Positions 1 through 64,000 of a stretch of 64,000 bases of DNA are shown here, piece after piece. The stretch is taken from contig CAWHDT010000005.1 in assembly GCA_963828195.1 (NCBI GenBank), positions 384,001 to 448,000 of the forward strand. Reading direction: 5' to 3'. The DNA is from Candidatus Bathyarchaeota archaeon. Its GTDB lineage: Archaea; Thermoproteota; Bathyarchaeia; Bathyarchaeales; Bathycorpusculaceae. The notes below the pieces were generated by a model. It did no database searches. It was given only the letters and a program-made list of their open reading frames with translations, and was not told the origin of the DNA. The translations under genes and the position numbers were made by a program. The stretch's first letter is position 1. Each line of letters opens with the position of its first letter.

Positions 1-353
1 ACTGTTCCCTTGAATTCTAAATTTGCTTCCTTCAAACTACTATTTACTTCGTCACGAAGAGATTTGTCCTGCATTAACATTTTTTTGACTTTTCTCAAAG
101 TACCGGCGCAGCCTGGGCAGAGCGTCAAAATATCTAAGCCTTGTTGCTCAGCCAAACATAGATTGCGTGCCGCCAAGATTATCATTGTTTCGTGGCTGAC
201 GGGGTCTAATGGAAGCCCACAGCAATTGAACTCGGGCATCTCGATTAGTTCAACGCCTAGTTTTCCCAGAATTTTGCGAGCTGAAATCTCATACGCGGAT
301 ACTCGGTAAGGTATGGCGCACCCGAGAAACAGAAGATACTTATGCTCGCCCAT
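1..353 (-). CDS. hdrB: Heterodisulfide reductase subunit B, N-terminal part (runs off the window)
   Basis: Manual translation from ATG at 353: MGEHKYLLFLGCAIPYRVSAYEISARKILGKLGVELIEMPEFNCCG...LTLCPGC, which contains CCG-domain motifs; directly downstream of hdrC. Confidence 0.9.
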   Translation of the reverse strand, partial: MGEHKYLLFLGCAIPYRVSAYEISARKILGKLGVELIEMPEFNCCGLPLDPVSHETMIILAARNLCLAEQQGLDILTLCPGCAGTLRKVKKMLMQDKSLRDEVNSSLKEANLEFKGT

Positions 354-354
354 T

Positions 355-870
355 TTACTCACCAGCCGCCTCTACTTGTTTTGGGAAATGCACCTTTTGC
401 AGAGTCTTTCTGATGCTTTCAGGATTACTTTTGGGTAAAGGAGGAAGCCCCTGAGTCTCGCGTTTTTTCTGTCTTAACTCTGGAATTTTGTATGCATAAC
501 CTGATTCCATTATGCTTGCACGCTGGTCCTTGAATACCTGAGGCATGCAACCTTCTTGAGCCGCAAGGTTTCGCAAGACACGAATGACGCTCGCCACTTC
601 AACGTCTTGAGGGCATCGGTCTGAGCAAGTAAAACATGCTGCGCACAGCCATAAAGTGTCACTGTGCAATACTCTTTCTTTTAATCCAAGCTGGGTCATT
701 CGAATTATCTGTCTGGGTCTATAAGTTTCGCTGAACCTAGCGACGGGGCAATCTGACGTACATGTTCCACATTGGAAACAACGCATCAATTTTTCACCGC
801 CCGGCATCTTTGAGATTTCATGTTTGAATTTAGGGTCAATTTCCGATTGTTTTACTGTTTCTGTAGTCAA
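355..870 (-). CDS. hdrC: Heterodisulfide reductase subunit C
   Basis: [12 protein letters not shown] and [15 protein letters not shown] 4Fe-4S motifs; operon context. Confidence 0.92.
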
Positions 871-1304
871 GTTTTTACATCCTTAATTGTTAACGGGTTT
901 GGTCCTAATTCCTTGATTTCTCTCACCATATCGCGGACGACAGCTGCGAATTTGTCTCCTTCGCTCGCGGAAATCCACTCTAACCTGACACGTTTATCCT
1001 CTATCCCGAACTCTTGCAGAACTTTTTTCAAAAGCAATATCCGCCTTTTAGCTTTGAAATTTCCGCTGATATAGTGGCAGTCTGAGGGCAAATGGCAACC
1101 TGCAATGAGCACACCGTCGGCACCATCTTTGAAGGCTTTTAGGACAAAAGCTGGATCAATTCTGCCACTGCACATTACTCGAACAATTACAATGTTCGGC
1201 GGGTACTGGATTCTACTCACTCCAGCCAAGTCCGCGCCTGCATAGCTGCACCAGTTGCAGAGAAAACCGATTATCTTAGGTTCAAAACTTTCCGCGGCAG
1301 TCAT
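867..1304 (-). CDS. mvhD: MvhD/FlpD iron-sulfur subunit
   Basis: [41 protein letters not shown]; start placed at MTAAES (ATGA overlap with the hdrA stop). Confidence 0.92.
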
Positions 1305-4300
1305 TGTTCTTCCTCCATCAATGCAGCGTCTATCTGAGCAAGAATTTCTTCGTGAGTGAAATGGCCTAATGCTATGGCTTTGGTTGGACAAGCTGAGCCG
1401 CATGAACCACATCCCTTGCATAACGCTTCCAACACGTGCGCAACTGGTTTGCCATTCACAACTTGAATTTCAATTGCACCATATGGGCACATGTGTTCGC
1501 ATACTCTGCAGCCACTGCATAAATCTTCGACCACGCTTGCTATGGTTCCTTCTGTTTCAAGTGTTTTCTTTGAAAGCACCGTCGCAGCCCTAGATGCAGC
1601 CGCGCATGCCTGAGCAATACTTTCATCTATGTATTTTGGTGAATGCGCCATACCACAGAGGTAAACTCCTTCTGTTGCAAAATCGACGGGTCTGAGCTTC
1701 ATGTGGGCTTCCAAAAAGAATCCGTCCTTTGTTAACGGCACCTTAAGCTTCTCAGCCAAAGCCTTGTTTCCCGAATTTGGAATCGTAGCTGCACTTAAAA
1801 CCACTTGGTCAGGTTCAAGTTCAACTTCCTGTTTTAAGACTGGATCCCAAATGACAGCCTTAAGCTTACCGTTTTCTATGATGATGCATGGTTTTCTTTC
1901 ATCGCCGTAATTTATGAAGAGAACGCCTTTTGAGGCTGATTCACGGTAGAAGTCTTCCTTAAAACCGTATGTTCTCATGTCCTTGTAGAGAACGTAGACT
2001 TCCGCTTCAGGGTCTATTTCTTTAATCTTAAGAGCGTTTTTTGTTGCTTGTCCGCAGCAGATTCTTGCGCAATTCGGTTTTTCCTTGTTTCTTGCACCAA
2101 TGCACTGTATCATCAACACGCTTTTGGCTTTGAATTGCCCTTTTGCGAGTGTTTTTTCCAGTTCGTGCTGCGTTATTATTCTTGGGTCTTGACCATAGAG
2201 GTATTCTGTAGGCGTGTATTCAATGGCTCCTGTAGCAACAATAACTATTCCATGCTCAACTTCCTTCAGCATGTTCAGCTGCTTTATCTTGGACTTGAAG
2301 TTTCCCACGAACCCATAAACATCTAAGACTTCAGCATCCGTGTAAACGTGAATTTTTTCATTTTTCGTAACTTGCTCGATAAGGGCGTGGAGGTTCTTTT
2401 GAGGATCGGTCTTTTCGCCTAATAAGTAATAGATGTTGCGCAGATGACCGCCTAAAACAGGTTCCTTCTCGACAAGATGCACTTCAAACCCCTGCTTGGC
2501 AAGCTCTAAAGCGGCAGTCATTCCTGAAACTCCGCCGCCTATAACTAAGCCAACTGGAGTTACGTTTATAACTGGCTTTTTCAAAGGTTTCAAAAGCGCT
2601 GCTTTAGCGGTAATCGAGCGAACCAGGTCTTTGGCTTTCTTGGTTGCTTCTTTCGGCTGTCGCATGTGAACCCAGCTGCATTGGTCGCGGATGTTTGTCA
2701 TTTCAAACAAGTAAGGGTTCAACCCAGCTTCCTGCACCGTTTCTTTGAATAATGGCTCATGAGTTCGCGGAGTGCACGAAGCCACAACCACACGGTTAAG
2801 CTTGTTCTGCACAATCTTTTCCTTGATGAGTTTCTGCGTATCTTGTGAACACGTGTAAACGTTTGCTTCCGCATAAGCAACGTTGGGTAACTTTTTGGCG
2901 TATTCAACAACCTCGGGAACGTTTACAACTCCGCCAATGTTGATTCCGCAGTGACAAATGAAGACGCCGACTCGGGGAGGCTCGCAAAGAACGTCTCGTT
3001 CTGGCGGGTAGCTTCGTGCTGTAACTTGGGTTCCTCTGGCGCTAGCTATTATACTCATGGCTTTGGCTGCTGCTCCGCTGGCTTGTGCTACGCTTTCAGG
3101 GATGTCTTTAGGCGCGGAAAAAGCTCCGCAAACGAATATGCCCGTTTTTGACGTGTTCATGGGATCAAAGGTTTGAGTTTCGCAAAAATTATATTGGTTA
3201 AGTTCAATTCCCAGAACGGCTGCAAGTTTTTCGATATTTTTCGGAGGAACCATTCCTATTGACAGGACGACCATGTCGAACTCTTCGGTTACCGGTGTTT
3301 CGTCTTTAACGTAGTGAACAAAAAGGTTGCCTGTGGTTGGGTCCTCTGTGACTGAACCTGCGCGTGAACGGATAAATCTTATGCCATATTCTTCTTCCGC
3401 ACGATTACGATATTCGTCAAATTCCTTTCCATACGAACGCATATCCATGTAGAAAATTGATGCCGAAAGCGGCGTTGGCGTGTGCTCCTTTGCAATGACC
3501 GCTTCTTTAATGCCGTACATGCAACAAGCTGCAGAACAATATTTGTTTCCAACTTTATAGTCCCTTGAACCGACACATTGGATAAATGCGACTTTTTTCG
3601 GTATTTCGCCGTCTGAGGGCCGCAAAACAAGTCCGCCGTAAGGTCCAGAGGCACTTAATAATCGTTCGAATTCGATACTGTTTAGAACATTCGGATATCG
3701 CCCGTAGCCATATTCGGCTTTGAGCCTTGCGTCGAAAGGTTCGAAACCGGGCGCAAGTATTATTGATCCGACTTTCAGTTTGACTTGGCTATCGGTCTGG
3801 TCATACTGAATTGCACCGGCCTTACAGACTTCCGCGCAAGTTCCACATCCAACACATTTTTCACGGTCAATTAGGTATTTCAGTGGAACAGCCTGCGGAT
3901 ATTCAACGTAAACCGCACCTTTGCGCCCGAGTCCTTCATTGAAAGAATCAACCGCTTCAATAGGGCACTTTTGAGCGCATAGACCACATCCATTGCATTT
4001 TTCCTCAATTATATAACGGCTTTTTCGTCGAAGCCCAACTTCAAAATTCCCGGCTGGGCCACTTAAATTCTCTATGTCAGCGTTCGTCAGTATTGTAATG
4101 TTGGGGTGTCTTCCTGTCGCCACAAGTTTGGGTGAAAGAATACACATTGCACAATCGTTAGTGGGAAATGTCTTGTCAAGCTGTGCCATAACGCCCCCGA
4201 TGCTGGGTCCTTTATCTACAAGATAAACCTTGAAGCCTGAATCAGCCAAATCAAGAGATGCTTGAATGCCAGCAACGCCGCCGCCAACAACCATAACTGC

Positions 4301-4321
4301 ACCGACTTTCATGTCAACCAT
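1301..4321 (-). CDS. hdrA: Large double-module HdrA family flavo-iron-sulfur protein (1006 aa)
   Basis: Two GGGxxG FAD motifs, [41 protein letters not shown], several ferredoxin motifs. Confidence 0.93.
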
Positions 4322-4324
4322 TTT

Positions 4325-5098
4325 TTAAGCCTCCAAAGCCTTGTATAAAGGCGTGTTACCTTCGATGTGATCAACCGTAATCATGTTTCTTCTCCTCATC
4401 GCAACAATGTGTTTGAGAACCTCCGCCGGCTTAAGTTCAGTAGCCGCTGATAGGTTAGCGACCGACTGCGGGTTGTTCCGTGCTAAAACATGAATCTTAT
4501 GGCGCATGAACTCTTCTTCAACTGCTTCATCAAGCAGATCCTCAAAGTTCTCTTGAAGGACTTTTTCACCATAAACATTGCATTTTTCAGTCAACTCCCT
4601 TTCCTTGCCAACTAGAACCCTCAGCCTGAAACCTGAAGCGACATCAATTGCCGCCGTAAGATTCTCAAGGATCTTCGGGTCTGGCTTGGTTCCAGATATG
4701 GGAGACTGACCTAACTTTCTTATTCTTTCAGTAAACTGCGTCACTACCTGAGCGAATCTTTGACCCTCTGACGCTGAAACCCATTCAAGCTCTATTCTTT
4801 CTGAACCTAAGCCAGTCAGCGCCAACAGTTTTTTGAGAAGCTTGATTTTTTTCTCTGCGTAAAGATTTCCTTCTGAGTAGTGGCAATCTCCCGGGTGACA
4901 GCCCAAAACAATGACCCCGTCTGCGCCCTGAGCAAAAACTTGCAGGGGAATCACAGGATCAATTCTGCCACTGCACATGACTCTTACCACTCTAATATTG
5001 GAGGGGTACTGAATTCTGCTTACACCCGCTAAGTCCGCGCCGGCATAACTGCACCAGTTGCATAGAAAACCGATTATCTTCGGTTCAAATTCTGTCAG
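4325..5098 (-). CDS. mvhD: MvhD with a ~120-aa C-terminal extension (putative wHTH); probable CTG start
   Basis: Frame extends upstream of the ORF-track start to (M)[24 protein letters not shown], beginning at CTG 5098; GGAGGG SD upstream; in-frame TAG at 5111-5113. Confidence 0.85.
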   Translation of the reverse strand: MTEFEPKIIGFLCNWCSYAGADLAGVSRIQYPSNIRVVRVMCSGRIDPVIPLQVFAQGADGVIVLGCHPGDCHYSEGNLYAEKKIKLLKKLLALTGLGSERIELEWVSASEGQRFAQVVTQFTERIRKLGQSPISGTKPDPKILENLTAAIDVASGFRLRVLVGKERELTEKCNVYGEKVLQENFEDLLDEAVEEEFMRHKIHVLARNNPQSVANLSAATELKPAEVLKHIVAMRRRNMITVDHIEGNTPLYKALEA

Positions 5099-5099
5099 A

Positions 5100-6800
5100 T
5101 TAAGACCCTCCTATGGCTGATGTTGCTTCAGCAATAATTTGAGCATCGCTAAAGTGTCTCATATTAATGGCTTTTTCAGGGCAGCTGGCGGAACATACCC
5201 CACAGCCCTTGCATAGAACATCATTTACTTTCGCCACTCCAGATTCATTCTTTCTTATCGCATTGTAAGGGCAAAGTTTAACGCAGGTGCCGCACCCAGT
5301 GCATTTAGCGTCATTAACACAGGCGGTTATCGCTTCAGCTCTGATTTTTCCTAACGCCATTGGGATTCCTGCTCTTGACGCAGCGGCGTATGCCTGAGTT
5401 ATGCTTTCGGCGACCGTTTTGGGTCCATGTGCGGTTCCACATAAGAAAATGCCATCGGTCGCAAAATCCACAGGTCTTAGTTTAAAGTGTGCTTCCAAAA
5501 AGAAGCCATCTGCTCCTATTGGAACTTTGAGGAGTTTTGAAAGCTCCGTTGCATCCTCCGATTTAACAAGAGGAGTAGATAACACAATAAGATCGGGTTC
5601 AAGTTCAAGCGCGTAGTTACCCAAGATGTCATGCACTTTAACTGAGAGTTTGCCGTTTACGTCTGAAGACACCTGAGGCGGATTGGAATCATCGTATCTT
5701 ATGAACTGCACAAAGTTGTGCCTAGCCTTCTCGTATTGTTCTTCAAAGTCTTTTCCATAGGCCTGCATGTCTCTGTACAGTATTGAAACTTCGGAATCTG
5801 GAAGCATCTCCTTAATTATCATAGCATTCTTAAGCGCCATGGTGCAACATATTCTCGAGCAGTAGTTTCGTCCGCCAACTTTCCCTTCTCTTGCACCAAC
5901 GCATTGAATCATAAGTATGTTCTTTGGATGCCCAAGTTTTCCTTCTCTCATGAGTTTTTCAAGCTCAAGTTGGGTTACCACGTTTTTATTTTCGCCGTAG
6001 CAGTACATTCCGATGGGCTTAAAAACATCGGCTCCTGTAGCAAGCACTATTGTGCCAGCGTTAAGTTTTTCTTCGGTTCCATTATGGTTAAGGGTTACTT
6101 CGAAGTTTCCGATGAAGCCATTGACGTTCGTTACGGTGGAAGACATATAGGTTTTGATGTTTGGGTTTGAACGCACAGAGTGAATATACTCGTCGAGAAT
6201 TTCGGAGCCGGGTTTATTGCTGGGGTACAACGTGTAAAGTTCACATAGTTTCCCACCGAGCTCTTTGTTTTTCTCTACTAAAATCACGTTAAATCCTTGA
6301 TTGGCAAGGCTGAGGGCAGCAGTCATTCCTGAAACTCCACCGCCCATCACTAGTACTGAAGGTTGGATCTCAATTTCTGTTTCCGCTTGAGGCTCAAGCA
6401 GTCCAGCTTTTGCAATAGCCATCTTAACAATCCCTTTGGCTTTCTCGGTGGCTTTTTCGGGTTCTTTAGCGTGTACCCAACTACATTGTTCACGAATGTT
6501 TGCCATATGAAACATATACTTATTCAGGTTCGCTTCTTCACATGCGCCTCTAAAAAGCGGCTCGTGCGTTCTGGGTGTGCATGAAGCCACCACTACGCGG
6601 TCAAGGTCATATTTTCTTATGGCATCCTTAATCTTGTTTAGTCCTTCCGATGAGCAGGTGTAAAGATTGTCCTCTGCATATGCAACATTAGGCAGGGTTC
6701 TTGCGTACTCTACGACTGAGGGCACGTTTACCACACCGCCTATGTTAACACCACATTGGCAGACGAAGACGCCGATTCGCGGTTTATTTTTCTCGCTCAC
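5100..6800 (-). CDS. hdrA: HdrA family protein (corresponds to the C-terminal module of the 1006-aa HdrA)
   Basis: [50 protein letters not shown]-terminal 2x[4Fe-4S]. Confidence 0.9.
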   Translation of the reverse strand: MSEKNKPRIGVFVCQCGVNIGGVVNVPSVVEYARTLPNVAYAEDNLYTCSSEGLNKIKDAIRKYDLDRVVVASCTPRTHEPLFRGACEEANLNKYMFHMANIREQCSWVHAKEPEKATEKAKGIVKMAIAKAGLLEPQAETEIEIQPSVLVMGGGVSGMTAALSLANQGFNVILVEKNKELGGKLCELYTLYPSNKPGSEILDEYIHSVRSNPNIKTYMSSTVTNVNGFIGNFEVTLNHNGTEEKLNAGTIVLATGADVFKPIGMYCYGENKNVVTQLELEKLMREGKLGHPKNILMIQCVGAREGKVGGRNYCSRICCTMALKNAMIIKEMLPDSEVSILYRDMQAYGKDFEEQYEKARHNFVQFIRYDDSNPPQVSSDVNGKLSVKVHDILGNYALELEPDLIVLSTPLVKSEDATELSKLLKVPIGADGFFLEAHFKLRPVDFATDGIFLCGTAHGPKTVAESITQAYAAASRAGIPMALGKIRAEAITACVNDAKCTGCGTCVKLCPYNAIRKNESGVAKVNDVLCKGCGVCSASCPEKAINMRHFSDAQIIAEATSAIGGS

Positions 6801-8113
6801 TTTTTTTGCTCCTTTGCCGTTAACGCGATTGCTTCTGCAGCTCTGGCAGCTGCTCCACTAGCTTGAGCCACGCTCTCCGGGATGTCTTTGGGACTTTGGC
6901 AATATCCGCAAATGTAAATCCCTTTGGAAGTTGTGTCCATCGGCGCCGTGAGTAAATCCTTTGCTTTGAAGAAATTAGCCTCATCAAGTTCTATACCCAT
7001 TTCTTTAGCAAGCCTCTTGTTTTCCGTCTTCGGAATCAAGGCAGGACATAGCACGACCATGTCAGCCTCAAGCTTTTTCATTTCCCCCGTCTTGATATCT
7101 TCGAAGTGAATCTGCAGATTCTTTGTAGCTTGGTCCTCAGCTATACCGCCTGGATGAGCTTTGATGTATGTTACGCCGTAGTCGTCTCTTGCCCTGTCGA
7201 CAAATTCCTGAAAGCCCTTTCCCACGGCTCTCATGTCAATATACATAATGTAAGTCTGAGTTTGCGGAGAATGTTCTTTGACAAGAATTGACTCTTTAGT
7301 TGCATAAACACAGCATACTGTTGAACAGAACGGAAATCTTCCATGAAGGTTTCTCGAACCCACACATTGAACGAAAACAACGCTTCTGGGCGTTTTCCCA
7401 TCTGAGGGACGAACAAGATGCCCCCCCGTTGGGCCAGATGCACATATTAACCGCTCAAACTCCATGGAGGTAAGAACATTTTGGAATCTGCCATAACCAT
7501 ACTCGCCAATAGCGGAAGGATCAAAAACATCAAAACCCGTGGCTAAGATTATTGAAGCCACATTCAAGTCTATTTCTTCTGGTTTTTGATCGTAGTTGAT
7601 GGCATTAGATGGGCACACTTTCTTGCAAACACCGCAAATCTTTTTAGAAAAGTAAAGACAATTTTCTGCGTCGATTGTGGCGACGAGAGGAACTGCTTGC
7701 TTAAATGGCATGTAAATGGCTTTCCTCTTGCCCAAGCCCATATCGAACTCGTTGGAAACTTTAACCGGGCACTTTTCCATGCAAGTGCCGCATCCTGTGC
7801 ATTTAGAGAAATCTACATAACGGGGCTTTCGAAGGATTTTCACATTAAAATTTCCTTCCTCGCCTTCAACATGCTGAACTTCCGAGTATGTAAGTAGGCT
7901 GATATTTGGATGTCTGAGGCACTCAATCATTTTTGGAGCAAGTATACAAATGGAACAGTCTAAAGTTGGAAAAGTTTTATCAAGCTGAGCCATGCGTCCG
8001 CCTATACTTGGAGTCTTTTCAACAAGATAGACTTTTGTGCCTCGATTAGCCAAGTCTAATGACGCCTGAATACCAGCAATCCCGCCTCCGACTACCAAAA
8101 CTGACTTGGAGAT
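6797..8113 (-). CDS. hdrA: HdrA family protein (corresponds to the N-terminal module of the 1006-aa HdrA); probable ATC start
   Basis: [24 protein letters not shown], inserted ferredoxin, CVGSR; frame extends to ATC 8113 (SKSVLVVGGG) with TAA at 8117-8119; TTG 8098 is the alternative start. Confidence 0.88.
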   Translation of the reverse strand: MSKSVLVVGGGIAGIQASLDLANRGTKVYLVEKTPSIGGRMAQLDKTFPTLDCSICILAPKMIECLRHPNISLLTYSEVQHVEGEEGNFNVKILRKPRYVDFSKCTGCGTCMEKCPVKVSNEFDMGLGKRKAIYMPFKQAVPLVATIDAENCLYFSKKICGVCKKVCPSNAINYDQKPEEIDLNVASIILATGFDVFDPSAIGEYGYGRFQNVLTSMEFERLICASGPTGGHLVRPSDGKTPRSVVFVQCVGSRNLHGRFPFCSTVCCVYATKESILVKEHSPQTQTYIMYIDMRAVGKGFQEFVDRARDDYGVTYIKAHPGGIAEDQATKNLQIHFEDIKTGEMKKLEADMVVLCPALIPKTENKRLAKEMGIELDEANFFKAKDLLTAPMDTTSKGIYICGYCQSPKDIPESVAQASGAAARAAEAIALTAKEQKK

Positions 8114-8452
8114 ATTTTATGCCCCCTACTCCATATTGATTTAAATGAATTAATAATCTAAGGCTAAATATCTTGCGGTTATTCCCATTTTTGGATATTA
8201 GCACATCTTTGACCAATTTCAAAAGCTCTTTTTTGTCAAATGAAAAGGGCTTCTGAAAAATTATAAATCTGGCGGAAAAGAGGGCTCAGGCACAAGCATC
8301 TTCTAGTCACATTCATAACTACTAAATTATTGTTGAAAAAGCCCCAGCCGCATAAAGGAAGAATTGTTTACAAGGAGGAGTTAGGGAACTTTTATCTAAT
8401 AGTCAAATGAAAGGTTTGTAGCTATGCCTTTGAAAAGAGCGAGGAAACAAAA

Positions 8453-9772
8453 ATGGTAGAGGGCAAATACTGGAACGAAAAAATCGAAACCATATCTGCT
8501 GAAGAACTAAAAGCACATCAACTAAAAAAATTAAAAGAACAAGTAAAACGTTGCTACGAAAACAGCGCTTTCTACAAGAAAAAATTTGACCGCGCAGGAT
8601 TAAAGCCTGAAGATATACGCTCACTAGAAGATCTTCAGAAAATTCCTTTCACAGTAAAGAACGACTTACGCGATACATACCCTTTTGGAATGGTTGCAGC
8701 TAAATCTGATGACATAGTGGAGATTCATGCTTCGAGCGGTACAACTGGCAACCCCATAATCGGTGCTTACACAAGCAATGACATGGATGTTTGGCAAGAA
8801 TTAATGGCGAGATCCATCTACACTGCGGGGGGAAGACACAACGATGTTATGCATATCGCTTACGGCTATGGCTTATTCACAGGCGGGTTCGGTTTTCATT
8901 ATGGCGCTCAAAAGGTTGGAGCCAAAATTATTCCCGCAAGCGGAGGAATGACTCAGCGTCAAATAAAATTCATGAAGGATTTGGGAGTCACAATTTTAGC
9001 TTGCACCCCAAGTTTCGCTGTTTACCTTGCAGAAACCATGGCTCATGAAGGTATTGACCCACGAAAAGACCTTAAACTTAAACTAGGCATGTTTGGGGCT
9101 GAACCATGGTCAGATAAGATTAGAGAAAGAATTGAGAGAGACCTTGGAATTGAAGCCTTTGACGTTTACGGGTTAACGGAACTTTGTGGTCCAGGAGTCG
9201 CCGTTGAATGCCCTGAGCATAAAGGGCTGCATATTTGGGAAGACCACTTTATCGTAGAAACAATTAACCCTGACACAGGCGACGTGTTGCCCGCGGGGGA
9301 AGAAGGCGAACTTGTCTTCACAACGCTCACCAAAACAGGCTTGCCTATGCTTAGATACAGGACACGAGACATCTCAAAACTTGTAACAGAAAAATGCGAT
9401 TGCGGACGCACACACACCCGAATGATGCGTGTCCACGGAAGATCAGACGACATGCTAATTATACGCGGTGTCAACGTATTTCCATCGCAAATAGAGTTTG
9501 CGGTAATGTGCTTCTCCGAACTAGCCACGCAATACTTAATAGTTGTTGATAGACCTGGCGCTTTAGACACATTCGTAGTTAAAGTTGAATTGTCAGAAAA
9601 AGCTTCCAGAGATCCGCAGGTCGATAAAAATATGCTTAAAAACGAAATTCAAAAGAGAATTCACATAGTAACAGGGATAACGGCAGACGTCGAAATCGTC
9701 GAGCCAGGCGAACTTCCGAGAACAGAGGGAAAAGCAAAAAGAGTTCTAGACTTACGCACTGGCAAAATGTAA
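8453..9772 (+). CDS. paaK: Phenylacetate-CoA ligase
   Basis: HASSGTTGNP, YGYGLFTGG, GAEPWS, YGLTELCGPG, RYRTRD, GRSDDMLIIRGVNVFPSQIE. Confidence 0.93.
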   Translation: MVEGKYWNEKIETISAEELKAHQLKKLKEQVKRCYENSAFYKKKFDRAGLKPEDIRSLEDLQKIPFTVKNDLRDTYPFGMVAAKSDDIVEIHASSGTTGNPIIGAYTSNDMDVWQELMARSIYTAGGRHNDVMHIAYGYGLFTGGFGFHYGAQKVGAKIIPASGGMTQRQIKFMKDLGVTILACTPSFAVYLAETMAHEGIDPRKDLKLKLGMFGAEPWSDKIRERIERDLGIEAFDVYGLTELCGPGVAVECPEHKGLHIWEDHFIVETINPDTGDVLPAGEEGELVFTTLTKTGLPMLRYRTRDISKLVTEKCDCGRTHTRMMRVHGRSDDMLIIRGVNVFPSQIEFAVMCFSELATQYLIVVDRPGALDTFVVKVELSEKASRDPQVDKNMLKNEIQKRIHIVTGITADVEIVEPGELPRTEGKAKRVLDLRTGKM

Positions 9773-9784
9773 AGGACTTAACAT

Positions 9785-11977
9785 ATGACTTCCAAAATTG
9801 CAGCAGATAAGCCCAGCACTTTTGCTTTGCTTAACGGCGACGAAGCAGTTGCACGAGGAGCAATCGAAGCCACTGTCAAAGTTGCAACATCTTATCCTGG
9901 GACGCCAGCCACTGAAATTTTGGAGACCCTTGCCGAGGTCTCAAAAGACTTAGGCATTTATGCCGAATGGAGTATAAACGAGATTGTAGCCACTGAAGTC
10001 GCGGCGGGCGCGTCGATGACTGGTGTCAGAGCTATCGTTTCAATGAAGCACGTCGGTTTGAACGTTGCTGCGGATGCAGCCATGACCTTGGCGTACACTG
10101 GAATCGAAGGTGGGCTGGTAATCGCGGTTTGTGATGATCCATCACTGCACAGCAGCCAAAACGAACAAGACACAAGATACTTTGCGGTTCATTCGAAGCT
10201 TCCGTTGCTGGACGCAGGCAATCCGCAGGAAGCTCTGGACATGTGCAGGGAGGCGTTCGAATTAAGTGAAAAACTGCATTTGCCAATCATCTTACGTTTA
10301 ACAACGAGGGTAGCCCATGGAAAAGCCAGAGTGAAACTTGGGCGGCTGCATAATCTAAATCGACGGGCAGATTTTGATAAGCAAGGTTCTAAATGGGTTA
10401 TGGTGCCGTCAAATGCAATTCGGCAACACAGAGTCTTAGAAGTAAAGATGATAGAAGCAAAAATTCTTGCAAATCAGTCAAAATTCAATCAGATTGAGGA
10501 CAACGCCAGTGACATTGGAATTATAGGAAGCGGCGTGGCTTACTATTATGCTCGTTCGGTACTTGACACCAAAAAGTTTTCTTGGCTAAAATTAGGTTTT
10601 GTTTATCCGTTTCCTCAAGAAATCGTTAGACGATTCGCGTTTAAAGTAAAGAAAATCATAGTGATTGAGGAGCTACGACCTTACCTTGAGGAAAATATTC
10701 AGCGGTTAGGTCTACGCGCACTTGGAAAGACTGAGTTAGGCTTGGAAGAAATTGGAGAGTTAACGCCTGACAAGGTACGCCAAGCCTTTGCAAGTCTAAA
10801 TTTAACTAATAAAGCTGAACCACCCGACCTTTTAGATTTGCCGCCTCGACCGCCCGCACTTTGCCCAGGCTGCCCTCATAGAGCATTTTATTACGCGTTA
10901 AACATGGTTAATCAACATCTTGATTGTGATAAAGACAAGTGCGTCGGCTGCGGTATCTGCGAATACGCTTGCTCTTTTGAAAAAGAGAAGGTTTTCAATC
11001 CAATCAAGTCGCGCATTCGTTCGGTTAGAATTAATCAAATACTCAACACTGCAGTAGCCTGCAAGACATGCGTTAATGCGGTTTGCATTGATGCTTGTCC
11101 CGAAAAAGCTCTTATCAGATCAGAGGAAACTGGAGCTGTTCTTGTTGATGAAAACAGATGCAAAGGTTGCCCTTGGTGCATACAAGCCTGCGAGTTTGGA
11201 GCCATAACGATTCATCCGACCACTCATAAAGCCATAATCTGTGACAAATGCAGTGGTGAACCGAAATGCATTCCCCTCTGTCCAGAGAGCGCTTTAAGCT
11301 TATCTGGAAGCTCCACCGACAAAATCGTGACAGGCGATATAGGCTGCTACACTTTGGGTGTCTTGCCCCCTGAAAGTTCCCTTCAAACATGCTTGTGTAT
11401 GGGTGGTGGCATATCTCAGGCTGCAGGCATGTTTCATGCTGGTGTTAAAGACAAAGTGTTCTCAGTTATCGGCGATTCAACGTTTTTCCACGCCGGAATG
11501 CCTGGGCTACTCAATATCGTGTACAATAGAGCTAACGTTTGCGTAATTATCATGGATAACTCTACAGTCGCAATGACTGGGCATCAGCCGACTCCTGGTT
11601 CAGGCAAAACAGCGATGGGTGCTGACACTAAGGTTTTGAGAATCAAGGATGTTGCCAAAGGACTTGGAATAGATAAAGTGGAAGTCATTGACCCATATGA
11701 CATTGAAACGACAACTCAGACCATCAGGAAAATTTTAGATTACAATGGTCCATCCGTAATAATTTCTCAGAGGGCATGTCCGCTTTTGGTTGAAAGAGGC
11801 AAAGCCCCAGAAGTTTTGGAGAAATGTGATGCCTGCGGCGTGTGCGTGAAAGCTTTCGGTTGCCCAGCGATTACCTTGTCAAGCAATCGGGCGGAAATAG
11901 ATGCGACTCTATGCTACGGATGCAACGTCTGCGAAGTTGTCTGTCCCTCGGGCGCCATTAGGAGGAAAGAGAAATGA
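9785..11977 (+). CDS. iorA: Indolepyruvate:ferredoxin oxidoreductase alpha subunit with an internal polyferredoxin insertion
   Basis: YPGTP, SMKHVGLNVAAD, SSQNEQD, RPPALCPGCPHR, GDIGCY, IGDSTFFH, AMTGHQP, C-terminal ferredoxin. Confidence 0.92.
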   Translation: MTSKIAADKPSTFALLNGDEAVARGAIEATVKVATSYPGTPATEILETLAEVSKDLGIYAEWSINEIVATEVAAGASMTGVRAIVSMKHVGLNVAADAAMTLAYTGIEGGLVIAVCDDPSLHSSQNEQDTRYFAVHSKLPLLDAGNPQEALDMCREAFELSEKLHLPIILRLTTRVAHGKARVKLGRLHNLNRRADFDKQGSKWVMVPSNAIRQHRVLEVKMIEAKILANQSKFNQIEDNASDIGIIGSGVAYYYARSVLDTKKFSWLKLGFVYPFPQEIVRRFAFKVKKIIVIEELRPYLEENIQRLGLRALGKTELGLEEIGELTPDKVRQAFASLNLTNKAEPPDLLDLPPRPPALCPGCPHRAFYYALNMVNQHLDCDKDKCVGCGICEYACSFEKEKVFNPIKSRIRSVRINQILNTAVACKTCVNAVCIDACPEKALIRSEETGAVLVDENRCKGCPWCIQACEFGAITIHPTTHKAIICDKCSGEPKCIPLCPESALSLSGSSTDKIVTGDIGCYTLGVLPPESSLQTCLCMGGGISQAAGMFHAGVKDKVFSVIGDSTFFHAGMPGLLNIVYNRANVCVIIMDNSTVAMTGHQPTPGSGKTAMGADTKVLRIKDVAKGLGIDKVEVIDPYDIETTTQTIRKILDYNGPSVIISQRACPLLVERGKAPEVLEKCDACGVCVKAFGCPAITLSSNRAEIDATLCYGCNVCEVVCPSGAIRRKEK

Positions 11978-12558
11978 AGTTAGACACGGTTTTCAGCGGC
12001 GTTGGGGGACAGGGAATCGTTGTTTTAAGCGACATTTACTGTGAGGCTGCCATGTTAGACGGTTTTGACGTGGCTAAGGCGGAGGTTCATGGAATGGCTC
12101 AGCGAGGAGGCTCGATTGTTGCTTATGCAAGAATCGGCGATAAAGTTGAATCTCCCCTGATTGAAACTGGGAAAGCGGATGTCCTTGTTGGTTTTGAGAT
12201 TCTTGAAACGGCGAGGGCTTTGCCAATGCTGAAGAAGAATGGCGACGTGGTTGTTAACTTGAAATACATTCAGCCAAGCTGCATGGGTTCGGTTAAGCCG
12301 AAAAAAACCGAAGAATTAATTGAATTGTTGAAGACAAAAGGTAAGGTTCATGGAGTTGACGGACCAAAATTGGCGGAAAAACTTGGAAACCCGCTGGTCG
12401 TCAACACTATTCTTCTAGGGGCATTATCTGCTCTTCCAGAAAATCCAGTTAAGAAGGAATCCCTTCAAAACGCCATAGCTGGCAGATTAAAGGAGAAATA
12501 CATTAACGTGAACCTTAAGGCTTTCCAGTTAGGTAGAGAAAGCGTTTTAATGAGTTAA
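11974..12558 (+). CDS. iorB: Indolepyruvate:ferredoxin oxidoreductase beta subunit
   Basis: GVGGQG, EVHGMAQRGGS; coupled to iorA. Confidence 0.92.
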   Translation: MKLDTVFSGVGGQGIVVLSDIYCEAAMLDGFDVAKAEVHGMAQRGGSIVAYARIGDKVESPLIETGKADVLVGFEILETARALPMLKKNGDVVVNLKYIQPSCMGSVKPKKTEELIELLKTKGKVHGVDGPKLAEKLGNPLVVNTILLGALSALPENPVKKESLQNAIAGRLKEKYINVNLKAFQLGRESVLMS

Positions 12559-12648
12559 TCGATTTCTTCAGCCAATTCTTCGTGGCCCAAACTTTTTAGC
12601 AACATATTTTTAAAGAAGACCATACAAAGTGTTTCAAGGTGGGTTATT

Positions 12649-12930
12649 TTGGTAAAACCTCAAAAATATTTAGCTATGATTAAGATAAGCCCAAATATGG
12701 CTGCTAAACTGTATGAGCCGTTGATGGAATTTAGCGAAAGCCCAGTCAAGGGAGTAACGCTTGAAGAATCCTTTCAAGTGTTTGGCGAATGGGATTTTGC
12801 TCTGCTTTTTCAGGCAGATACGAACGAGAATGCTTTGCATTTTGTCGGAGACAAGATTCGCCTTGTGGAAGGTGTTGTACAGACTCTCACGATTCCCATG
12901 ACGCCAATTAAGGAATATCGCAAACGCTAA
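12649..12930 (+). CDS. Stand-alone Lrp/AsnC ligand-binding (RAM/GYD-like) domain protein
   Basis: VFGEWDFALL and IRLVEGVVQTLT pattern; no HTH. Confidence 0.6.
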   Translation: MVKPQKYLAMIKISPNMAAKLYEPLMEFSESPVKGVTLEESFQVFGEWDFALLFQADTNENALHFVGDKIRLVEGVVQTLTIPMTPIKEYRKR

Positions 12931-13054
12931 AACTGCCATGCAGTCTAATAATATCAATCCTCCAATAAGCTTTCTTACTATATTTGCGATGAGATAATTT
13001 TATTAAGCCTACAAGAGGGAAGTTCACTATCATGAACCAAAGGAGCAAGAATCC

Positions 13055-13417
13055 ATGAAGGGAGTAGACTGTTTCGCAGAAACACTTGGAATAAAAGTTC
13101 TCGAAGCTAAAGATGGCTACGCGAAGGTTTCGATGAAAGTTGAGAAGAACCACACGAACGCATTGGGCTTTACTCATGGAGGCGCAGTCTTTTCGCTGGC
13201 TGATTACGCTTTTGCGCATGCATGCAATTTTGGAGACAACGTCGCCGTCGCAGCTCAAGTAAGCATAAACTTTCTGAAGCCCTCGGTTGAAGGAGACACA
13301 TTGACGGCTGAAGCAACAAGGGTCTCAGACGGCAAAACAATGGGTCTCTACCACGTGACCGTTAAGAAAGAGGATAAGATAGTTGCTTTCTTTTCGGGAT
13401 TAGCAGTCAAAAAATAA
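13055..13417 (+). CDS. PaaI-family hotdog thioesterase
   Basis: HTNALGFTHGGAVFSLADYAF; context next to paaK. Confidence 0.88.
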   Translation: MKGVDCFAETLGIKVLEAKDGYAKVSMKVEKNHTNALGFTHGGAVFSLADYAFAHACNFGDNVAVAAQVSINFLKPSVEGDTLTAEATRVSDGKTMGLYHVTVKKEDKIVAFFSGLAVKK

Positions 13418-13518
13418 CTTTTCCAATCCAATGTTAAAAGCGAGTTAGCGGAAAACGGCAAAAAAAGAAATGTCACCTAACAATATTTTTATGTTGGACT
13501 CAATCCTAGTTTCAAGGC

Positions 13519-13594
13519 GCTGGGGTGGCCGAATGGTTCAGGCGACAGCCTGCAGAGCTGTTATATATGGGTTCAATTCCCATCCCCAGCTCCA
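13519..13594 (+). tRNA. tRNA-Cys(GCA), intronless, CCA encoded
   Basis: Acceptor GCTGGGG/CCCCAGC, anticodon arm ACAGC-CTGCAGA-GCTGT, T-loop TTCAATT, U73 then CCA. Confidence 0.93.
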
Positions 13595-13697
13595 CGAACC
13601 GATACATAAATTTTCAAGTATGTCGAACATCATAGATTGAAGACCGCTTAATTTTACGATATAAACTTATTATATTGATAAAAGATTGATATTACTT

Positions 13698-14528
13698 ATG
13701 CTATACCCTAACTCATCGGAAAGGGTTAAAAAAATAAATGAAGTTGCCCAATTATTTGAAAGCAAGGGTTATCCAAAAACGGCGAATGGAGTTTTGAGTT
13801 TTGAAAATTTATTACAAGAGCCCACTTTCCCCGCAGATTTGGCACATAGGTTTAATCATCTTCTTGATACCTTTCATAATGAATTTAGTGGAAGCATAAA
13901 AGAAGGGCAAGTTTACCGCGAGCAAGTTTTTATTGAAATCAGAGAAATTATTACTCGCTCAGTAAATAAATTAACATACGTTAATTTCTCTGCTAAATCG
14001 TCTGAGTTAATGCCTATAGTAGTAAGTATTAAGAATGGACGAAACGTAATCGGTGATATAGCTAGCGAATTAGGGACTGTTAGAAAATCTAGTAAAAGAG
14101 CGGCATTTCATCTTTGTTGCTACGCGTATTTAGTTATGGTAGAGGGTGTTTTCGATGATATTGCGCGAGCAATAAATTTTTTTTCAAGAATAAATGAAGA
14201 CAAGGTTACCAACATATCCAGATTGATGAATAAACGAGTTGGCGATATTTTAAATGAATTTAGCACCGTACCAACTTTCCTCAAAGATTGGGAGGAGAAA
14301 AAACATAGGAGAAATGCTATTGCATATGCTACAGCATATTATAACTCAGATAAAGATGAGGTTCAGTTTGTTGATATGCTTTCGCCAAAACCTTATGACA
14401 AAACTATAAGTCTAAATGATTTCTTGTTAACTGAATTAGAATTTGAGGATGTTGTTGACTCTTTTTCGTATATAATGGTCCTGCTCGGGTTGATTGAGCT
14501 TTTTGTAATAAAAAACTTAGTTTTTTAA
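13698..14528 (+). CDS. Hypothetical protein, possibly a degenerate HEPN-like protein
   Basis: AT-rich ORF; helical; RNAIAY resembles the HEPN RNAIAH motif. Confidence 0.55.
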   Translation: MLYPNSSERVKKINEVAQLFESKGYPKTANGVLSFENLLQEPTFPADLAHRFNHLLDTFHNEFSGSIKEGQVYREQVFIEIREIITRSVNKLTYVNFSAKSSELMPIVVSIKNGRNVIGDIASELGTVRKSSKRAAFHLCCYAYLVMVEGVFDDIARAINFFSRINEDKVTNISRLMNKRVGDILNEFSTVPTFLKDWEEKKHRRNAIAYATAYYNSDKDEVQFVDMLSPKPYDKTISLNDFLLTELEFEDVVDSFSYIMVLLGLIELFVIKNLVF

Positions 14529-14617
14529 GTTTTCTTAAATACAATATTAAGCAGCACTTGAATATGCAACAGTGATGTTACCACTGAGATTATTAATCAA
14601 ACGGGGAAAGTGAGAAA

Positions 14618-14947
14618 ATGAAGAAGGAAGAAATGGTTGCCGCAAGATTACCTGAAACATTAGTATCCGACATCAAGAAAATAGAGGAAGTGGAGCAGAC
14701 AGACCGCTCGACAGTGCTTAGAAAACTTCTTGACAAGGCTGTAAGGGAATGGAAGAAAGAGTACGCAGCGAAACGTTATGCAGAGGGCTCAGTAACCCTG
14801 GAGAGAGCGGCAATGGATGCTGGAGTATCTGTTAGACAAATGATGGATTACTTAAAGAAAAATAAAACTGTCGCTCAATATGACAAAGAAGATTTAGAAG
14901 AAGATATGGCTAACTTTTACAAGAGAACGAGAAAAACAATCGACTAA
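14618..14947 (+). CDS. UPF0175-family / RHH-HTH antitoxin-like protein
   Basis: VAARLPE, DRSTVLRKLL, YAEGSVTLERAA...GVS. Confidence 0.75.
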   Translation: MKKEEMVAARLPETLVSDIKKIEEVEQTDRSTVLRKLLDKAVREWKKEYAAKRYAEGSVTLERAAMDAGVSVRQMMDYLKKNKTVAQYDKEDLEEDMANFYKRTRKTID

Positions 14948-14977
14948 ATTCCCAATTAGACTTTTATCAATAAAAGG

Positions 14978-15018
14978 GCCTGCAGAGCTGTTATATGGGT
15001 ACAATTCCCATCCCCGGC
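14978..15018 (+). repeat. attR-like degenerate copy of the tRNA-Cys 3' half
   Basis: GCCTGCAGAGCTGTTATATGGGTACAATTCCCATCCCCGGC versus the tRNA sequence GCCTGCAGAGCTGTTATATATGGGTTCAATTCCCATCCCCAGC. Confidence 0.88.
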
Positions 15019-15098
15019 GAAGCCTTTCTCATTAGATTTTCAGAATGTTAGTAATCTTCATATCATACGGGTTTGTTATACAATATTTGGTTATACTT

Positions 15099-15329
15099 AT
15101 GGGTATGGAAGAAACCGTATGTGCGAAGGTTCCGGCTGAGCTCAAGAAAAAACTATCCATCTTAAACGTTAACATAAGCGAAGTAATACGCGAATCTTTA
15201 CAATCGGAAGTAGACCGATTGGAAAAAGAGCTGCTAAACAAGCTCGCCAAAGAGGTATCAATTATCCTCAAGAAAATCCCCTCTGAAGAGTTCACTGAAT
15301 CTATTCGTGCTTCAAGGGACAGCAGATGA
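15099..15329 (+). CDS. VapB/CcdA-like RHH antitoxin
   Basis: TVCAKVPAELKKKL..LNVNISEVIRESL...IRASRDSR; overlaps the PIN gene. Confidence 0.8.
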   Translation: MGMEETVCAKVPAELKKKLSILNVNISEVIRESLQSEVDRLEKELLNKLAKEVSIILKKIPSEEFTESIRASRDSR

Positions 15330-15745
15330 GTAAATCGCAGTACCTCTTTGACTCCAACATCATATACAAGGTCATCAGAGAACAACCACAAAATGCCGTG
15401 GAAAAACTGGCTGAAGGCTCAACGATTTATTTAGCATACTACGAGCTAGGCAATGCGTTATGGAGAGAATCCCTTTTGCTTAAAAGGATAAGTGTTGAAG
15501 AGGCTGAAAAATCATTAGATCTGATGTACTCAATTCTTGAACGTATACAGGTAGCCTCGCTTGATAATGAAACAGGAAGTGAAGTATTGGATATGGCGTA
15601 CAAATTTAAGTTAACATTTTATGACGCAGCCTATCTTGTAGAAGCAAAGAAAACAGGCAAAACCTTTGTAACTGATGACATCAAGCTTGCCAAAGCAGCA
15701 GAAAACTTGGGCATAAAAATCTTATCAAGCAAAGCGCTTATGTAA
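15326..15745 (+). CDS. vapC: VapC-family PIN toxin
   Basis: YLFDSN, YYELGNALW, LTFYDAAY, FVTDD. Confidence 0.88.
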   Translation: MSKSQYLFDSNIIYKVIREQPQNAVEKLAEGSTIYLAYYELGNALWRESLLLKRISVEEAEKSLDLMYSILERIQVASLDNETGSEVLDMAYKFKLTFYDAAYLVEAKKTGKTFVTDDIKLAKAAENLGIKILSSKALM

Positions 15746-15800
15746 TGATTAGACAACCTGCATCACCTACACATAGGTGACAAAAACTTTGATGTAGTCG

Positions 15801-15998
15801 AAGAGAAAATACGCGGCGAAATGTTATGCTGATGGGTCAATAACTTTGGAGCGGGCTGCAAACGACGCTGAGGTATCTGTTAGAGAGATGATGGATTATT
15901 TCAAGCAGAAGAAAACGGTTTCTCAATATGATTGAGAAGATTTAGAGGAAGACATGAAGAACATTTACAAGCGAATTGGAAAAAAGAGCCCAGATTGA
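15801..15998 (+). pseudogene. Truncated paralog of the UPF0175 gene at 14618
   Basis: KRKYAAKCYADGSITLERAANDAEVSVREMMDYFKQKKTVSQYD*EDLEEDM aligns with the C-half of 14618..14947; internal TGA and no 5' half. Confidence 0.82.
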
Positions 15999-16088
15999 TG
16001 AACACTTGAGCCACATTGAATAGATATTCAGACTCGAGAAGCCAAATTGAAGCAGGCATATAAACTAGTTTCCTTTTAAAAAGTAGCC

Positions 16089-16769
16089 ATGCGACTTGGG
16101 GTTTTGTTTTCAGGCGGCAAAGACTCAACAATGGCGCTTCACTTAGCTAAGGAAAAAGAAGAAGTCAAGTGCCTCATTACGGTGCTTTCGAAAAATAAAG
16201 AGAGCTTCATGTTTCATACTCCAAATATTGACGTAACGGCGCTTCAAGCACAAGCTTTAGGTCTGCCCCAGATAACAAGGACAACGCAGGGCGAAAAAGA
16301 GGAGGAACTCGCGGACCTAAAAGAAGCAATCGCTGAGGCTACAACAAATTTCCATATAGATGGCGTGGTAACGGGTGCAGTTGAGTCAGTCTATCAGGCT
16401 GAAAGAGTCCAGCGTATCTGCAATGACCTTGACCTTTGGTGCTTTAACCCTCTGTGGAAACACGACCAGAAAGCCCTCTTAGAGGAGCTTCTTGAAAAAC
16501 GTTTTAACGTGATTATTTCAGGAGTTTTTGCTTATCCTCTTGACGAAAAATGGCTTGGAAAACAAATCGACACCAAAATCATAGATAGGCTGGTGGACCT
16601 TCAGCAAAAGTATGGCTTAAGCCCAGCTGGAGAAGGCGGCGAAATTGAGACAACAGTTTTAGATGCGCCGCTTTTCAAAAAGAAAATCGAAGTCCTTGAT
16701 TACAGTGTCGAGTTTAAAGGAAATTCTGGAGTATTCATAATTAAGCGGTCACGGCTGGTTTCCAAATGA
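16089..16769 (+). CDS. dph6: Diphthine-ammonia ligase (Dph6 family)
   Basis: LFSGGKDS PP-loop, SFMFH, GAVESVYQ, PLWK, GEGGEIET. Confidence 0.88.
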   Translation: MRLGVLFSGGKDSTMALHLAKEKEEVKCLITVLSKNKESFMFHTPNIDVTALQAQALGLPQITRTTQGEKEEELADLKEAIAEATTNFHIDGVVTGAVESVYQAERVQRICNDLDLWCFNPLWKHDQKALLEELLEKRFNVIISGVFAYPLDEKWLGKQIDTKIIDRLVDLQQKYGLSPAGEGGEIETTVLDAPLFKKKIEVLDYSVEFKGNSGVFIIKRSRLVSK

Positions 16770-17314
16770 TCCTTGTTGTAGACATGAATTGGAAAAAGGA
16801 TTCATTAGGCTTCTACGAGTTCGTATTACCCATAGTCGCAATTGCCAAAACACAGGACAAATGCCGTGTCAAACATTTCCTTGAAGTAACCACACAAGAT
16901 CTAAGCCAATGCGAAAGCATAATTCTTTCAGGCACCACGCTCAAAGACTCGGCAACGTTGAGTCAGCCCGACAAGTTCAGTTGGCTCAAAGAAACAGAAA
17001 AGCCGGTTTTAGGCATCTGCGCAGGTATGGAAACGATAGGCGTGGTTTTCAATATGCGTTTAATTCGATGTTTAGAGATAGGTATTACACAGATAAATTG
17101 TTCAAAAGAAAACCCGCTTTTTAACCGTGAATTCAAGGCTTACTCTCTTCACAGTTACTGCGTCGAGCCTTCAGAAGATTTTTATGTTTGGGCAAAATCC
17201 ACAAAATGTACCCAAATTATTAAACATAAAACCAAGAGAATTTACGGTGTGCTTTTTCATCCTGAAGTGAGAAACCCCGAATTAATTCAAGGTTTCCTTC
17301 GCCTCAAAAGTTAG
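16766..17314 (+). CDS. Class I glutamine amidotransferase
   Basis: IILSG, PVLGICAG (catalytic Cys), YGVLFHPE (His-Glu). Confidence 0.85.
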   Translation: MILVVDMNWKKDSLGFYEFVLPIVAIAKTQDKCRVKHFLEVTTQDLSQCESIILSGTTLKDSATLSQPDKFSWLKETEKPVLGICAGMETIGVVFNMRLIRCLEIGITQINCSKENPLFNREFKAYSLHSYCVEPSEDFYVWAKSTKCTQIIKHKTKRIYGVLFHPEVRNPELIQGFLRLKS

Positions 17315-17418
17315 CGCCTGACAAGGAAGCGCTGAAAAGAAGGTAACAGAAACTTAATTACTTAGCAAACCAAATTTAAAGTATACTAATTTTATTGTTT
17401 AAACGAAGTGATTTTAAC

Positions 17419-19836
17419 ATGATAAACAAGTTGCCAATAGAAAAGTTAAGGAAAGAATGTGAACCTGATTTTATGCAGTGTGAATCGACCAAAGATCTTG
17501 TTCCTTTAAGCGAAATTATAGGCCAAGAAAGAGCTGTTCGAGCCTTAAAATTCGGGCTCGGCATAAAAGACCACGGTTTCAACATGTACGTTGCAGGTTA
17601 CCCAGGAACAGGCAGAAAAACCACGGTTCAAAACTTTGTAGAAGCCCAAGCGAAAGTTCAACCAGTTCCGCCTGACTGGTGCTATGTCAATAATTTTGCT
17701 AACTCGTATGAACCGAAAGCCATTCAGTTGCCGCCGGGAAAAGGAAAAGAATTCCGCGATGATATGAAGAATTTTATTGAAAACGTTGTTCGTAACGCGC
17801 TTCCTAAGGCTTTTGAAAGTGAAGATTACATTGCAAGAAGAGACGCAACAATCCAGGGGCTTGAAAATCAGCGGAAAAAGTTAATTGACGAATTAAACGA
17901 GAAGGCTCAAAGCGAAGGCTTTGTAATTCAAACGACACCAATTGGCCTCTTACTTATTCCGGTGCTAGACGGCAAACCGCTCAGCGAAGAAGAAATGTTA
18001 GCTTTGCCTCAGAAAATGAAAGAGAAGATTCAAGAGAAAAGGGAAAAGTTGGAAGCGGATTTTAGGAACACGATGCGGCAGCTAATAGATATGGAGAGAA
18101 AAATTCATGAGGCAATAAAGAAACTTAACAAAGAAGTTGCCCTCTTCACTATTGGCAATCAAGTTGAAAGCTTAATTGAGAAATACAAAGGATCAGCCGA
18201 AGTAGCAGCTTACATGAAAGATGTCGAAAACGACATTTTAGATAATCTGCAGCAGTTCATTAAAAGAGGGGAACCTCAACAGCAATTCCCGTTCCCAATG
18301 CCGTGGATGAGGGAAGAGCCTTATAAGAAATATGAGGTAAACGTAGTCATCGATAATTCCGATACTAAAGGCGCCCCTGTTGTTATGGAATCTAACCCAA
18401 CTTACCCCAACCTTCTTGGAAAAACAGAGAAGGAAGCGCAGTTTGGGGCATTAACCACTGACTTCACCATGATAAGGGGAGGATCCATACACAAAGCCAA
18501 CGGCGGATACCTGATTATTCCAGTTGAAGACCTGCTGAGAAACCCCTTCTCCTATGACGGTTTGAAGCGGGATCTTAGAGATAGAAACATAGCGATAGCG
18601 GAACCTGAAGAACGTTATGGTTTTCTAAGCGTTAAAACCCTTAAACCTCAACCGATTCCGATGACAGCGAAAGTCATTCTAATCGGTGATCCCGAAATTT
18701 ACCAACTCATGTTCCAGTTGGATACCGATTTCAGAGACTTGTTCAAAATTAAAGCTGAATTTGACACAGTAATGAATCGGACTGATGACACAATAAGCCA
18801 GTATGCTTCTTGGGTATGTACGCTCTGCGAAAAAGAAAAACTCAAACACCTCGACGGCACAGGAATAGCTAAACTAGTAGAGTACAGTTCAAGAATTGCA
18901 GATGACCAATACAAACTGTCAACGCAGTTCGCACTTGTAGCAGACATCATTCGCGAAGCAAACTATTACGCTTCACAAGATAATACCGAGTTCATAAATG
19001 GAAGCCAAGTCAAAAAAGCAATAGAAGAAAAAGTTTACCGCTCAAAACTCGTTGAAGAAAAAATTCAAGAAATGATAACCCGCGGATTCTTCCTGATCGA
19101 CACCATCGACGAGAGAGTGGGGCAAGTAAACGGCTTATCCGTTATGGGCCTAGGCGACTTTGCCTTCGGTACCCCTTCGCGTGTAACAGTAAGCATCGGC
19201 TTGGGCAGAGAAGGAGTAATTGATATTGAAAGAGAAGCGAAGATGGGTGGACCGATACACACAAAAGGCGTTTTGATTCTCAGCGGCTACATAAATGACA
19301 AATATGCCAGGGATAAACTGTTAAGTCTTTCTGCCAGGCTTACTTTTGAGCAGAGCTACGGGGGAGTTGAAGGTGACAGCGCTTCAAGCACCGAATTATA
19401 TTCGATTTTGTCAGCGCTTTCGGGACTGCCGATAAAACAGAACATAGCTGTAACAGGGTCAGTTAATCAGAAAGGTGAAGTGCAAGCCATCGGTGGCGTC
19501 AATGAAAAAATCGAGGGTTTCTTTGAAGTCTGCAAACTTAAGGGCTTAAATGGAACACAGGGAGTGATGATACCCGAGAGCAATGTGCAAAACCTGATGC
19601 TCAAAGAAGAAGTTGTTGAAGCAGCAAAGGCAGGAAAATTCAACATCTACTCCGTTAAAACAATAGATGAAGGCATAGAAGTTCTCACTGGGACAAAGGC
19701 TGGACAAAAAAATGCAGATGGATCTTTCGAAGAAGGAACAGTGAATTACCTAGTTGACAAGCAACTAAGAGAAATGGCTGATAAACTAAAAGAGTACCCG
19801 ACTGCCGCAACGCCAGAGAAAAAAGCTGAAAGCTGA
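17419..19836 (+). CDS. Soluble Lon-family (LonC-like) protease
   Basis: IIGQERAV, degenerate Walker A GYPGTGRKT, coiled-coil insert, GQVNGL, EGDSAS catalytic Ser, GGVNEKIEGF Lys; no TM segment. Confidence 0.88.
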   Translation: MINKLPIEKLRKECEPDFMQCESTKDLVPLSEIIGQERAVRALKFGLGIKDHGFNMYVAGYPGTGRKTTVQNFVEAQAKVQPVPPDWCYVNNFANSYEPKAIQLPPGKGKEFRDDMKNFIENVVRNALPKAFESEDYIARRDATIQGLENQRKKLIDELNEKAQSEGFVIQTTPIGLLLIPVLDGKPLSEEEMLALPQKMKEKIQEKREKLEADFRNTMRQLIDMERKIHEAIKKLNKEVALFTIGNQVESLIEKYKGSAEVAAYMKDVENDILDNLQQFIKRGEPQQQFPFPMPWMREEPYKKYEVNVVIDNSDTKGAPVVMESNPTYPNLLGKTEKEAQFGALTTDFTMIRGGSIHKANGGYLIIPVEDLLRNPFSYDGLKRDLRDRNIAIAEPEERYGFLSVKTLKPQPIPMTAKVILIGDPEIYQLMFQLDTDFRDLFKIKAEFDTVMNRTDDTISQYASWVCTLCEKEKLKHLDGTGIAKLVEYSSRIADDQYKLSTQFALVADIIREANYYASQDNTEFINGSQVKKAIEEKVYRSKLVEEKIQEMITRGFFLIDTIDERVGQVNGLSVMGLGDFAFGTPSRVTVSIGLGREGVIDIEREAKMGGPIHTKGVLILSGYINDKYARDKLLSLSARLTFEQSYGGVEGDSASSTELYSILSALSGLPIKQNIAVTGSVNQKGEVQAIGGVNEKIEGFFEVCKLKGLNGTQGVMIPESNVQNLMLKEEVVEAAKAGKFNIYSVKTIDEGIEVLTGTKAGQKNADGSFEEGTVNYLVDKQLREMADKLKEYPTAATPEKKAES

Positions 19837-19974
19837 TTTAAAAATTTTGATTTAGCACTTTTTCTTCTTCTTTTTTAGTTGTTTCAAGTGGATAAGAAAT
19901 ATTGATTCTGACTCGTTATTCTGAAGAATCAAGGTTTATTTGCATTTAGACACTACGGGTAATTAGGTGCAAAT

Positions 19975-20193
19975 TTGGTAACTCCAAAGGGCAAGCGCAA
20001 ACGTAGCAAAGTATTGATGATTGTGCTTTTTCCAGCGGTTATGTTTATTGCAGTTATTGGTTGGTGCTTGTACTGTTTGGGAGACCAAAAAAGACCAAAG
20101 AAGAAACAGCATAAACCGCCCCAAAAAATTGATGACGAGAACGTAACCTTTATGCCTATAATTTACGAGGAAAAGGAAGAAATAAGAACTTAA
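19975..20193 (+). CDS. Small single-TM hypothetical protein
   Basis: Basic N-terminus, hydrophobic LMIVLFPAVMFIAVIGWCLYCLG; GGTG SD. Confidence 0.6.
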   Translation: MVTPKGKRKRSKVLMIVLFPAVMFIAVIGWCLYCLGDQKRPKKKQHKPPQKIDDENVTFMPIIYEEKEEIRT

Positions 20194-20334
20194 TAATGCA
20201 AAAGCAAGCGCTTCATTAATCATTTGCAAAGTTAAAATTTGAACATTATAAATAGGCTTGCACGCTTGTTGTTGCAAATGCACAACCACAATTCCATTTA
20301 TACCTCGCAAAAGTTCTGTTAACTTGCGAGAAAA

Positions 20335-20475
20335 TAGCCATCCAAGAGGTACACCCACGCTTGGCGGGTTAGCAGTTAAATGAGGCGCGGATTGCTGCAC
20401 CCTGAAGACTCAGGGCTTTTTGATCCGCGGCTGTCGTTTAACAGTTGCGATCCGTCAAGCCTACTTTTGGTTACT
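20335..20475 (+). ncRNA. Candidate structured rod-like ncRNA
   Basis: Five nested helices with G-U pairs that favour the + strand; TTTATA at 20297. Confidence 0.55.
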
Positions 20476-20548
20476 CTTATCAAGTTAGCTGGTTTTCTGT
20501 ATAGAATTTATAAGGGATAGATGCAATTCTATTTTTTGTGAACGTAAC

Positions 20549-20908
20549 TTGAATTACAAAGAAAACATGCATCCGAAAGTCAGCCAAGCAGAAATGGCTG
20601 TTTTCCACGAATTAAGCAAAGCTGGCTTAACCACCGGCATGCTGACGCAAAACCCCATCATCCTAAAATCCACTATTCCAGATTTCTGTTGGGCTAACAA
20701 AAGAAAAATTGTGTACTTAGACGGCGTGCCAGTGCATTCCAGTGATAAAGCACAAAAACGTGACTGCGAAATCGATGAACTGCTGGAAGCGCAGGGATGG
20801 GAAGTGCTTAGAATTCCCTATCAACCGCCCATAACAGAGAAGGGACTTGCTGAAATAATGGCAACCATAAAACATTTTTTAAATGCGGACGTAGAAGAGG
20901 AAACGTAG
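20549..20908 (+). CDS. DUF559/Vsr-like endonuclease-domain protein
   Basis: TIPDF, VYLDG..H, RD..IDELLEAQGWEVLRI. Confidence 0.75.
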   Translation: MNYKENMHPKVSQAEMAVFHELSKAGLTTGMLTQNPIILKSTIPDFCWANKRKIVYLDGVPVHSSDKAQKRDCEIDELLEAQGWEVLRIPYQPPITEKGLAEIMATIKHFLNADVEEET

Positions 20909-20959
20909 ATTTTTTTAATCGTTCAGTCTTCTGTTTTTTTGGTAGAATTTTGAATTTTA

Positions 20960-20998
20960 AAAGAACAACAACACCCGAAAAACAACTGTTGTTCTTCT
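20960..20998. repeat. REP-like palindrome with AAC/GTT arms
   Basis: AAAGAACAACAACACC...TGTTGTTCTTCT; inverted near-copy at 35855-35893. Confidence 0.7.
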
Positions 20999-21075
20999 CA
21001 GGCTTTGTCTGGGCAAGTTTCTGAAGTCGCCTCATGAAAAGATATTTATCTGTTAGAACTTACCTCTTTGGGAAT

Positions 21076-21184
21076 GCTCCGGTAGTATAGTCCGGTCAAA
21101 CCTTACTAAGCCATCTTATTAAGGGACCATGTATAGCGGCCTCTCGAGTCGCGGACCCGGGTCCAAATCCCGGCCGGAGCACCA
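21076..21184 (+). tRNA. tRNA-Glu(CTC) with a 31-nt intron at position 21/22 (21100-21130)
   Basis: Acceptor GCTCCGG/CCGGAGC, anticodon arm GCGGC-CTCTCGA-GTCGC, BHB-like GGTC/GACC helix with 3-nt bulges; CCA encoded. Confidence 0.92.
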
Positions 21185-21242
21185 TTTTATTTAGTTCCAG
21201 CATGCAGTTTTTTCTAACTGATGGCTTTTCCAAAAAGAAAAA

Positions 21243-22346
21243 TTATTTGTATGCGAGTGTTGAGCATAATTCTTCTACCGTGCGGTTAAGTGTTAGTTCT
21301 GCCATGTTTCTGCTGTAGTCCATTATGCGTCTTGAGCTGTCAAAGATCAAGCGCAGCACTGAAGCTATGTTTGGGTCGAGTTTTTTGCTTGACATCAACA
21401 TTATCAACTCGTTTTCAAGTGGAGCGAGGGTGTCACGTTTTGAGATGAGTTTTTCTGCGTCTTTGTATTCTCTTTTGAACAACGCTTTTATGGCGTCGTC
21501 GTATAGCTGGTTGGCTTGGGTGCTGAAGTTGACGAGTTGATTGTATATTTCTTCGTCTATGGGGTCTTTTATGTATAGGGTTTCGTCGTCGATGAGTTTT
21601 TGCAGTGAACCCAAGTTGTTGATGATGTTCATGGCGTTTTGAGCGATGCTTTCCACATCGTTTACGGCGATGCGGTAGAGGAGAAATTCCTTGGGTGTTC
21701 TAAAGCCGAGTTCCCGGTACAGGTTGCGCTCTATCCCATATTTCAGTTGGCGAACAATGTATAATCCCAAGCGGTTTACATCATTGTGGGCATTGATTAC
21801 GCTGTCAAATAAAGCGGTGCTTCTCTCTTTTAAGGCGGCGATGGCGTCCCTGTTTGCGGAGAGCGCTACGATAGCCATTCGTCTGACGGCTTTTTCAATT
21901 GGGAATTCTGAAGGTTTTATCAGAATTTGCAAGGTAATTTCATCGGTTGTTTCATCTATTATTTCTGAGCCGAGAAAATTGTCTCTTGCCAAATTTTTTA
22001 TTTCATTTTTGTATTTTACTGTATCCTGAGTGTTTTTGAATCGGACGCGTATTATGTCGGCTCCTATGGCGTATAATGCGCGGGTCATGCGTAAAGTTGA
22101 TTGTATGGGTTCTTTCGGGTCAACGGTGATGAAGTATTCTTTGGGTTTAGCTGCGTTGCCTCTGCCTTCTTTTTCCTGTATTTTCCGTGGAACCAACGTT
22201 AAGGTGGAGTCTGGCTGGATGTTGAAGGCTATTTCGCTGCCGCGTTTTAATTCGAGGTCTTGGACCCATTCTTTGGGAAGCGAGATTATGTATGAGCCTC
22301 TGCCTGTGCATTGGACTCTTCTATAGCCTAGGTCTTTTTCTGCCAT
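21243..22346 (-). CDS. AbrB-PhoU family regulator (archaeal phosphate uptake regulator type)
   Basis: RRVQCTGRGSYIISLPKEWV N-terminal AbrB domain; two PhoU-like helical repeats. Confidence 0.85.
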   Translation of the reverse strand: MAEKDLGYRRVQCTGRGSYIISLPKEWVQDLELKRGSEIAFNIQPDSTLTLVPRKIQEKEGRGNAAKPKEYFITVDPKEPIQSTLRMTRALYAIGADIIRVRFKNTQDTVKYKNEIKNLARDNFLGSEIIDETTDEITLQILIKPSEFPIEKAVRRMAIVALSANRDAIAALKERSTALFDSVINAHNDVNRLGLYIVRQLKYGIERNLYRELGFRTPKEFLLYRIAVNDVESIAQNAMNIINNLGSLQKLIDDETLYIKDPIDEEIYNQLVNFSTQANQLYDDAIKALFKREYKDAEKLISKRDTLAPLENELIMLMSSKKLDPNIASVLRLIFDSSRRIMDYSRNMAELTLNRTVEELCSTLAYK

Positions 22347-22621
22347 ACCCTCATCGCCTGATATACGAATCGTTTAGATAACATATTTCACGACGTTGCA
22401 TATAAATGATTATCAACAAAGTTATATAGAATATGTGCTATTTATGTGGGCTAGCACTAATAAAAAAGTGGTAAAAATGGCAGTAAACACCCGCAAAATA
22501 ATACTGACTTGTGGTAACCAATCGCCCACAAACAAAAGCGTTTTTTGCACAAGCGACGTTGAACTGCACATTCTCATGCTCACTTGTCCACGCTAAACAC
22601 GAAATCTAAAGAGGTTAAAGT

Positions 22622-23068
22622 ATGGTTAAAAGAATAGTTGCAAAACAAGAAGTATGCATCGGATGCGGACTATGCGAAGTCTACTGCACAGTTCAGCATT
22701 CAAAATCAAAAGACATAATCAAAGCCTACAACAGCGAGAAGCCTAAACCAATAAGCCGAGTTAAACTAGAAGTCAACAAGCCCGTCTCCTTCGCCATCCA
22801 ATGCCGACACTGCGAAGACGCCCCATGCGTAATCGCTTGCTTATCAGGCGCAATGCAAAAAGACGAAAAAACAGGTCAAGTAACCCATAACCAAGAGAAA
22901 TGCATGGGCTGCTGGACCTGCATAATGGTTTGCCCATATGGCGCTTTAAAAATGGACAAGGAAGACCATGTGGTTGCTAAATGCGATTTATGCCAAGACC
23001 TCGAGGAGCCAGCATGTGTTGCCAACTGCCCCAATGGAGCGTTGGTTTTCAAAGAGGTGAAACCGTAA
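22622..23068 (+). CDS. 4x[4Fe-4S] CooF/DmsB-like electron transfer protein
   Basis: CIGCGLCEVYC, CRHCEDAPC, CMGCWTCIMVCP, KCDLC...PACVANCP. Confidence 0.88.
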   Translation: MVKRIVAKQEVCIGCGLCEVYCTVQHSKSKDIIKAYNSEKPKPISRVKLEVNKPVSFAIQCRHCEDAPCVIACLSGAMQKDEKTGQVTHNQEKCMGCWTCIMVCPYGALKMDKEDHVVAKCDLCQDLEEPACVANCPNGALVFKEVKP

Positions 23069-24349
23069 ATGGCGAAGTACGTGGTTGTTGGCGCTTCAGC
23101 AGCAGGCATAGGTGCAGTTGAAGCCATACGAGAAGTAGATCAAACTGGGGCCATAACCATAATCTCCGAGGAAACATGCGCACATTACAGTCGCCCAATG
23201 ATCAGCGACCTCCTGAGTGGAAAAGCAGACACCAAAAAAATGAAGTGCCGAAGCGACGAGTTCTGGAAAGAAAACAACATTGAAGCAATCATGGGCAAAA
23301 AAGCAACAGCCCTAAACTTAACTGAAAAAACTGTTCAGCTAGACAGCGGCGAAAAAGTTGCTTACGAAAAACTGTTGCTGGCGACAGGCGGCAAACCCTT
23401 TGTTCCAAAAATGGAGGGGTCAGATAAAGACGGCGTATTCACTTTCACAACGATGGGTGATGCGCAGCGCCTTGGAGCTAAGATTGACAGCATAAACGCT
23501 AAGTCAGCCATAGTTATCGGCGCTGGTCTCATCGGCATAAGCGTAACTGAAGCGCTCATGAAACGGGGTTTAAAAGTTACTATGGTTGAGTTGCAAGAGA
23601 AAATTCTCAGCTTGCTCTTAGACGCAAAAGGTTCAGACATCGTTGAAGCGGCTGTCAAGAAAGCAGGCGTCAACATCATAACTGGCCAGTCTGTCCAGAA
23701 AATAGTGGGCAAACCAGATAACGAAAGCACCGTCGGCGGAGTAACCTTAACTAAAGGCGACCAAGTACCCTGCGACCTCGTCATCGTAGCCATAGGTGTC
23801 ATTCCACGGACTGAGTTAGCGGTCGGGACAACGGTGAAAATCAACAGGGGGATAGTGGTTGACGACGCTATGCAGACAAATGTCCCTGACGTTTACGCCA
23901 GCGGCGATGTGGCTGAAGCGTACGATTTCATTTTGAATCAGAACCGACTTTTGCCCCTTTGGCCTCTTGCGGTTTTAGAGGGACAAGTTGCAGGGTATAA
24001 CATGGCGGGAAAGAAAACTGCTTACGCGGGCGGCACAAACATGAGCAGCCTCAAGTATTTCGGCATACCTATCGTCTCGATAGGCTTAGCTAACGCTAAA
24101 GAAGACCCAGCTTTGGAGGTGCTTGTTAAACAAGACATCGAACGCGGCATCTACAAGAAAATTGTCTTAAAAAACAACGTTATCGTAGGCTTAACGCTTG
24201 TTAACAGCATTGAGCGAGCGGGCATCTTGTTCTACCTGATAAAAAACGCGGTGAACGTGAAAAAATTCAAGCAGAAACTTCTCGAAGACGACTTCAGCTG
24301 GGCCACATTGCCGGCGGGTCTTCAGAGAAAAATGGGTGTGGTGCAATAA
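23069..24349 (+). CDS. NAD(P)/FAD-dependent oxidoreductase (NirB/rubredoxin reductase-like)
   Basis: VVVGASAAG, LLLATGG, VIGAGLIG, YASGD. Confidence 0.88.
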   Translation: MAKYVVVGASAAGIGAVEAIREVDQTGAITIISEETCAHYSRPMISDLLSGKADTKKMKCRSDEFWKENNIEAIMGKKATALNLTEKTVQLDSGEKVAYEKLLLATGGKPFVPKMEGSDKDGVFTFTTMGDAQRLGAKIDSINAKSAIVIGAGLIGISVTEALMKRGLKVTMVELQEKILSLLLDAKGSDIVEAAVKKAGVNIITGQSVQKIVGKPDNESTVGGVTLTKGDQVPCDLVIVAIGVIPRTELAVGTTVKINRGIVVDDAMQTNVPDVYASGDVAEAYDFILNQNRLLPLWPLAVLEGQVAGYNMAGKKTAYAGGTNMSSLKYFGIPIVSIGLANAKEDPALEVLVKQDIERGIYKKIVLKNNVIVGLTLVNSIERAGILFYLIKNAVNVKKFKQKLLEDDFSWATLPAGLQRKMGVVQ

Positions 24350-25488
24350 TGAACTGGCAAGACAGAAAAATAATCAGTCCGTTTGGAGATGACAAGGATT
24401 TTTCAGGCTGCGCCCTCTTCGGCATGATGAACACGGAAGGCAAGCGTTTCGGCTCGAAAGATCCAGTTCGCGCTATAACGAACATGCATGACCGAGGCAA
24501 CGGTTTAGGCGGAGGCTTCGCAGTTTACGGCATATACCCAGAATTCAAAGATTACTATGCCTTCCACGTGATGTATCTGAGCAAAGACGCAAAAGAAAAA
24601 ACTGACCACATCCTCGCTTCGAGATTTGACATAATCTACGATGAAGAAATGCAGACAAGACCCGCCGCCGACGTCCGTGACGCCCCGCTTGTTTGGCGGT
24701 ATTTTGTTCAACCTAAAAAACATCGACCGGAAGACCAGGCAGAAGAGGATTACGTGATAGAAGCCATCATGCATATTAACAGTGAAACGGGCAAAGCATT
24801 TGTTTTTTCAAGCGGCAAAAACATGGGCGTATTCAAAGGCGTAGGTTTCCCCGAAGATGTAGCGGACTTTTTCAGTTTAGAAGATTACCAGGGATACCTC
24901 TGGACATGCCACAGCAGATTCCCCACAAACACTCCTGGCTGGTGGGGCGGAGCACACCCATTCAACATTTTGGATTGGACGGTAGTGCACAACGGTGAAC
25001 TGTCATCCTACGGCATCAACCGCCGCTACTTGGAAATGTACGGTTACAAATGCACGATGCAAACTGACACCGAAGTGTTAGCTTACGCGGTTGACTTGCT
25101 AATACGAAGACAACATCTGCCAATCGAGTTGGTTTCGCAAATCCTTGCTGCGCCGCTGTGGAGTGAAATAGACTGCATGGAACCCAAAAAAGCGCAGCTT
25201 CTAAGATCAATGCGTCAAACCTACGGGAGCTTACTGATGAACGGGCCCTTCAGCATAATTGTTGCTCACCACGGCGAAATGATAGGGTTGACTGACAGAA
25301 TTAAGCTGCGGCCAATGGTGGCGGGTTCAAACGGCGACTACATGTACCTGTCATCTGAGGAGTCAGCCATGCGGTTGGTTTCGCCGAACTTGGACAAGTT
25401 CTGGTGCCCAAGAGGCGGAGAAACTGTGGTTGCCAGACTAAAAAACAGCCCACAAGCCATTGAGGTTTGTGTTGGAGGACAAATTTAA
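24349..25488 (+). CDS. Glutamate synthase amidotransferase domain (GltB1, class II GATase)
   Basis: CALFG, DRGNGLGGGF, HSRFPTNT, AHPF, VHNGEL, TDTEV. Confidence 0.88.
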   Translation: MNWQDRKIISPFGDDKDFSGCALFGMMNTEGKRFGSKDPVRAITNMHDRGNGLGGGFAVYGIYPEFKDYYAFHVMYLSKDAKEKTDHILASRFDIIYDEEMQTRPAADVRDAPLVWRYFVQPKKHRPEDQAEEDYVIEAIMHINSETGKAFVFSSGKNMGVFKGVGFPEDVADFFSLEDYQGYLWTCHSRFPTNTPGWWGGAHPFNILDWTVVHNGELSSYGINRRYLEMYGYKCTMQTDTEVLAYAVDLLIRRQHLPIELVSQILAAPLWSEIDCMEPKKAQLLRSMRQTYGSLLMNGPFSIIVAHHGEMIGLTDRIKLRPMVAGSNGDYMYLSSEESAMRLVSPNLDKFWCPRGGETVVARLKNSPQAIEVCVGGQI

Positions 25489-26999
25489 TGAAAACTTACA
25501 TTATCCCTGAATATTTAGTTGAACGCGACCAAAACCGCTGCATACGCTGCAAAGTATGCGTGAACCAATGCACCTACGAAACCCATTCCTACGACGAGGA
25601 AACCGACAAGATATGCAGTAAGGACGAGAACTGTGTTAACTGTCAACGCTGCGTAACATTTTGCCCAACCCACGCCATCACAATCAGAAAGAACCCTAAT
25701 GTTAGCCGAGAAAACGCCAACTGGACAATGGAGGCTATTCGAGACGTAAAGAAGCAGGCTGAAACAGGGGGAGTCATCTTAACAGGCATGGGCTGCGATA
25801 AACCAGAATACTCTTACTGGGACAAACTGCTCCTAAACGCCAGCCAAGTGACAAATCCATCGATTGACCCGCTGCGTGAACCCATGGAGATCAGAACTTA
25901 CTTGGGTGCAAAACCAGACAAGCTGGAGCTCGAAGTGGAAAACGGCGAAACGGTGCTTAAGACACAGCTAACGCCGCAGCTTTGCCTAGACATACCCGTC
26001 ATGTTCTCAGCGATGTCCTACGGCGCCATAAGCTTAAACGTTCATGAATCCTTAGCCCGAGCAGCTACCGAATGCGGAACCTACTTCAACACTGGCGAAG
26101 GCGGCTTAGACAAAAGCCTCTACAAGTACGGCGACCACGCCATCGTCCAAGTTGCATCGGGACGCTTCGGCGTGCATCCCAAGTACCTTAAGGTGGGTGC
26201 AGCTGTGGAAATAAAAATTGGTCAAGGCGCAAAACCAGGCATAGGCGGACACTTGCCAGGCGAAAAAGTAACCGAAAACGTAGCTAAAACACGCATGATA
26301 CCCACAGGCACAGACGCGCTTTCACCTTACCCTCAACATGACATCTACTCAATCGAGGACCTGCGCCAACTAATTTACGCGCTCAAAGAAGCCACAAACT
26401 ACACCAAGCCCATCTCTGTGAAAATTGCGGCGGTCCACAACTCGGCGGCGATTGCAAGCGGGATGGTGCGGGCTGGGGCAGACATCATTGCTCTTGACGG
26501 CGTCAGAGGCGCAACTGGTGCGGCGCCCAAAACCATCAGAGACAACGTGGGCATACCCATAGAATTAGCCATTGCACAGGTGGATCAGCGGCTCAGAGAA
26601 GAAGGCATCAGAAATCAAGCTTCCGTCGTGGCGGCTGGCGGCTTCAGAAGCAGCGCTGACGTGGTTAAAGCCATCGCACTTGGAGCTGACGCAGTGTACA
26701 TTGGAACTGCCGCTTTGATCGCTATGGGCTGCACGGTTTGCCAACGCTGCTACACAGGTAAATGCCCATGGGGGATTGCGACAAGTGACCCGTGGATCGG
26801 CAAACGCATCAACCCCGACATTGCTTCGAAACGTCTGGTGAACATGCTCAATAGCTGGAGCCTCGAGATCAAAGACATCATGGGCGGCATGGGCATAAAC
26901 GCCATTGAAAGCTTACGCGGCAACCGACTTGCCCTACGAGGTGTCGGCTTAACGAGAGCGGAATCAAAAATCTTAGGCGTGAAGTTGGCAGGAGAGTAA
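25488..26999 (+). CDS. Glutamate synthase FMN domain with N-terminal ferredoxin (GltB2)
   Basis: AMSYGAIS, NTGEGG, QVASGRFGV, EIKIGQGAKPGIGGHLPGEKV, HDIYSIEDL, CQRCYTGKCPWG. Confidence 0.92.
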   Translation: MKTYIIPEYLVERDQNRCIRCKVCVNQCTYETHSYDEETDKICSKDENCVNCQRCVTFCPTHAITIRKNPNVSRENANWTMEAIRDVKKQAETGGVILTGMGCDKPEYSYWDKLLLNASQVTNPSIDPLREPMEIRTYLGAKPDKLELEVENGETVLKTQLTPQLCLDIPVMFSAMSYGAISLNVHESLARAATECGTYFNTGEGGLDKSLYKYGDHAIVQVASGRFGVHPKYLKVGAAVEIKIGQGAKPGIGGHLPGEKVTENVAKTRMIPTGTDALSPYPQHDIYSIEDLRQLIYALKEATNYTKPISVKIAAVHNSAAIASGMVRAGADIIALDGVRGATGAAPKTIRDNVGIPIELAIAQVDQRLREEGIRNQASVVAAGGFRSSADVVKAIALGADAVYIGTAALIAMGCTVCQRCYTGKCPWGIATSDPWIGKRINPDIASKRLVNMLNSWSLEIKDIMGGMGINAIESLRGNRLALRGVGLTRAESKILGVKLAGE

Positions 27000-27003
27000 A
27001 AAT

Positions 27004-27807
27004 ATGCTTGAACAGAAACCGAAACTGGAAATCGACGCAAAATACAACCCGATCCTACAGAAAGAAGGCAATGTGCTGAAAATCAACGCAGAAGGGCTCT
27101 ACTACAGAGACTTAAACTGCCTCCTAAGACAGGCAATATGCACAAGCAACCTTGAAAAAATAGAAATACACAATGTCTGCGGGCAACGATACATCGGCAC
27201 CGACTTGGACACAAGCATTCAAATTGACATTTACGGAACGCCTGGAAATGACCTTGGCGCATTCATGAATGGACCCAAACTGGTGGTGCATGGCAATGCT
27301 CAGGACGGCTGCGGCAACACCATGAACGAGGGGCAAATAATCATCAACGGCCACGCTGGAGATGTAACGGGGAACTCGATGAGGGGCGGAAAAATCTTCG
27401 TGCGGGACTACGTCGGCTACCGAGTGGGCATCCACATGAAAGAGTACCAACGCAAAATCCCCCAAATAGTCATCGGGCACACAGCAGGCGACTTTTTGGC
27501 TGAGTACATGGCAGGCGGAATCATGGTTATCCTGGGCTTAAACCTGAAAGAAGGCGAAAAATGCAACGCAAGATTCGTCGGCACAGGAATGCACGGCGGC
27601 GTAATCTACGAGCGAGGCGAAATCCTGAAGCCCGTCAACGGCACAAAAACCATGAACGTGGGCAAACGCGACCTAAAAACCATTGGAGCACTGGTCAACG
27701 AATATTGCAGCCACTTCGGCGCAGACCCCAAAGAAATCCTAAACGGCAAATTCAAGAAAATACTACCCGTATCAAAAAGACCATACGAAAAACTATACTC
27801 CCACTAA
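27004..27807 (+). CDS. Glutamate synthase GXGXG beta-helix domain (GltB3)
   Basis: GQRYIG, GTPGNDLGAFM, AEYMAGG, GTGMHGG. Confidence 0.9.
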   Translation: MLEQKPKLEIDAKYNPILQKEGNVLKINAEGLYYRDLNCLLRQAICTSNLEKIEIHNVCGQRYIGTDLDTSIQIDIYGTPGNDLGAFMNGPKLVVHGNAQDGCGNTMNEGQIIINGHAGDVTGNSMRGGKIFVRDYVGYRVGIHMKEYQRKIPQIVIGHTAGDFLAEYMAGGIMVILGLNLKEGEKCNARFVGTGMHGGVIYERGEILKPVNGTKTMNVGKRDLKTIGALVNEYCSHFGADPKEILNGKFKKILPVSKRPYEKLYSH

Positions 27808-27955
27808 ACAACATTTCTATTTTCAATTTTTTGAAAAAAAAATCTTATTGTTCTGGTAGCGTTTTAAACTGTTATCGCTTTCAGTGTAATTTTAAATAAA
27901 GAAAAATAAGCTGTTCGCTGCAGATGAAAAATTCAAAAAACCAAAAAATAAAAGT

Positions 27956-28186
27956 TTAGTAGAGATTGCGTGCTTCTTTTCTTTTTTCTGCTTCTTCGTA
28001 GAAACGCAGAACTTCATCGATTATTTCGACGTTTGAAAGCAGCATTCGTCTGCAGCAGTACCGTTTCAAGCCGAGGCTGTCTAGTATGTCGCTTGCGTTC
28101 TCGCCTGTCTTGATGCGCCGTGTAAACTCGTCCCATTGGTCTCCGACCAGTTTGCCGCATGTGAAGCATCTTACAGGAATAATCAT
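27956..28186 (-). CDS. rpoN: RNA polymerase subunit N (Rpo10)
   Basis: [12 protein letters not shown]...RYCCRRMLL. Confidence 0.97.
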
Positions 28187-28200
28187 TTGTTTTTTCCACC

Positions 28201-28611
28201 TTACCTGTAGCTTTTCTGTTCTTTTGATCTTGCGCCTGCTCCGCCGACCTTTTTGGTTTCTTTAGTTCGGGAGTCTCCGGCAACCATAGTTCGGTCATAT
28301 TCGTAGAACACTGTGCGCAGATGAGTGCTTTTTGTCCATTTAAGCAGTGCATTCGCAACGGCCATTCGAGCGGCTTCTGCCTGCCCCATGTATCCGCCGC
28401 CGCTGGTTTTAACATCCATGTCCAGCTGCTGCCAGACGTCTCCGCCTGCTTGCAGCAGAGGCTCCATTATTTTTGCGCGAGCGATGTCGGGTTCGTAAAT
28501 TTCAACTGGAGTCATGTTTATCCGTACTTTGCCTATGCCTTGTTTAACTACGGCGCGGGCAACAGCGGTTTTTCTTTTTCCACTAACAACTAAAACTTTT
28601 TTTGCCGGCAT
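28201..28611 (-). CDS. rps9: 30S ribosomal protein S9 (uS9)
   Basis: [28 protein letters not shown]. Confidence 0.96.
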
Positions 28612-28613
28612 AA

Positions 28614-29075
28614 TTATTCCATCCTGTTTCTCCATCCGATGTCTTTTGCCAATTCGCCGAGGGTAAAATGTGGCCCCTTCAGTTTGGCTGATGAAGCTTC
28701 CTCGAACGTAATCATTTGTTGATCTTTAAGCTCGATAGGCACACCCATGAATACCTTCAGCCTTTTGAAAGCGTTTTTGCCTTTCGGCTGCTTATAAGGA
28801 ACCATACCTCTTACGATTTTTCGCAGAAAACGGTCGGGTCTTCTATAGTGGAATGGACCGCGGACTGGTGCGCCTACTTCAAGGAAGATGTGGGCTTCCA
28901 GCACCTTGGCTTTCTTTTTGCCTGAGAAAACGGCTTTTTCGGCGTTAAGGATGATTACTTCTTCTCCGTTCAGTAGTCTTTTGGCAACTTTGCTGCACAT
29001 TCTGCCAACTATTAATCCTTCAGCATTCACCAATGTGACAGGAGCTTTTTTTGTTGTTGTTTGCATTTTTTTCAC
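28614..29075 (-). CDS. rpl13: 50S ribosomal protein L13 (uL13)
   Basis: GRMCSKVAKRLLNGEEV, GPFHYRRPD; start may be ATG 29066. Confidence 0.95.
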   Translation of the reverse strand: MKKMQTTTKKAPVTLVNAEGLIVGRMCSKVAKRLLNGEEVIILNAEKAVFSGKKKAKVLEAHIFLEVGAPVRGPFHYRRPDRFLRKIVRGMVPYKQPKGKNAFKRLKVFMGVPIELKDQQMITFEEASSAKLKGPHFTLGELAKDIGWRNRME

Positions 29076-29434
29076 CGAATAATCTTTACGTTTGCGCCAG
29101 TTGGATTTTTCTCCAAGAGCTCAGGAATTGAAAGATATTTTGCTTTAGCAGCAACAAGCTTCGCTTTAGCTTTCTCAGAAGCACCAAACGACGCCACTGT
29201 TACCGCGTGGTTTATGCTGCCCGACCCCAAAAGTTTGCCGGGTACAACGACGACATCGCTTCTTTTAGTGTTCCTGTTTATTCTGCTCAGGTTAACAGAG
29301 ATGCGTTGACTTCTTGTTTTGGATAAATGGTCAGCTACATCTAGCCAGATGCCTACTTGTTTCTCTCTGCTTTCCTTCCTTAGAAGATGAATAAGATTGA
29401 TTAATTCCGGGTTTGATGTTTTGGTTTCTCTCAT
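29072..29434 (-). CDS. rpl18e: 50S ribosomal protein L18e
   Basis: VNLSRINR, VVVPGKLLGSG. Confidence 0.95.
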   Translation of the reverse strand: MRETKTSNPELINLIHLLRKESREKQVGIWLDVADHLSKTRSQRISVNLSRINRNTKRSDVVVVPGKLLGSGSINHAVTVASFGASEKAKAKLVAAKAKYLSIPELLEKNPTGANVKIIR

Positions 29435-30246
29435 TGTGGTTCAGCCTTAAATAATTCTTCAAGTTCGTTTAATTGTTTGTCTAACGTTTTGGTGGCTTCT
29501 TTAAGGATACGTTCTGGAGGAAGCGCACCTGTAGACTCAATGCTCATTACGAAAGCGTTCTTTTCCCATTCAACCTTCAGCGGCGCCGGTTTCTGTGGGC
29601 AAGCCTCAACACAGTCCATGCAGAGGTTACATGCTAACAGATCCCTGACCTCAACCGTTTCGTCTTTGTAAGTGAACACTTTCTTGGGACAAATATCCAC
29701 GCATTTTCCGCATTCTTCACATTTGCCGGTTGGAACAGTTATTTGCGGGTAATACTTGTAAGCGCACATTGAAACGGGCTGCCACTTGGCGTGAGTTTTG
29801 CCTCTTCCAAGCCGAGCGTAGGCTTCAAGTTTTAGTTTTTGATTTTTAGCCAGCTTTATTATTGGAATCTTGTCTGACACGGGGATGATTTCTGGGTTTT
29901 CTGAAACAATTTCTCCTGAATAAACTGTCCTTGTTCCTTCTTTCGCTTCAGCATCCAGCGTAAGAGTTACTCGGCATTGGGAACAGCCGAATTCGCTTTT
30001 GCATTCGCATACTTCAGGAAGATTGTAAGCATCCAAGTCAGTTTTCAGCGGTGTTAGCCCTAGCCTGTGGGCAATTATTTCGTCCTGCAAAATGGAAGAG
30101 TTTTCTATCATGACAACTTCTTCTATTGCCATGGTGGGCACCTCAGCAAGTGCTATACGACGCAGAGCGTTCATTAAAGGAACATCCGCGTCTCTCACGC
30201 TTATGCGGAGGTTGTTATCGTTTTTTTCTAGGATTTCTATTTTCAC
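29431..30246 (-). CDS. rpoD: RNA polymerase subunit D (Rpo3) with a ferredoxin-like insert
   Basis: NALRRIALAEVPTMAI, AHRLGL, HAKWQP, CEECGKCVDICP and CNLCMDCVEACP. Confidence 0.96.
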   Translation of the reverse strand: MKIEILEKNDNNLRISVRDADVPLMNALRRIALAEVPTMAIEEVVMIENSSILQDEIIAHRLGLTPLKTDLDAYNLPEVCECKSEFGCSQCRVTLTLDAEAKEGTRTVYSGEIVSENPEIIPVSDKIPIIKLAKNQKLKLEAYARLGRGKTHAKWQPVSMCAYKYYPQITVPTGKCEECGKCVDICPKKVFTYKDETVEVRDLLACNLCMDCVEACPQKPAPLKVEWEKNAFVMSIESTGALPPERILKEATKTLDKQLNELEELFKAEPQ

Positions 30247-30330
30247 TTGCTAAGCACTCCAATAATGCGTTCAATAAAGATATTGGTGCATTATTTCAAT
30301 TTTTCTGTTAATAAAGAAGGGAAATTGAGA

Positions 30331-30738
30331 TTAGACTCTTCTTCCTCTTCTGCCACCAGGCCTTCTGGTGCCGTCGTGGGGAATAGGTGTAACTTCTTCG
30401 ATACGTTCAATGCGGAAACCGAACCTTGCCAACGCACGTATAGCTGCCTGAGCACCTGGCCCTGGAGTTCTTGGTCCTGAACCGCCTGGCGCTCGTACCT
30501 TAATGTGGATAGCTGTTATTCCTTTATCCCGAGCGACTTCAGCCGCGCCGGTTGCAGCGCGCATAGCAGCGTAGGGGGATGATTCCATGCGGTCTGCCTT
30601 CACGAACATGCCGCCGCTTGTTCTTGCGATTGTTTCTGCGCCTGAAATGTCAGTTATGTGGATTAACGTGTTGTTGTAGGAGCTGAATATGTGGACTATT
30701 GCCCATTTCTCGTTTCGTTTGCTGTTGGCGTTGCTCAA
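30331..30738 (-). CDS. rps11: 30S ribosomal protein S11 (uS11)
   Basis: [39 protein letters not shown]. Confidence 0.97.
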
Positions 30739-31328
30739 AATCTGCCGCCTCTTCCGCCGCCTCTTCTTCCGCCTCTGGCAGGCTGCCTAATTTCTGGTTG
30801 TTTAGCTACGACTGATAATCCTGCGCGTAGTGCGTGGGCTTGGTTTGCAATTGCGCTCTCTGGGGAATAGATAACTTTTGTTTCATCTGCCTTGGGCAGT
30901 ATGTAGCCTGGGATTGTTACGCGGCGTCCATCGATAGTTATGTGTCCATGAGTTATTAGTTGACGCGATTGAAAAACGGTTCGTGCTAAGCCTTTGCGGA
31001 AAACAACTGTTTGAAGCCTGCGCTCCAGGATGTCCTCGATTGTTAAGTCTAAAACGTTGTCTAACACGGCTGTTTCTTGCAGGATACCGAGTTTTTTAAG
31101 CTTGGCAAGCTGTTCGTTCTCCATTTTTGCGCGTTCTTCAGCAGTCTTGCTGATAAGTGAACGTGCGATGCCTCTGGTTTTTGACAGCGTGGTTTTAAGA
31201 CGCCAGAGTTCATGCTTGTTTCTTAAGCCATATAGCCCTACAAGCTTGAGTTCTTCTTGAAGGATGTCTTTGCGCCATCGAAAACGGGGAGTATCAAATT
31301 TCTTACGCTGCTTCTTTGGATCGCCCAA
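30735..31328 (-). CDS. rps4: 30S ribosomal protein S4 (uS4)
   Basis: [32 protein letters not shown]. Confidence 0.97.
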
Positions 31329-31330
31329 GC

Positions 31331-31822
31331 TTATTTGCCTCCTTCAGCGGCTGGTGCTCCACCAGGCTTCTGCAACAGACTCTTCTTTTTGACACCTAAA
31401 GCTTTGCCAGCTCGCCCAGTGGTTTTTGTGTGTTGCCCACGGACTTTGAGGCTGTAAGCGTGGCGGTATCCTCGCCAAGACCTGATGTTTTTAGCTTCGT
31501 CAATATCCTGTTTTGTTCTTAAAGCTAGGTCAGCGCTTAAAAGATGCATGTCTTTTCCTGTTTCCGAGTCTTTTCGCCTGTTAAAAAGCCAAGTTGGCAG
31601 GCCATATTTTACTGGATCTTTAATAACATCCTCAATTTTTGATAAATCTGACTCAGTTAACAAGCCCACTCTCAGATCTGGGTTAACGCCTGCCTTTTTC
31701 AAGATGGCGTTTGAGAGGCTCATGCTGACGCCTTTTATTTGTGCGACAGCGTAAGAAGTCTTAAGGGTACCCTGAACGTCGGTGCCCATAATACGAAGTA
31801 TATAGCGATATTCCTGTGACAT
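31331..31822 (-). CDS. rps13: 30S ribosomal protein S13 (uS13)
   Basis: [28 protein letters not shown]. Confidence 0.97.
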
Positions 31823-32451
31823 ATTAAATTTTCATCCGTTTTTTCTTAAAGCATATACGAAATGAGCCAGTGTTTATTTAAACCTTACTTTCACAAGACA
31901 TTCGTTTAACTACCAGTTTAAACCCAAAAATTTTCCACCTGTATTGCGCTTGCTTGGTTTTTTCATATCATTTCACAAGCACGGGCTAGGTATGCTTATT
32001 TCTTTTTAAAACTTGCTTCTAAGTTTAGAATGGTTTGAAACATTTTTAACAGAAGCCAGTCACAAGAGGCCGATGTATTGAAAAGCTGGAGTAGACGCCT
32101 TTCAAATGTTCTCGAGGCATCATAGCTTCTCTGGTTGTCCTTGCTTTGCTTGTGCCCGTGCATGGTTGATAAAAACCTGATGCAAAGCAACTGATGCTTC
32201 TCCGTCTATTTTGACAGGATTTTGAGCCATCTCCTTTCCCCCCGAACTGAATCTTCTCCCTGTGTACTTACAATTTAGAATGCAATTTAAAGCAGATTTC
32301 TCTTTCACTAATATTTAAAAAAATAGTATATTATGGTTTCAGAAGATTTGCAGCAAAGAAATCAACGATTCATTTAGTCGGGGTTTCTTGGAGCATTTTC
32401 GTTTTGACCAGCGAAACTTATACTAATCGCGAAAAACACTGGGGCAGTTGC

Positions 32452-32709
32452 ATGTTGGATACCATAACAATAATTGGCTTAATCGCCGCGGCTTTCACTA
32501 CAGTTGCGCTTTTTCCACAGTTAATGAAGGTTTGGAAAACAAAATCAACCAAAGACATCTCAACAGGCATGTTCACGCTGTACTGCGGAGGCGTGTTTTT
32601 ATGGTTCGTTTATGGAGTTTACATTAACGATTTGCCAATTATGCTAGCGAACTCTTTAGCCTTCATCCAAGCAGTCCTAATGCTAATATTCAAAGCAAAA
32701 TACAAGTAA
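32452..32709 (+). CDS. SemiSWEET/PQ-loop transporter
   Basis: TTVALFPQLMKVWKTKSTKDIS, WFVYG, ILAN-like MLAN; 3 TM helices. Confidence 0.88.
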   Translation: MLDTITIIGLIAAAFTTVALFPQLMKVWKTKSTKDISTGMFTLYCGGVFLWFVYGVYINDLPIMLANSLAFIQAVLMLIFKAKYK

Positions 32710-32711
32710 GA

Positions 32712-33437
32712 TTACCATTTAAGAAAAACTTCAAGGTCAACGCCTATGAAAGAGTCTATCTCTCTTGCAATCGAAGGATGTGGACAATCTATGCCATACC
32801 GATTCAACCAGACAGCCTTCATACCAACGCTAACCGCTGGCAAAACATCAGAATCCCAAGAGTCACCAACATAAACTGCTTCCGAAGCCCTAACATAAGC
32901 CCGTTTAAGAGCTACCTCAAAAATCTCTTTGCCTGGCTTCCTGTACCCGACAGCTTCGGAAACAACGATAAAATCAATAGGCTCAGCGATCTTACATGAA
33001 CGCAATTTCTCAATTTGCGGTTGCACCAGACCGTTAGTAACCACACCCAGTATAGCTTTCTTACTTAGGGTGGTCAAGAGGTCTTTCACGCCAGGAACGG
33101 GCTGACGGTTTTTCATGTACGCTTTACTGTACAAATCTGCGGCTTTCTTGGCTTCCTCCAAATCAAGGTTTATGCCATACATCTCACTTAGTTTTCTTAT
33201 TCGCTGAGTTGTCGCATCAACAATTGAGATTTTGCCATCTAAAACTCGGTCATAATCAACACTCAAAAGTTTGTCGTGTTCTCTTTCCAACTCTTCAAGA
33301 GGGGCAGTTTTTAGTTGTGGAAGCTTCTCTTGAAGCGCTGTTAAGCCTTTTTGGCAGCTGAATTTATGGTCAAATAGTGTATCGTCCAAATCAAATAAGA
33401 CAGCTTTTACACGGGTATTATCTACCCAAAAATTCAT
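32712..33437 (-). CDS. HAD-superfamily hydrolase (YjjG-like)
   Basis: FDLDDTL, VTNG, KP, YVGDSWDSD. Confidence 0.9.
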   Translation of the reverse strand: MNFWVDNTRVKAVLFDLDDTLFDHKFSCQKGLTALQEKLPQLKTAPLEELEREHDKLLSVDYDRVLDGKISIVDATTQRIRKLSEMYGINLDLEEAKKAADLYSKAYMKNRQPVPGVKDLLTTLSKKAILGVVTNGLVQPQIEKLRSCKIAEPIDFIVVSEAVGYRKPGKEIFEVALKRAYVRASEAVYVGDSWDSDVLPAVSVGMKAVWLNRYGIDCPHPSIAREIDSFIGVDLEVFLKW

Positions 33438-33688
33438 CTAAAGACACCACTTGCCAAACCTTGCTTAACCGTGGTTGTGATATCGTTTTTAAAGTCATCA
33501 AGAAATTCACTTAATTGCTGTGCATCTTTCTTGGACATGCCTTGTGCAATCACCTGTCTTTCGAATGCTCGTCTTGCTCTACGCACTTTCCAGCCGAGGG
33601 TGAAGTACGTCCATGAGAGACTAAGCGATAAACGCACAAGATAAGGCGTTGATTTCAAAGTGCCGACGACCATTTTAGCTTCAGTCAT
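33434..33688 (-). CDS. Hypothetical protein
   Basis: ORF coupled to neighbours; GGAT/GTGGA SD-like upstream. Confidence 0.65.
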   Translation of the reverse strand: MTEAKMVVGTLKSTPYLVRLSLSLSWTYFTLGWKVRRARRAFERQVIAQGMSKKDAQQLSEFLDDFKNDITTTVKQGLASGVFR

Positions 33689-33719
33689 TTTTATCCACTT
33701 CAATAAAAAAGGGGGAGAG

Positions 33720-34037
33720 CTACTTTTCTTCCTCTTCGGAATGCATGTGTTTTCCCCAGCCGCCTCTGCCGCCGAATTTTAGCATAGAGCCGAAGTTTGT
33801 GAATGTCTGCATGTACTCTTGGGTCAGCTTTAATGCGACGTCTTCGGGTAATCCGCCTGCTTTCAGTTCTTTATAGTAGGCTGCAGCTGCTTTGCCCATG
33901 TTGCGTCCCGCTTCTTCAGAGAACACCGTGCTCACGATGCTTTTTATCATGGTTGGGACTTCAGTTGAGACAACGCTAAGTAGCTCCTTTAGGTTTTCAG
34001 GATCCATTTTATGGTTCTTTTTTTCTTCTTGAGACAT
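33720..34037 (-). CDS. Conserved-looking hypothetical protein
   Basis: GKAAAAYYKELKAGGLPEDVALKLT helical motif; GAGG SD. Confidence 0.7.
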   Translation of the reverse strand: MSQEEKKNHKMDPENLKELLSVVSTEVPTMIKSIVSTVFSEEAGRNMGKAAAAYYKELKAGGLPEDVALKLTQEYMQTFTNFGSMLKFGGRGGWGKHMHSEEEEK

Positions 34038-34065
34038 TTTTTTGTTTCCTCAAAACCATAATAGG

Positions 34066-34105
34066 GTGGTCACCGAAGTTAGGTGTTCTGTGCAAAAGTG
34101 ACCAC
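34066..34105. promoter_or_regulatory. Putative operator GTGGTCAC-N24-GTGACCAC
   Basis: Perfect 8-bp inverted repeat; second copy with the same spacing at 34836-34875. Confidence 0.7.
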
Positions 34106-34258
34106 GCAGCTGGTTAAATTATAGCCAGCTTGAGACACCAGTAATCTAATTGCTTTTGATAGTTCGTTTAGTTTTTTTAATTATAAGTTAAAGGAATCGT
34201 AACAAGATGAAAAAAAAGAGGTGCCTCTATTTGCGTCATGTTTTATTGTTGCTTTTTG

Positions 34259-34798
34259 TTAACTAGGGCTAATCGCCGAGTTTTTTACTTTGATAAAGCT
34301 GTAGGTATGTTGCTTTTTCTTCTGAAGTTTAAACAGCCCTGCCTCAGTTATTTTGGAGGTTATGTCGTTTTCTTGCATGTGGTGATCGCTAAAAGACAAT
34401 TGACCATTTGGCTTCAGGACTCTGTAAAATTCATTCAACGCAGCATTTTGGTCGGATAAATCATGAAAAACATCATAAAGCAAAACAACGTCCAATTTTT
34501 CGTTTTTGAGCCCGGTGGCGCAATCCGAAAGAATCGTTTTCACGTTCTTCAACTTGTTTTTTGCCACAATTTTATTGACCATTTCGAGGGCAATTGGTAT
34601 GGCATCTAAAGCGTACAGTGCACCCGACAACCCTATGGCTCGCGAGACAGGTGACACGTAACCGCCTGGTCCGCAACCGTAATCCAGCACTTGAAACCCT
34701 GTCTTCAATCCTACTTCTTCTATGATTTCTTGACGGGGATGGAAATGATCTCTTATTTTAAATTCTGCCGCCATGAGTCTGAACCAAATATTTGACGT
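34259..34798 (-). CDS. Class I SAM-dependent methyltransferase; possible ACG start
   Basis: VLDYGCGPG, EFYRVLKPNG; frame extends to ACG 34798 after GGAGTTGA SD with in-frame TGA just upstream; ATG 34774 is the alternative start. Confidence 0.82.
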   Translation of the reverse strand, partial: TSNIWFRLMAAEFKIRDHFHPRQEIIEEVGLKTGFQVLDYGCGPGGYVSPVSRAIGLSGALYALDAIPIALEMVNKIVAKNKLKNVKTILSDCATGLKNEKLDVVLLYDVFHDLSDQNAALNEFYRVLKPNGQLSFSDHHMQENDITSKITEAGLFKLQKKKQHTYSFIKVKNSAISPS

Positions 34799-34835
34799 CT
34801 CAAATCAACTCCAATGCTCTTTGAAAACATAATGG

Positions 34836-34875
34836 GTGGTCACCTAATTTGTGGCTTCTGCGAAAAAGTGACCAA
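34836..34875. promoter_or_regulatory. Putative operator GTGGTCAC-N24-GTGACCAA
   Basis: Copy of 34066-34105 including shared flanks (cataat(a)gg, tctg..aaaa). Confidence 0.7.
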
Positions 34876-34876
34876 G

Positions 34877-35323
34877 TCAGTGGGCAGCCTTGTTTGCTAA
34901 TTCGTAGGTTGGAGTTTTGCCGTCTACCTTCACGAGGACACCCAGTTGATGCAGCTTCTGAACTCTCTGCCGAACTATGCGCCTGCTTGCTTTTCCCCGC
35001 ATAGCGGACACCTGCCGCGTGATGGCTGAAATGTTAAGTGCTCCCTTCACGGCTAAAGCCTGGATTACGCAGCGTGAAATTTCATCTTGCGCGATGACCC
35101 TTTGCTGCAGAAACGCTTGTGCATCTTTTAGTCGGGCGGCGATTTTCAGCGGTTCACCGTACATGCCGACGCCTACGCGTGTAAGCCTTAACGCGGCGGT
35201 TAAGCCTTCAAACTCGGGCTTTTCCGTTATTAACTCTTCCAGCAGGTTTAGGCGGTTTAGGATCTGGTCTAGTTTTTTGCTTACTTCTTCCATGCTGTTT
35301 TCTGAGTCTGTGTTGTTGCTCAT
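34877..35323 (-). CDS. Winged-HTH transcription regulator
   Basis: LNISAITRQVSAMRGKASRRIVRQRV..L...GVL...TYEL. Confidence 0.75.
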   Translation of the reverse strand: MSNNTDSENSMEEVSKKLDQILNRLNLLEELITEKPEFEGLTAALRLTRVGVGMYGEPLKIAARLKDAQAFLQQRVIAQDEISRCVIQALAVKGALNISAITRQVSAMRGKASRRIVRQRVQKLHQLGVLVKVDGKTPTYELANKAAH

Positions 35324-35424
35324 TGGTTCTGGCTCAGCTGATTGGAGATTTGGTGCGCTTAAGTATTTAAGTTATCATCAAATTTCACTGTCAAAAACAG
35401 GTAAAGAACGGGATAACCGAAAAA

Positions 35425-35682
35425 TCAGGTTTTCTCTATTAAAGATATGACGCTGAGGGTTGAGCTTATCCAGCGTAAGTAAGCGTTTAATGTTGAGCGC
35501 AGGGCAACTGTATCCTCGGAATCAATCGCTAACACTAAAAATAAGCCGTCTTTTTCCAGTTTAACCGTGACGCGTTTCGTTTTTGGTCCGCTGGCTTCCG
35601 GCGCCAATGCTTCAAAGATGGTGGCTGCCTGTTTGGGGGATGCAAGTTTTAAGCGGATTGTGGCTTTTGCGTTAGTCGCCGT
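35425..35682 (-). CDS. pcc1: KEOPS subunit Pcc1; probable ACG start
   Basis: (M)ATNAKATIRLKL...IFEALAPE...DTVALRSTLNAYLRW; ACG directly after in-frame TAA TAA; GAGGCGA SD; position downstream of rpl37ae. Confidence 0.85.
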   Translation of the reverse strand, partial: TATNAKATIRLKLASPKQAATIFEALAPEASGPKTKRVTVKLEKDGLFLVLAIDSEDTVALRSTLNAYLRWISSTLSVISLIEKT

Positions 35683-35746
35683 TTATTATCGCCTCGGAAT
35701 AATTTAGTGAAGCCCCAAGTAATAAACAAAAGTGAAGTCAAAACCA

Positions 35747-35965
35747 CAACTTGGCAATAACCAAGCGGAAGAAGAAGAAGAAAAATTGTTTTCACCAGCT
35801 TCTTCTTCTTTTAAAAATAATTTTTTAGATGGCTGCATTAAATCCGGGTTCTTTAGAAGAACAACATTTGAATTTTAGGTGTTGTTGTTCTTTCAAAAAA
35901 AAGTTCTCCAAAGCCGTTCACCCCAAAGATTCAAACCCCAAACCAAAAAAACAACCCAAAACAAG
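35747..35965 (-). repeat. Inverted partial copy of the dispersed element with two palindromic modules
   Basis: 35747-35812 is the reverse complement of 40505-40570 (62/66 identical); ~35930-35962 matches ~40356-40388. Confidence 0.82.
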
Positions 35966-36060
35966 CTCTGAACGTTAATTCGCTACCCTATAGACCTACC
36001 TACTATTTGTGCAAAAAAACGCCACAAAAAAGCATAAACAAAAAATTAAAAAGGAAAAGT

Positions 36061-36390
36061 TTAGTCGGTTTCTTCTTCAGCTACCGATTCAGCAGCTTCA
36101 GCTTTCGCCGCTTCTTTTGCAACTTCTTCCACTGGCAAACCTTTAGCTGCACGTTTCGCAACTACACCCAGCTTGGTTGTTGGGGTGTAAGCTCCGCCTG
36201 AAAAAGTGAAGCTGCATTTGTTGCATTTCCAGATTCCGACGCTTTCACGTCTAACTCGGACGAAGCCGCAGCTTGGGCATTTGTGTGGTCTTTTGAGTTC
36301 GGTGATTACTTTGATGTAGCGTTTCCTAACTGTGGCACCGTAACGTGGACCGAAACCTCTTGTTGGACCGACCTTTTTTGTTCTGGGCAA
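36061..36390 (-). CDS. rpl37ae: 50S ribosomal protein L37ae (eL43) with an acidic C-terminal tail
   Basis: GFGPRYGATVRK, CPSC...GIWKCNKC, GGAYTP. Confidence 0.95.
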   Translation of the reverse strand: MPRTKKVGPTRGFGPRYGATVRKRYIKVITELKRPHKCPSCGFVRVRRESVGIWKCNKCSFTFSGGAYTPTTKLGVVAKRAAKGLPVEEVAKEAAKAEAAESVAEEETD

Positions 36391-36395
36391 TTTTT

Positions 36396-37187
36396 TCACC
36401 AATTAAGCTTCTTGCGTATTTCCACTGCTTTCTCCTGAGCAATCTTTGACGCCTCTAAAATCTGTTGCGGTGTAAAGTAGCCTGAGCCGCCTTTCTGAAC
36501 GGCGCAAATGTGTCCTTCGTCGTTGATAGCCATCGATATTCTTGAATCCATAACTTGCTCTTCCTCCAAGACGGGGTCAACTATAAGAGTATTGTTGATT
36601 TTTCCTATAGTGACGGTGACCGGGTGGTTTTTCACGGGCAGCGGAGTGTAGCCTTGCTTAATCTTTACTTCACCGTCTTTGACTTCGTAGTTGGGCATCT
36701 TTGTGTTTATTAAAGCGGCCAAAGCAGCTAAGCTTGCAGCGTCAATCAAGTTTCCATCTTGGTTAAGAACGTAAACATCCACGAATACGACGAAGACTTT
36801 TTTGCCTGGTTCGATGCATAGTTTTTCGTTGTCGATTGCTTTTGATTCACGTATTCCTCGGTCAACAACTCTTGCCAATTCAATGGAGTCTTCGTTTGGG
36901 GGACCTGCCTCATAGTTCGGCGACGCTATTGGAACAAGCTCGGCGTTAACGGTTAAGACGCCTTCGTTAGGTGTGTCGGGGAATGGTTCGCCTGTTTCAA
37001 CTTTTACGCCGACAAGAACCTGGGTGTTCCCAAGAAAAACACGGGCTGAACCTTCAGCTTTCTCAATTAAACCTTGCTCAATCTTGATTTCTCGGGTATC
37101 ACGCAAGCCTCGTTCATCTAGGCGTTTTCCCTTTTCGATAGTCTGCTCAATCTGCTTTAGTCTAACTCGGGTAACAAGTGACGACAT
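36396..37187 (-). CDS. rrp42: Exosome subunit Rrp42
   Basis: KAEGSARV, EPFPDTPNEG, ELARVVDRGIRES, DGNLIDAA. Confidence 0.95.
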   Translation of the reverse strand: MSSLVTRVRLKQIEQTIEKGKRLDERGLRDTREIKIEQGLIEKAEGSARVFLGNTQVLVGVKVETGEPFPDTPNEGVLTVNAELVPIASPNYEAGPPNEDSIELARVVDRGIRESKAIDNEKLCIEPGKKVFVVFVDVYVLNQDGNLIDAASLAALAALINTKMPNYEVKDGEVKIKQGYTPLPVKNHPVTVTIGKINNTLIVDPVLEEEQVMDSRISMAINDEGHICAVQKGGSGYFTPQQILEASKIAQEKAVEIRKKLNW

Positions 37188-37930
37188 TACTCTTCAGCCT
37201 CCTCTTTCTCTTTAACAACCATGTATTTAGTTTTTAATGCTTCCTTCTGCATTTCATAGATTTTTTTGCAGCCATCCATCCCCATATTCAATGCCTTCTC
37301 AAATTCTTCCGCCGTGAGATTTCCATCCATCTGAAGCAGAGTAACCGCGTTCAAATTAGGCATGTAAGCTACAGGAAGATCTGCGGCGCCAAGTTTGTCC
37401 TCAGCGTCATACAAGTCTAAAACGACAGTGTCATCAACTTTTCCAGCAGCACAAGCAACAACTAAATCGCGCATTGGAACCCCAGCGTCGGCAATGGCTA
37501 ATGCAGCGGCAGTTATGCTTGCGCAACGTGTTCCGCCGTCAGCCTGCAATACTTCAATGAACACGTCTACGCCTGTCCGCGGATAAAGCTCCAGGAACAA
37601 GGCAGGTTCTAAACATTCCTTTATCACTTTAGACAGCTCTACTTCTCTTCTTGAAGGCGCAGGTGATTTACGCTCCTGCACTGAAAAGGGAGCCATGTGA
37701 TAGCGGCACCGCAAAACCATACGGTCTGGCAACGACAGGTGCTTTGGATGCATCTCTCTTGGACCGAAAGCTGCGGCTAAAATCTTGTTTTTTCCATGTT
37801 CAATATAGGCGGATCCGTCAGCGTGTTGTAGGACGCCGACTTGAAGCTTAAGGGGTCGAAGTTCGTCTGCTTTTCGCCCATCCAATCGGATACCTTTTTT
37901 ATCAATTAATTTTTCATGTTTTTCACTCAT
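37187..37930 (-). CDS. rrp41: Exosome subunit Rrp41
   Basis: [32 protein letters not shown]. Confidence 0.96.
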
Positions 37931-38642
37931 TCTTGTTTTCCTCCACTTTATCCACTTTACCTTTACTTTCTTTAAGTAACTGCGTTATGCGATCTGTCAA
38001 GCCACTTGTATGGGATTCATCCTCAATCTTTTTAATCACCTTTATCGCAAGCTCCTCTTCCTCAACGGTTTTCCCAGTGACTAAGATCATGCCGTTGAGC
38101 CCCAGAATAATTTGGCATCCTGTTTCCTGTTTAATCATGGAAATCATTGAGCCTTTCCTACCTATTATACGGGGAATCTTCGTAGGTGTCACATGAAGAA
38201 TTTGCCCACGAGTTATTTTACCTAAACCCGGTTCGCCAACAGTAAGCTGCGGATCATGGGCTCTGTCGTACGAAGCGATTTTTGCAACAATCAAGTCGCC
38301 TGCGTTTAAAACCGCGGATAACTCGTCGTTTTGAGGCTTGAAGGGTCTGCTTAAAACGTCTGATGCACGCAGGAGCGCGGTGTAGGGTGATTTAATATCG
38401 ACGGTCCAGCCGTTAAATCCGACTTCCACGACTGACCCAATTATGATGTCACCCATTTTAGGCACATAAAAAGCCCTCAATGCAACAACGTTTACTTTTT
38501 TATTATCGGTATCTACAAGCCCGATTCTTGATGCATAAATCTTGTTTTGTTCCATGTACGAGTTTTCGCCAGGCAAATATTCGCCTTCCGCAAGCAATTC
38601 TCCCGGCGTCACAAGCTGTTTTTTTTCAAAGAATACTGGCAT
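37923..38642 (-). CDS. rrp4: Exosome RNA-binding subunit Rrp4
   Basis: VTPGELLA, S1 domain, KH motif [17 protein letters not shown]. Confidence 0.95.
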
Positions 38643-38667
38643 AATTTTTTCACCATCCAATTTTATC

Positions 38668-39357
38668 TTAAGAGATTATTTTTGCTTCTCCACTTCCCTT
38701 TGTTACGTCGCCAAGTTTGTTTAACAGCGAAGCGTATGACCCCGCTGGCAGTTCAATCTCTCCATACCAAGAGCCGTCCCCACGCCATTCTTCCCGTTTT
38801 ATAGTGCCCAAAGTTTTGACTGACCCATAGGCTCTTGCTGAGTACTGAGCGGGGATCTTTACTGCCACTGTCACCTGCTCGATCTTTAAGGGCAAAATCG
38901 GCCGTAACAGTTTCACTATATCCTTGGCTTGTTCTTCCACTGGCTTATATGGGTCAATTGGGTAACGGATCTGCTCCATCGCGTTTTCTATGCGCATTGG
39001 AGGATGCGGCAGATTCGTTTTTGGGTCAACTGCTTGTCTTGAAATAAAATCGATTATTTGTCTTTTTTTGTCCTCGACCATTTTACGTCTCTGCTCGGTT
39101 GTAAGCTGCAGCGTTCCTTTCTTAAGTATCAGGTCAGCAATTTTTAATGCGTCTGTGGTTCCGAAGGCTTTATGCATAGCTTCTTCGGAGACTTTGGTGC
39201 CTTTGTTTGCGTCAGAAAAAATGATTTCAGCCGCTAAAACTTCGGTTATTCCAGCGATTTTTCCGTTGCGGTACTCCAGTGCTTTTTGGGGTTTAACTAG
39301 GATTTCAAAATGCTCGTTTTCTTTTGTTAATCGTGCAACGGTGAACTTTTCACTCAT
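38668..39357 (-). CDS. Ribosome maturation factor SBDS/Sdo1
   Basis: HFEILV, AFGTTD, LQLTTEQRR, DPKTNLPHPP. Confidence 0.95.
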   Translation of the reverse strand: MSEKFTVARLTKENEHFEILVKPQKALEYRNGKIAGITEVLAAEIIFSDANKGTKVSEEAMHKAFGTTDALKIADLILKKGTLQLTTEQRRKMVEDKKRQIIDFISRQAVDPKTNLPHPPMRIENAMEQIRYPIDPYKPVEEQAKDIVKLLRPILPLKIEQVTVAVKIPAQYSARAYGSVKTLGTIKREEWRGDGSWYGEIELPAGSYASLLNKLGDVTKGSGEAKIIS

Positions 39358-39364
39358 CGAGTTT

Positions 39365-40093
39365 TCACTTGCTTGAACCCAGTTCTTTGATGTAGCCTTC
39401 GACTGCGTCGTCGCTTAACATTTCCATCTTCTTAGATGCGACAGATATGACGGCGATTTTTATTCTTGGAGGCAGCTGCCTTGCGTCCAGAGCCTTGATT
39501 AAGCATTTTACTGCGAGTCTGATGCTGTTTTCCAATGTTAAGTCTTCGCGGTATTCTTCTTTTAGAATTGAAACAACTGTTTCTCTTCCTGCGCCTAATG
39601 CTGTGGCTTTGTAGCCTCTGTATGTTCCGCTTGGATGTGTCCCGAAGACTTTGGTTCCTGTTTTGTTGACTCCTCCGAAAATCAGGGAAACGCCGAATGG
39701 TCTGACTCCTGCATGCTGCGTGTACATTTGTTGGATGTCGCAGATTCGTTTGGTTACGACTTCTACGTCTATGGGTTCGTCGTAGGTTAATTTGTTACTT
39801 TGAGCGTATATCCTTGCTTGGTCGATGAGTATTCGGGCGTCTGAGCTTAAACCCACTATAGCGGCGCCGATGTGGTCGTCTACCCGAAAGATTTTCCATG
39901 AGTAACCTGCTTCTTCAAGGACCTCTATGTTTTCTTCTGACCCGAGGACAAGCCCTTCTGGACATTGGATGCCAAGTATGGTGGCTCCGCGGTTAACTAA
40001 CTCCATTGCGTATTCGACTTGGAAGAGTCGTCCGTCAGGCGAGAAAACTGTTATCGCACGGTCATATGCTCCTGGTGCTGCAAATACTGACAT
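39365..40093 (-). CDS. psmA: Proteasome alpha subunit
   Basis: YDRAITVFSPDGRLFQVEYA, GVRPFGVSL. Confidence 0.97.
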   Translation of the reverse strand: MSVFAAPGAYDRAITVFSPDGRLFQVEYAMELVNRGATILGIQCPEGLVLGSEENIEVLEEAGYSWKIFRVDDHIGAAIVGLSSDARILIDQARIYAQSNKLTYDEPIDVEVVTKRICDIQQMYTQHAGVRPFGVSLIFGGVNKTGTKVFGTHPSGTYRGYKATALGAGRETVVSILKEEYREDLTLENSIRLAVKCLIKALDARQLPPRIKIAVISVASKKMEMLSDDAVEGYIKELGSSK

Positions 40094-40259
40094 AACTTAA
40101 CCTCACTTTACACTATACACTTTTTCACAGACTCATATAAAGACTACACTAAAAACCTTTCCTATCAGGGCAAATTCAAGTTTCCCATGAATTCAAGGTT
40201 TCGGCGGCATTTTTCTGCAGAAATTTTGCTGTGGGATTTCCGGTTTTGATTTTTTGGAT

Positions 40260-40700
40260 TTTCCAGATCGCGTTCGGTATGTTTTTTGCAGATATTTTTT
40301 AGTTGCGACTTTTGGGCTGGCGTAAGTTGCGACTTTCCGCCTTGGGTCTTTGCGTTTTGGGCTGCTTTTTTGGTTTGGGGTTTGAAGGTGTTTGTGTGTT
40401 GCGACTTTGGGGTGGGCGGATTGCGACTTTCCATGTTGAGTGCATGTTGGAGTTATTGTCGGTTACGGGCGGGATTTTTTGGGTTGCAGCGGCTGTTTTT
40501 CTTCAAAAGAAGAAGAAGCTGGTGAAAACAATTTTTCTTCTTCTTCTTCCGCCTGGTCATTACCACGTTGCTCAACTGAACCCACTTAATAGTTAAAAAT
40601 CTCCATGGAACAAAACCGCCCAGCCATCACCTACGCCAAAAACGGGCACTTACTGTTCAGCCACCCCCAAAAAACCCGATGACATGACCCGGGCTCCAGT
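40260..40700 (+). repeat. Dispersed iteron-containing element, copy A (centre replaced by a GAA/TTC palindrome module)
   Basis: 4x TGCGACTTT; left and right arms align with 49700-50230 and 55066-55600; ends approximate. Confidence 0.85.
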
Positions 40701-41011
40701 TAGAAGTCAGCAACAACGCCGTGGACCAACACGATACTTAAAATCCTCAAAAGGAATTCGGAGAAAAGCCATTCTCTGACATTTGCAGTTGCTAAAGTTT
40801 TTCGTAAATCCAGTTCATGATTGTTTAAAGTGTGTCTTTAGTGAATCCAATGTGTCCAGCTTCGTAGAATCGGGCGCATTTTGGGCTTCCGTGTTCAAGA
40901 AGCAGATAGTAATCTTTTATGGGGAACTCTGGGGTACTATGTATTGCATACGCTCATAACCACGAGCAGACAAATATCCACAAGTTGCTTGTATGTAAAA
41001 CAGGTGATTGA

Positions 41012-41233
41012 ATGGAACCGATGGATAGAATAACGATCGACCCTGAAGTTATGGTTGGTAAACCAGTCATCAAGGGTACCCGCATCACAGTGCAGCTGAT
41101 TGTTCAACTTTTGGCAAATGGGGCAACAGAAGCTGAAATACTAAATGACTACCCAGACTTGAAAAAAGAAGACATTAAAGCTGCCCTCTTATATGCATCC
41201 GAATGCCTTGGTCGCGAAGTTATTCCTGTTTAA
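41012..41233 (+). CDS. DUF433-family antitoxin-like protein (orphan)
   Basis: RITIDPEVMVGKPVIKGTRITV...ILNDYPDL..EDIKAAL. Confidence 0.9.
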   Translation: MEPMDRITIDPEVMVGKPVIKGTRITVQLIVQLLANGATEAEILNDYPDLKKEDIKAALLYASECLGREVIPV

Positions 41234-41527
41234 GCCCAAAATCAACTTGTGATTATCACTGAAAGGAGAATTCGCATAGTTTCATAATCGGTCACATTCC
41301 ATGTAGCGCGGACATTACCTCTTATGGAGACACTTTAACCCTCAACTTGTTCCTTTAATTTGTTCTTTTTGTTGTGATTGTGATTATAAAAACAGTTTTT
41401 GTAAAAAACATGTAACGTGAGTTTTGTGATGATTGTGGAGTTCGCTGCGCCCTTTGGGTTTTGCTTTGAGATAGAAACGGAAATTAAGATTTGTGTGTTA
41501 ATATCCTAGAGCGTTTTTGGTGTTGTT

Positions 41528-42250
41528 ATGCCACGTTTTATAGAGGAAAACGTTAGGGGTCAGTTGGTTGCGGCTTTTGAGAACTTGGTTAATCCTGTGG
41601 ATCTTGTTTTCTTTACCCAAAAAGATTGCGCTGCCTGCGTATATCAGGGGGAGCTGTTACGAGAAGTCAGTTCATTATCAAGCAAATTGACCCTGAAAAG
41701 TTATGACTTCGTTTTAAACGGCGATGAAGCTATGAATTACAAAATAGATAAGATTCCGGCAACAGCAGTTGTTGGCAAACGTGACTATAGAATCCGCTTC
41801 TTTGGTTTAACCGCGGGCTTTGAATTTAAAACGCTTATAGAAGACATCATCATGGTCTCGAGCGAACGCACAGGTCTCGACCCAAGACTCGAAATTTTAG
41901 TGAAGGCACTTCCAAATCCAGTGCACCTGCAAGTAATGGCGTCCCTGACTTGTCCACACTGCCCAAAGGCAGTGCAGGCTGCGCATCGCTTCGCTTTTCT
42001 TAACGAAAATATCCGTTCAGACATGGTTGACCTCAGCGTATTTCCCTATATAGCACAAAAATACAACGTAACGGGAACACCTAAGACCATCATAAACGAA
42101 AGCTAATCATTTGTAGGCGCATACCCTGAAGCCGCCCTTTATCTGGAGATACTAAAAGCAGTAGACCCACAGCAATACCAGAAAGTCGTAGAAGAAATCA
42201 CGAAAGAAGCCAACTTAGCTCAGGGCATGAGCACAGCCTACCCACTTTAG
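41528..42250 (+). pseudogene. Protein disulfide oxidoreductase (two thioredoxin folds) interrupted by an in-frame TAA at 42104
   Basis: CAAC and CPHC motifs; frame continues past the TAA as SFVGAYPEAALYLEIL to TAG 42250. Confidence 0.8.
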
Positions 42251-42458
42251 CATTCGGCGGCAGGATTTTTTAGCTGTTAATTTACAAAAATGGAAAGCCG
42301 AAGGAAAAAACCTTAGAAATTTCTGTATCTGATTATGCGGATACTGTTAAGTTATTTGTCAGGGGATTTTCCAGTTTATTTTCTCTAGTTAGTCAACTAG
42401 TAAAAAGTTTTTGGAAACTAATGAAAATCTAAAATAGATCTTCAGCAAACTCTATTCT

Positions 42459-42941
42459 ATGAGAAAAAGGAAATATGTTTTCCTCATAATTGCAATAGCT
42501 GTACTTATAGTACTTCTATCCGTTTCGCTTTTTGTTATCAATCCTGTTCTTGACCAAAAAAAGCAAGAACCAAAAGCAACTCCAAATAGTAGTAGTTTTC
42601 CATCGCCCTCGCTGGTAACAATAACAGGTGAAATTCAACTAGACTCTAGCTTCTTTATAGAATTAGGTACCCCCCTAGAAGGTGGAGGGTCACATTATTA
42701 TCTGCAAGACCAACAATCAGGCATTAAATATTATTTGCTTAATGGTGACGGAACATTTTTTAGCGGTTTGGATTCACCTCAAATAGGTTGGACAGGGGAT
42801 AATAGTTCTGGAAAACAATTTCAAGTTTCTGGATTTGTAAGCGCTGGAATGTATCGATGCGTCAATCTTACGAACTCAGGACCAAATGGTTTGCAATTAT
42901 TAAATACTCTGACGATAGTTAATGGAACAGAAATATCCTAA
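42459..42941 (+). CDS. Membrane-anchored/secreted hypothetical protein
   Basis: Basic N-terminus plus TM helix, Ser/Pro linker, beta-rich extracellular part. Confidence 0.7.
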   Translation: MRKRKYVFLIIAIAVLIVLLSVSLFVINPVLDQKKQEPKATPNSSSFPSPSLVTITGEIQLDSSFFIELGTPLEGGGSHYYLQDQQSGIKYYLLNGDGTFFSGLDSPQIGWTGDNSSGKQFQVSGFVSAGMYRCVNLTNSGPNGLQLLNTLTIVNGTEIS

Positions 42942-43114
42942 TCTCTGGTTACCTTTCATATTGCTAATTCTTGGCAGCCTAAAAAGAGTCATGACAAATA
43001 ACTTAACAGTATCGATTATGCGTAATGCTTTTAAGAATGGCGAGTTAAATGCAACAGACATCGATCAGCCAGTTAACTATCTATTAGTTTATCGTTTATA
43101 CGGGGAGTTTAAAA

Positions 43115-44305
43115 ATGCAGTATAGAACTGTACCTAAAAACGGCGATAAGTTGTCAGCTCTTGGATTTGGAGCCATGCGGTTACCGCTAAAGGGACAAAA
43201 CCTCGATGAAGAACGCGCAATAAAACAAATTCGTTATGCAATCGACAACGGCGTAAACTATGTTGATTCAGCGCCACCCTATCATGGTGGTGAGAGCGAG
43301 AAGGTGCTTGGAAAAGCCTTGTTGGATGGCTACCGCAAAAAAGTAAAGATAGCCACAAAACTTACCCCGTTTCTGCTAAGTAAAGCCGAAGACATGGACA
43401 GAATATTAAATGCATCGCTGCAAAAACTGCAAACTGATCACATTGACTATTACCTTCTGCATGGGCTTGAAGAAGAGGTTTGGAAAAAACTGCGAGCCTT
43501 TAACGTTTTACAATTTTTGGAAAAAGCAAAAGCCGATGGAAAAATCGTCAACATAGGCTTTTCATTTCACGGGTCCATTGAAACCTTCAAAGAAATCATA
43601 GATGCAAATGACTGGACGATGTGTCAAATGCAATATAATTTTATGGATGAAAAAGTGCAGGCGGGAACGGCAGGCCTGAAGTATGCTGCTTCGAAGAATC
43701 TTGCGGTTATGGTTATGGAGCCGCTGAGGGGCGGAGCATTAACCGATAAGCTTCCAAATGAAGTAAAGCAACTTTACGATGACGCTAAAATTCTGAGGTC
43801 TCCGGCTGAGTGGGGTCTTCGCTGGGTGTGGAATCATCCGGAAGTGACGGTTGTTCTTTCAGGAATGAATATGAAGAAACAAGTTGCCGAAAACGTTAAA
43901 ACCGCGGAGACAGCGTTTCCATGCTCAATGGAACCCACCGAGCTTGCAACTATCAAAAATGTAGCTGAAGCTTATAGGCGCCTTATCAAGGTTTCATGCA
44001 CGGGCTGCCGATACTGTATGCCGTGCCCTTCCGGAGTCAATATTCCCGCCAACTTCAGAATCTACAATGACTACTGCATGTTCAGCGATAAAAAAAGATC
44101 AAGACTGATGTATGCGTTGATGTTAATGGGGGGATTCGGCGGTAAACGGTCCGATGCCTCACTATGTATAGAATGCAAAAAATGCGTAGAACTTTGCCCC
44201 CAGCACATAGATATTCCTCAACAGCTTAAATCGGTTTTAAAAGATATAGGTGGCTCCAAAACTGAATCGGTAATTGCCACACGAAGTAGCGTGCTTCGAA
44301 AATAA
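43115..44305 (+). CDS. Aldo/keto reductase with a C-terminal 4Fe-4S dicluster
   Basis: LGFGAMRLP, YHGGESE, IDYYLLH, GFSFH, MEPLRGG, CTGCRYCMPCP, CIECKKCVELCPQ. Confidence 0.92.
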   Translation: MQYRTVPKNGDKLSALGFGAMRLPLKGQNLDEERAIKQIRYAIDNGVNYVDSAPPYHGGESEKVLGKALLDGYRKKVKIATKLTPFLLSKAEDMDRILNASLQKLQTDHIDYYLLHGLEEEVWKKLRAFNVLQFLEKAKADGKIVNIGFSFHGSIETFKEIIDANDWTMCQMQYNFMDEKVQAGTAGLKYAASKNLAVMVMEPLRGGALTDKLPNEVKQLYDDAKILRSPAEWGLRWVWNHPEVTVVLSGMNMKKQVAENVKTAETAFPCSMEPTELATIKNVAEAYRRLIKVSCTGCRYCMPCPSGVNIPANFRIYNDYCMFSDKKRSRLMYALMLMGGFGGKRSDASLCIECKKCVELCPQHIDIPQQLKSVLKDIGGSKTESVIATRSSVLRK

Positions 44306-44436
44306 CGTTCAAAACCTGCATGAAAACGTTTTTTAGCCGTTTGTTATTCACAGAACAATGTCACTATGGGCAACCCAAAATACTGTTTCAGTAAGTGTTA
44401 AATTTTGGTTAAGACGCCATTTTATACGGTGAAAGT

Positions 44437-45006
44437 TTGTCACAAGTTGAAAAAGGGCACGGCGCAAAAGGATCAGACGAAGCTAACTTAAACGCTGTTT
44501 TGAATGCTGCAAAAAAGCGGGCGGAGCAGTTGGGAATCAAGTCTGTTGTTGTGGCGTCCACCAGTGGAGATACAGGAGTGAAAGCGGTGAAAATGTTTAC
44601 AGGATATAACGTTGTTGTGGTAACGCATAGCACTGGCTTTAGTGGACCAGATGTTCAAGAGTTGATACCGGAGAATCGGGAACTGATTCTTAAGGCTGGT
44701 GGCAAAATCTTGACCACGACCCACGCGTTTGGAGGATTAGGTCGGGCAGTTAGAAGAAAGTTTAACACGTACCAAACCGATGAAATCGTTGCGAATACGT
44801 TGCGGGTTTTTGGTCAAGGAACCAAAGTTGCGGTTGAAATCGCAATGATGGCGGCTGATTCTGGGCTCATAAGCGTAAAAGAAGATGTAATTTCCATAGG
44901 AGGATCAGGCAGTGGAGCTGACACGGCGCTTGTGATTCAACCAGCCAATGTTCAAGATTTCTTCGATGTAAAAGTTCGGGAAATCATTTGCAAACCCTGG
45001 CTCTAA
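44437..45006 (+). CDS. Pyruvate kinase C-terminal-like domain protein
   Basis: VVVASTSGDTG, VVVTH, GQGTKVAVEIAMMAADSG, GADTA, REIICKP. Confidence 0.82.
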   Translation: MSQVEKGHGAKGSDEANLNAVLNAAKKRAEQLGIKSVVVASTSGDTGVKAVKMFTGYNVVVVTHSTGFSGPDVQELIPENRELILKAGGKILTTTHAFGGLGRAVRRKFNTYQTDEIVANTLRVFGQGTKVAVEIAMMAADSGLISVKEDVISIGGSGSGADTALVIQPANVQDFFDVKVREIICKPWL

Positions 45007-45458
45007 AAAAACTGGAAGCGTGTGTACGCTCCCACTTAGCTGCTTATGGTAGGTTAAAATTTTGATCAAACTATAGCTTGTTAATCGTGACTTCACACTG
45101 TGACAACAAAGCTCAATATAACCGTGTTTTCTCTCATTGTATTGAAGAAAACAGCCAGAAAGAATTGTTTTTCTGGATATGGTGAAAAGCGTAAGAGCTG
45201 CGATAGACCGAGGCTGAGAAGGCTCTGGTAAATCCATTTTATCAGAACAATTAGATTTTGCATTTTTATTTTCCTCCCAAAGTTCCAGAGCCTCAGCATA
45301 CTCTTTAGGAAATTGATTTATTCATTTAGTTTTTCGTGGTCTCTTCTTTAAACCCAGTGTCTTGGTATAAGAAAAAATTTATCAAATTTTCTTCGTTTTA
45401 GAACATTAACCTCTGATGTGCAGTGGAATGATAGAATAGATTCCATCTCAAAACGTCT

Positions 45459-45779
45459 TCAAACATCATTACTTTTTAAAATTCTGCTCAAGGCATCAAG
45501 CCAGAAACCAAATTTTTCTTTACTATCAACTGATAATATCTTGTTATCTTTATCAACAACCATTTCTACAACGCCATTCAAAATTACCATAGGTAAGGGC
45601 TCTGATTTTTGTTCACCGTCAAGTTTTTGCCTCTCAACTTTAACAATTTGAATACCGTCAGCTTTGATGAAGGTATTTTTATCCAGCCAAAACCCTTCTT
45701 GACATTCATCCAAGCTATTCCAGCCCAAATGTTCCTTCAGCAGTTCCTGCGTTGTCTTCTTATCGAGACCTTTTCTCAA
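45459..45779 (-). CDS. Hypothetical protein
   Basis: 106-aa ORF with GGAGAGTGGTG SD-like upstream. Confidence 0.5.
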   Translation of the reverse strand: MRKGLDKKTTQELLKEHLGWNSLDECQEGFWLDKNTFIKADGIQIVKVERQKLDGEQKSEPLPMVILNGVVEMVVDKDNKILSVDSKEKFGFWLDALSRILKSNDV

Positions 45780-46149
45780 AACACCACTCTCCCATCATTT
45801 GCCAATCGCTTATTTTAGTTTTTGTAAAATTGTGGGGTTTAACACAAAATACAAAACTGGGTTAAAATCTCATGAATAGCCAGGAATATAGGTTGCAAGC
45901 TTTTGCCATGGGTTTAACAAAGTATTGGTTACAATCTCAGCTTAAATTTATTTTAGATCTCCGATGAAAAATAAATGGCTAAGCAGGGGTCGGATTTGAC
46001 TCCTTGAAAAGTGGAAAACATAACCCGCATGCCCCCTTTTTCTGTCATTCAATCCATATTTGGGGCTGCCAGGTTAATTATGACTTGAATCTGAGTAGCT
46101 TTTAAATAGATAGAATTGTGCATTATTATACAATTAGAGTTGGCGACAC

Positions 46150-46482
46150 TTGCTGTTTAAACATAAGAGCGTCGTAAAAGTTCAAATGGCGGATTTGGAC
46201 GGCGAGAAAGAAAACCTCGCGAATTTTTTGCGTAGCCAATCCAAACTGAATTCATCAATAACTTCCGAGGGATTGGAACTGAATATAACGGATGTTTCCG
46301 CCCATGCATTGGCAAGAATGGTAACAAAGTTTGTTTACCACAAGAATTTAAACGGCACGCATTGGGTTACCGTGGAAAACAACGTGGTAAAAATCAGCAG
46401 GTTCAAAGTCACAGCTAAGAAAAAAGAAAAACATGAGAAAAGCAAGCCCCATCAAAACATTGTACAAAGCTGGGGATTGTAA
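46150..46482 (+). CDS. Divergent eL22-like protein
   Basis: LANFL, LARMVTKFVYHKNL...WV...KISRF resembles the eL22 pattern (by eye only). Confidence 0.5.
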   Translation: MLFKHKSVVKVQMADLDGEKENLANFLRSQSKLNSSITSEGLELNITDVSAHALARMVTKFVYHKNLNGTHWVTVENNVVKISRFKVTAKKKEKHEKSKPHQNIVQSWGL

Positions 46483-46572
46483 AACGCATTTCTTATTATT
46501 ATGTAGTCTTGGTGTCAGCTGCAATTCTCTTTTTACTTAAAATCAGTTGTATCTGACAAGTGCGTTTCTGGC

Positions 46573-46920
46573 TTATCCGGATTCTCTTCTGGTGGTTTTG
46601 CATTTTGTGCATCTGAAGAATGTAATTGTTGAATGAATAGTCTCGTCTGCAGCTTCAACAGACCAAGTTTCGCTTTCGGTATTTCCGCATTTTTCGCAGA
46701 CCACATGGATTGTTGGAAGCAGCCTAAGCATTGCCTCTTTGCTTTGGTCTATAACAGCGATTTCAGCTCCTTTGCCAAGATGTAGGCTTATTTTTTTGTT
46801 TGATTCTTTAGGCTCCGTTGGTTTTTGGTATTTGCATTTTGGGCATCTAAGTGTGGAGGAGTCTTTTTTCGTTGTTTGAAGTATAGATCCGCATTTTGGG
46901 CAGAAGTCCATTGCATTCAC
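46573..46920 (-). CDS. TFS/RpoM-family zinc-ribbon transcription factor paralog
   Basis: FCPKCGS, CPKC, CEKCGN...AADE...FFRCTKC. Confidence 0.82.
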   Translation of the reverse strand: MNAMDFCPKCGSILQTTKKDSSTLRCPKCKYQKPTEPKESNKKISLHLGKGAEIAVIDQSKEAMLRLLPTIHVVCEKCGNTESETWSVEAADETIHSTITFFRCTKCKTTRRESG

Positions 46921-47326
46921 CTGAGTGGAGGCTTTTTAGCTAAAATGATTCTTATGTATTGCGACTCTTACGTTACAAATAATTCAATTAATGTTCTATT
47001 TGGTGCAAATGGTACCTAAATCGAGCGGAAACACAGATGCATTCCCTTTTTTATGTCGGTTGAAGCTTGTTTAATCAGCCTTGTTCACTAGGCTGAATCA
47101 ATAAAGTTTTTATTTTAACTCTGAAATATTCTCTATTAGGCATGAAGAACCAAAAAAAGAACCGCAAAGAAATCTTGGCCGATATTCTAAATCAACAAAG
47201 TCCATAGCGGTTCGTAAAATATTGAATTCTTAAACGAGAACATGCGCCTTAGGTTCTGGCAAAGGCGGCAGTTAGTGGATGTACCAAATCTTATAACTTC
47301 ATCCATGAAGGAAAACATCTCGCAGA

Positions 47327-48094
47327 TTAACCCAAGTCTATTCGGAGCAACTTACCTATTAATAATTCAAGTTCGCTGAACCTTTCTCTATCCAATATAC
47401 AGTCTGCTTTGAATTTGGCTTCATTAAAGTTAGCAGTTGAATTTCTTATCAGGATAGTTTTCATACCTATTTGTTCTGCACCAGCAACATCCACAGCAGG
47501 GTTATCTCCAACATACACGCAACTTGCAGGCGCGATTTTTAGAAGATCACAGATTTTGATAAATGGTTGCTTGTGAGGTTTTGTTTCCTTTGTGTCCTCT
47601 CCTGAAACAACAATTGCATCAAAAAATTCGATTAGTCCAGACGAGCATAGCCTTTGATATTTCATTCCTTTTAGCCCATCAGTATCGCTAACCATTCCTA
47701 AATGCATATTCTTCATCTTAAGAGAAACAAGCAAATCCACCGCTCCAGGATATGGAAGAGAATATTTGACTATGGTACGCCAGTAGCTCAGAACGGCTTC
47801 AGATAAGACTTGCCGGGGCAGCTTCAAAGCGGGAGTGCAGTATCTTTTAACTGCTTCTGAAAACCAAACTTTTCTATCATAAATCAGCTTTGCAGACATT
47901 TCCCTATCAACATCAGAAATAAGGGCAACCATAGCTTCTTTGTTTATTTTGCAACCTCGTTCTTTTCCATAATCTGCAAGAATATTGGCAACTTCAATGT
48001 GGGCAAGTTCTCTACAAGTATAAGAGTCCATTAATGTGCCATCAAAATCGAATATTACCCCAAATTGTGAGGGCGCTCTAGCGGCTTCCAACAC
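47327..48094 (-). CDS. HAD-superfamily hydrolase
   Basis: FDFDGTL, KP, YVGDNPAVD. Confidence 0.88.
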   Translation of the reverse strand: MLEAARAPSQFGVIFDFDGTLMDSYTCRELAHIEVANILADYGKERGCKINKEAMVALISDVDREMSAKLIYDRKVWFSEAVKRYCTPALKLPRQVLSEAVLSYWRTIVKYSLPYPGAVDLLVSLKMKNMHLGMVSDTDGLKGMKYQRLCSSGLIEFFDAIVVSGEDTKETKPHKQPFIKICDLLKIAPASCVYVGDNPAVDVAGAEQIGMKTILIRNSTANFNEAKFKADCILDRERFSELELLIGKLLRIDLG

Positions 48095-48140
48095 ATCAAC
48101 TCACTGTCTTCTGCATACTTTTTCCAGCCCGCACTTTGCG

Positions 48141-48824
48141 CTATTTGTCAAAGCCAAGTATCATATTGAGCTTATCCAAAGCTCGGTCTGAGGCTTCTTT
48201 GTCTGGAAACTCAAGGTCATCTTCCTTTGGTTCGGTGCCGGCAAAAAGGCAAAGTGCCTCAATACCCTTTCGTTTTGACAAGCCAAATACCAACCCTGAG
48301 AAGCCCATGAAGGGTCCTTTGTATCTTATGTCGATGCTGTATTTTTCTTTCATCTCAGCGACTAATTCTTTGCTGGTAGCAGCGCAGCATATTTTCTTGT
48401 CCTTTGAACCGTAACCTGCAATAACTATTATTCTTTTCACGTGGTTTTCAGCTAGGAAATCTAGAACTTTTATGGCAACTTCATATTGGCCTTCAAAATT
48501 TGCGTGATATCCCTTTGTAATGATTAAAGAAGGGGAGAAACTAGTGTAGAACTCGACTTTGGGAAAGTCTGCTTCGCCGGATTCAACAATAACTCCTCCA
48601 AAGCCAGGCAACGTTGGATCGGCAGCATAAGAAGGCTTAGTTTCGTAGATGGAAGGCATATGCATGGAATACAGGTCTGCAATTTTCGTTGCTTTGGTTT
48701 TCGCTATGAGACTATCCATAACAAGTTTGCCTATAGACCTCAACCCGGGCGATCCAACAACAGCTATGGGGTCGATAACTTTGGCGTCGCCGCGGCGTTC
48801 TATCCACGTTTCTTTTTTCATCAA
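48141..48824 (-). CDS. PAC2-family proteasome assembly chaperone-like protein
   Basis: VGSPGLRSIGKLV, GQYEVA, GFSGLV. Confidence 0.8.
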   Translation of the reverse strand: MMKKETWIERRGDAKVIDPIAVVGSPGLRSIGKLVMDSLIAKTKATKIADLYSMHMPSIYETKPSYAADPTLPGFGGVIVESGEADFPKVEFYTSFSPSLIITKGYHANFEGQYEVAIKVLDFLAENHVKRIIVIAGYGSKDKKICCAATSKELVAEMKEKYSIDIRYKGPFMGFSGLVFGLSKRKGIEALCLFAGTEPKEDDLEFPDKEASDRALDKLNMILGFDK

Positions 48825-48835
48825 TGCATCCTCAG

Positions 48836-49621
48836 TTAAGTGACGTAGGCGGGCTTCTTACCTGAACCGGCCATTTGTTCTCTTATTCGACGCTCAATTT
48901 CAACCAATTTCGCAATTGTCTCATCCATTTGCGCCACTTGCTTGTCCATCGGCTCCATATCTACTTTCAAATTCAACATTGAAGACAAAACTTTCAAAGC
49001 CGCCTTCGCCGCCCGGGGATCTATAACGTATTCTCCAGTGGGAGTTTGGTACCCGTGAGTTTCCGCAAGCAAACAGGCTCCTTCCACGTTTTTCTTTTTG
49101 GCAAGACCTGTTATTATGCCGTTTTCGCCACCGATGACTCCATCCTCCAGAAACTGGGCTCCATGCGTTTTAGCTTCTTCAAGTAGAGCTAATGTTGTCG
49201 TGGTACAGTAAACGTTTGGTGCCTCAAAGGGTCTCTCAGTTACGTAGGCTGCAACGGAGTATATTCTCTGCACGCTATTTTTGATTGCCCAATCCAACAC
49301 CGCATCCGCAACCTCGTACTGGCCTTCAGGAGAATAAGCCTGCGAGTTGCCCGTGAGAAAAACGATTGTTCGTCCCGATTCTTCTTTGAATAGGTGGAGT
49401 TCGTTTCGAAGAAGCTCAACAAGTCCGTCTTCTTTAATAACGACAAAGGGCGGAAAATACTTTGAGTAAACTTCCCCAACCAGTTCAGCTTTGAGTTGCT
49501 GAATGAGGTAGTCAACTGAAAGTTTCCCAATGTAAGCTGTTCCAGGCAACCCACACACGAGTATTAATTGATTAGGCGTAAACTCCTTTAGCATTTTGAT
49601 TTCAACACTCATAAGATGCAA
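48836..49621 (-). CDS. PAC2-family proteasome assembly chaperone-like protein
   Basis: GLPGTAYIGKL, FPPFV, TGNSQ, EGQYEV, CLLAET, DPRAAK. Confidence 0.87.
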   Translation of the reverse strand: MHLMSVEIKMLKEFTPNQLILVCGLPGTAYIGKLSVDYLIQQLKAELVGEVYSKYFPPFVVIKEDGLVELLRNELHLFKEESGRTIVFLTGNSQAYSPEGQYEVADAVLDWAIKNSVQRIYSVAAYVTERPFEAPNVYCTTTTLALLEEAKTHGAQFLEDGVIGGENGIITGLAKKKNVEGACLLAETHGYQTPTGEYVIDPRAAKAALKVLSSMLNLKVDMEPMDKQVAQMDETIAKLVEIERRIREQMAGSGKKPAYVT

Positions 49622-49699
49622 ACCAACTTCGATTCAAGATAAGTAGTGACACAAATGAACTTTTTGTTTGAACCCCTGCAGAACACCCAAAAGCACCCG

Positions 49700-50230
49700 C
49701 TTTCCAGATCACGTTGGTGTGTTTTTGGCAGATATTTTTAAGTTGCGACTTTTGGGCTGGCGTAAGTTGCGACTTTCCGTTTTGGGTCTTTGCGTTTTGG
49801 GTTGCTTTGGTTGTTTGGGGTTGAAAAGGCTTTGTTTGTTGCGACTTTGGGATGGGCGGATGCGACTTTCCATGTTGAATCTATGTTGACGGCACTGTCG
49901 CGTATGGGCGGGTGCCGGGGGATTCTTTGTTCGCCGGGCAACATGAAAGACCGTGAACACCAACAATTCGACGCCGCCACCAGCACAAACAAAGAAAAGC
50001 TTACACCGGCTAAACCGCCACAGAACAAAACCGTCCAGCAACCCCCCGCCACCGACAAAACCCAACAACTAAACAAACAACAACAACACCTACACCAAAA
50101 AACAAACGCCTAATGTTTAGCCATTCCCAGAACAGCCACGATGACATGACTTGGGCGCTGGCTTGGCAGTTTCGCGGTGCATGCAAACAGGTCTTCTGGT
50201 TGTTGGTGCAGTGCTTCCACACTGAGATAA
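49700..50230 (+). repeat. Dispersed iteron-containing element, copy B
   Basis: TGCGACTTT at 49744, 49768, 49840, 49861; colinear with copy C; ends approximate. Confidence 0.9.
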
Positions 50231-50337
50231 AGCCGAGCCTTTTCCGTCTCCGCTTTTTAGACTTTTATGTTGCTTTGTAGGTTTTTGTTGCGGCAAAGTT
50301 AAGTAGTACTTTTGTTAAGTTGTACTTGTGTTAAGGC

Positions 50338-50565
50338 ATGACTGAAGTTGTAGTTACCAGGAAGGGGCAGGTAACCATACCCATAGAGATAAGAAAAAAG
50401 TTTGGCATAGAGGAGAGCTCAAAAGTAGAGATTGTTGAGCAAAACGGCATGATCGTGATTAAAAAGCGCCCGAGCATTTTTGATTTGGCAGGCAGCGGCG
50501 CTGGAAAAGGCAACGTTGCCGAGTTGAAAAAGATGCTGGATCAAATGAGGGACGAAGATGCCTGA
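50338..50565 (+). CDS. AbrB/MazE-family antitoxin
   Basis: VTRKGQVTIPIEIRKKFGI. Confidence 0.9.
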   Translation: MTEVVVTRKGQVTIPIEIRKKFGIEESSKVEIVEQNGMIVIKKRPSIFDLAGSGAGKGNVAELKKMLDQMRDEDA

Positions 50566-50947
50566 CAGGCGTCTATATGACACCCGCTTTTTTGTTGAGT
50601 ACTTCTACAGCGAGGATGGAGAGCGTTTAAGAAAGCTCAAGGAGGAATTGCGGTTAGTTAAGGAAAGGATGGTTTCATCATTAACCGTCCATGAGATTCA
50701 CCGCATCAATTTTCTGCGGCAGGGAAAAGATGTTGCAGACCTTAGAAGCAGCACGATAAGACGCGACTTTAAAGTCATCGACGTCGATTACCAGACAGCA
50801 ATAAAAAGTGCGGAAATAAGAACCAAACACAAAATGCCAATGGCTGACAGCGTAATCGCAGCAACAGCCCAAATCTATGAATGCACCCTATTTTCAGACG
50901 ACAATCACTTTAAAGAAATAGAGAACCTAAAAACAAAATGGTGCTAA
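50558..50947 (+). CDS. vapC: VapC-family PIN toxin
   Basis: YDTRFF, TVHE, MADSVIAATA, SDDNHF. Confidence 0.9.
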   Translation: MPDRRLYDTRFFVEYFYSEDGERLRKLKEELRLVKERMVSSLTVHEIHRINFLRQGKDVADLRSSTIRRDFKVIDVDYQTAIKSAEIRTKHKMPMADSVIAATAQIYECTLFSDDNHFKEIENLKTKWC

Positions 50948-50989
50948 ATGACCTTATTCACCCAATCGCTCAGTTATCGCACATTTGCC

Positions 50990-51090
50990 GCTGTCCAGCA
51001 ACTGAATAAACAACCAATATACCTACACCAAAAACAGAGACCTACAATAATGCCACCGCAAAACAGCCTCAACATGATTTGTGCGCTATC
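50990..51090 (+). repeat. Partial (right-arm) copy of the dispersed element
   Basis: gtccagcaac...cctacaccaaaaaca...gccaccgcaaaacagcc..aacatga matches the right arms of copies B and C. Confidence 0.65.
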
Positions 51091-51156
51091 GCTCTTTGAG
51101 AAGCAGCTTTTTCAAATTTATAAGACGCTTCCTGCATTCATATCAAGTAGTGATCT

Positions 51157-51378
51157 TTGATGGCGAAGACAGTACACTTAGATGAGGAAGATCGTAAACT
51201 TCTCGCTGAAACCAAGCAAAAGCTCGATGAAGCAACCAAGCTTATGGGGGAACGGATGGAAACCTTCGAAATTTTAAGCGACCCCGAAATGGTAAAAGCC
51301 ATAGAGGAAGGGCAAGCAGACATTAAAGCTGGAAGAGTAAAAGAGTTACGGACACTTCTAAAGGAAGACGCCTGTTGA
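51157..51378 (+). CDS. RelB-like antitoxin
   Basis: ETFEILSDPEMVKAIEEGQADIKAGRV C-terminal motif. Confidence 0.7.
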   Translation: MMAKTVHLDEEDRKLLAETKQKLDEATKLMGERMETFEILSDPEMVKAIEEGQADIKAGRVKELRTLLKEDAC

Positions 51379-51425
51379 AACCCAAGTGCACGGTTGTTTT
51401 ATCCAGACAAGCAGAGCATTTCTAG
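51375..51425 (+). pseudogene. Stub of a RelE/ParE-like toxin
   Basis: TTGA-coupled MKPKCTVVLSRQAEHF* resembles a RelE N-terminal strand-helix; ends at the helicase 3' end. Confidence 0.5.
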
Positions 51426-53695
51426 CCTTCCAGCATCACTAAAAGCCTTTTCAGAATTATGCTTGCTGCTTTCTTGTCTAAGGGTTTGTTTTCGTTTCCG
51501 CATTTGGGCGAGTAGATGCATGAGGGACAACCGTCTTTGCACTCGCAATTCTCAATCAGCTCTAAGGTTTTTTCGAGTAAGGGTTTTATGTTTTGGTAGA
51601 GGTTTTCTGAAATTCCGATCCCGCCTTCAAAGCCGTCATAAATGAAAATCGTTGGGTTCCCCGTGTCCGGATGCAGAGGAGTCGATAAGCCTCCAATGTC
51701 CCATCGGTCACACATCGCAAAAATCGGCGACATCGCAATCATCGCATGCTCAACCGCGTGAATTCCCCCGTCAAAATCGAGCTCGCCATCTTCGATTTCC
51801 CTCTTGATCTCCTCAGGAATAATAAACCACATGCCAACCGTTGAAAACGATAACGGCGGGAGATTAAGCGGTTTTCTCTCAACAACCTCATCATATGATT
51901 TGGTGACATAGGTGTGGTAAAATTCCGTTGTAATTAATTCGCCTAAGCCAACCTGGATTCCGATTTGTTTTTCTTCAAGAGTTCTCTTTATGGCGACATC
52001 AACGGTTTTTAGTGCTTCCGTGTAGTAGTTGACGTTTTCCTGTGTGACTTTAGCTGTTAATTTGTTGAGGTCTAATTCTTCAGAGATGTAAGTTTCGCCC
52101 TGATGAAGCAAAACTGCGCCCGCGTATGCTTCCTCGTAGGCCTTGTTTAAGGAGAGGGTTTCAAGTACGGTTCCGTTACAGGTTACGGTGACGGTTTTGT
52201 CGGAGATACTCTCCAACGTTACAACCTCGACAGGCCTTGCAGTTCCCGAATAGACGTATCCCCTCGGCGTTTTGCGAACCAGATTTTGTCGTTCCAGAGC
52301 TTGAACGCTTTCTTGGAATAGTTCGGGGAAATATTTTTTGTCGGCCTCTGTCAGGGGCAGCTCGCTTGCCGCACACATAATGTGCCCCAAAGAAATGTAG
52401 CGGTTATGCAAATCAATAATGGCTTGTTCATGTGACCTTCCAAAGAAGTCTTTGGGATGCTTCATGAAGTATTGGTCAAGAGGGTTCTGAAAAGCAACCA
52501 GCGTTACAAGTGAATCTGCGTTGGTTCTGCCTGCTCTTCCCGCCTGCTGCCAAGTCGATATGACAGTTCCCGGGTAACCAGAGATAATCACTGAATCCAA
52601 AGAACCAATATCGATGCCCAATTCGAGTGCGTTGGTTGACACAACACCGATCAAGCTTTTTGTCTTTAGCCTGTTCTCTATTTCCCGCCGTTCTTGAGGC
52701 AGATAACCTGCTCGGTAAGCTGTAACGGAGTTGGCTAGTTTTGGTGATCTTTTTTTGAGGTCTTCTTTGGTCCATCTTGTTATAAGCTCAGCCATTTGGC
52801 GGGATGTTGTAAAGCAGAGGGTTTGGAGGTTTTTTGTGATGTTTAGGGTTAGGAGGTCTTTGGTTTCTTGATGAGTGGATCTTCGTGTGGTGTTGGTGTC
52901 GTCGATGAATGGTGGGTTCCAGAAGAGGAATGATTTTTTTCCTCTTGGGGCGCCGTCGTTTGAGATGATTTCGAAGTCTTTTCCCGTCAGTTTCTTGGCG
53001 TGTTCTTGGGGGTTTGCGATGGTGGCTGATGAGAGGATGATTTGTGGGTCGGCGTGGTAATAATTGCATACTCTCATAAGACGTCTTAGGAGCATGGCTA
53101 CGTTTGAGCCAAATACGCCGCGGTAAACGTGGGCTTCATCGATTATGACGAATTTGAGGTTTCCAAGAAAGCTTCGCCACTTATAGTGCCATGGAAGGTA
53201 CTGGTGGAGCCCATATGGGTTGCTTAAGATGATTTTACTGTTTTCTCTTATGTTTGCCCTTTGACTTTGAGGAGTATCACCATCGTAAACGTTAGGGTAA
53301 GCTTGGATGCCCGTTTCTTTTTCCAGTTCTCTTAGAACCTTTAGCTGGTCATTTGTGAGCGCCTTAGTCGGGTAAAGGTAAAGTGCAGTCGCTTTGGGAT
53401 CTTTTGTGAGAGCTTCGAGGACAGGAATGTTGAAAGCTAAGGTTTTTCCTGAAGCTGTCGGAGTGACAATCGCCACGTTCTTGCCCGCTCTTGCTTTGTT
53501 TATGGCTTCAGCCTGATGCGAATAAAGATGGATGTCTCGGGTCAATAAGCAATTTTGAATATTTTGCGGCAGGGATTTTTCTAACTCGCCAAAACATGCT
53601 TCGTGCGGGGGAATTTCTTGTATGTGCACTATCTGTTTTTTGTAGCCTTGCATGTGCTTTATGCTTCGGATAAAGTCGTCTATCAAAGGTTCCAC
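51422..53695 (-). CDS. DEAD/DEAH helicase with a DUF1998 Zn/Fe domain (MrfA/YprA/Hrq family)
   Basis: TPTASGKT, DEAHVYRGVFGS, SATIAN, ELGIDIG, QQAGRAGR, HAVEHA, CECKDGCPSC...KC. Confidence 0.92.
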   Translation of the reverse strand: MEPLIDDFIRSIKHMQGYKKQIVHIQEIPPHEACFGELEKSLPQNIQNCLLTRDIHLYSHQAEAINKARAGKNVAIVTPTASGKTLAFNIPVLEALTKDPKATALYLYPTKALTNDQLKVLRELEKETGIQAYPNVYDGDTPQSQRANIRENSKIILSNPYGLHQYLPWHYKWRSFLGNLKFVIIDEAHVYRGVFGSNVAMLLRRLMRVCNYYHADPQIILSSATIANPQEHAKKLTGKDFEIISNDGAPRGKKSFLFWNPPFIDDTNTTRRSTHQETKDLLTLNITKNLQTLCFTTSRQMAELITRWTKEDLKKRSPKLANSVTAYRAGYLPQERREIENRLKTKSLIGVVSTNALELGIDIGSLDSVIISGYPGTVISTWQQAGRAGRTNADSLVTLVAFQNPLDQYFMKHPKDFFGRSHEQAIIDLHNRYISLGHIMCAASELPLTEADKKYFPELFQESVQALERQNLVRKTPRGYVYSGTARPVEVVTLESISDKTVTVTCNGTVLETLSLNKAYEEAYAGAVLLHQGETYISEELDLNKLTAKVTQENVNYYTEALKTVDVAIKRTLEEKQIGIQVGLGELITTEFYHTYVTKSYDEVVERKPLNLPPLSFSTVGMWFIIPEEIKREIEDGELDFDGGIHAVEHAMIAMSPIFAMCDRWDIGGLSTPLHPDTGNPTIFIYDGFEGGIGISENLYQNIKPLLEKTLELIENCECKDGCPSCIYSPKCGNENKPLDKKAASIILKRLLVMLEG

Positions 53696-54981
53696 TCCTC
53701 ATAAAGCTTGGAAAATAATGTTCCGAGGGTTAGCAGGTCTTGCCGGTTGTGCTCAACAATTGCGACGAGCGGTCCAGCATTTTTTGTTCTCAAGTAAGTT
53801 TCGTAGAAGTGAGGAACCAAGGCGCCCGGAATGTTGATGTCTCGCTTTATTCCGATGTATTGTTCGACGGTTTCTAGTTTACAATCCGCTAGTTTGTGAC
53901 GCAGTGCCCGTCTGGTGAAGTGGAGAACATCAAAATGCGGGTTATCCAGCGGCGCATCTAACCCATAGTAAGCTAATCTTTGCTTAATGTATGGAATATC
54001 AAAGCTTCTGCCATTATAGGTTATGAGTGACAAGTTGGGTTCAAGCTGCGAAATAAGCGCCCAAATCGCGCTGGGTTCATCCTGAATGTCTCTTAGCAAA
54101 AACTGGCTTGTGCAAACATGAGTTTTGGCTGGTTTAGCTATGCCTAGTAGAATTATGGGTCGCTCTGACAGCCCTAAGGTTTCGATGTCTACGATGGCGA
54201 AGTCTTGATCTTGGCAGAACCCGGCTAAATAATGAAGCAGCGGATGCGATTTGGGGAAGCGTTGCCATAGCCATTTTTGAATTTGGGGGATTTCTTTTTT
54301 GTTTATTATTTTCATGAAGTCATGGGCTTGTTTTTTCCAAAGGGGGTGATTTTCAAGGTCTACTATTGTTGTGTATCCTTGTTGTTTTAGGGTTTGTTCG
54401 CGTGCAGGTCCTATTCCGGGAAGAGCTTTCAGGTCTGAGATGATTTGTTGTCTGCTTTCCTGGTAAGTTGCTTTTTTAAAGGCAGAAATGCGCGAAGCTG
54501 AGATGTGGTAACATTCTCCCTGTTGATTTGAAACAATCTCGCCAGCTATGGCGTCTTGGAGGTTTTTGCCTTCGTATTGTTTGATGAGTTTCTTTTCAAG
54601 GTTCAATGCCTCGTCGTATTCGCTGCTCCAAATCCAGCTTTCAACCGCCGATTCAGCGGGGTGTTCCGTGGTTTTTTCTGTTTCAGAAATTACCTCATAC
54701 TCTTTTGAACGAGCAATTCTCTCGCTTAGACTTTCAGCCGCCCGTGTCAACGCGATTTTTTCTTTGAAAGAACCATTCTCGCCAATTGCGGAAGCTTGAT
54801 TGCCAAAGCTTTTTTGAGCCAACATTTGAGCATAACGGTCATCCCTAAAACTTCGCAGCAGAAAAGAACCGCACACCTTGCAAAACCTGCTCTGCTCATA
54901 CTCCAGATTCGAATAGGTTTTGTTGCACTTTCTGCAAACGTATTCTATTGGCAATTTATGTTCTGCCTTAAGTCTGTGCAA
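53683..54981 (-). CDS. MrfB/YprB-like RNase H-fold exonuclease with an N-terminal Zn ribbon and HhH
   Basis: CRKC..CKVC, LPGIGP, DIETLGL, TYNGRSFDIPY, HFD, HNRQD. Confidence 0.87.
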   Translation of the reverse strand: MHRLKAEHKLPIEYVCRKCNKTYSNLEYEQSRFCKVCGSFLLRSFRDDRYAQMLAQKSFGNQASAIGENGSFKEKIALTRAAESLSERIARSKEYEVISETEKTTEHPAESAVESWIWSSEYDEALNLEKKLIKQYEGKNLQDAIAGEIVSNQQGECYHISASRISAFKKATYQESRQQIISDLKALPGIGPAREQTLKQQGYTTIVDLENHPLWKKQAHDFMKIINKKEIPQIQKWLWQRFPKSHPLLHYLAGFCQDQDFAIVDIETLGLSERPIILLGIAKPAKTHVCTSQFLLRDIQDEPSAIWALISQLEPNLSLITYNGRSFDIPYIKQRLAYYGLDAPLDNPHFDVLHFTRRALRHKLADCKLETVEQYIGIKRDINIPGALVPHFYETYLRTKNAGPLVAIVEHNRQDLLTLGTLFSKLYEEWNL

Positions 54982-55065
54982 TGATTATAAAAGCCATTCT
55001 TTTATTTGGCCAAAAAGCCGAGGATAGCGTATTTAGCTGGGGATTTTTCAGTCTTAATTTTTTTA

Positions 55066-55600
55066 GATTTTCGAGATTTCGTTGGTGGGTTTTTGCAGAT
55101 ATTTTTAAGTTGCGACTTTTGGGCTGGCGTAAGTTGCGACTTTCCGCTCTGGGTCTTTGCGTTTTGGGTTGCTTTGGTTGTTTGGGGTTGGAAGGCGTTT
55201 GCGGGTTGCGACTTTAGGATGGGCGAATGCGACTTTCCATGTTGAATCTATGTTGACGGCACTGTCGCGTACGGACGGATGCCGAGGATCCTTTGTTCGC
55301 CGGGCAACATGAAAGACCGTGAACACCAACAATTCAGCGCCGCCACCCAGCACAAACAAAGAAAATCTCACACCAGCTAAACCACCACAGAACAAAACCG
55401 CCCAGCCACCCCCACCACCGCCAACCACGCCAACAACAAAACAAACAACAACACACCCACACCAAAAACAAACACCTACAACCTCAGCCACCCGCAAAAC
55501 AGCCACAACAACATGACATAGGCACTAACTTTAGCGGTTTCCTGCAGTATGCAGGTGCCTCCTACGGGTGCAGGAGTTGTAATGCTTGCACACTAAAGGA
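55066..55600 (+). repeat. Dispersed iteron-containing element, copy C
   Basis: 4x TGCGACTTT; colinear with copy B; ends approximate. Confidence 0.9.
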
Positions 55601-55646
55601 AAGGATTACGCCCTGTCGAGATATTATAAAACAAAGTCTAATCACA

Positions 55647-55692
55647 CTGCTTCTTACAAGGCAGCCGCTCTACTGGGCTGAGCTGTCAAGGC
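55647..55692 (-). pseudogene. Degenerate tRNA-Thr(TGT) 5' half
   Basis: GCCTTGA-CA-GCTC-AGCCCAGTA-GAGC-G-GCTGC-CTTGTAA-GAAGC; no recognisable T arm. Confidence 0.72.
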
Positions 55693-55758
55693 ACCAGATT
55701 CCACCAACAAATAAAAACCAACCCAAATAAAAGTCACTCTTAAAGTTATCAGACTGTG

Positions 55759-57267
55759 CTATGGAAAAAGAGCCTCTACGTTAATCTTCAAATAATCGCC
55801 CTCTTTCTCAACAAATCCAGAGAATTCCAAACTATTTACCGCAGCCAATACATTGATGCTTCCGTCGATTTCCGCGATTTTCTCACGGAGATTTGCAATA
55901 TCTTGCTTTCTTTCTGATAAATAATACAAAACCATTGCGGATATGAAATCTTCTTTTTCAATTTTAGTACGCTTAAAGTGTTCCATGAGTTTTTTTGTAA
56001 TTTTACCTAATTTGGTAAGCACTTGCCTATTTTCAAGTTGCTTTAAGAGAATGAATTTCGCTATTAGTTTGCGAGCACCAGGACTAGATTGCAGCCCAAA
56101 AGTTCTAGCGAAGTTTCTGCGGACAACAGTCTCAATTTTTGTAACCAATTTTGTTTCCACATTTTGACTTTCGTTTAGTATAACCTTGAATTTTTCTTTT
56201 GCACATTGAATAAGCTCGGAATTCTTGCTAACAAAAGCCGATTCGGTATTCTCTCGCCAGTACCCTTTTGTTGTGTGAAAGCCCAAATTCATCTTGTTGA
56301 GGTTTATCGAACTAACTACCAACGCTTTATCAGTTAACAGAAGCTTTGCATGTAATTCTTGATTGGTTATCCTCACGTCTATTCCATGCGCTAAAAGATC
56401 ACGAAGCATATTTTCCGTTCTATCGGTAAAATCCATGCTTGTACCACCAGTTAATATGGTAATTTGTATCTTTTTATTTACAGCAGTTGCAACTAGAAAT
56501 TCACAAAAGTCAGTGTCAGTAAATGTTTCTGTAGAAATATATGCATACTGATCAGCATTATCGATTAAGCCGTTCAGCAGTTCACGCCCAATACAATCGA
56601 AGGGCGTCAGGTATAGCTTTTCAAGAATATCTTGACTAGATGCGCATATTTCCAAAGGATATTCTCTAATCCAATGATCAATGTGCTCTTTTCCAATATT
56701 TTTGGGCAACTCAAAAATCTTGCCGTTTTGATCCGGTTTTGCTTGAAATATTTTTTCCTTTACCGAACCATCTGAAGAGCCGTTTCTCAACACAAAAAGA
56801 TTGATCAACCGATCAAATTGATTGTTTAACTCCTTTATTCTCGTTTCATCGTTTTTAAAGACAATCATCGCATCTAATTCTTGTTCTTCAGTTAAGTTAG
56901 CGGATAATACAATAGCACTCTTCTCAGTAACTATGAATTTACCATGGAAGGAATACCATCTTCCGACTGCAGTTGTGGTTCTACTGGGATCACCGATATT
57001 CCATCTATCGAAGTAAAATATCGCACCATTTTTCTGCAATTCACTTAACAGCGGCTCCACCCTTGACCTAATATCTCGGTTAATACTATCAAATGGGAGC
57101 GTGAAAATTTCTATTTTTAACCCTTCGGCAAGTTTTTTGTTAAGGCTGTCGATTACCGCTTTGTTGTGTAATTGAAAAATTGCAATACGAACATATTTTT
57201 CAGCTGAGTATATTTCTTTAATAATTGATGGAATGACGTTGATACTGAAGTCAAAGTTGATAGACAC
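55759..57267 (-). CDS. Double-PLD-domain putative nuclease with a C-terminal wHTH-like region
   Basis: FHGKFIVTEKSAIVLSANLT and LHAKLLLTDKALVVSSINLN motifs; no TM segment; AT-rich; downstream of a DNA methyltransferase. Confidence 0.8.
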   Translation of the reverse strand: MSINFDFSINVIPSIIKEIYSAEKYVRIAIFQLHNKAVIDSLNKKLAEGLKIEIFTLPFDSINRDIRSRVEPLLSELQKNGAIFYFDRWNIGDPSRTTTAVGRWYSFHGKFIVTEKSAIVLSANLTEEQELDAMIVFKNDETRIKELNNQFDRLINLFVLRNGSSDGSVKEKIFQAKPDQNGKIFELPKNIGKEHIDHWIREYPLEICASSQDILEKLYLTPFDCIGRELLNGLIDNADQYAYISTETFTDTDFCEFLVATAVNKKIQITILTGGTSMDFTDRTENMLRDLLAHGIDVRITNQELHAKLLLTDKALVVSSINLNKMNLGFHTTKGYWRENTESAFVSKNSELIQCAKEKFKVILNESQNVETKLVTKIETVVRRNFARTFGLQSSPGARKLIAKFILLKQLENRQVLTKLGKITKKLMEHFKRTKIEKEDFISAMVLYYLSERKQDIANLREKIAEIDGSINVLAAVNSLEFSGFVEKEGDYLKINVEALFP

Positions 57268-57359
57268 TGCTTAGGCCTCTTTATTACATCTAGGCTTTTG
57301 CTTATAAGCTATTTTGGCTTTGATCCGCTCACTTGCTATTTATTGAATGAGAATCTATG

Positions 57360-58598
57360 TTACAGAAGTTCCCTTTGCTTTCCAACAATCTTACTTCTTT
57401 GCCAAATATCGTCGAGATGCGCGGTAAACCGGTAGTAATCACGTAGTTGGTGTATGCTGTCAGACGCTCTTGGAACAGCCAAACGGCAATTAATTAATTT
57501 CACATGTGCGGGGTCAATTTCTATTCCAATTGAGTTTCTTTTTAGCTGTTTTGCAACCACTAAAGCAGTGCCCGTCCCCGCAGTTGGATCAAATACCACA
57601 TCGCCTTGATGAGATGAGGATAGAATTATTCTCAAAAGTAACGCTACTGGCGTTTGTTGAACATGTATTCTCTTGCCACTTTCGTCCCTTAGTGCTTCAT
57701 CTCCAGCAAAATATCCGGATGTTAGTTCTCTAATATCATCCCACACATCTGTTAAATAAACGCCATTTTCGTGTTGGTATTTGTGCTCGGGTAAAGGCGG
57801 TGGATCTATTCGCACTTTGTTAAAAACTCTTGGCTTATTCCCTTTAATGGCATATACAATTATCTGATACTGTTTTGAAAACCTTGTTTCAATGGGAACA
57901 GCAGACGTCTTTTTTTTCCAAATGATTAGATTTTGGAAATTCCAACCAGTTTCTCTTAATATTTTGAGTATGATTTCAGCATTTTTTTCCCTATGCATGA
58001 AATATATACATCCACCGTCTGAGGTGTTTTTGTAAACGCCTTCTATAATTGCTTTTATCCAGTTCCAGTATTTGTCAACCGATTGATTATCATCGAAAAA
58101 TCGATATTCTTTGCCTTGGAGATAAGGTGGGTCAAAAAAAGTAAGATGTACGGTACCAACAGTTCCTTTGTTGAGATGTTCTATGCAGTCACCTTCAAGC
58201 ATTTTATACCAAGTTTTATTTTGCTCAAAATCATTTTCAGGTTCTGAGATACAATCATTTACTTCGGTATTGCTTGCTGTACTTAGCTTTGGCTGTTCAT
58301 CTAATATTTCCGTGGACTCAGAGATAGAGGGCACATGCTCCAGCCCGTTTAATTTAACTTCAAATCCATTTTCATTTCTTGTTACGATAACCTCAGAATT
58401 AATTGGAAATTTACTTTTCAATAATTTAGAACAACGAAGTCTTCCTTCTTTATCCCATTCAGCCGGTTCATCATTTAGTTTTGTGGTAAAGGGTGGCGTT
58501 AAACCTTGCAAAAGTTCCAGTCTGTTTTCAACTGGTATGTAAATGAATCCTATTTCGACTTCTTTCTTTTTCAGTACCTTTGTGACCATAGTCACCAA
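57360..58598 (-). CDS. Beta-class N6A/N4C DNA methyltransferase with an extra N-terminal domain
   Basis: FFDPPY (motif IV) precedes VFDPTAGTGT (motif I); IIWKK, TDVW. Confidence 0.9.
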   Translation of the reverse strand: MVTMVTKVLKKKEVEIGFIYIPVENRLELLQGLTPPFTTKLNDEPAEWDKEGRLRCSKLLKSKFPINSEVIVTRNENGFEVKLNGLEHVPSISESTEILDEQPKLSTASNTEVNDCISEPENDFEQNKTWYKMLEGDCIEHLNKGTVGTVHLTFFDPPYLQGKEYRFFDDNQSVDKYWNWIKAIIEGVYKNTSDGGCIYFMHREKNAEIILKILRETGWNFQNLIIWKKKTSAVPIETRFSKQYQIIVYAIKGNKPRVFNKVRIDPPPLPEHKYQHENGVYLTDVWDDIRELTSGYFAGDEALRDESGKRIHVQQTPVALLLRIILSSSHQGDVVFDPTAGTGTALVVAKQLKRNSIGIEIDPAHVKLINCRLAVPRASDSIHQLRDYYRFTAHLDDIWQRSKIVGKQRELL

Positions 58599-58756
58599 TT
58601 CTGTTATCCAGTATGTTCTTAGCTATAAATTTAATCTTATTATAAGATTATTATGAAAGATTACTTTTTCTCAATACGCAAAAAAATTTTCTACAATATG
58701 CTTAGAATTTTATTAGTGTTTGTTCCCATTCAAATATTGGGTGCTTTTTGTTCTTC

Positions 58757-59215
58757 TCAAATTAACCAATTATGCCACCAGAAGTTGTTGGCTTCTTCGT
58801 CTCCGAGCACAATGCCGTAATACAAGGTTCTGGGCATGGTGGTTTCTATAACAGTTTTGCCTTTGAGTAGCCATGTGTGCTGTCGCCAAATACCGTCAGC
58901 GCTCAATGCCCACCCAGTTGCAATTCTGTAGGTTTTAGGGTGCTTGTCCCAGAATTGGGCACAGTTGCTATGGCATTGGCATGGTGCAATTGGTTTAAAA
59001 ATAACCTTGCCTTTGACGAGTTGACCTTTGTCTAGGAGAGTTTCGAGGTCGGGCTCAGGTTGAAGTGCTACCCAATCGCCGCCAAGGGACAACAGTCTAT
59101 CTTGCAGCAGCTTGAGTTCAGGCATCATTTCAAGATTTTTTTCGGTTTTGCTCAGTGCCCACTTTACCCATTCTGGGTCTTCCATTGCTCGAGTGGCTTT
59201 AGCCAGTTTAGGCAC
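58757..59215 (-). CDS. Hypothetical protein, possible papain/transglutaminase-like fold
   Basis: CQCHSNC...ATGWAL...WRQHTWL...IETT. Confidence 0.6.
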   Translation of the reverse strand: MPKLAKATRAMEDPEWVKWALSKTEKNLEMMPELKLLQDRLLSLGGDWVALQPEPDLETLLDKGQLVKGKVIFKPIAPCQCHSNCAQFWDKHPKTYRIATGWALSADGIWRQHTWLLKGKTVIETTMPRTLYYGIVLGDEEANNFWWHNWLI

Positions 59216-59657
59216 GATTCCTGTTCCTCAACTATCCGGAGTGTATCTGGTCTAACTATTCAAGCTTATCAGGTTTTGATTAGTTCTGATGCGTATTTTT
59301 GTACTGTGTAGTTTATGGCCTTTGTATTCACATATCAGAGCTTTTTTGATACTTTTCATCGTTTCTGATTTACACTTTTTTTCCATTTTGTGTTTTGTAT
59401 GGGTGGCTTGTTTACGGGTTGTTTGTGGGTTTTGTTGATGTTGCCCGTTTCGCCTGTCGCGAATTTCCAGCTGTGAGATAGCTTGGTTGCTTGTCTATTT
59501 GGATCCTATAGATGTGCCTATTTGGTTCATCTATTAAGCCGAGGGGGTAGTCTGTGAGAGAGACAGATCTCGGGGGTAGATCCGTGTTCTGTTTGTGGAG
59601 CGCTGCTAGTAAAAACTTCTTAAGCAGACCATTGCTTACAATTATGATGGTGAAGTT

Positions 59658-59861
59658 GTGATGTCAAAAAAACAGAAGGAAGAAGTTGGAATATTCGAAA
59701 CCATTGAAGTTGTTGTTAACAAGAAACGTGATAAAGCAAATTTTGAAATTATGCATGATGTTAATGGAAAAGAAACCATGGCTATAACTTGCAAAGATGA
59801 AAAGGGTAAAGAAGTTAGAATAGAGGTTCCATGGGAAAAAATTAAACAATTAAAGAAATAA
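59658..59861 (+). CDS. Small hypothetical protein
   Basis: 67-aa ORF with GGTGA SD. Confidence 0.55.
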   Translation: MMSKKQKEEVGIFETIEVVVNKKRDKANFEIMHDVNGKETMAITCKDEKGKEVRIEVPWEKIKQLKK

Positions 59862-60249
59862 ATCTTCATACAATTCCGAACAAGCGGTTCTGTTGTTGGT
59901 TTCAGTTTGTGACAACATTATTTTATATTCTCTTTGAGGGATAATGGGTGACAAGAGCCAGCGGTTGTTTATGCGGGTTCGGCTGCTAATAGAAGATAAG
60001 GTTCCCCCCCTCTTCTTTTTGCCTTATCTCTGTTAGCGCAAGGCTAAATCCGTTTAACACTAATTTTTGCCCATTAACTCAACATTAGCGTGCGACCAAA
60101 AATTATATCTGTTGTTTCTGTGCCCGGCTCGTCCATGTAGCGTTTGAGGATTGCGCTTGTTCAGCTTTCCATTTCAGCATAACATCTTTGGAAATGGGTA
60201 AACTTAAAACTGCACCCCGCATATTTTTCTCTCTAACTGGTGCATTCAC

Positions 60250-61095
60250 TTGGCGTTTCTCGTAACCAAAGCAGACGGATCCAAACAATCGTTTAACAGA
60301 GAAAAAATCGTTCAGACATGCTTGAGAATGGGCGCAGACAGCTACATCGCTAATGAAGTTGCGGAGCGGGTTGAAAGAAGACTTTACGAAGGCATAACTA
60401 CAGAGGCGATTCTTAAGCTTATTTTCACGTATATGAGGAAATACCGGCCTGCTGTCAGCCACCTTTACGACTTAAAACGGGGTATAAGCCTGATGGAGCC
60501 CAAGCCGGAGTTTGAATTGTTCATACAGGTTTTGTTGGCGCACACCGGTTTTGAGGTCACGCCTAATCAGGTTCTCAGGGGGAAATGCGGGGAACATGAG
60601 GTGGATGGCATTGCAAGGAAGGACGGAGTCACCTACTTTGTTGAGGTTAAACATCATTTAAGCTACCACGCCTTAACGGGGCTGGATGAAAGCCGAATAG
60701 CTTGGGCAGTGCTCGAAGACGTTACAGACGCCTTCTCGCTTGGCTTAACAGACCTAAAAATTGACCGCGCCGTTATAGTCACCAACACCAGATACTCGGA
60801 ACATGCAATACGGTACGGCAAATGCAAAAACCTCATACAGATAGGATGGACTTCACCTGAACACTTCGGATTAAGAGAAGCCATTGAAAAAAACAAGTTA
60901 TACCCGTTAAGCTGCCTTAGAGGAGTAAGCGTTGAAGCAAGGCAGAGGCTGGTTAACTCGGGGATAGTTCTCATAAAACAGTTGCTTAACCAAGACAGAT
61001 TGACAATTGAAAGGAAAACAGGATTATCCCAAGCAACCGTGCTATCGATCATGGAAGAGGCCAGACACAGCGCAAACACGCTTTGGGACTTTTAG
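60250..61095 (+). CDS. ATP-cone plus Mrr-like PD-(D/E)xK endonuclease protein
   Basis: VTKADGSKQSFNREKI ATP cone; FELFI, HEVDG, VEVKHH, VTNT; C-terminal HhH-like region. Confidence 0.85.
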   Translation: MAFLVTKADGSKQSFNREKIVQTCLRMGADSYIANEVAERVERRLYEGITTEAILKLIFTYMRKYRPAVSHLYDLKRGISLMEPKPEFELFIQVLLAHTGFEVTPNQVLRGKCGEHEVDGIARKDGVTYFVEVKHHLSYHALTGLDESRIAWAVLEDVTDAFSLGLTDLKIDRAVIVTNTRYSEHAIRYGKCKNLIQIGWTSPEHFGLREAIEKNKLYPLSCLRGVSVEARQRLVNSGIVLIKQLLNQDRLTIERKTGLSQATVLSIMEEARHSANTLWDF

Positions 61096-61187
61096 CCAGA
61101 CTACCGGACAATACTAGAGGTCTGTAATAAGTTAATATGGCGGACAAAGACTTTCCCGCTTGAAAATTCAAGGAACTTGCGGCGCGC

Positions 61188-61460
61188 TTAAGTTGAAGTT
61201 TTGATTGTTTCTTTTGAAGGCAGGATATTAAAGAAAGTTAAAACAGTAATTCCTGAAGGAGCTATAGTATATCTTTGAGTTATATTGCCTCTTGATAGCT
61301 CAGTGATTATCTCATTTTTTACTAAAAAATCAAGGTCTCTCTTCAAAGATGCCTTGTTAGGATTCTTTAAGAATAAACTCAATTGGTTGAATGTTTGGGG
61401 ACCATTCTCTGTGAGAAACTTTGAGATTTGTATGTAGTGCCCTAATTTGTTATTTAGCAT
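61188..61460 (-). CDS. Small winged-HTH protein
   Basis: LKRDLDFLVKNEII...RYTIAPSG. Confidence 0.65.
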   Translation of the reverse strand: MLNNKLGHYIQISKFLTENGPQTFNQLSLFLKNPNKASLKRDLDFLVKNEIITELSRGNITQRYTIAPSGITVLTFFNILPSKETIKTST

Positions 61461-61530
61461 ATTAGCCCAATACCGTAAAATGCGCTGTAATAAAAATATA
61501 AATCTTGCTATACAAGACTCAGACCGATGA

Positions 61531-61764
61531 CTAGCTTGACCCAGTAATTGATGTTTTTGCAATTTCAATAATGACTTTTTGAGTTAATTGCTCTTCTATT
61601 CTATCATGCTCAGCTTGTTTTTTTAAAGGATCCATTTCCTTTTGTACATGCAGTTTGGCATGTTCCTCAATACAATTAGCCATCTCTTTCAGGTCAGGAA
61701 TAATCAGAATTTCTTCGCCACATTCGCAAACAACTGTTAACATGTGCCTAAATTGTTTTTTCAT
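61531..61764 (-). CDS. Small Zn-binding hypothetical protein
   Basis: CECG...IEEHAKLH. Confidence 0.65.
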   Translation of the reverse strand: MKKQFRHMLTVVCECGEEILIIPDLKEMANCIEEHAKLHVQKEMDPLKKQAEHDRIEEQLTQKVIIEIAKTSITGSS

Positions 61765-61974
61765 TTATTTAGTCATCGCTGGAACTGAGACTTGGACAGA
61801 GTGTGAATAATAAATGTTGTCTATTGCAGAGGATAAATAGGGCTACTGCGCAGCGCACTAGTGCTTAAAGTAAATTCAAACGTACAAAGTAAAATAGGGC
61901 GATGAAGACTTCCAAATAGAATTCTAAGGAAATCGAAAAAGAAGGATGTTGTAACAGCATTTGTTCATTAGACT

Positions 61975-62415
61975 TTAGAGTTTGTTCCGTTTTTCTTCTA
62001 TTGCTTTCTTTGCCAAAGCCACTGCATCTTCTCTTGTTTTGCCATATAATGCACCGATTTTGTCGGCATCCTCTTTGTCTACAGCTGCACCGCCTATCAT
62101 GACTGCAACTTTGCCCTTTAGTCCTTCAGCTTCTAAAGCAGAAATCAGTTTTAGAAGATTCTCTTTAGCGCCAGAAATACTGATAGTAACGACAATTATG
62201 TCAGGGTTTGCCTCTTTGACTTTTGAAATAAAATCTGCAACAGAAACATCTTTCCCTGCATCTACAGTTTTAAATTGGGCAGTTTTAAGTGATTTTCTAA
62301 CCATCTCTTTGGCAGTATCGATGATGTCAGGGTGAAGAGTGCCTATAACAATTGTTCCAATAGGATTTGCCGGTTCAGGCGGCTCTTTTTCTCTCATAGC
62401 TTTTAACCAAGACAT
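61975..62415 (-). CDS. B12-binding (corrinoid protein-like) domain lacking the axial His
   Basis: IVIGTLHPDIIDTAKEMV, DAGKDV, PDII, VMIGGAAV. Confidence 0.78.
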   Translation of the reverse strand: MSWLKAMREKEPPEPANPIGTIVIGTLHPDIIDTAKEMVRKSLKTAQFKTVDAGKDVSVADFISKVKEANPDIIVVTISISGAKENLLKLISALEAEGLKGKVAVMIGGAAVDKEDADKIGALYGKTREDAVALAKKAIEEKRNKL

Positions 62416-62580
62416 ACAAAAATCAATCCGTTATCTTCTAAATCGCTGTTTCAGAGATATTTGTGTTAAAACTGTATAATTAAGCATTTGCACATTCATG
62501 GAAAAGATACAAGTTTTGATGTACAGACTTTACCTGTATTTTCTGATGGATATGCAGAGTTAAAAAAAGAAAAACTGGGT

Positions 62581-62875
62581 TTAGTAGGGGATTGCTGCTT
62601 GGTTTCGTGTTTCCTCAACTATGGGGAGCACCTGTTTTAGTTCTTTGAAGTATTTCAGAACGGTTATTCCACGCTGCGTCACGGCGTAAACTACACGTTC
62701 TTTCCCTCAGTGTGCGTTGTTCGACTAAGCCTTGTTTTATGAGGAAGTCAAGGTACTCTTTTAGGACACAGCAGTTAACGTTTGCTTTATACATTACGTG
62801 AGTCAGCTTTAGGGGTCCTTTATGGGCAAGAACCGAGAGGATGTCAACATACATTTCTAGTTTGGAGCGTCTCAT
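62581..62875 (-). pseudogene. Winged-HTH regulator with a +1 frameshift near 62705
   Basis: MRRSKLEMYVDIL...MYKANVN...LIKQGLVE; removing one G restores KERVVYAVTQRGITVLKYF...PY*. Confidence 0.78.
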
Positions 62876-63034
62876 ACTTGATCGTTCCACTATTAAGCTG
62901 AAATCAGAATTAACGATATGTGTGTCGCAAAAAACATAGCCATTTGGCTACGGCTTGTGTATTTCTGTTGTACACATCTACAAGTTGAATTTGCGGTTCA
63001 TAACGTTTATTTTTGGCCCAGCGTTGGAGAGGAT

Positions 63035-63199
63035 ATGTTGCAGCGGCAGAGCGCTAAAAAGCTGCATGCGCCTTCAGAGGGCTCGTTAAAGAGGGTTCTT
63101 GCCGATTCCGGATATTCCGAGGAAACAGCGTATAAGATCTGGAAATGGTATAACCCCAAAACCGATCTTGGTCCACTCAAAGAGGCTAATCAGCTTTAG
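63035..63199 (+). CDS. Small hypothetical protein
   Basis: GGAGAGG SD; LADSGYSEETAYKIWKWY. Confidence 0.5.
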   Translation: MLQRQSAKKLHAPSEGSLKRVLADSGYSEETAYKIWKWYNPKTDLGPLKEANQL

Positions 63200-63359
63200 A
63201 ATTGAATAAACCTAATACCGCACCTTGCAGAGAAGTTTCAACTAAAAGGGCTTTTTCCACGCAGTTTATGGTGCAACTTAACATAAGGAAGTTTTTCCTA
63301 AAAATACAAACGCTTTTTAATGGTAGGGTTTGCTATTATGAACTAAAACGGGGTTAGTC

Positions 63360-63926
63360 ATGAACGCTGATAAGTTGGTTGTTGGTTTAGCTGGGATGCC
63401 TGGGGCAGGCAAATCGTTAGTTGTTGAAGCGGCAGTTGACTATGGTTACTCCATTGTTGTTATGGGCGACGTGGTCAGGGAGGAAACTAGGAAGCTTGGT
63501 TTGGATTTGACTCCGCAGAATGTGGGGAAAGTGATGCTTCAGCTGCGGGCAGATGGCGGAGTTGGCGTGGTCGCTCAGAAATGTATTCCTAAAATTGAAG
63601 CACAAACCGGCGGCAGGGTTCTTGTGGATGGTTTAAGAAGTCTATACGAGGTTGACGCGTTCAAAGCGTATTTTGCCAGGTTCAGCGTTGTCGCTGTGCA
63701 TGCTTCGCCTGAAGCAAGGTTTAATCGTCTTTTTAATCGCCGCCGAAGCGATGACCCAAGCGGATGGGCCGTTTTCCTTGATCGGGATACAAGGGAGCTT
63801 AGCGTTGGCTTGGGCAACGTGATAGCGTTGGCTGAGCAGATGATAGTTAACGATAATAGTGTTGAGGAGGTTAAGCCTAAAGTTGCGGAGGCTCTGAGGA
63901 GGATTGAGGCGAAATGGCTGAAGTAA
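63360..63926 (+). CDS. UPF0200 / dephospho-CoA kinase-like P-loop kinase
   Basis: GLAGMPGAGKS, MGDVVREE, DGLRS, RRRSDD. Confidence 0.87.
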   Translation: MNADKLVVGLAGMPGAGKSLVVEAAVDYGYSIVVMGDVVREETRKLGLDLTPQNVGKVMLQLRADGGVGVVAQKCIPKIEAQTGGRVLVDGLRSLYEVDAFKAYFARFSVVAVHASPEARFNRLFNRRRSDDPSGWAVFLDRDTRELSVGLGNVIALAEQMIVNDNSVEEVKPKVAEALRRIEAKWLK

Positions 63927-64000
63927 CTGTTCATGCCCAAGCTGAAGTTAACCCGACGGAGAGCGAAGAAAAGGTGAAGACGGCGGTCACTAACGTTTTA
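63914..64000 (+). CDS. UPF0201-family RNA-binding protein, N-terminus (runs off the window)
   Basis: MAEVTVHAQAEVNPTESEEKVKTAVTNV; usual neighbour of UPF0200. Confidence 0.75.
   Translation, partial: MAEVTVHAQAEVNPTESEEKVKTAVTNVL

Follow-up and report, generated by a model that had tools for sequence, protein, structure and literature searches.

A lineage-restricted family of rod-shaped structured RNAs with their own promoter in Bathyarchaeia

The window, the whole stretch of 64,000 nucleotides of Bathyarchaeia DNA that was analysed, contains a locus for an independently promoted, structurally constrained and lineage-restricted RNA (a predicted transcript) that has several paralogues. The predicted gene occupies positions 20326-20474 of the forward strand and probably extends to a T-run near 20497 (Table 1). 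The sequence-only reading of this DNA had proposed an uncharacterised structured RNA with its own promoter. This proposal is supported by compensatory base changes, by the promoter and by the terminator, as well as by the lack of a conserved open reading frame and of an Rfam family. It had missed that the locus has several paralogues, with which it forms a family. Judged against Rfam 15, this RNA family is new, lineage-restricted and without Rfam relative; as a kind, stand-alone structured archaeal ncRNAs are not unprecedented. Comparison of the sequences gives about an even chance to the idea that the RNA acts in trans within a ribonucleoprotein (RNP), with a constant protein-binding handle and variable modules.

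Table 1. Features of the locus and its surroundings in window coordinates. R1 and R2 are the covariance models described in the text.
Feature	Positions	Strand	Basis
Upstream promoter element: imperfect dyad GTTGTTG...CACAAC, then CACAA	20268..20291	+	29-locus alignment
TATA box TTTATA	20297..20302	+	near-invariant, 29 loci
Inverted repeat CTCGCAA-N13-TTGCGAG	20304..20330	+	predicted start within right arm (TTG/CGAG)
Conserved core of the RNA, predicted start to GGUUAC	20326..20474	+	R1 146.6 and R2 140.8 bits over 20324-20474
5' tail, invariant AAAUAGCCAUCCA	20326..20344	+	invariant alignment columns
P1, 5' strand AGAGGUA (partner 20462-20468)	20345..20351	+	94% of cells paired
Asymmetric internal loop CACCCAC (ACACCCA nearly invariant)	20352..20358	+	fold and alignment
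Basal rod helix, 5' strand GCUUGGCGGGUU, family signature UUGGCGGRUCA	20359..20370	+	conserved G-U wobble
Bulged A, then 5' strands of middle helix (GCAGUUAAAUGAG) and upper helix (CGCGGAUU)	20371..20393	+	fold, covariation
6x6 internal loop around apical hairpin 20400-20415	20394..20421	+	3' side: conserved U-tract CUUUUU(GAU)
3' strands of upper, middle and basal helices: GAUCCGCG ... UCGUUUAAC ... UGCGAUCCGUCAAGC	20422..20460	+	fold and covariation
P1, 3' strand UACUUUU, and conserved 3' tail GGUUAC	20462..20474	+	alignment and covariation
Variable spacer, then T-run (20493-20496) that probably terminates the primary transcript	20475..20499	+	29-locus alignment
TATA box of the downstream gene, inside conserved GTATAGAATTTATTAAGGG	20507..20513	+	alignment
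Neighbouring gene, DUF559/Vsr-like small endonuclease fold	20549 or 20567..20908	+	Pfam DUF559, E 1.9e-7

On the forward strand, the segment 20335-20480 has a minimum free energy (MFE) of -60 kcal/mol (z -5.13), and none of 200 dinucleotide shuffles folded as well. The reverse strand of the same segment is weaker (-48.4 kcal/mol, z -2.65). In the MFE structure, a basal helix (20359-20370/20449-20460) and a middle helix (20372-20384/20431-20448) are prolonged by an upper helix pairing CGCGGATT (20386-20393) with GATCCGCG (20422-20429), above which are found a 6x6 internal loop, GCUGCA/CUUUUU, and an apical stem-loop, CCCUGA-AGAC-UCAGGG, at 20400-20415. The 6x6 loop, which adjoins the apex, is the largest symmetric loop of the rod. 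All the helices, the internal loop and the apical stem-loop of the sequence-only reading are present in this fold. The modelled pairs of the locus itself comprise 37 Watson-Crick, 7 G-U and no A-C pairs. The description of the segment as GC-rich within AT-rich surroundings also holds, with a GC fraction of 0.49-0.55 in the element vs 0.27-0.33 in the flanks.

The element is single-copy in its 2.83-Mb genome, where the remaining blastn matches are 14-16 nt long. Of 36 genomes from this genus searched with blastn, 28 carry the element, with identities of 72-86%; four of these 28 align over the 5' 46-49 nt alone, where identity is 90-96%. The same search found it in none of 24 genomes from other families of the order. 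An alignment of 29 sequences (A1) was made with MAFFT without reference to structure. When the sequences are folded individually and judged by eye, 27 of the 29 give the unbranched rod of the locus, one being branched (L017) and one different (L030); a script counted 24 of 29, because its 3' anchor pattern missed L021, L032 and L033. When the structure, itself derived from one row of A1, is laid on the alignment, standard pairs occur in 85.5% of cells, vs 28-50% when the 3' partners are slid by one to three columns. Both sides have changed in 19 of the 51 pairs, vs a mean of 11.7 in shuffles (0 of 500 as high, with the caveat that related sequences may beat shuffles even without structure) and 7-13 in the slid controls. 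Homologues with compensatory changes, by which the proposed RNA was to be checked, are thus found. The changes are numerous in helix 4, where 11 of 15 pairs have changed on both sides, and the 3' half of the RNA beyond the internal U-tract covaries with the 5' half. In the paired cells of A1, 202 G-U pairs are counted vs 31 A-C pairs, an asymmetry that is meaningful only for an RNA made from the forward strand; basal-helix pair 48-151 is G-U in 27 of 29 sequences. In the locus itself, the non-Watson-Crick pairs are indeed G-U on the forward strand, from which selection at the RNA level had been proposed.

The outermost pairing is confirmed only in part. Within the genus, P1 (AGAGGUA/UACUUUU) is paired in 94% of cells, with one-sided changes only. 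The first reading had extended the pairing outwards through UAGCCA/UGGUUA; this extension is not supported, as a pair is broken in 19 of 29 sequences and covariation of this helix is absent from the 29-sequence alignment. A terminal redundancy or switch, in which the 5' tail would repeat the sequence of the 3' strand and tail, was tried and rejected: local alignment compared with shuffles gave z near 0 in most of 20 RNAs, with p<0.06 in 2 of the 20, three further RNAs without the anchor being left out.

Conservation is unevenly distributed along A1. The first 30 nt from the start (GCGAG-AAAUAGCCAUCCAAGAGGUACACCCA) are almost invariant and the rod varies. In the apical part, the UUUUG.U columns are invariant and the remainder varies, two types of apical loop being observed. 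On the 3' side of the rod comes a conserved CUACUUUU-RGUUAC, then a variable spacer of 8-25 nt and the T-run.

The promoter is conserved together with the RNA. All 29 loci keep the imperfect dyad GTTGT...ACAAC, the element CA(G/A)(T/C)CACAA and a TATA box, with TTGCGAG about 22 nt downstream of the latter. In the 80 nt that precede the RNA, the element CA[GA][TC]CACA[AT] occurs in 29 of 29 genus copies and in 16 of 25 other family members (expected by chance, 0.005 per such stretch). In archaea, the distance from the TATA box to the start is usually about 25 nt; from this spacing and the position of the TATA box, the start is placed near G20326. The TTTATA box of the sequence-only reading and the TTGCGAG arm of its inverted repeat are therefore confirmed in 29 of 29 loci. 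Since the left arm is variable, as judged by eye, and the right arm kept, the inverted repeat as such is not a conserved feature. At the other end, most of the 29 loci keep the T-run, and the downstream gene's promoter, itself conserved, lies directly after it; oligo-T is a terminator in archaea.

The extended promoter, GTTGYTG...CA(G/A)TCACAA...TATA, also precedes in the same genome a paralogue of the RNA (B, see below) and four protein genes, the positions being C3:164119(-), C5:203910(+), C7:192769(-) and C8:102452(+). Their products are a 285-aa secreted or membrane protein, a membrane protein with a zinc-ribbon-like tail, a fasciclin-like protein and a small Cys-rich protein. The occurrence of the same extended promoter before the RNAs and four protein genes suggests a small common regulon.

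Beyond the genus, the RNA was followed with covariance models. The model R1, built from the 29 genus sequences, gave weaker full-length matches in the sister genus g26 (3 of 6 genomes) and no match in 11 other families of the order; in a family-wide draw of 70 genera, it matched only g1, g26 and g82. The g26 and g82 copies keep AGCCAUC-AA, UUGGCGGRUCA, GUUAAC, ACGCGGA, the U-run, UCCGCG, GAUCCGCCAA and the 3' U4, and the same genomes also carry second, more diverged copies. A second model, R2, was built from 22 sequences (A3), namely 14 from g1, 6 from g26/g82 and 2 paralogues. In A3, the paired fraction of cells is 86.7%, and both sides have changed in 31 of 44 pairs, including 4 of 6 in P1; as the alignment was fitted to the model, these figures lean towards structure.

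With R2, the genome under study has three members. The studied locus (RNA-A) scores 140.8 bits and carries the basal stem signature UUGGCGGRUCA/GAUCCGCCAA, paired ends and its own promoter, as expected for a member of the family. Paralogue B (C9:68276-68427, reverse strand) scores 68.1 bits. Paralogue C (C3:450464-450612, forward strand) is a weak match (22.8 bits, E 0.049) with an orthologue in another genome of the genus. The paralogues are recognisable by the covariance model only. The promoter element also precedes paralogue B, which is located about 8 kb away from the 16S rRNA gene (C9:76010-77504). Although this 16S gene was found, no sequence of the genome was matched by the archaeal LSU rRNA model; the assembly, introns or the first filter of the search could account for this. 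Other single genomes or MAGs have up to three or four matches, and tandem pairs are frequent: in L048, L092, L105, L108 and L142, the members lie 150-670 nt apart, with a promoter-like sequence before each. All subfamilies share the lower-stem sequence UUGGCGGRUCA…GAUCCGCCAA and differ in their 5' tails and apical modules. By eye, the AGCCA-type motif of the 5' tail recurs in paralogues, and a sister subfamily has C-rich apical loops.

The distribution of the family is narrow. When 151 genomes were drawn across the class, from 31 families, R2 matches were confined to the family of the studied genome. In the family draw, they were found in 4 of 70 genera, g1 (3 of 5 genomes), g82 (3 of 4), g26 (2 of 4) and g72 (1 of 5). 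A scan of 185,579 species genomes for the pattern TTGGCGGRTCA-N75-105-GRTCCGCCAA returned 68 loci, and R2 validated 32 of these. Among the validated loci were 31 of the 32 titled Bathyarchaeota or Bathyarchaeia; the remaining one, L131, is an RNA-A copy (129.5 bits) on a 10.7-kb contig of a bin titled Candidatus Limnocylindrales, which most likely comes from Bathyarchaeia and was misbinned. The other 34 pattern loci with bacterial titles all failed validation by R2, as did the one titled 'uncultured archaeon'. Validated members thus belong to four genera of one Bathyarchaeia family or to Bathyarchaeia-titled contigs only. These contig titles are in accord with the lineage, Bathyarchaeia, that the sequence-only reading had assumed. 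One viral-contig match was obtained, weak (18.6 bits) and perfectly palindromic, and was judged unrelated.

In Rfam 15, no match for the locus was obtained when the whole window was searched at the gathering score; at E<=10 on the locus, only noise appeared, and a search of eight paralogue loci at E<=1 returned nothing. A full-text literature search found no Bathyarchaeia non-coding RNAs beyond the universal ones. The first reading had seen no hallmarks of SRP RNA, RNase P RNA, box C/D or box H/ACA RNAs, and both the Rfam search and inspection of the features agree with it. Archaeal SRP RNA, of about 300 nt, has helices 5, 6 and 8; its model (RF01857) does not match the locus, and the SRP RNA of the genome is at C5:21157-21471 (162 bits). 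About 600 nt downstream of this genuine SRP RNA gene, at C5:22058-22174, the central part of the same model (positions 126-247) finds a partial match (43.6 bits, E 1.2e-8). Archaeal RNase P RNA (RF00373) also gives no match at the locus, the copy of the genome being at C5:141586-141890 (190 bits). The unbranched rod lacks the three-way junction of 5S rRNA (RF00001) and does not match its model; the 5S rRNA of the genome is at C8:178571-178690.

Archaeal guide RNAs share some traits with the rod. Like the rod RNAs, the H/ACA and C/D guides are paralogous small RNAs with constant protein-binding and variable parts, and a hairpin with an internal loop is also common to both. An H/ACA RNA is recognised by a K-turn or K-loop in the upper stem and by an ANA box that lies on the 3' side of the lower stem, at 14-16 nt from the pocket. 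In the present RNA, the lower stem extends about 30 bp below the 6x6 loop, which puts any 3' box more than 40 nt from the loop; the sequence following the rod is UAC-UUUU in the genus and tandem G-A pairs are absent. A box C/D RNA has RUGAUGA near its 5' end, CUGA near its 3' end and a K-turn. Here, UGAUGA is absent, the sole CUGA lies in the apical hairpin, and the second loop type has CUAA. Unlike the guides, the rod thus has neither terminal C/D boxes, nor an ANA box at the right distance, nor a K-turn (GA/AG) at a 3-nt bulge, and the 5' side of its loop is not conserved as a guide would be.

Other small RNAs resemble the rod in their general organization. In Y, vault and adenovirus VA RNAs, the terminal stem includes a 3' U-tract, the lower stem is conserved and the upper or loop module varies. 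The rod RNA may be compared to them in these traits and in its size range (about 100-160 nt), its paired ends, its several paralogues and an element upstream of the TATA box. However, there is no similarity in sequence or in Rfam, and the rod RNA is archaeal, hence from a domain with a single RNA polymerase. A Y RNA of a Ro RNP, which is marked by the Ro60 protein and by a conserved bulged lower helix, was rejected: PF05731 (TROVE) has no match in the genome (96% complete) and no Rfam Y RNA matches. Bacterial 6S RNA is likewise a stand-alone rod with closed ends and internal loops; the present rod differs from it in having no large central bubble and no Rfam match. Within archaea, Klein, Misulovin and Eddy reportedly obtained in 2002, by composition screens, the orphan GC-rich ncRNAs HgcC, HgcE-G and SscA. 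The studied RNA shares with them a GC-rich structure in AT-rich intergenic DNA and its own promoter, but it is not matched by their Rfam models, comes from another lineage and belongs to a family of several paralogues sharing a stem. Finally, an Sm-type site, to which SmAP binds, is a single-stranded, U-rich R-A-U4-6-G-R. The U-tract of most genus copies, AUUUUUGA, looks like such a site, and UUUUG.U, at the 3' side of the apical loop, does not vary among the 29 genus copies. The tract of the paralogues is U- or C/U-rich and not constant.

In the proposed mechanism, a stable trans-acting ncRNA would be transcribed from its own promoter, made of the TATA box and the family-specific upstream element. 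Its 5' and 3' ends would pair in P1 and close a nearly unbranched rod of about 110 nt. The constant lower stem, with its G-U wobble and bulged A, would be the handle of a common RNA-binding protein. This suggestion comes from otherwise different paralogues, which share the sequence of the lower 25-30 bp, the G-U wobble and the bulged A, as would be expected if one protein read this stem. The variable single-stranded parts would give each paralogue its own specificity. In RNA-A, these would be the invariant 5' tail AAAUAGCCAUCC, the ACACCCA loop and the U-tract of the apical loop; in the sister subfamily, they would include the C-rich apical loops. The RNA would thus work as a modular RNP RNA of the Y, vault or VA type and not as a cis element.

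Other readings have to be weighed against this one, and the neighbourhood of the locus bears on two of them. As the first reading had stated, a separately promoted DUF559/Vsr-like gene follows, with a conserved TATA box of its own. The Pfam match of this ORF (E 1.9e-7) is accompanied, among orthologues, by the invariant residues D39, D52, H57, D60, K61, D66 and R82. Its AlphaFold model (pLDDT 79) is closest to Vsr (1cw0, TMq 0.69) and to the catalytic domain of I-Bth0305I (0.67), all Foldseek matches being weaker than E 0.001. Weaker fold matches to large-subunit proteins of the Toxoplasma gondii mitoribosome (TMq 0.55-0.59) show that a nuclease fold can serve in RNA binding. It may then be imagined that this protein is the dedicated partner of the RNA, either binding or cutting it or having it as decoy, regulator or guide. 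The gene adjoins the RNA on the same strand in 28 of 28 genus loci, though Lon is kept in the upstream flank in only 21 of 28, and in the two g82 genomes examined. All four RNA-bearing genera possess the protein, its acidic and His residues are invariant, and its fold resembles the RNA-bound mitoribosome proteins; moreover, Vsr recognises a T:G mismatch, of which the RNA counterpart is a G-U wobble. On the other hand, the DUF559 gene of g26 is on other contigs in 3 of 3 genomes, with no R2 match within 1.5 kb even with filters off, and the RNA of this genus sits behind a THEP1-like NTPase gene with a convergent ilvC opposite and no same-strand gene downstream. The protein occurs in 10 of 70 genera vs 4 of 70 for the RNA family, and at the g72, g74 and g23 loci, where the upstream DNA is mostly coding, R2 finds no adjoining match with filters off. 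Furthermore, RNA and gene have separate conserved promoters with the T-run between them, paralogues B and C are not adjacent to a DUF559-type gene, and no neighbour protein recurs across all subfamilies, synteny being only local (Trm1-like, NTPase and IlvC in the g26 type). Of the suggested partnership with the adjacent nuclease, strict adjacency in two genera stands; the lack of linkage in a third genus and the protein without RNA in others leave the partnership unproven, and we regard it as improbable. A role of the element as a cis-acting leader of the DUF559 mRNA, be it a riboswitch, an attenuator or a thermometer, is less probable still. Its same-strand position 75-95 nt upstream of the gene and an internal GC hairpin followed by U5 (20400-20421), which resembles an attenuator, would fit such a leader. 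Yet the conserved T-run and a separate TATA box intervene, the spacing between RNA and gene ranges from about 70 to 480 nt among loci, covariation links the 5' half to the part of the RNA beyond the U-tract, and g26 orthologues and paralogues have no same-strand gene downstream. The neighbours of the RNA in g26, the NTPase gene and the convergent ilvC, rather show an RNA independent of its neighbour genes.

A base-pairing regulatory sRNA is an unlikely reading, though the next in probability after the RNP RNA. Here the single-stranded 5' tail, or the ACACCCA and C-rich loops, would be an mRNA seed, the rod would be mainly a stabilising body and terminator, and the paralogues would be sibling sRNAs with different seeds. 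The tail, unlike the rod, does not vary among the 29 genus copies, tails differ among paralogues, and the apical loops of the sister subfamily are, by eye, unpaired and C-rich; bacterial sRNAs such as RsaE/RoxS use C-rich loops to target ribosome-binding sites. However, short-word blastn of the 5' tail against the genome gave best antisense matches of 11-13 nt at E>=0.7, as expected by chance. Against the rRNA operon, the tail reaches -25.8 kcal/mol, vs a mean of -27.5 for 30 shuffled tails, the region used being the 16S locus plus about 4.3 kb downstream, in which the 23S is unconfirmed because the LSU rRNA model is unmatched in the genome. A 12-bp match to the DUF559 mRNA occurs in the window only; over the 28 loci, the best sites differ and z is mostly 0 to -2. 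In addition, a 110-nt rod with a sequence-conserved lower stem goes far beyond the needs of a terminator. As for a DNA palindrome, a MITE or other repeat, or a small protein gene, the long inverted symmetry and an ATG located 6 nt past GAGGU (after GAGGUACACCC) in 14 of 29 sequences could suggest one of them, but these possibilities are scarcely tenable. The G-U over A-C excess is relevant solely in a forward-strand RNA. A MITE, named at the outset as a possible refutation, is contradicted by the single full-length copy, without near-identical ones, and by synteny across species. No conserved ORF was found in the 29 sequences: the best ATG frames encode 0-43 aa in differing frames, and 6 of the 29 have none.

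Two further features of this part of the window were observed. A 72-aa ORF with one hydrophobic segment (19975-20193, forward strand) lies between Lon and the RNA; it is found at 38-64% identity in many genus loci and belongs to no Pfam family. A tRNA gene at 21076-21181 (forward strand), probably tRNA-Glu, has a CUC anticodon loop and a D-arm region enlarged by about 36 inserted nt. A local Rfam search detected this gene (45 bits); ARAGORN and the whole-window Rfam search at the gathering score missed it.

Bathyarchaeia are abundant and almost wholly uncultured archaea of sediments and soils. To these organisms, the locus adds a well-supported RNA family, with a covarying structure, several paralogues per genome and a common promoter element that may mark a small set of co-regulated genes. 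A bolder view, which must be regarded as a long shot, is that the family provides the RNA subunits of a Bathyarchaeia-specific RNP, in which the constant stem would bind one protein and the tails and loops would select targets, thus forming a new modular class of guides or adaptors. In a sharper form of this view, the G-U stem of RNA-A would mimic a T:G mismatch, so as to bind, restrain or direct the Vsr-like endonuclease. If the constant stem is a protein handle, the family would be an equivalent, in archaea, of the eukaryotic small rod-like RNP RNAs.

Follow-up and report, generated by a model that had tools for sequence, protein, structure and literature searches.

A dispersed, oriented repeat array upstream of housekeeping operons in Bathyarchaeia, with accessory genes and virus terminase remnants on its far side

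Results

Copies of the repeat in the window

The window (the whole 64-kb stretch of DNA that was analysed) contains 13 occurrences of the motif TGCGACTTT, against an expectation of 0.83, and a count of 13 or more was reached in 0 of 100 shuffles. Twelve of the 13 lie on the plus strand in three groups (positions 40304–40430, 49744–49869 and 55111–55236), which mark copies A, B and C of the repeat. The motifs are spaced by 24, 72 and 22 nt in copy A and by 24, 72 and 21 nt in copies B and C, which bears out the three colinear copies with paired motifs described in an earlier note on this DNA. Between copies B and C the identity is 86.8% over 478 nt, and 91% over 247 alignment columns; the similarity of copy A to copy B (86.0% identity) is restricted to the left 214 nt. 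The G+T content exceeds 72% at 40210–40526, 49691–49941 and 55020–55260 and falls below 28% at 49919–50174 and 55270–55577, which bears out the proposed switch from a GT-rich left half (the core of Table 1) to an AC-rich right half.

Each copy starts upstream of a minus-strand gene, at a distance of 167 nt from the start of psmA, 79 nt from that of the PAC2-family gene and 85 nt from that of the MrfB-like gene, close to the 80–170 bp estimated before. The orthologue of psmA at another locus (L018) matches the Pfam family Proteasome. Two fragments from the earlier note are also real, namely a right-arm fragment (50995–51087) and an inverted fragment, whose two parts are 92.8% (35747–35815) and 93.9% (35930–35962) identical to copy A. 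A profile search of the window with nhmmer found no other core copies and no lone boxes at other promoters, and the S13-S4-S11-RpoD-L18e-L13-S9 operon of the window is without a core. The G+T-rich stretch at 59272–59539 was considered as a further degenerate copy and rejected on reading the sequence.

Table 1 Features of the repeat copies and their neighbours in the window.
Feature	Position	Strand	Description
Inverted partial copy of A	35747–35963	−	Hairpin module and a piece of core spacer, zero boxes; between L37Ae and Pcc1
psmA	39365–40093	−	Heads the psmA-SBDS-Rrp4-Rrp41-Rrp42-L37Ae operon, directed away from core A; names by eye from translations
Core copy A	40260–40496	+	G+T-rich, non-coding; boxes at 40304, 40328, 40400, 40422; psmA downstream; nhmmer 40290–40502, E 3e-53
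Hairpin module AAGAAG...CTTCTT	40497–40570	+	Inserted in copy A only; 91% complementary; inverted copy at 35747–35820
Terminase 3′ remnant A	40593–40720	+	Internal deletion, frameshift, stop; tblastn to residues 340–384 of P0006, E 4e-6; profile match 40627–40720
PAC2-family gene	48836–49621	−	Directed away from core B; PF09754, E 1e-44
Core copy B	49699–49915	+	Boxes at 49744, 49768, 49840, 49861; PAC2 operon downstream; nhmmer 49730–49913, E 2e-49
Terminase 3′ remnant B	49950–50232	+	A+C-rich, frameshifted, in-frame stop; tblastn 50017–50166 to residues 343–392, E 9e-9; also 50160–50222; left limit by eye
VapB (AbrB-type)/VapC (PIN) cassette	50338–50947	+	Flanked by terminase remnant B and the shorter fragment at 51021–51091
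Fourth, shorter terminase fragment	51021–51091	+	After the VapBC pair; E 1.7e-8
RNase_H_2 (MrfB-like) exonuclease gene	53683–54981	−	Directed away from core C; followed by an MrfA-type helicase gene at 51422–53695
Core copy C	55066–55282	+	Boxes at 55111, 55135, 55207, 55228; MrfB-like/MrfA operon downstream; nhmmer 55097–55279, E 2e-51
Terminase 3′ remnant C	55390–55602	+	Conserved motif broken by an in-frame stop at its Trp codon; residues 345–415 of P0006, 46% over 71 aa, E 7e-10

Coding, folding and bending of the copies

Open reading frames run through the core because its skew leaves few stop codons. A coding left half was rejected on either strand, as 1-nt indels shift the frames between B and C and conservation in the core has no period of three (power ratio 0.06–0.51 in five windows, positions 100–310); the search of seven ORFs over the copies against Pfam gave one sub-threshold match only. 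The term "non-coding" used earlier for the whole element is correct for the left half but not for the right half, which is a terminase pseudogene. A structured RNA was rejected too. The covariation check proposed in the earlier note was run with RNAalifold on 45 sequences and went against it, with a covariation term of −0.2 kcal/mol and one of 21 pairs compensated, and Rfam 15 found one tRNA only in the 64-kb window and nothing over the copies.

The suggestion that the two halves fold back on each other is contradicted by B and C, which fold no better than half-wise shuffles (z −0.01 and +0.87), and a single self-complementary unit of about 500 bp was rejected on this test. Whole-sequence dinucleotide shuffles are misleading for this purpose because they destroy the skew. 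Only copy A folds better than its half-wise shuffles (z −2.0), by way of its own AAGAAG/CTTCTT hairpin. Intrinsically bent DNA was rejected, since the T-tracts have no 10–11-nt periodicity.

The right half is the decayed end of a terminase gene

The A+C-rich right half is a pseudogene fragment, made up of the last 45–85 codons of a terminase large-subunit gene from a tailed virus and directed away from the core. The right arms align by tblastn to residues ~340–415 of 424-aa terminases (E 7e-10 to 4e-6), and all four short ORF proteins compared with the PHROG terminase large-subunit families 5909 and 5713 match them (E 8e-7 to 9e-4); the match to Pfam Terminase_6C is weak (E 0.037, one of five proteins). 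Most of the 130 longer relatives, many of which are 430–460 aa in length, have pre-computed matches to PF03237 (nearly all the rows listed) and PF17289, which we take to be Terminase_6N and Terminase_6C, respectively. The stretch SHPQNSHDDMTWALALAV, within the last ~80 residues of the terminase, is common to the proteins P0001 and P0003–P0005. Stops and frameshifts interrupt the right arms, none of which holds an intact terminase ORF with ATPase and nuclease domains. An ATPase domain was found nowhere in the window by tblastn, and no locus has a 5′ part of the gene, the remnants being at most the last 85 codons. The "element" of about 500 bp is a composite of two modules, a non-coding core and the tail of a virus terminase gene.

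Among the loci listed, the remnant profile matches nine places only. A remnant lies beside five of the 48 oriented cores listed and none lies within about 700 nt in the other 43, so the right arm was rejected as a second end common to all copies. Of the psmA loci, that of the window has the remnant directly behind the core; in that of L058 the two are separated by ~1.6 kb with three ORFs, including MazF, and that of L018 has a short tail adjoining the core plus another piece ~1.8 kb off, past an ATPase gene. The arrangement of core and remnant recurs in L015 and L083, from other assemblies. The junctions between core and remnant vary among loci, and one database ORF (P0002) runs through two boxes into the remnant.

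The core is a dispersed family

The core is an array of ~250–450 bp with four to six co-directed GTTGCGACTTT boxes plus ATGTTGA and ATTGTCGG repeats. An nhmmer profile of copies A, B and C matches 62 of the 110 loci among the pattern-scan matches listed (the locus flanks are 2 kb, or 300 bases for 30 loci). These 62 loci are in at least 12 assemblies, 11 titled Bathyarchaeota or Bathyarchaeia and one other, which is probably mis-binned; none of the 48 non-matching loci among the matches listed is titled Bathyarchaeia. At least 17 core loci are present in a single assembly. The core is multi-copy within genomes and lineage-specific, belonging to a clade of soil and peat Bathyarchaeia.

The family predicted in the earlier note is real, with at least 62 loci, and the motifs are its best-conserved part: across 45 aligned copies the identity is 0.92–1.00 in the boxes and 0.70–0.82 in the spacers, a difference also foreseen there and inflated by the way the loci were found, because the scan demanded one exact box pair and box invariance is thus partly by construction. 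The spacing of boxes 3 and 4 is 22 in most members and 21 in B and C. An A/T-only run of 8–11 nt always adjoins box 1 on the gene side.

Copy B has no blastn match in plasmid and phage collections, and a full-text literature search did not find the repeat described anywhere. Published accounts (PMC6393860, PMC11697101, PMC11705971) mention terminase-bearing tailed proviruses of Bathyarchaeia and islands rich in toxin-antitoxin (TA) genes in archaea, in passages that say nothing of this element.

Orientation with respect to housekeeping operons

The nearest ORF of at least 100 aa on the box 1 side (the left) is directed away from the core in 36 of the 43 loci listed (p = 9e-6). Half of these 36 genes (18) match TFE (4), Spt5 (2), Rpb5 (2), Rpb2 (2), EF-2 (3), L3, uL15, proteasome alpha, RFC or Hsp20. 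Cores stand at the same loci in several species. This orientation upstream of housekeeping operons is absent from the earlier note. Box 1 lies 79–378 nt from the start codon, or up to 875 nt where more coding sequence intervenes; by eye, each gene on this side retains its own conserved proximal A/T box, the distance to which must therefore vary. Two species have, at their EF-2 locus, an unrelated glycoside-hydrolase-like gene in the same orientation that ends at the distal edge of the core, and the first T5–T6 run on the gene strand occurs only past the core and filler. Counts of T- or A-runs between the core and the right gene were uninformative as a terminator test. The PAC2 and MrfB loci of copies B and C are not among the 43 other left genes listed, which suggests that these two copies arose by recent copying.

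Copies cluster by genome

Core copies group by genome and not by locus. On the core tree, in which 22 of 45 branches are drawn open and many deep branches are unsupported, the genome label requires 18 changes, whereas shuffled labels require 30.5 on average and none of 200 shuffles is as low. Among the 23 rows whose locus is known, 16 changes are needed for the locus label (17.2 when shuffled; 77 of 300 as low) and 12 for the genome label (15.0 when shuffled; 3 of 300 as low). Gene conversion without any mobile element could also be the source of this clustering.

Accessory genes on the far side

In each of the 40 loci listed, the far flank was represented by the nearest ORF of ≥100 aa that begins more than 420 bp past box 1. 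This ORF is of TA or restriction-modification (RM) type in nine loci (PIN in five; AbiEii, TumE, MNT and HsdM in one each), an archaeal ATPase_2 in three and UvrD-like in one. The hotspot for gene gain proposed in the earlier note is supported for one side of the core by these nine loci and the four others. Nearer ORFs add TumE in L026 and L040, and MazF modules also occur in the far flank of cores. This cargo lies on either strand (18 plus, 22 minus) and differs between orthologous loci. In L026 the TumE cassette has a complete core on one side and a partial one, in the same direction, on the other; the VapBC pair of the window sits between two copies of the terminase remnant.

A scan of 70 window ORFs (22 + 48) gave no match to an integrase, transposase or Rep domain; there was no recombinase among the 40 first right-flank ORFs and no transposase or integrase in 83 neighbouring ORFs (40 + 43). 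Comparison of 100 right-flank ORFs with PHROGs (E ≤ 1e-6) likewise gave no viral or recombinase genes; "Hoc-like" and "tail" matches were rejected, the proteins being of the PKD/Ig-domain type. Within the 2-kb flanks no intact provirus was seen beside any core, and no pair of cores brackets a provirus. The cores of L019, L048 and L057 have no intact tRNA genes next to them (ARAGORN; cmscan E ≤ 0.01). Compared by eye with the intact gene of L078, L048 and L057 contain most of a tRNA-Arg(CCT) that lacks the first ~12 nt.

Discussion

Bathyarchaeia are abundant, uncultured and genetically intractable, and to our knowledge almost nothing is known of their cis-regulatory DNA, their mobile elements or their uptake of defence genes. 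In this lineage the core lies where conserved operons give way to variable DNA that holds TA and defence genes, and provirus scars accompany some copies. Our preferred but tentative reading, to which we give a probability of roughly 0.4, is that the core serves as a site of docking or recombination, bound by a protein, at which proviruses and cassettes enter and decay, the window elements being scars of such events. The boxes would then work in the manner of arm-type sites, recognised by a recombinase or accessory protein whose gene lies elsewhere. Insertion of tailed proviruses and of TA/defence cassettes would take place on the distal side of the core, and their later deletion would leave either a core with a terminase tail (A, B and C) or a core, a cassette and a partial core (L026). 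Cycles of entry and exit, or else gene conversion, would keep the cores of each genome alike, and the fixed polarity would spare the adjacent essential operon together with its own proximal promoter. Against this reading stand the lack of a recombinase among the window and right-flank ORFs scanned, of an intact provirus within the 2-kb flanks and, by eye, of flanking direct repeats or a crossover point, as well as the presence of a terminase tail beside just five of 48 oriented cores.

The orientation of the core upstream of housekeeping promoters is not needed by attachment sites and equally fits a regulatory role. The core could instead be a host cis-regulatory or insulator array, its boxes bound by a host protein and serving as an upstream activating platform, a distal promoter or a polar roadblock that keeps transcription of the variable region out of the promoter, with accessory genes and virus scraps gathering beyond it only for lack of constraint there. 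We regard this main rival as possible but somewhat doubtful. It accounts for the lock (36 of 43) and for the informational or proteostasis function of 18 of the 36 genes, and it agrees with the occupancy of the same loci across species, the A/T run beside box 1, the neighbour gene that stops at the distal end of the core at the EF-2 locus with its T5–T6 run beyond, and the lack of a recombinase among window and right-flank ORFs. However, conservation covers ~250 nt and not the boxes alone, and genome-wise clustering is unexpected from independent drift of operators. The variable distance between box 1 and the start codon, the absence of a lone box at other window promoters, the coreless ribosomal protein–RpoD operon, the T-tracts without helical phasing and the apparently recent copying of B and C also count against it.

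A MITE-like deletion derivative, in which core and terminase tail are both termini of a virus-like autonomous element and are copied in trans, seems distinctly improbable. B and C are alike over about 535 nt (87–91%) at a distance of 5.4 kb and in unrelated flanks, the pairing of core and remnant in L015, L083 and P0002 would fit, and so would the restriction of remnants to the last codons of the gene. The homology ends of B and C, however, show by eye no TIR and no TSD or other short direct repeat, and an inverted-repeat scan inside the copies found only short, composition-driven arms (71–80% complementary). The earlier note had itself seen no transposase, TIR or TSD, and the 70 window ORFs and the B/C ends agree; its non-autonomous MITE is not supported, given also the lack of a transposase or integrase among the flanking ORFs scanned and the occupancy of orthologous loci in different species, which argues against frequent movement. 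Junctions that vary between loci and the 43 of 48 cores without a remnant point the same way.

The earlier note had also considered an iteron-type origin relic of an integrative element. The right arm, being a terminase 3′ remnant, speaks for an integrative relic, but nothing points to an origin, as there is no rep gene and each genome has many copies. A replication origin, or the relic of one from an integrated plasmid or virus, would fit the 10–11-nt boxes in two pairs, the adjoining A/T run and the virus DNA beside some copies; the presence of at least 17 loci in a single assembly, the lack of matches in plasmid and phage collections, an unexplained orientation lock and the lack of rep, primase, helicase or orc1/cdc6 genes in the window neighbourhood and in 40 + 43 adjacent ORFs make it very improbable. 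We give hardly any credence to a core that encodes a small RNA or small protein: frames are open on both strands, gene callers have made P0002 and the A/T run might be a TATA box, but frames differ between B and C, the spacing is 21 or 22, period-3, Pfam, covariation and Rfam support is lacking, and the plus strand is rich in T runs, which terminate transcription in archaea.

The docking-site reading may be carried further, to genome-wide "landing pads" of ~300 bp that stand in one orientation before essential operons. Tailed viruses and TA/defence cassettes would dock at them by a recombinase or by host recombination with a virus-borne pad, their traffic would homogenise the pads, and the array would insulate the promoter, amounting to integron-like capture without an integron integrase. 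We consider this fuller scheme unlikely. The core sequence nevertheless provides a handle for locating integration hotspots and proviruses in MAGs, for seeking a protein that recognises the GTTGCGACTTT boxes, and for testing whether bound arrays shield essential promoters in archaea. Strand-skewed repeats of this kind yield long spurious ORFs on both strands, which calls for caution in annotation as protein databases already hold such sequences (P0002).

Comparison with known systems

Like solo LTRs or MITEs, the window copies resemble two ends whose interior is gone, but they differ in the lack of TIR and TSD, in uneven junctions and in the absence of the second end from most cores. The likeness to the tailed-virus terminase (Terminase_6N/6C; "FluMu gp28-like") lies in the alignment of the right arms to its last ~80 residues; only this tail is present here, broken by stops and frameshifts. 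BOX, Correia and REP/BIME are dispersed intergenic repeats of bacteria, and the core is similarly modular, multi-copy, intergenic and often near gene starts, whereas it is longer, strand-skewed, archaeal, orientation-locked and without terminal inverted repeats. The roadblock sites of Reb1, Rap1 and TTF-I (T0) are eukaryotic, promoter-proximal sites of general regulatory factors. The core shares with them oriented sites before housekeeping promoters and, by analogy, could halt incoming polymerases; the analogy is functional only, as here ~250 nt are conserved and evolve in concert.

Lambda-type tyrosine-integrase prophages have attL and attR sites with arm-type repeats. The core resembles these in its co-directed 10–11-nt repeats over ~200 bp, its polarity with respect to the insert, the virus remnants and the one-sided cargo, and differs in that no integrase was found among the ORFs scanned and no short identical direct repeats were seen around an insert within the 2-kb flanks, in not lying in a tRNA gene and in occupying many sites in one orientation upstream of operons. 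Chromosomal integron platforms carry TA-rich cassette arrays. Unlike these, the core has no IntI beside it, with no Phage_integrase-type match in the window, the first right-flank ORFs or the 100 right-flank ORFs compared with PHROGs, its cargo runs both ways, and its sites are dispersed instead of forming one array. The likeness is that of a fixed, putatively recombination-prone site with small accessory cassettes behind it, TA pairs being frequent among these, and with repeat-bounded cassettes in L026 and in the window (VapBC); where integrons have attC, the cassette borders here are, by eye, copies of the core or of the terminase remnant.

Results

The motif TGCGACTTT occurs at 13 sites in the window against 0.83 expected (0 of 100 shuffles attain 13), and 12 of these form three same-strand groups of four with spacings of 24, 72 and 21-22 nt. 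The groups belong to the three colinear copies (A, B and C) described in an earlier note, on which alignment and BLAST agree, and the right-arm and inverted fragments reported there are equally real. Copies B and C are 86.8% identical across 478 nt; the 86% identity of A to B and C is confined to the left 214 nt. The proposed skew switch was measured as G+T above 72% at 40210-40526, 49691-49941 and 55020-55260 and below 28% at 49919-50174 and 55270-55577. The copies lie, as had been claimed, upstream of minus-strand genes: A is 167 nt from the start of psmA, B 79 nt from that of a PAC2 gene and C 85 nt from that of an MrfB-like exonuclease gene.

Copies, fragments and terminase remnants located in the window.
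Feature	Position	Strand	Evidence
Copy A	~40260-40700	+	repeat finding, MAFFT, BLAST
Copy B	~49700-50230	+	repeat finding, MAFFT, BLAST
Copy C	~55066-55600	+	repeat finding, MAFFT, BLAST
Terminase remnant A	40593-40688	+	tblastn E 4e-6
Terminase remnant B	50017-50166	+	tblastn E 9e-9
Terminase remnant C	55390-55602	+	tblastn E 7e-10
Right-arm fragment	50995-51087		confirmed
Inverted fragments	35747-35815 and 35930-35962		confirmed

Inverted partial copies (35747-35963 and 40353-40570), made up of an A-type hairpin module and a piece of the core spacer, flank the psmA-to-L37Ae operon on its two sides; the downstream one, between L37Ae and Pcc1, has no box. Several further repeat families at 1111-6514 lie inside paralogous genes for Pyr_redox_2- and 4Fe-4S-domain proteins, which we take to be HdrA-like and which adjoin an FlpD/MvhD-type gene; these are ordinary gene paralogy.

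An exact-pattern scan over species-representative genomes, requiring one exact box pair, found at least 110 loci (L numbers below), of which 62, among the matches listed, match the A/B/C profile. Among the same listed matches these 62 come from 11 assemblies titled Bathyarchaeota or Bathyarchaeia and three contigs of one 'Limnocylindrales' MAG; none of the 48 listed loci lacking a profile match comes from a record titled Bathyarchaeota or Bathyarchaeia, and these are chance matches. One assembly has at least 17 loci and two have at least 10 each. The part common to the family is the G+T-rich core, in the order A/T run, box 1, box 2, spacer, boxes 3 and 4, two ATGTTGA units and a ATTGTCGG unit, beyond which many copies extend with a fifth and sixth box. 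The motifs had been called invariant and the spacers drifting: identity across 45 copies is indeed 0.92-1.00 in the boxes and 0.70-0.82 in the spacers, part of this excess being ascertainment, since the scan demanded an exact box pair. By eye, the second ATGTTGA unit is inverted in 9 of the 45 copies, all from two assemblies, and so forms a palindrome. In L002 (2166-2410) and L014 an insertion of ~240 nt, which contains a hairpin of its own and may be a small mobile insert, splits the core, with the ATGTTGA region on one side of it and a second partial copy on the other. The three contigs of the Candidatus Limnocylindrales-titled MAG (L016, L094 and L109) bear the Bathyarchaeia core; in L016 an archaeal TFB gene is present as well, and the flanks resemble those of L020. 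The three thus look like archaeal contigs mis-binned into a bacterial MAG.

The left half was rejected as coding sequence. Its ORFs are open on both strands, as expected because the skew removes stop codons; 1-nt indels between B and C leave no common reading frame, Pfam gave nothing above threshold for these ORFs, and a period-3 conservation signal over the boxes is absent in 48 aligned copies (ratio 0.06-0.51). The distance from box 3 to box 4 is 22 nt in most copies and 21 nt in B and C. A structured RNA was likewise rejected: RNAalifold on 45 copies pairs only box 1 with box 2, with compensation in 1 of 21 pairs and a covariation term of -0.2 kcal/mol, and Rfam matches a single tRNA in the window and none of the copies. 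The suggestion that the left half folds back on the right fails against controls shuffled half by half, which B (z -0.01) and C (z +0.87) do not surpass, so fold-back is a matter of composition. Copy A folds better than its controls (z -2.0) because of a private AAGAAG/CTTCTT hairpin.

The description of the element as non-coding holds for the left half and not for the right, which, judged by homology, is a virus-gene scar, the C-terminal end of a terminase large subunit. Among the matches listed, the right-arm profile occurs at nine places, four in the window and one each at L015, L018, L058, L071 and L083. With the translated L015 copy as query, the protein collection yielded five short matches (E 2e-13 to 1e-10), among them a protein named 'phage FluMu gp28-like'; all four tested against PHROGs fall in terminase large-subunit families, and one of the five has a weak match to Pfam Terminase_6C (E 0.037). 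A search for longer proteins gave 130 relatives, many of 430-460 aa and some named terminase large subunit of Bathyarchaeia, most carrying Terminase_6N and 6C domains. The window arms correspond by tblastn to residues ~340-415 of a 424-aa member, and each is broken by stops, frameshifts or deletion. Part of the A+C richness stems from the terminase tail, which is rich in Q, N, H, T, P and K, and from the decay of that tail. The earlier part of the gene was found in no locus, and a remnant lies within ~700 nt of the core in only 5 of 48 oriented cores. At psmA the remnant directly follows the core in the window; in L058 some ~1.6 kb of cargo, MazF among it, separates the two; and in L018 a short tail comes directly after the core, with a second piece ~1.8 kb off, beyond an ATPase gene. 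One database relative of the terminase (P0048, 929 aa) has pre-computed Pfam accessions including PF07591 and PF14890, presumably Hint/intein-type domains, and on that account may be an intein-bearing terminase.

Each copy was oriented with its core on the plus strand, and neighbouring genes were examined in the loci with 2-kb flanks, as distinct from 30 loci with 300-base flanks. On the box-1 side, 36 of 43 loci (p = 9e-6) have as their closest ORF of 100 aa or more one on the minus strand, which therefore reads away from the core. Far-side ORFs show no strand bias (22 minus vs 18 plus of 40). Pfam matches for 18 of the 36 outward-reading genes are TFE (4), EF-2 (3), Spt5, Rpb5 and Rpb2 (2 each), L3, uL15, proteasome alpha, RFC and Hsp20; further named box-1-side genes include PFK, phosphorylase, M48 peptidase, FtsX and OsmC, and 13 of the 43 have no Pfam match. 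The TFE, EF-2, psmA, RpoH/B and SecE-Spt5 loci each bear the core in two to four assemblies. By eye, each gene retains its own conserved proximal A/T box, separated from box 1 by A/C-rich filler (gene strand). Between box 1 and the start codon there are 79-378 nt, or more where extra coding sequence intervenes; at long distances a small gene is present (by eye, putative SecE, SUI1, OB-fold SSB or tautomerase). The S13-S4-S11-RpoD-L18e-L13-S9 operon of the window (28204-31822, minus strand) has no core upstream, so the association with highly conserved operons is not universal.

For 40 loci we identified the first far-side ORF of at least 100 aa with its start over 420 bp past box 1: PIN (5), archaeal ATPase_2 (3), and AbiEii, TumE, an MNT-type nucleotidyltransferase, HsdM and a UvrD-like helicase (1 each), the rest being ORFs without a match and various metabolic or surface proteins. 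Nearer ORFs include TumE in L026 and L040. Cargo differs between orthologous loci. No transposase (as the earlier note also remarked), integrase, portal, capsid or terminase gene was found in the window or the flanks examined. In L026 a full core (1990-2170) and, in direct orientation with it, a partial one (3228-3430), which lacks box 1 and has a 41-nt insertion, enclose the gene for a TumE toxin with its partner. Directly at the distal core end, L048 and L057 each have what reads by eye as tRNA-Arg(CCT) without the first ~12 nt of the intact L078 gene, and L019 has a tRNA-like piece there; neither ARAGORN nor cmscan called a tRNA at these three ends.

Two palindromes just ahead of the VapB start (50290-50335), AAGTAGTACTT and AAGTTGTACTT, are similar to the palindromes in which boxes 1 and 2 sit (AAGTTGCGACTT); the likeness may be coincidence or a sign that an AbrB-type protein reads the boxes. 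Among several candidate DNA binders in the window, none of which is linked to the boxes, is a 367-aa protein (21246-22346, minus strand) in which PhoU is joined to an AbrB/MazE-type DNA-binding domain. Near UPF0175 and PIN genes (14618-15984) a 198-nt stretch is repeated in direct orientation (14739-14936 and 15787-15984, 76% identical), likely a duplicated TA module.

The copies are homogenised within genomes. In a tree of 48 cores, whose deep branches are weak (22 of 45 branches drawn open), the genome label requires 18 changes, fewer than in any of 200 shuffles (mean 30.5), and A, B and C form one group (SH-aLRT 89). For the 23 rows of known locus, the locus label does no better than chance (16 changes vs 17.2; 77 of 300 as low) and the genome label does better (12 vs 15.0; 3 of 300). 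The box 1-box 2 spacer is genome-specific.

Discussion

A dispersed, non-coding, polar box array stands at the upstream border of conserved operons. Its variable flank is rich in TA and defence genes, with terminase tails and a repeat-bounded cassette beside the array. We give a probability of about 0.4 to the core being a site of docking or recombination, bound by protein, where proviruses and cassettes would enter and then decay; the three 'elements' of the window would be the scars of such events. The chief weakness of this reading is that the DNA examined holds no recombinase. The main rival, a host upstream or insulator array, draws on the orientation lock of the box-1-side genes and on the EF-2 locus; there the distal edge of the core coincides with the end of an unrelated gene of the same orientation, and no T5-T6 run occurs until past the core. 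We regard this rival as somewhat less likely than docking. A docking site and an insulator are compatible and not mutually exclusive.

Rfam and the plasmid and phage collections gave no match to the repeat, and no description of it was found in the literature searched. Passages of published accounts report tailed proviruses with terminases as common in Bathyarchaeia (PMC6393860, PMC11697101, PMC11705971). The known kinds under which the repeat falls are the dispersed intergenic repeat, the attachment-site-like hotspot and the prophage scar.
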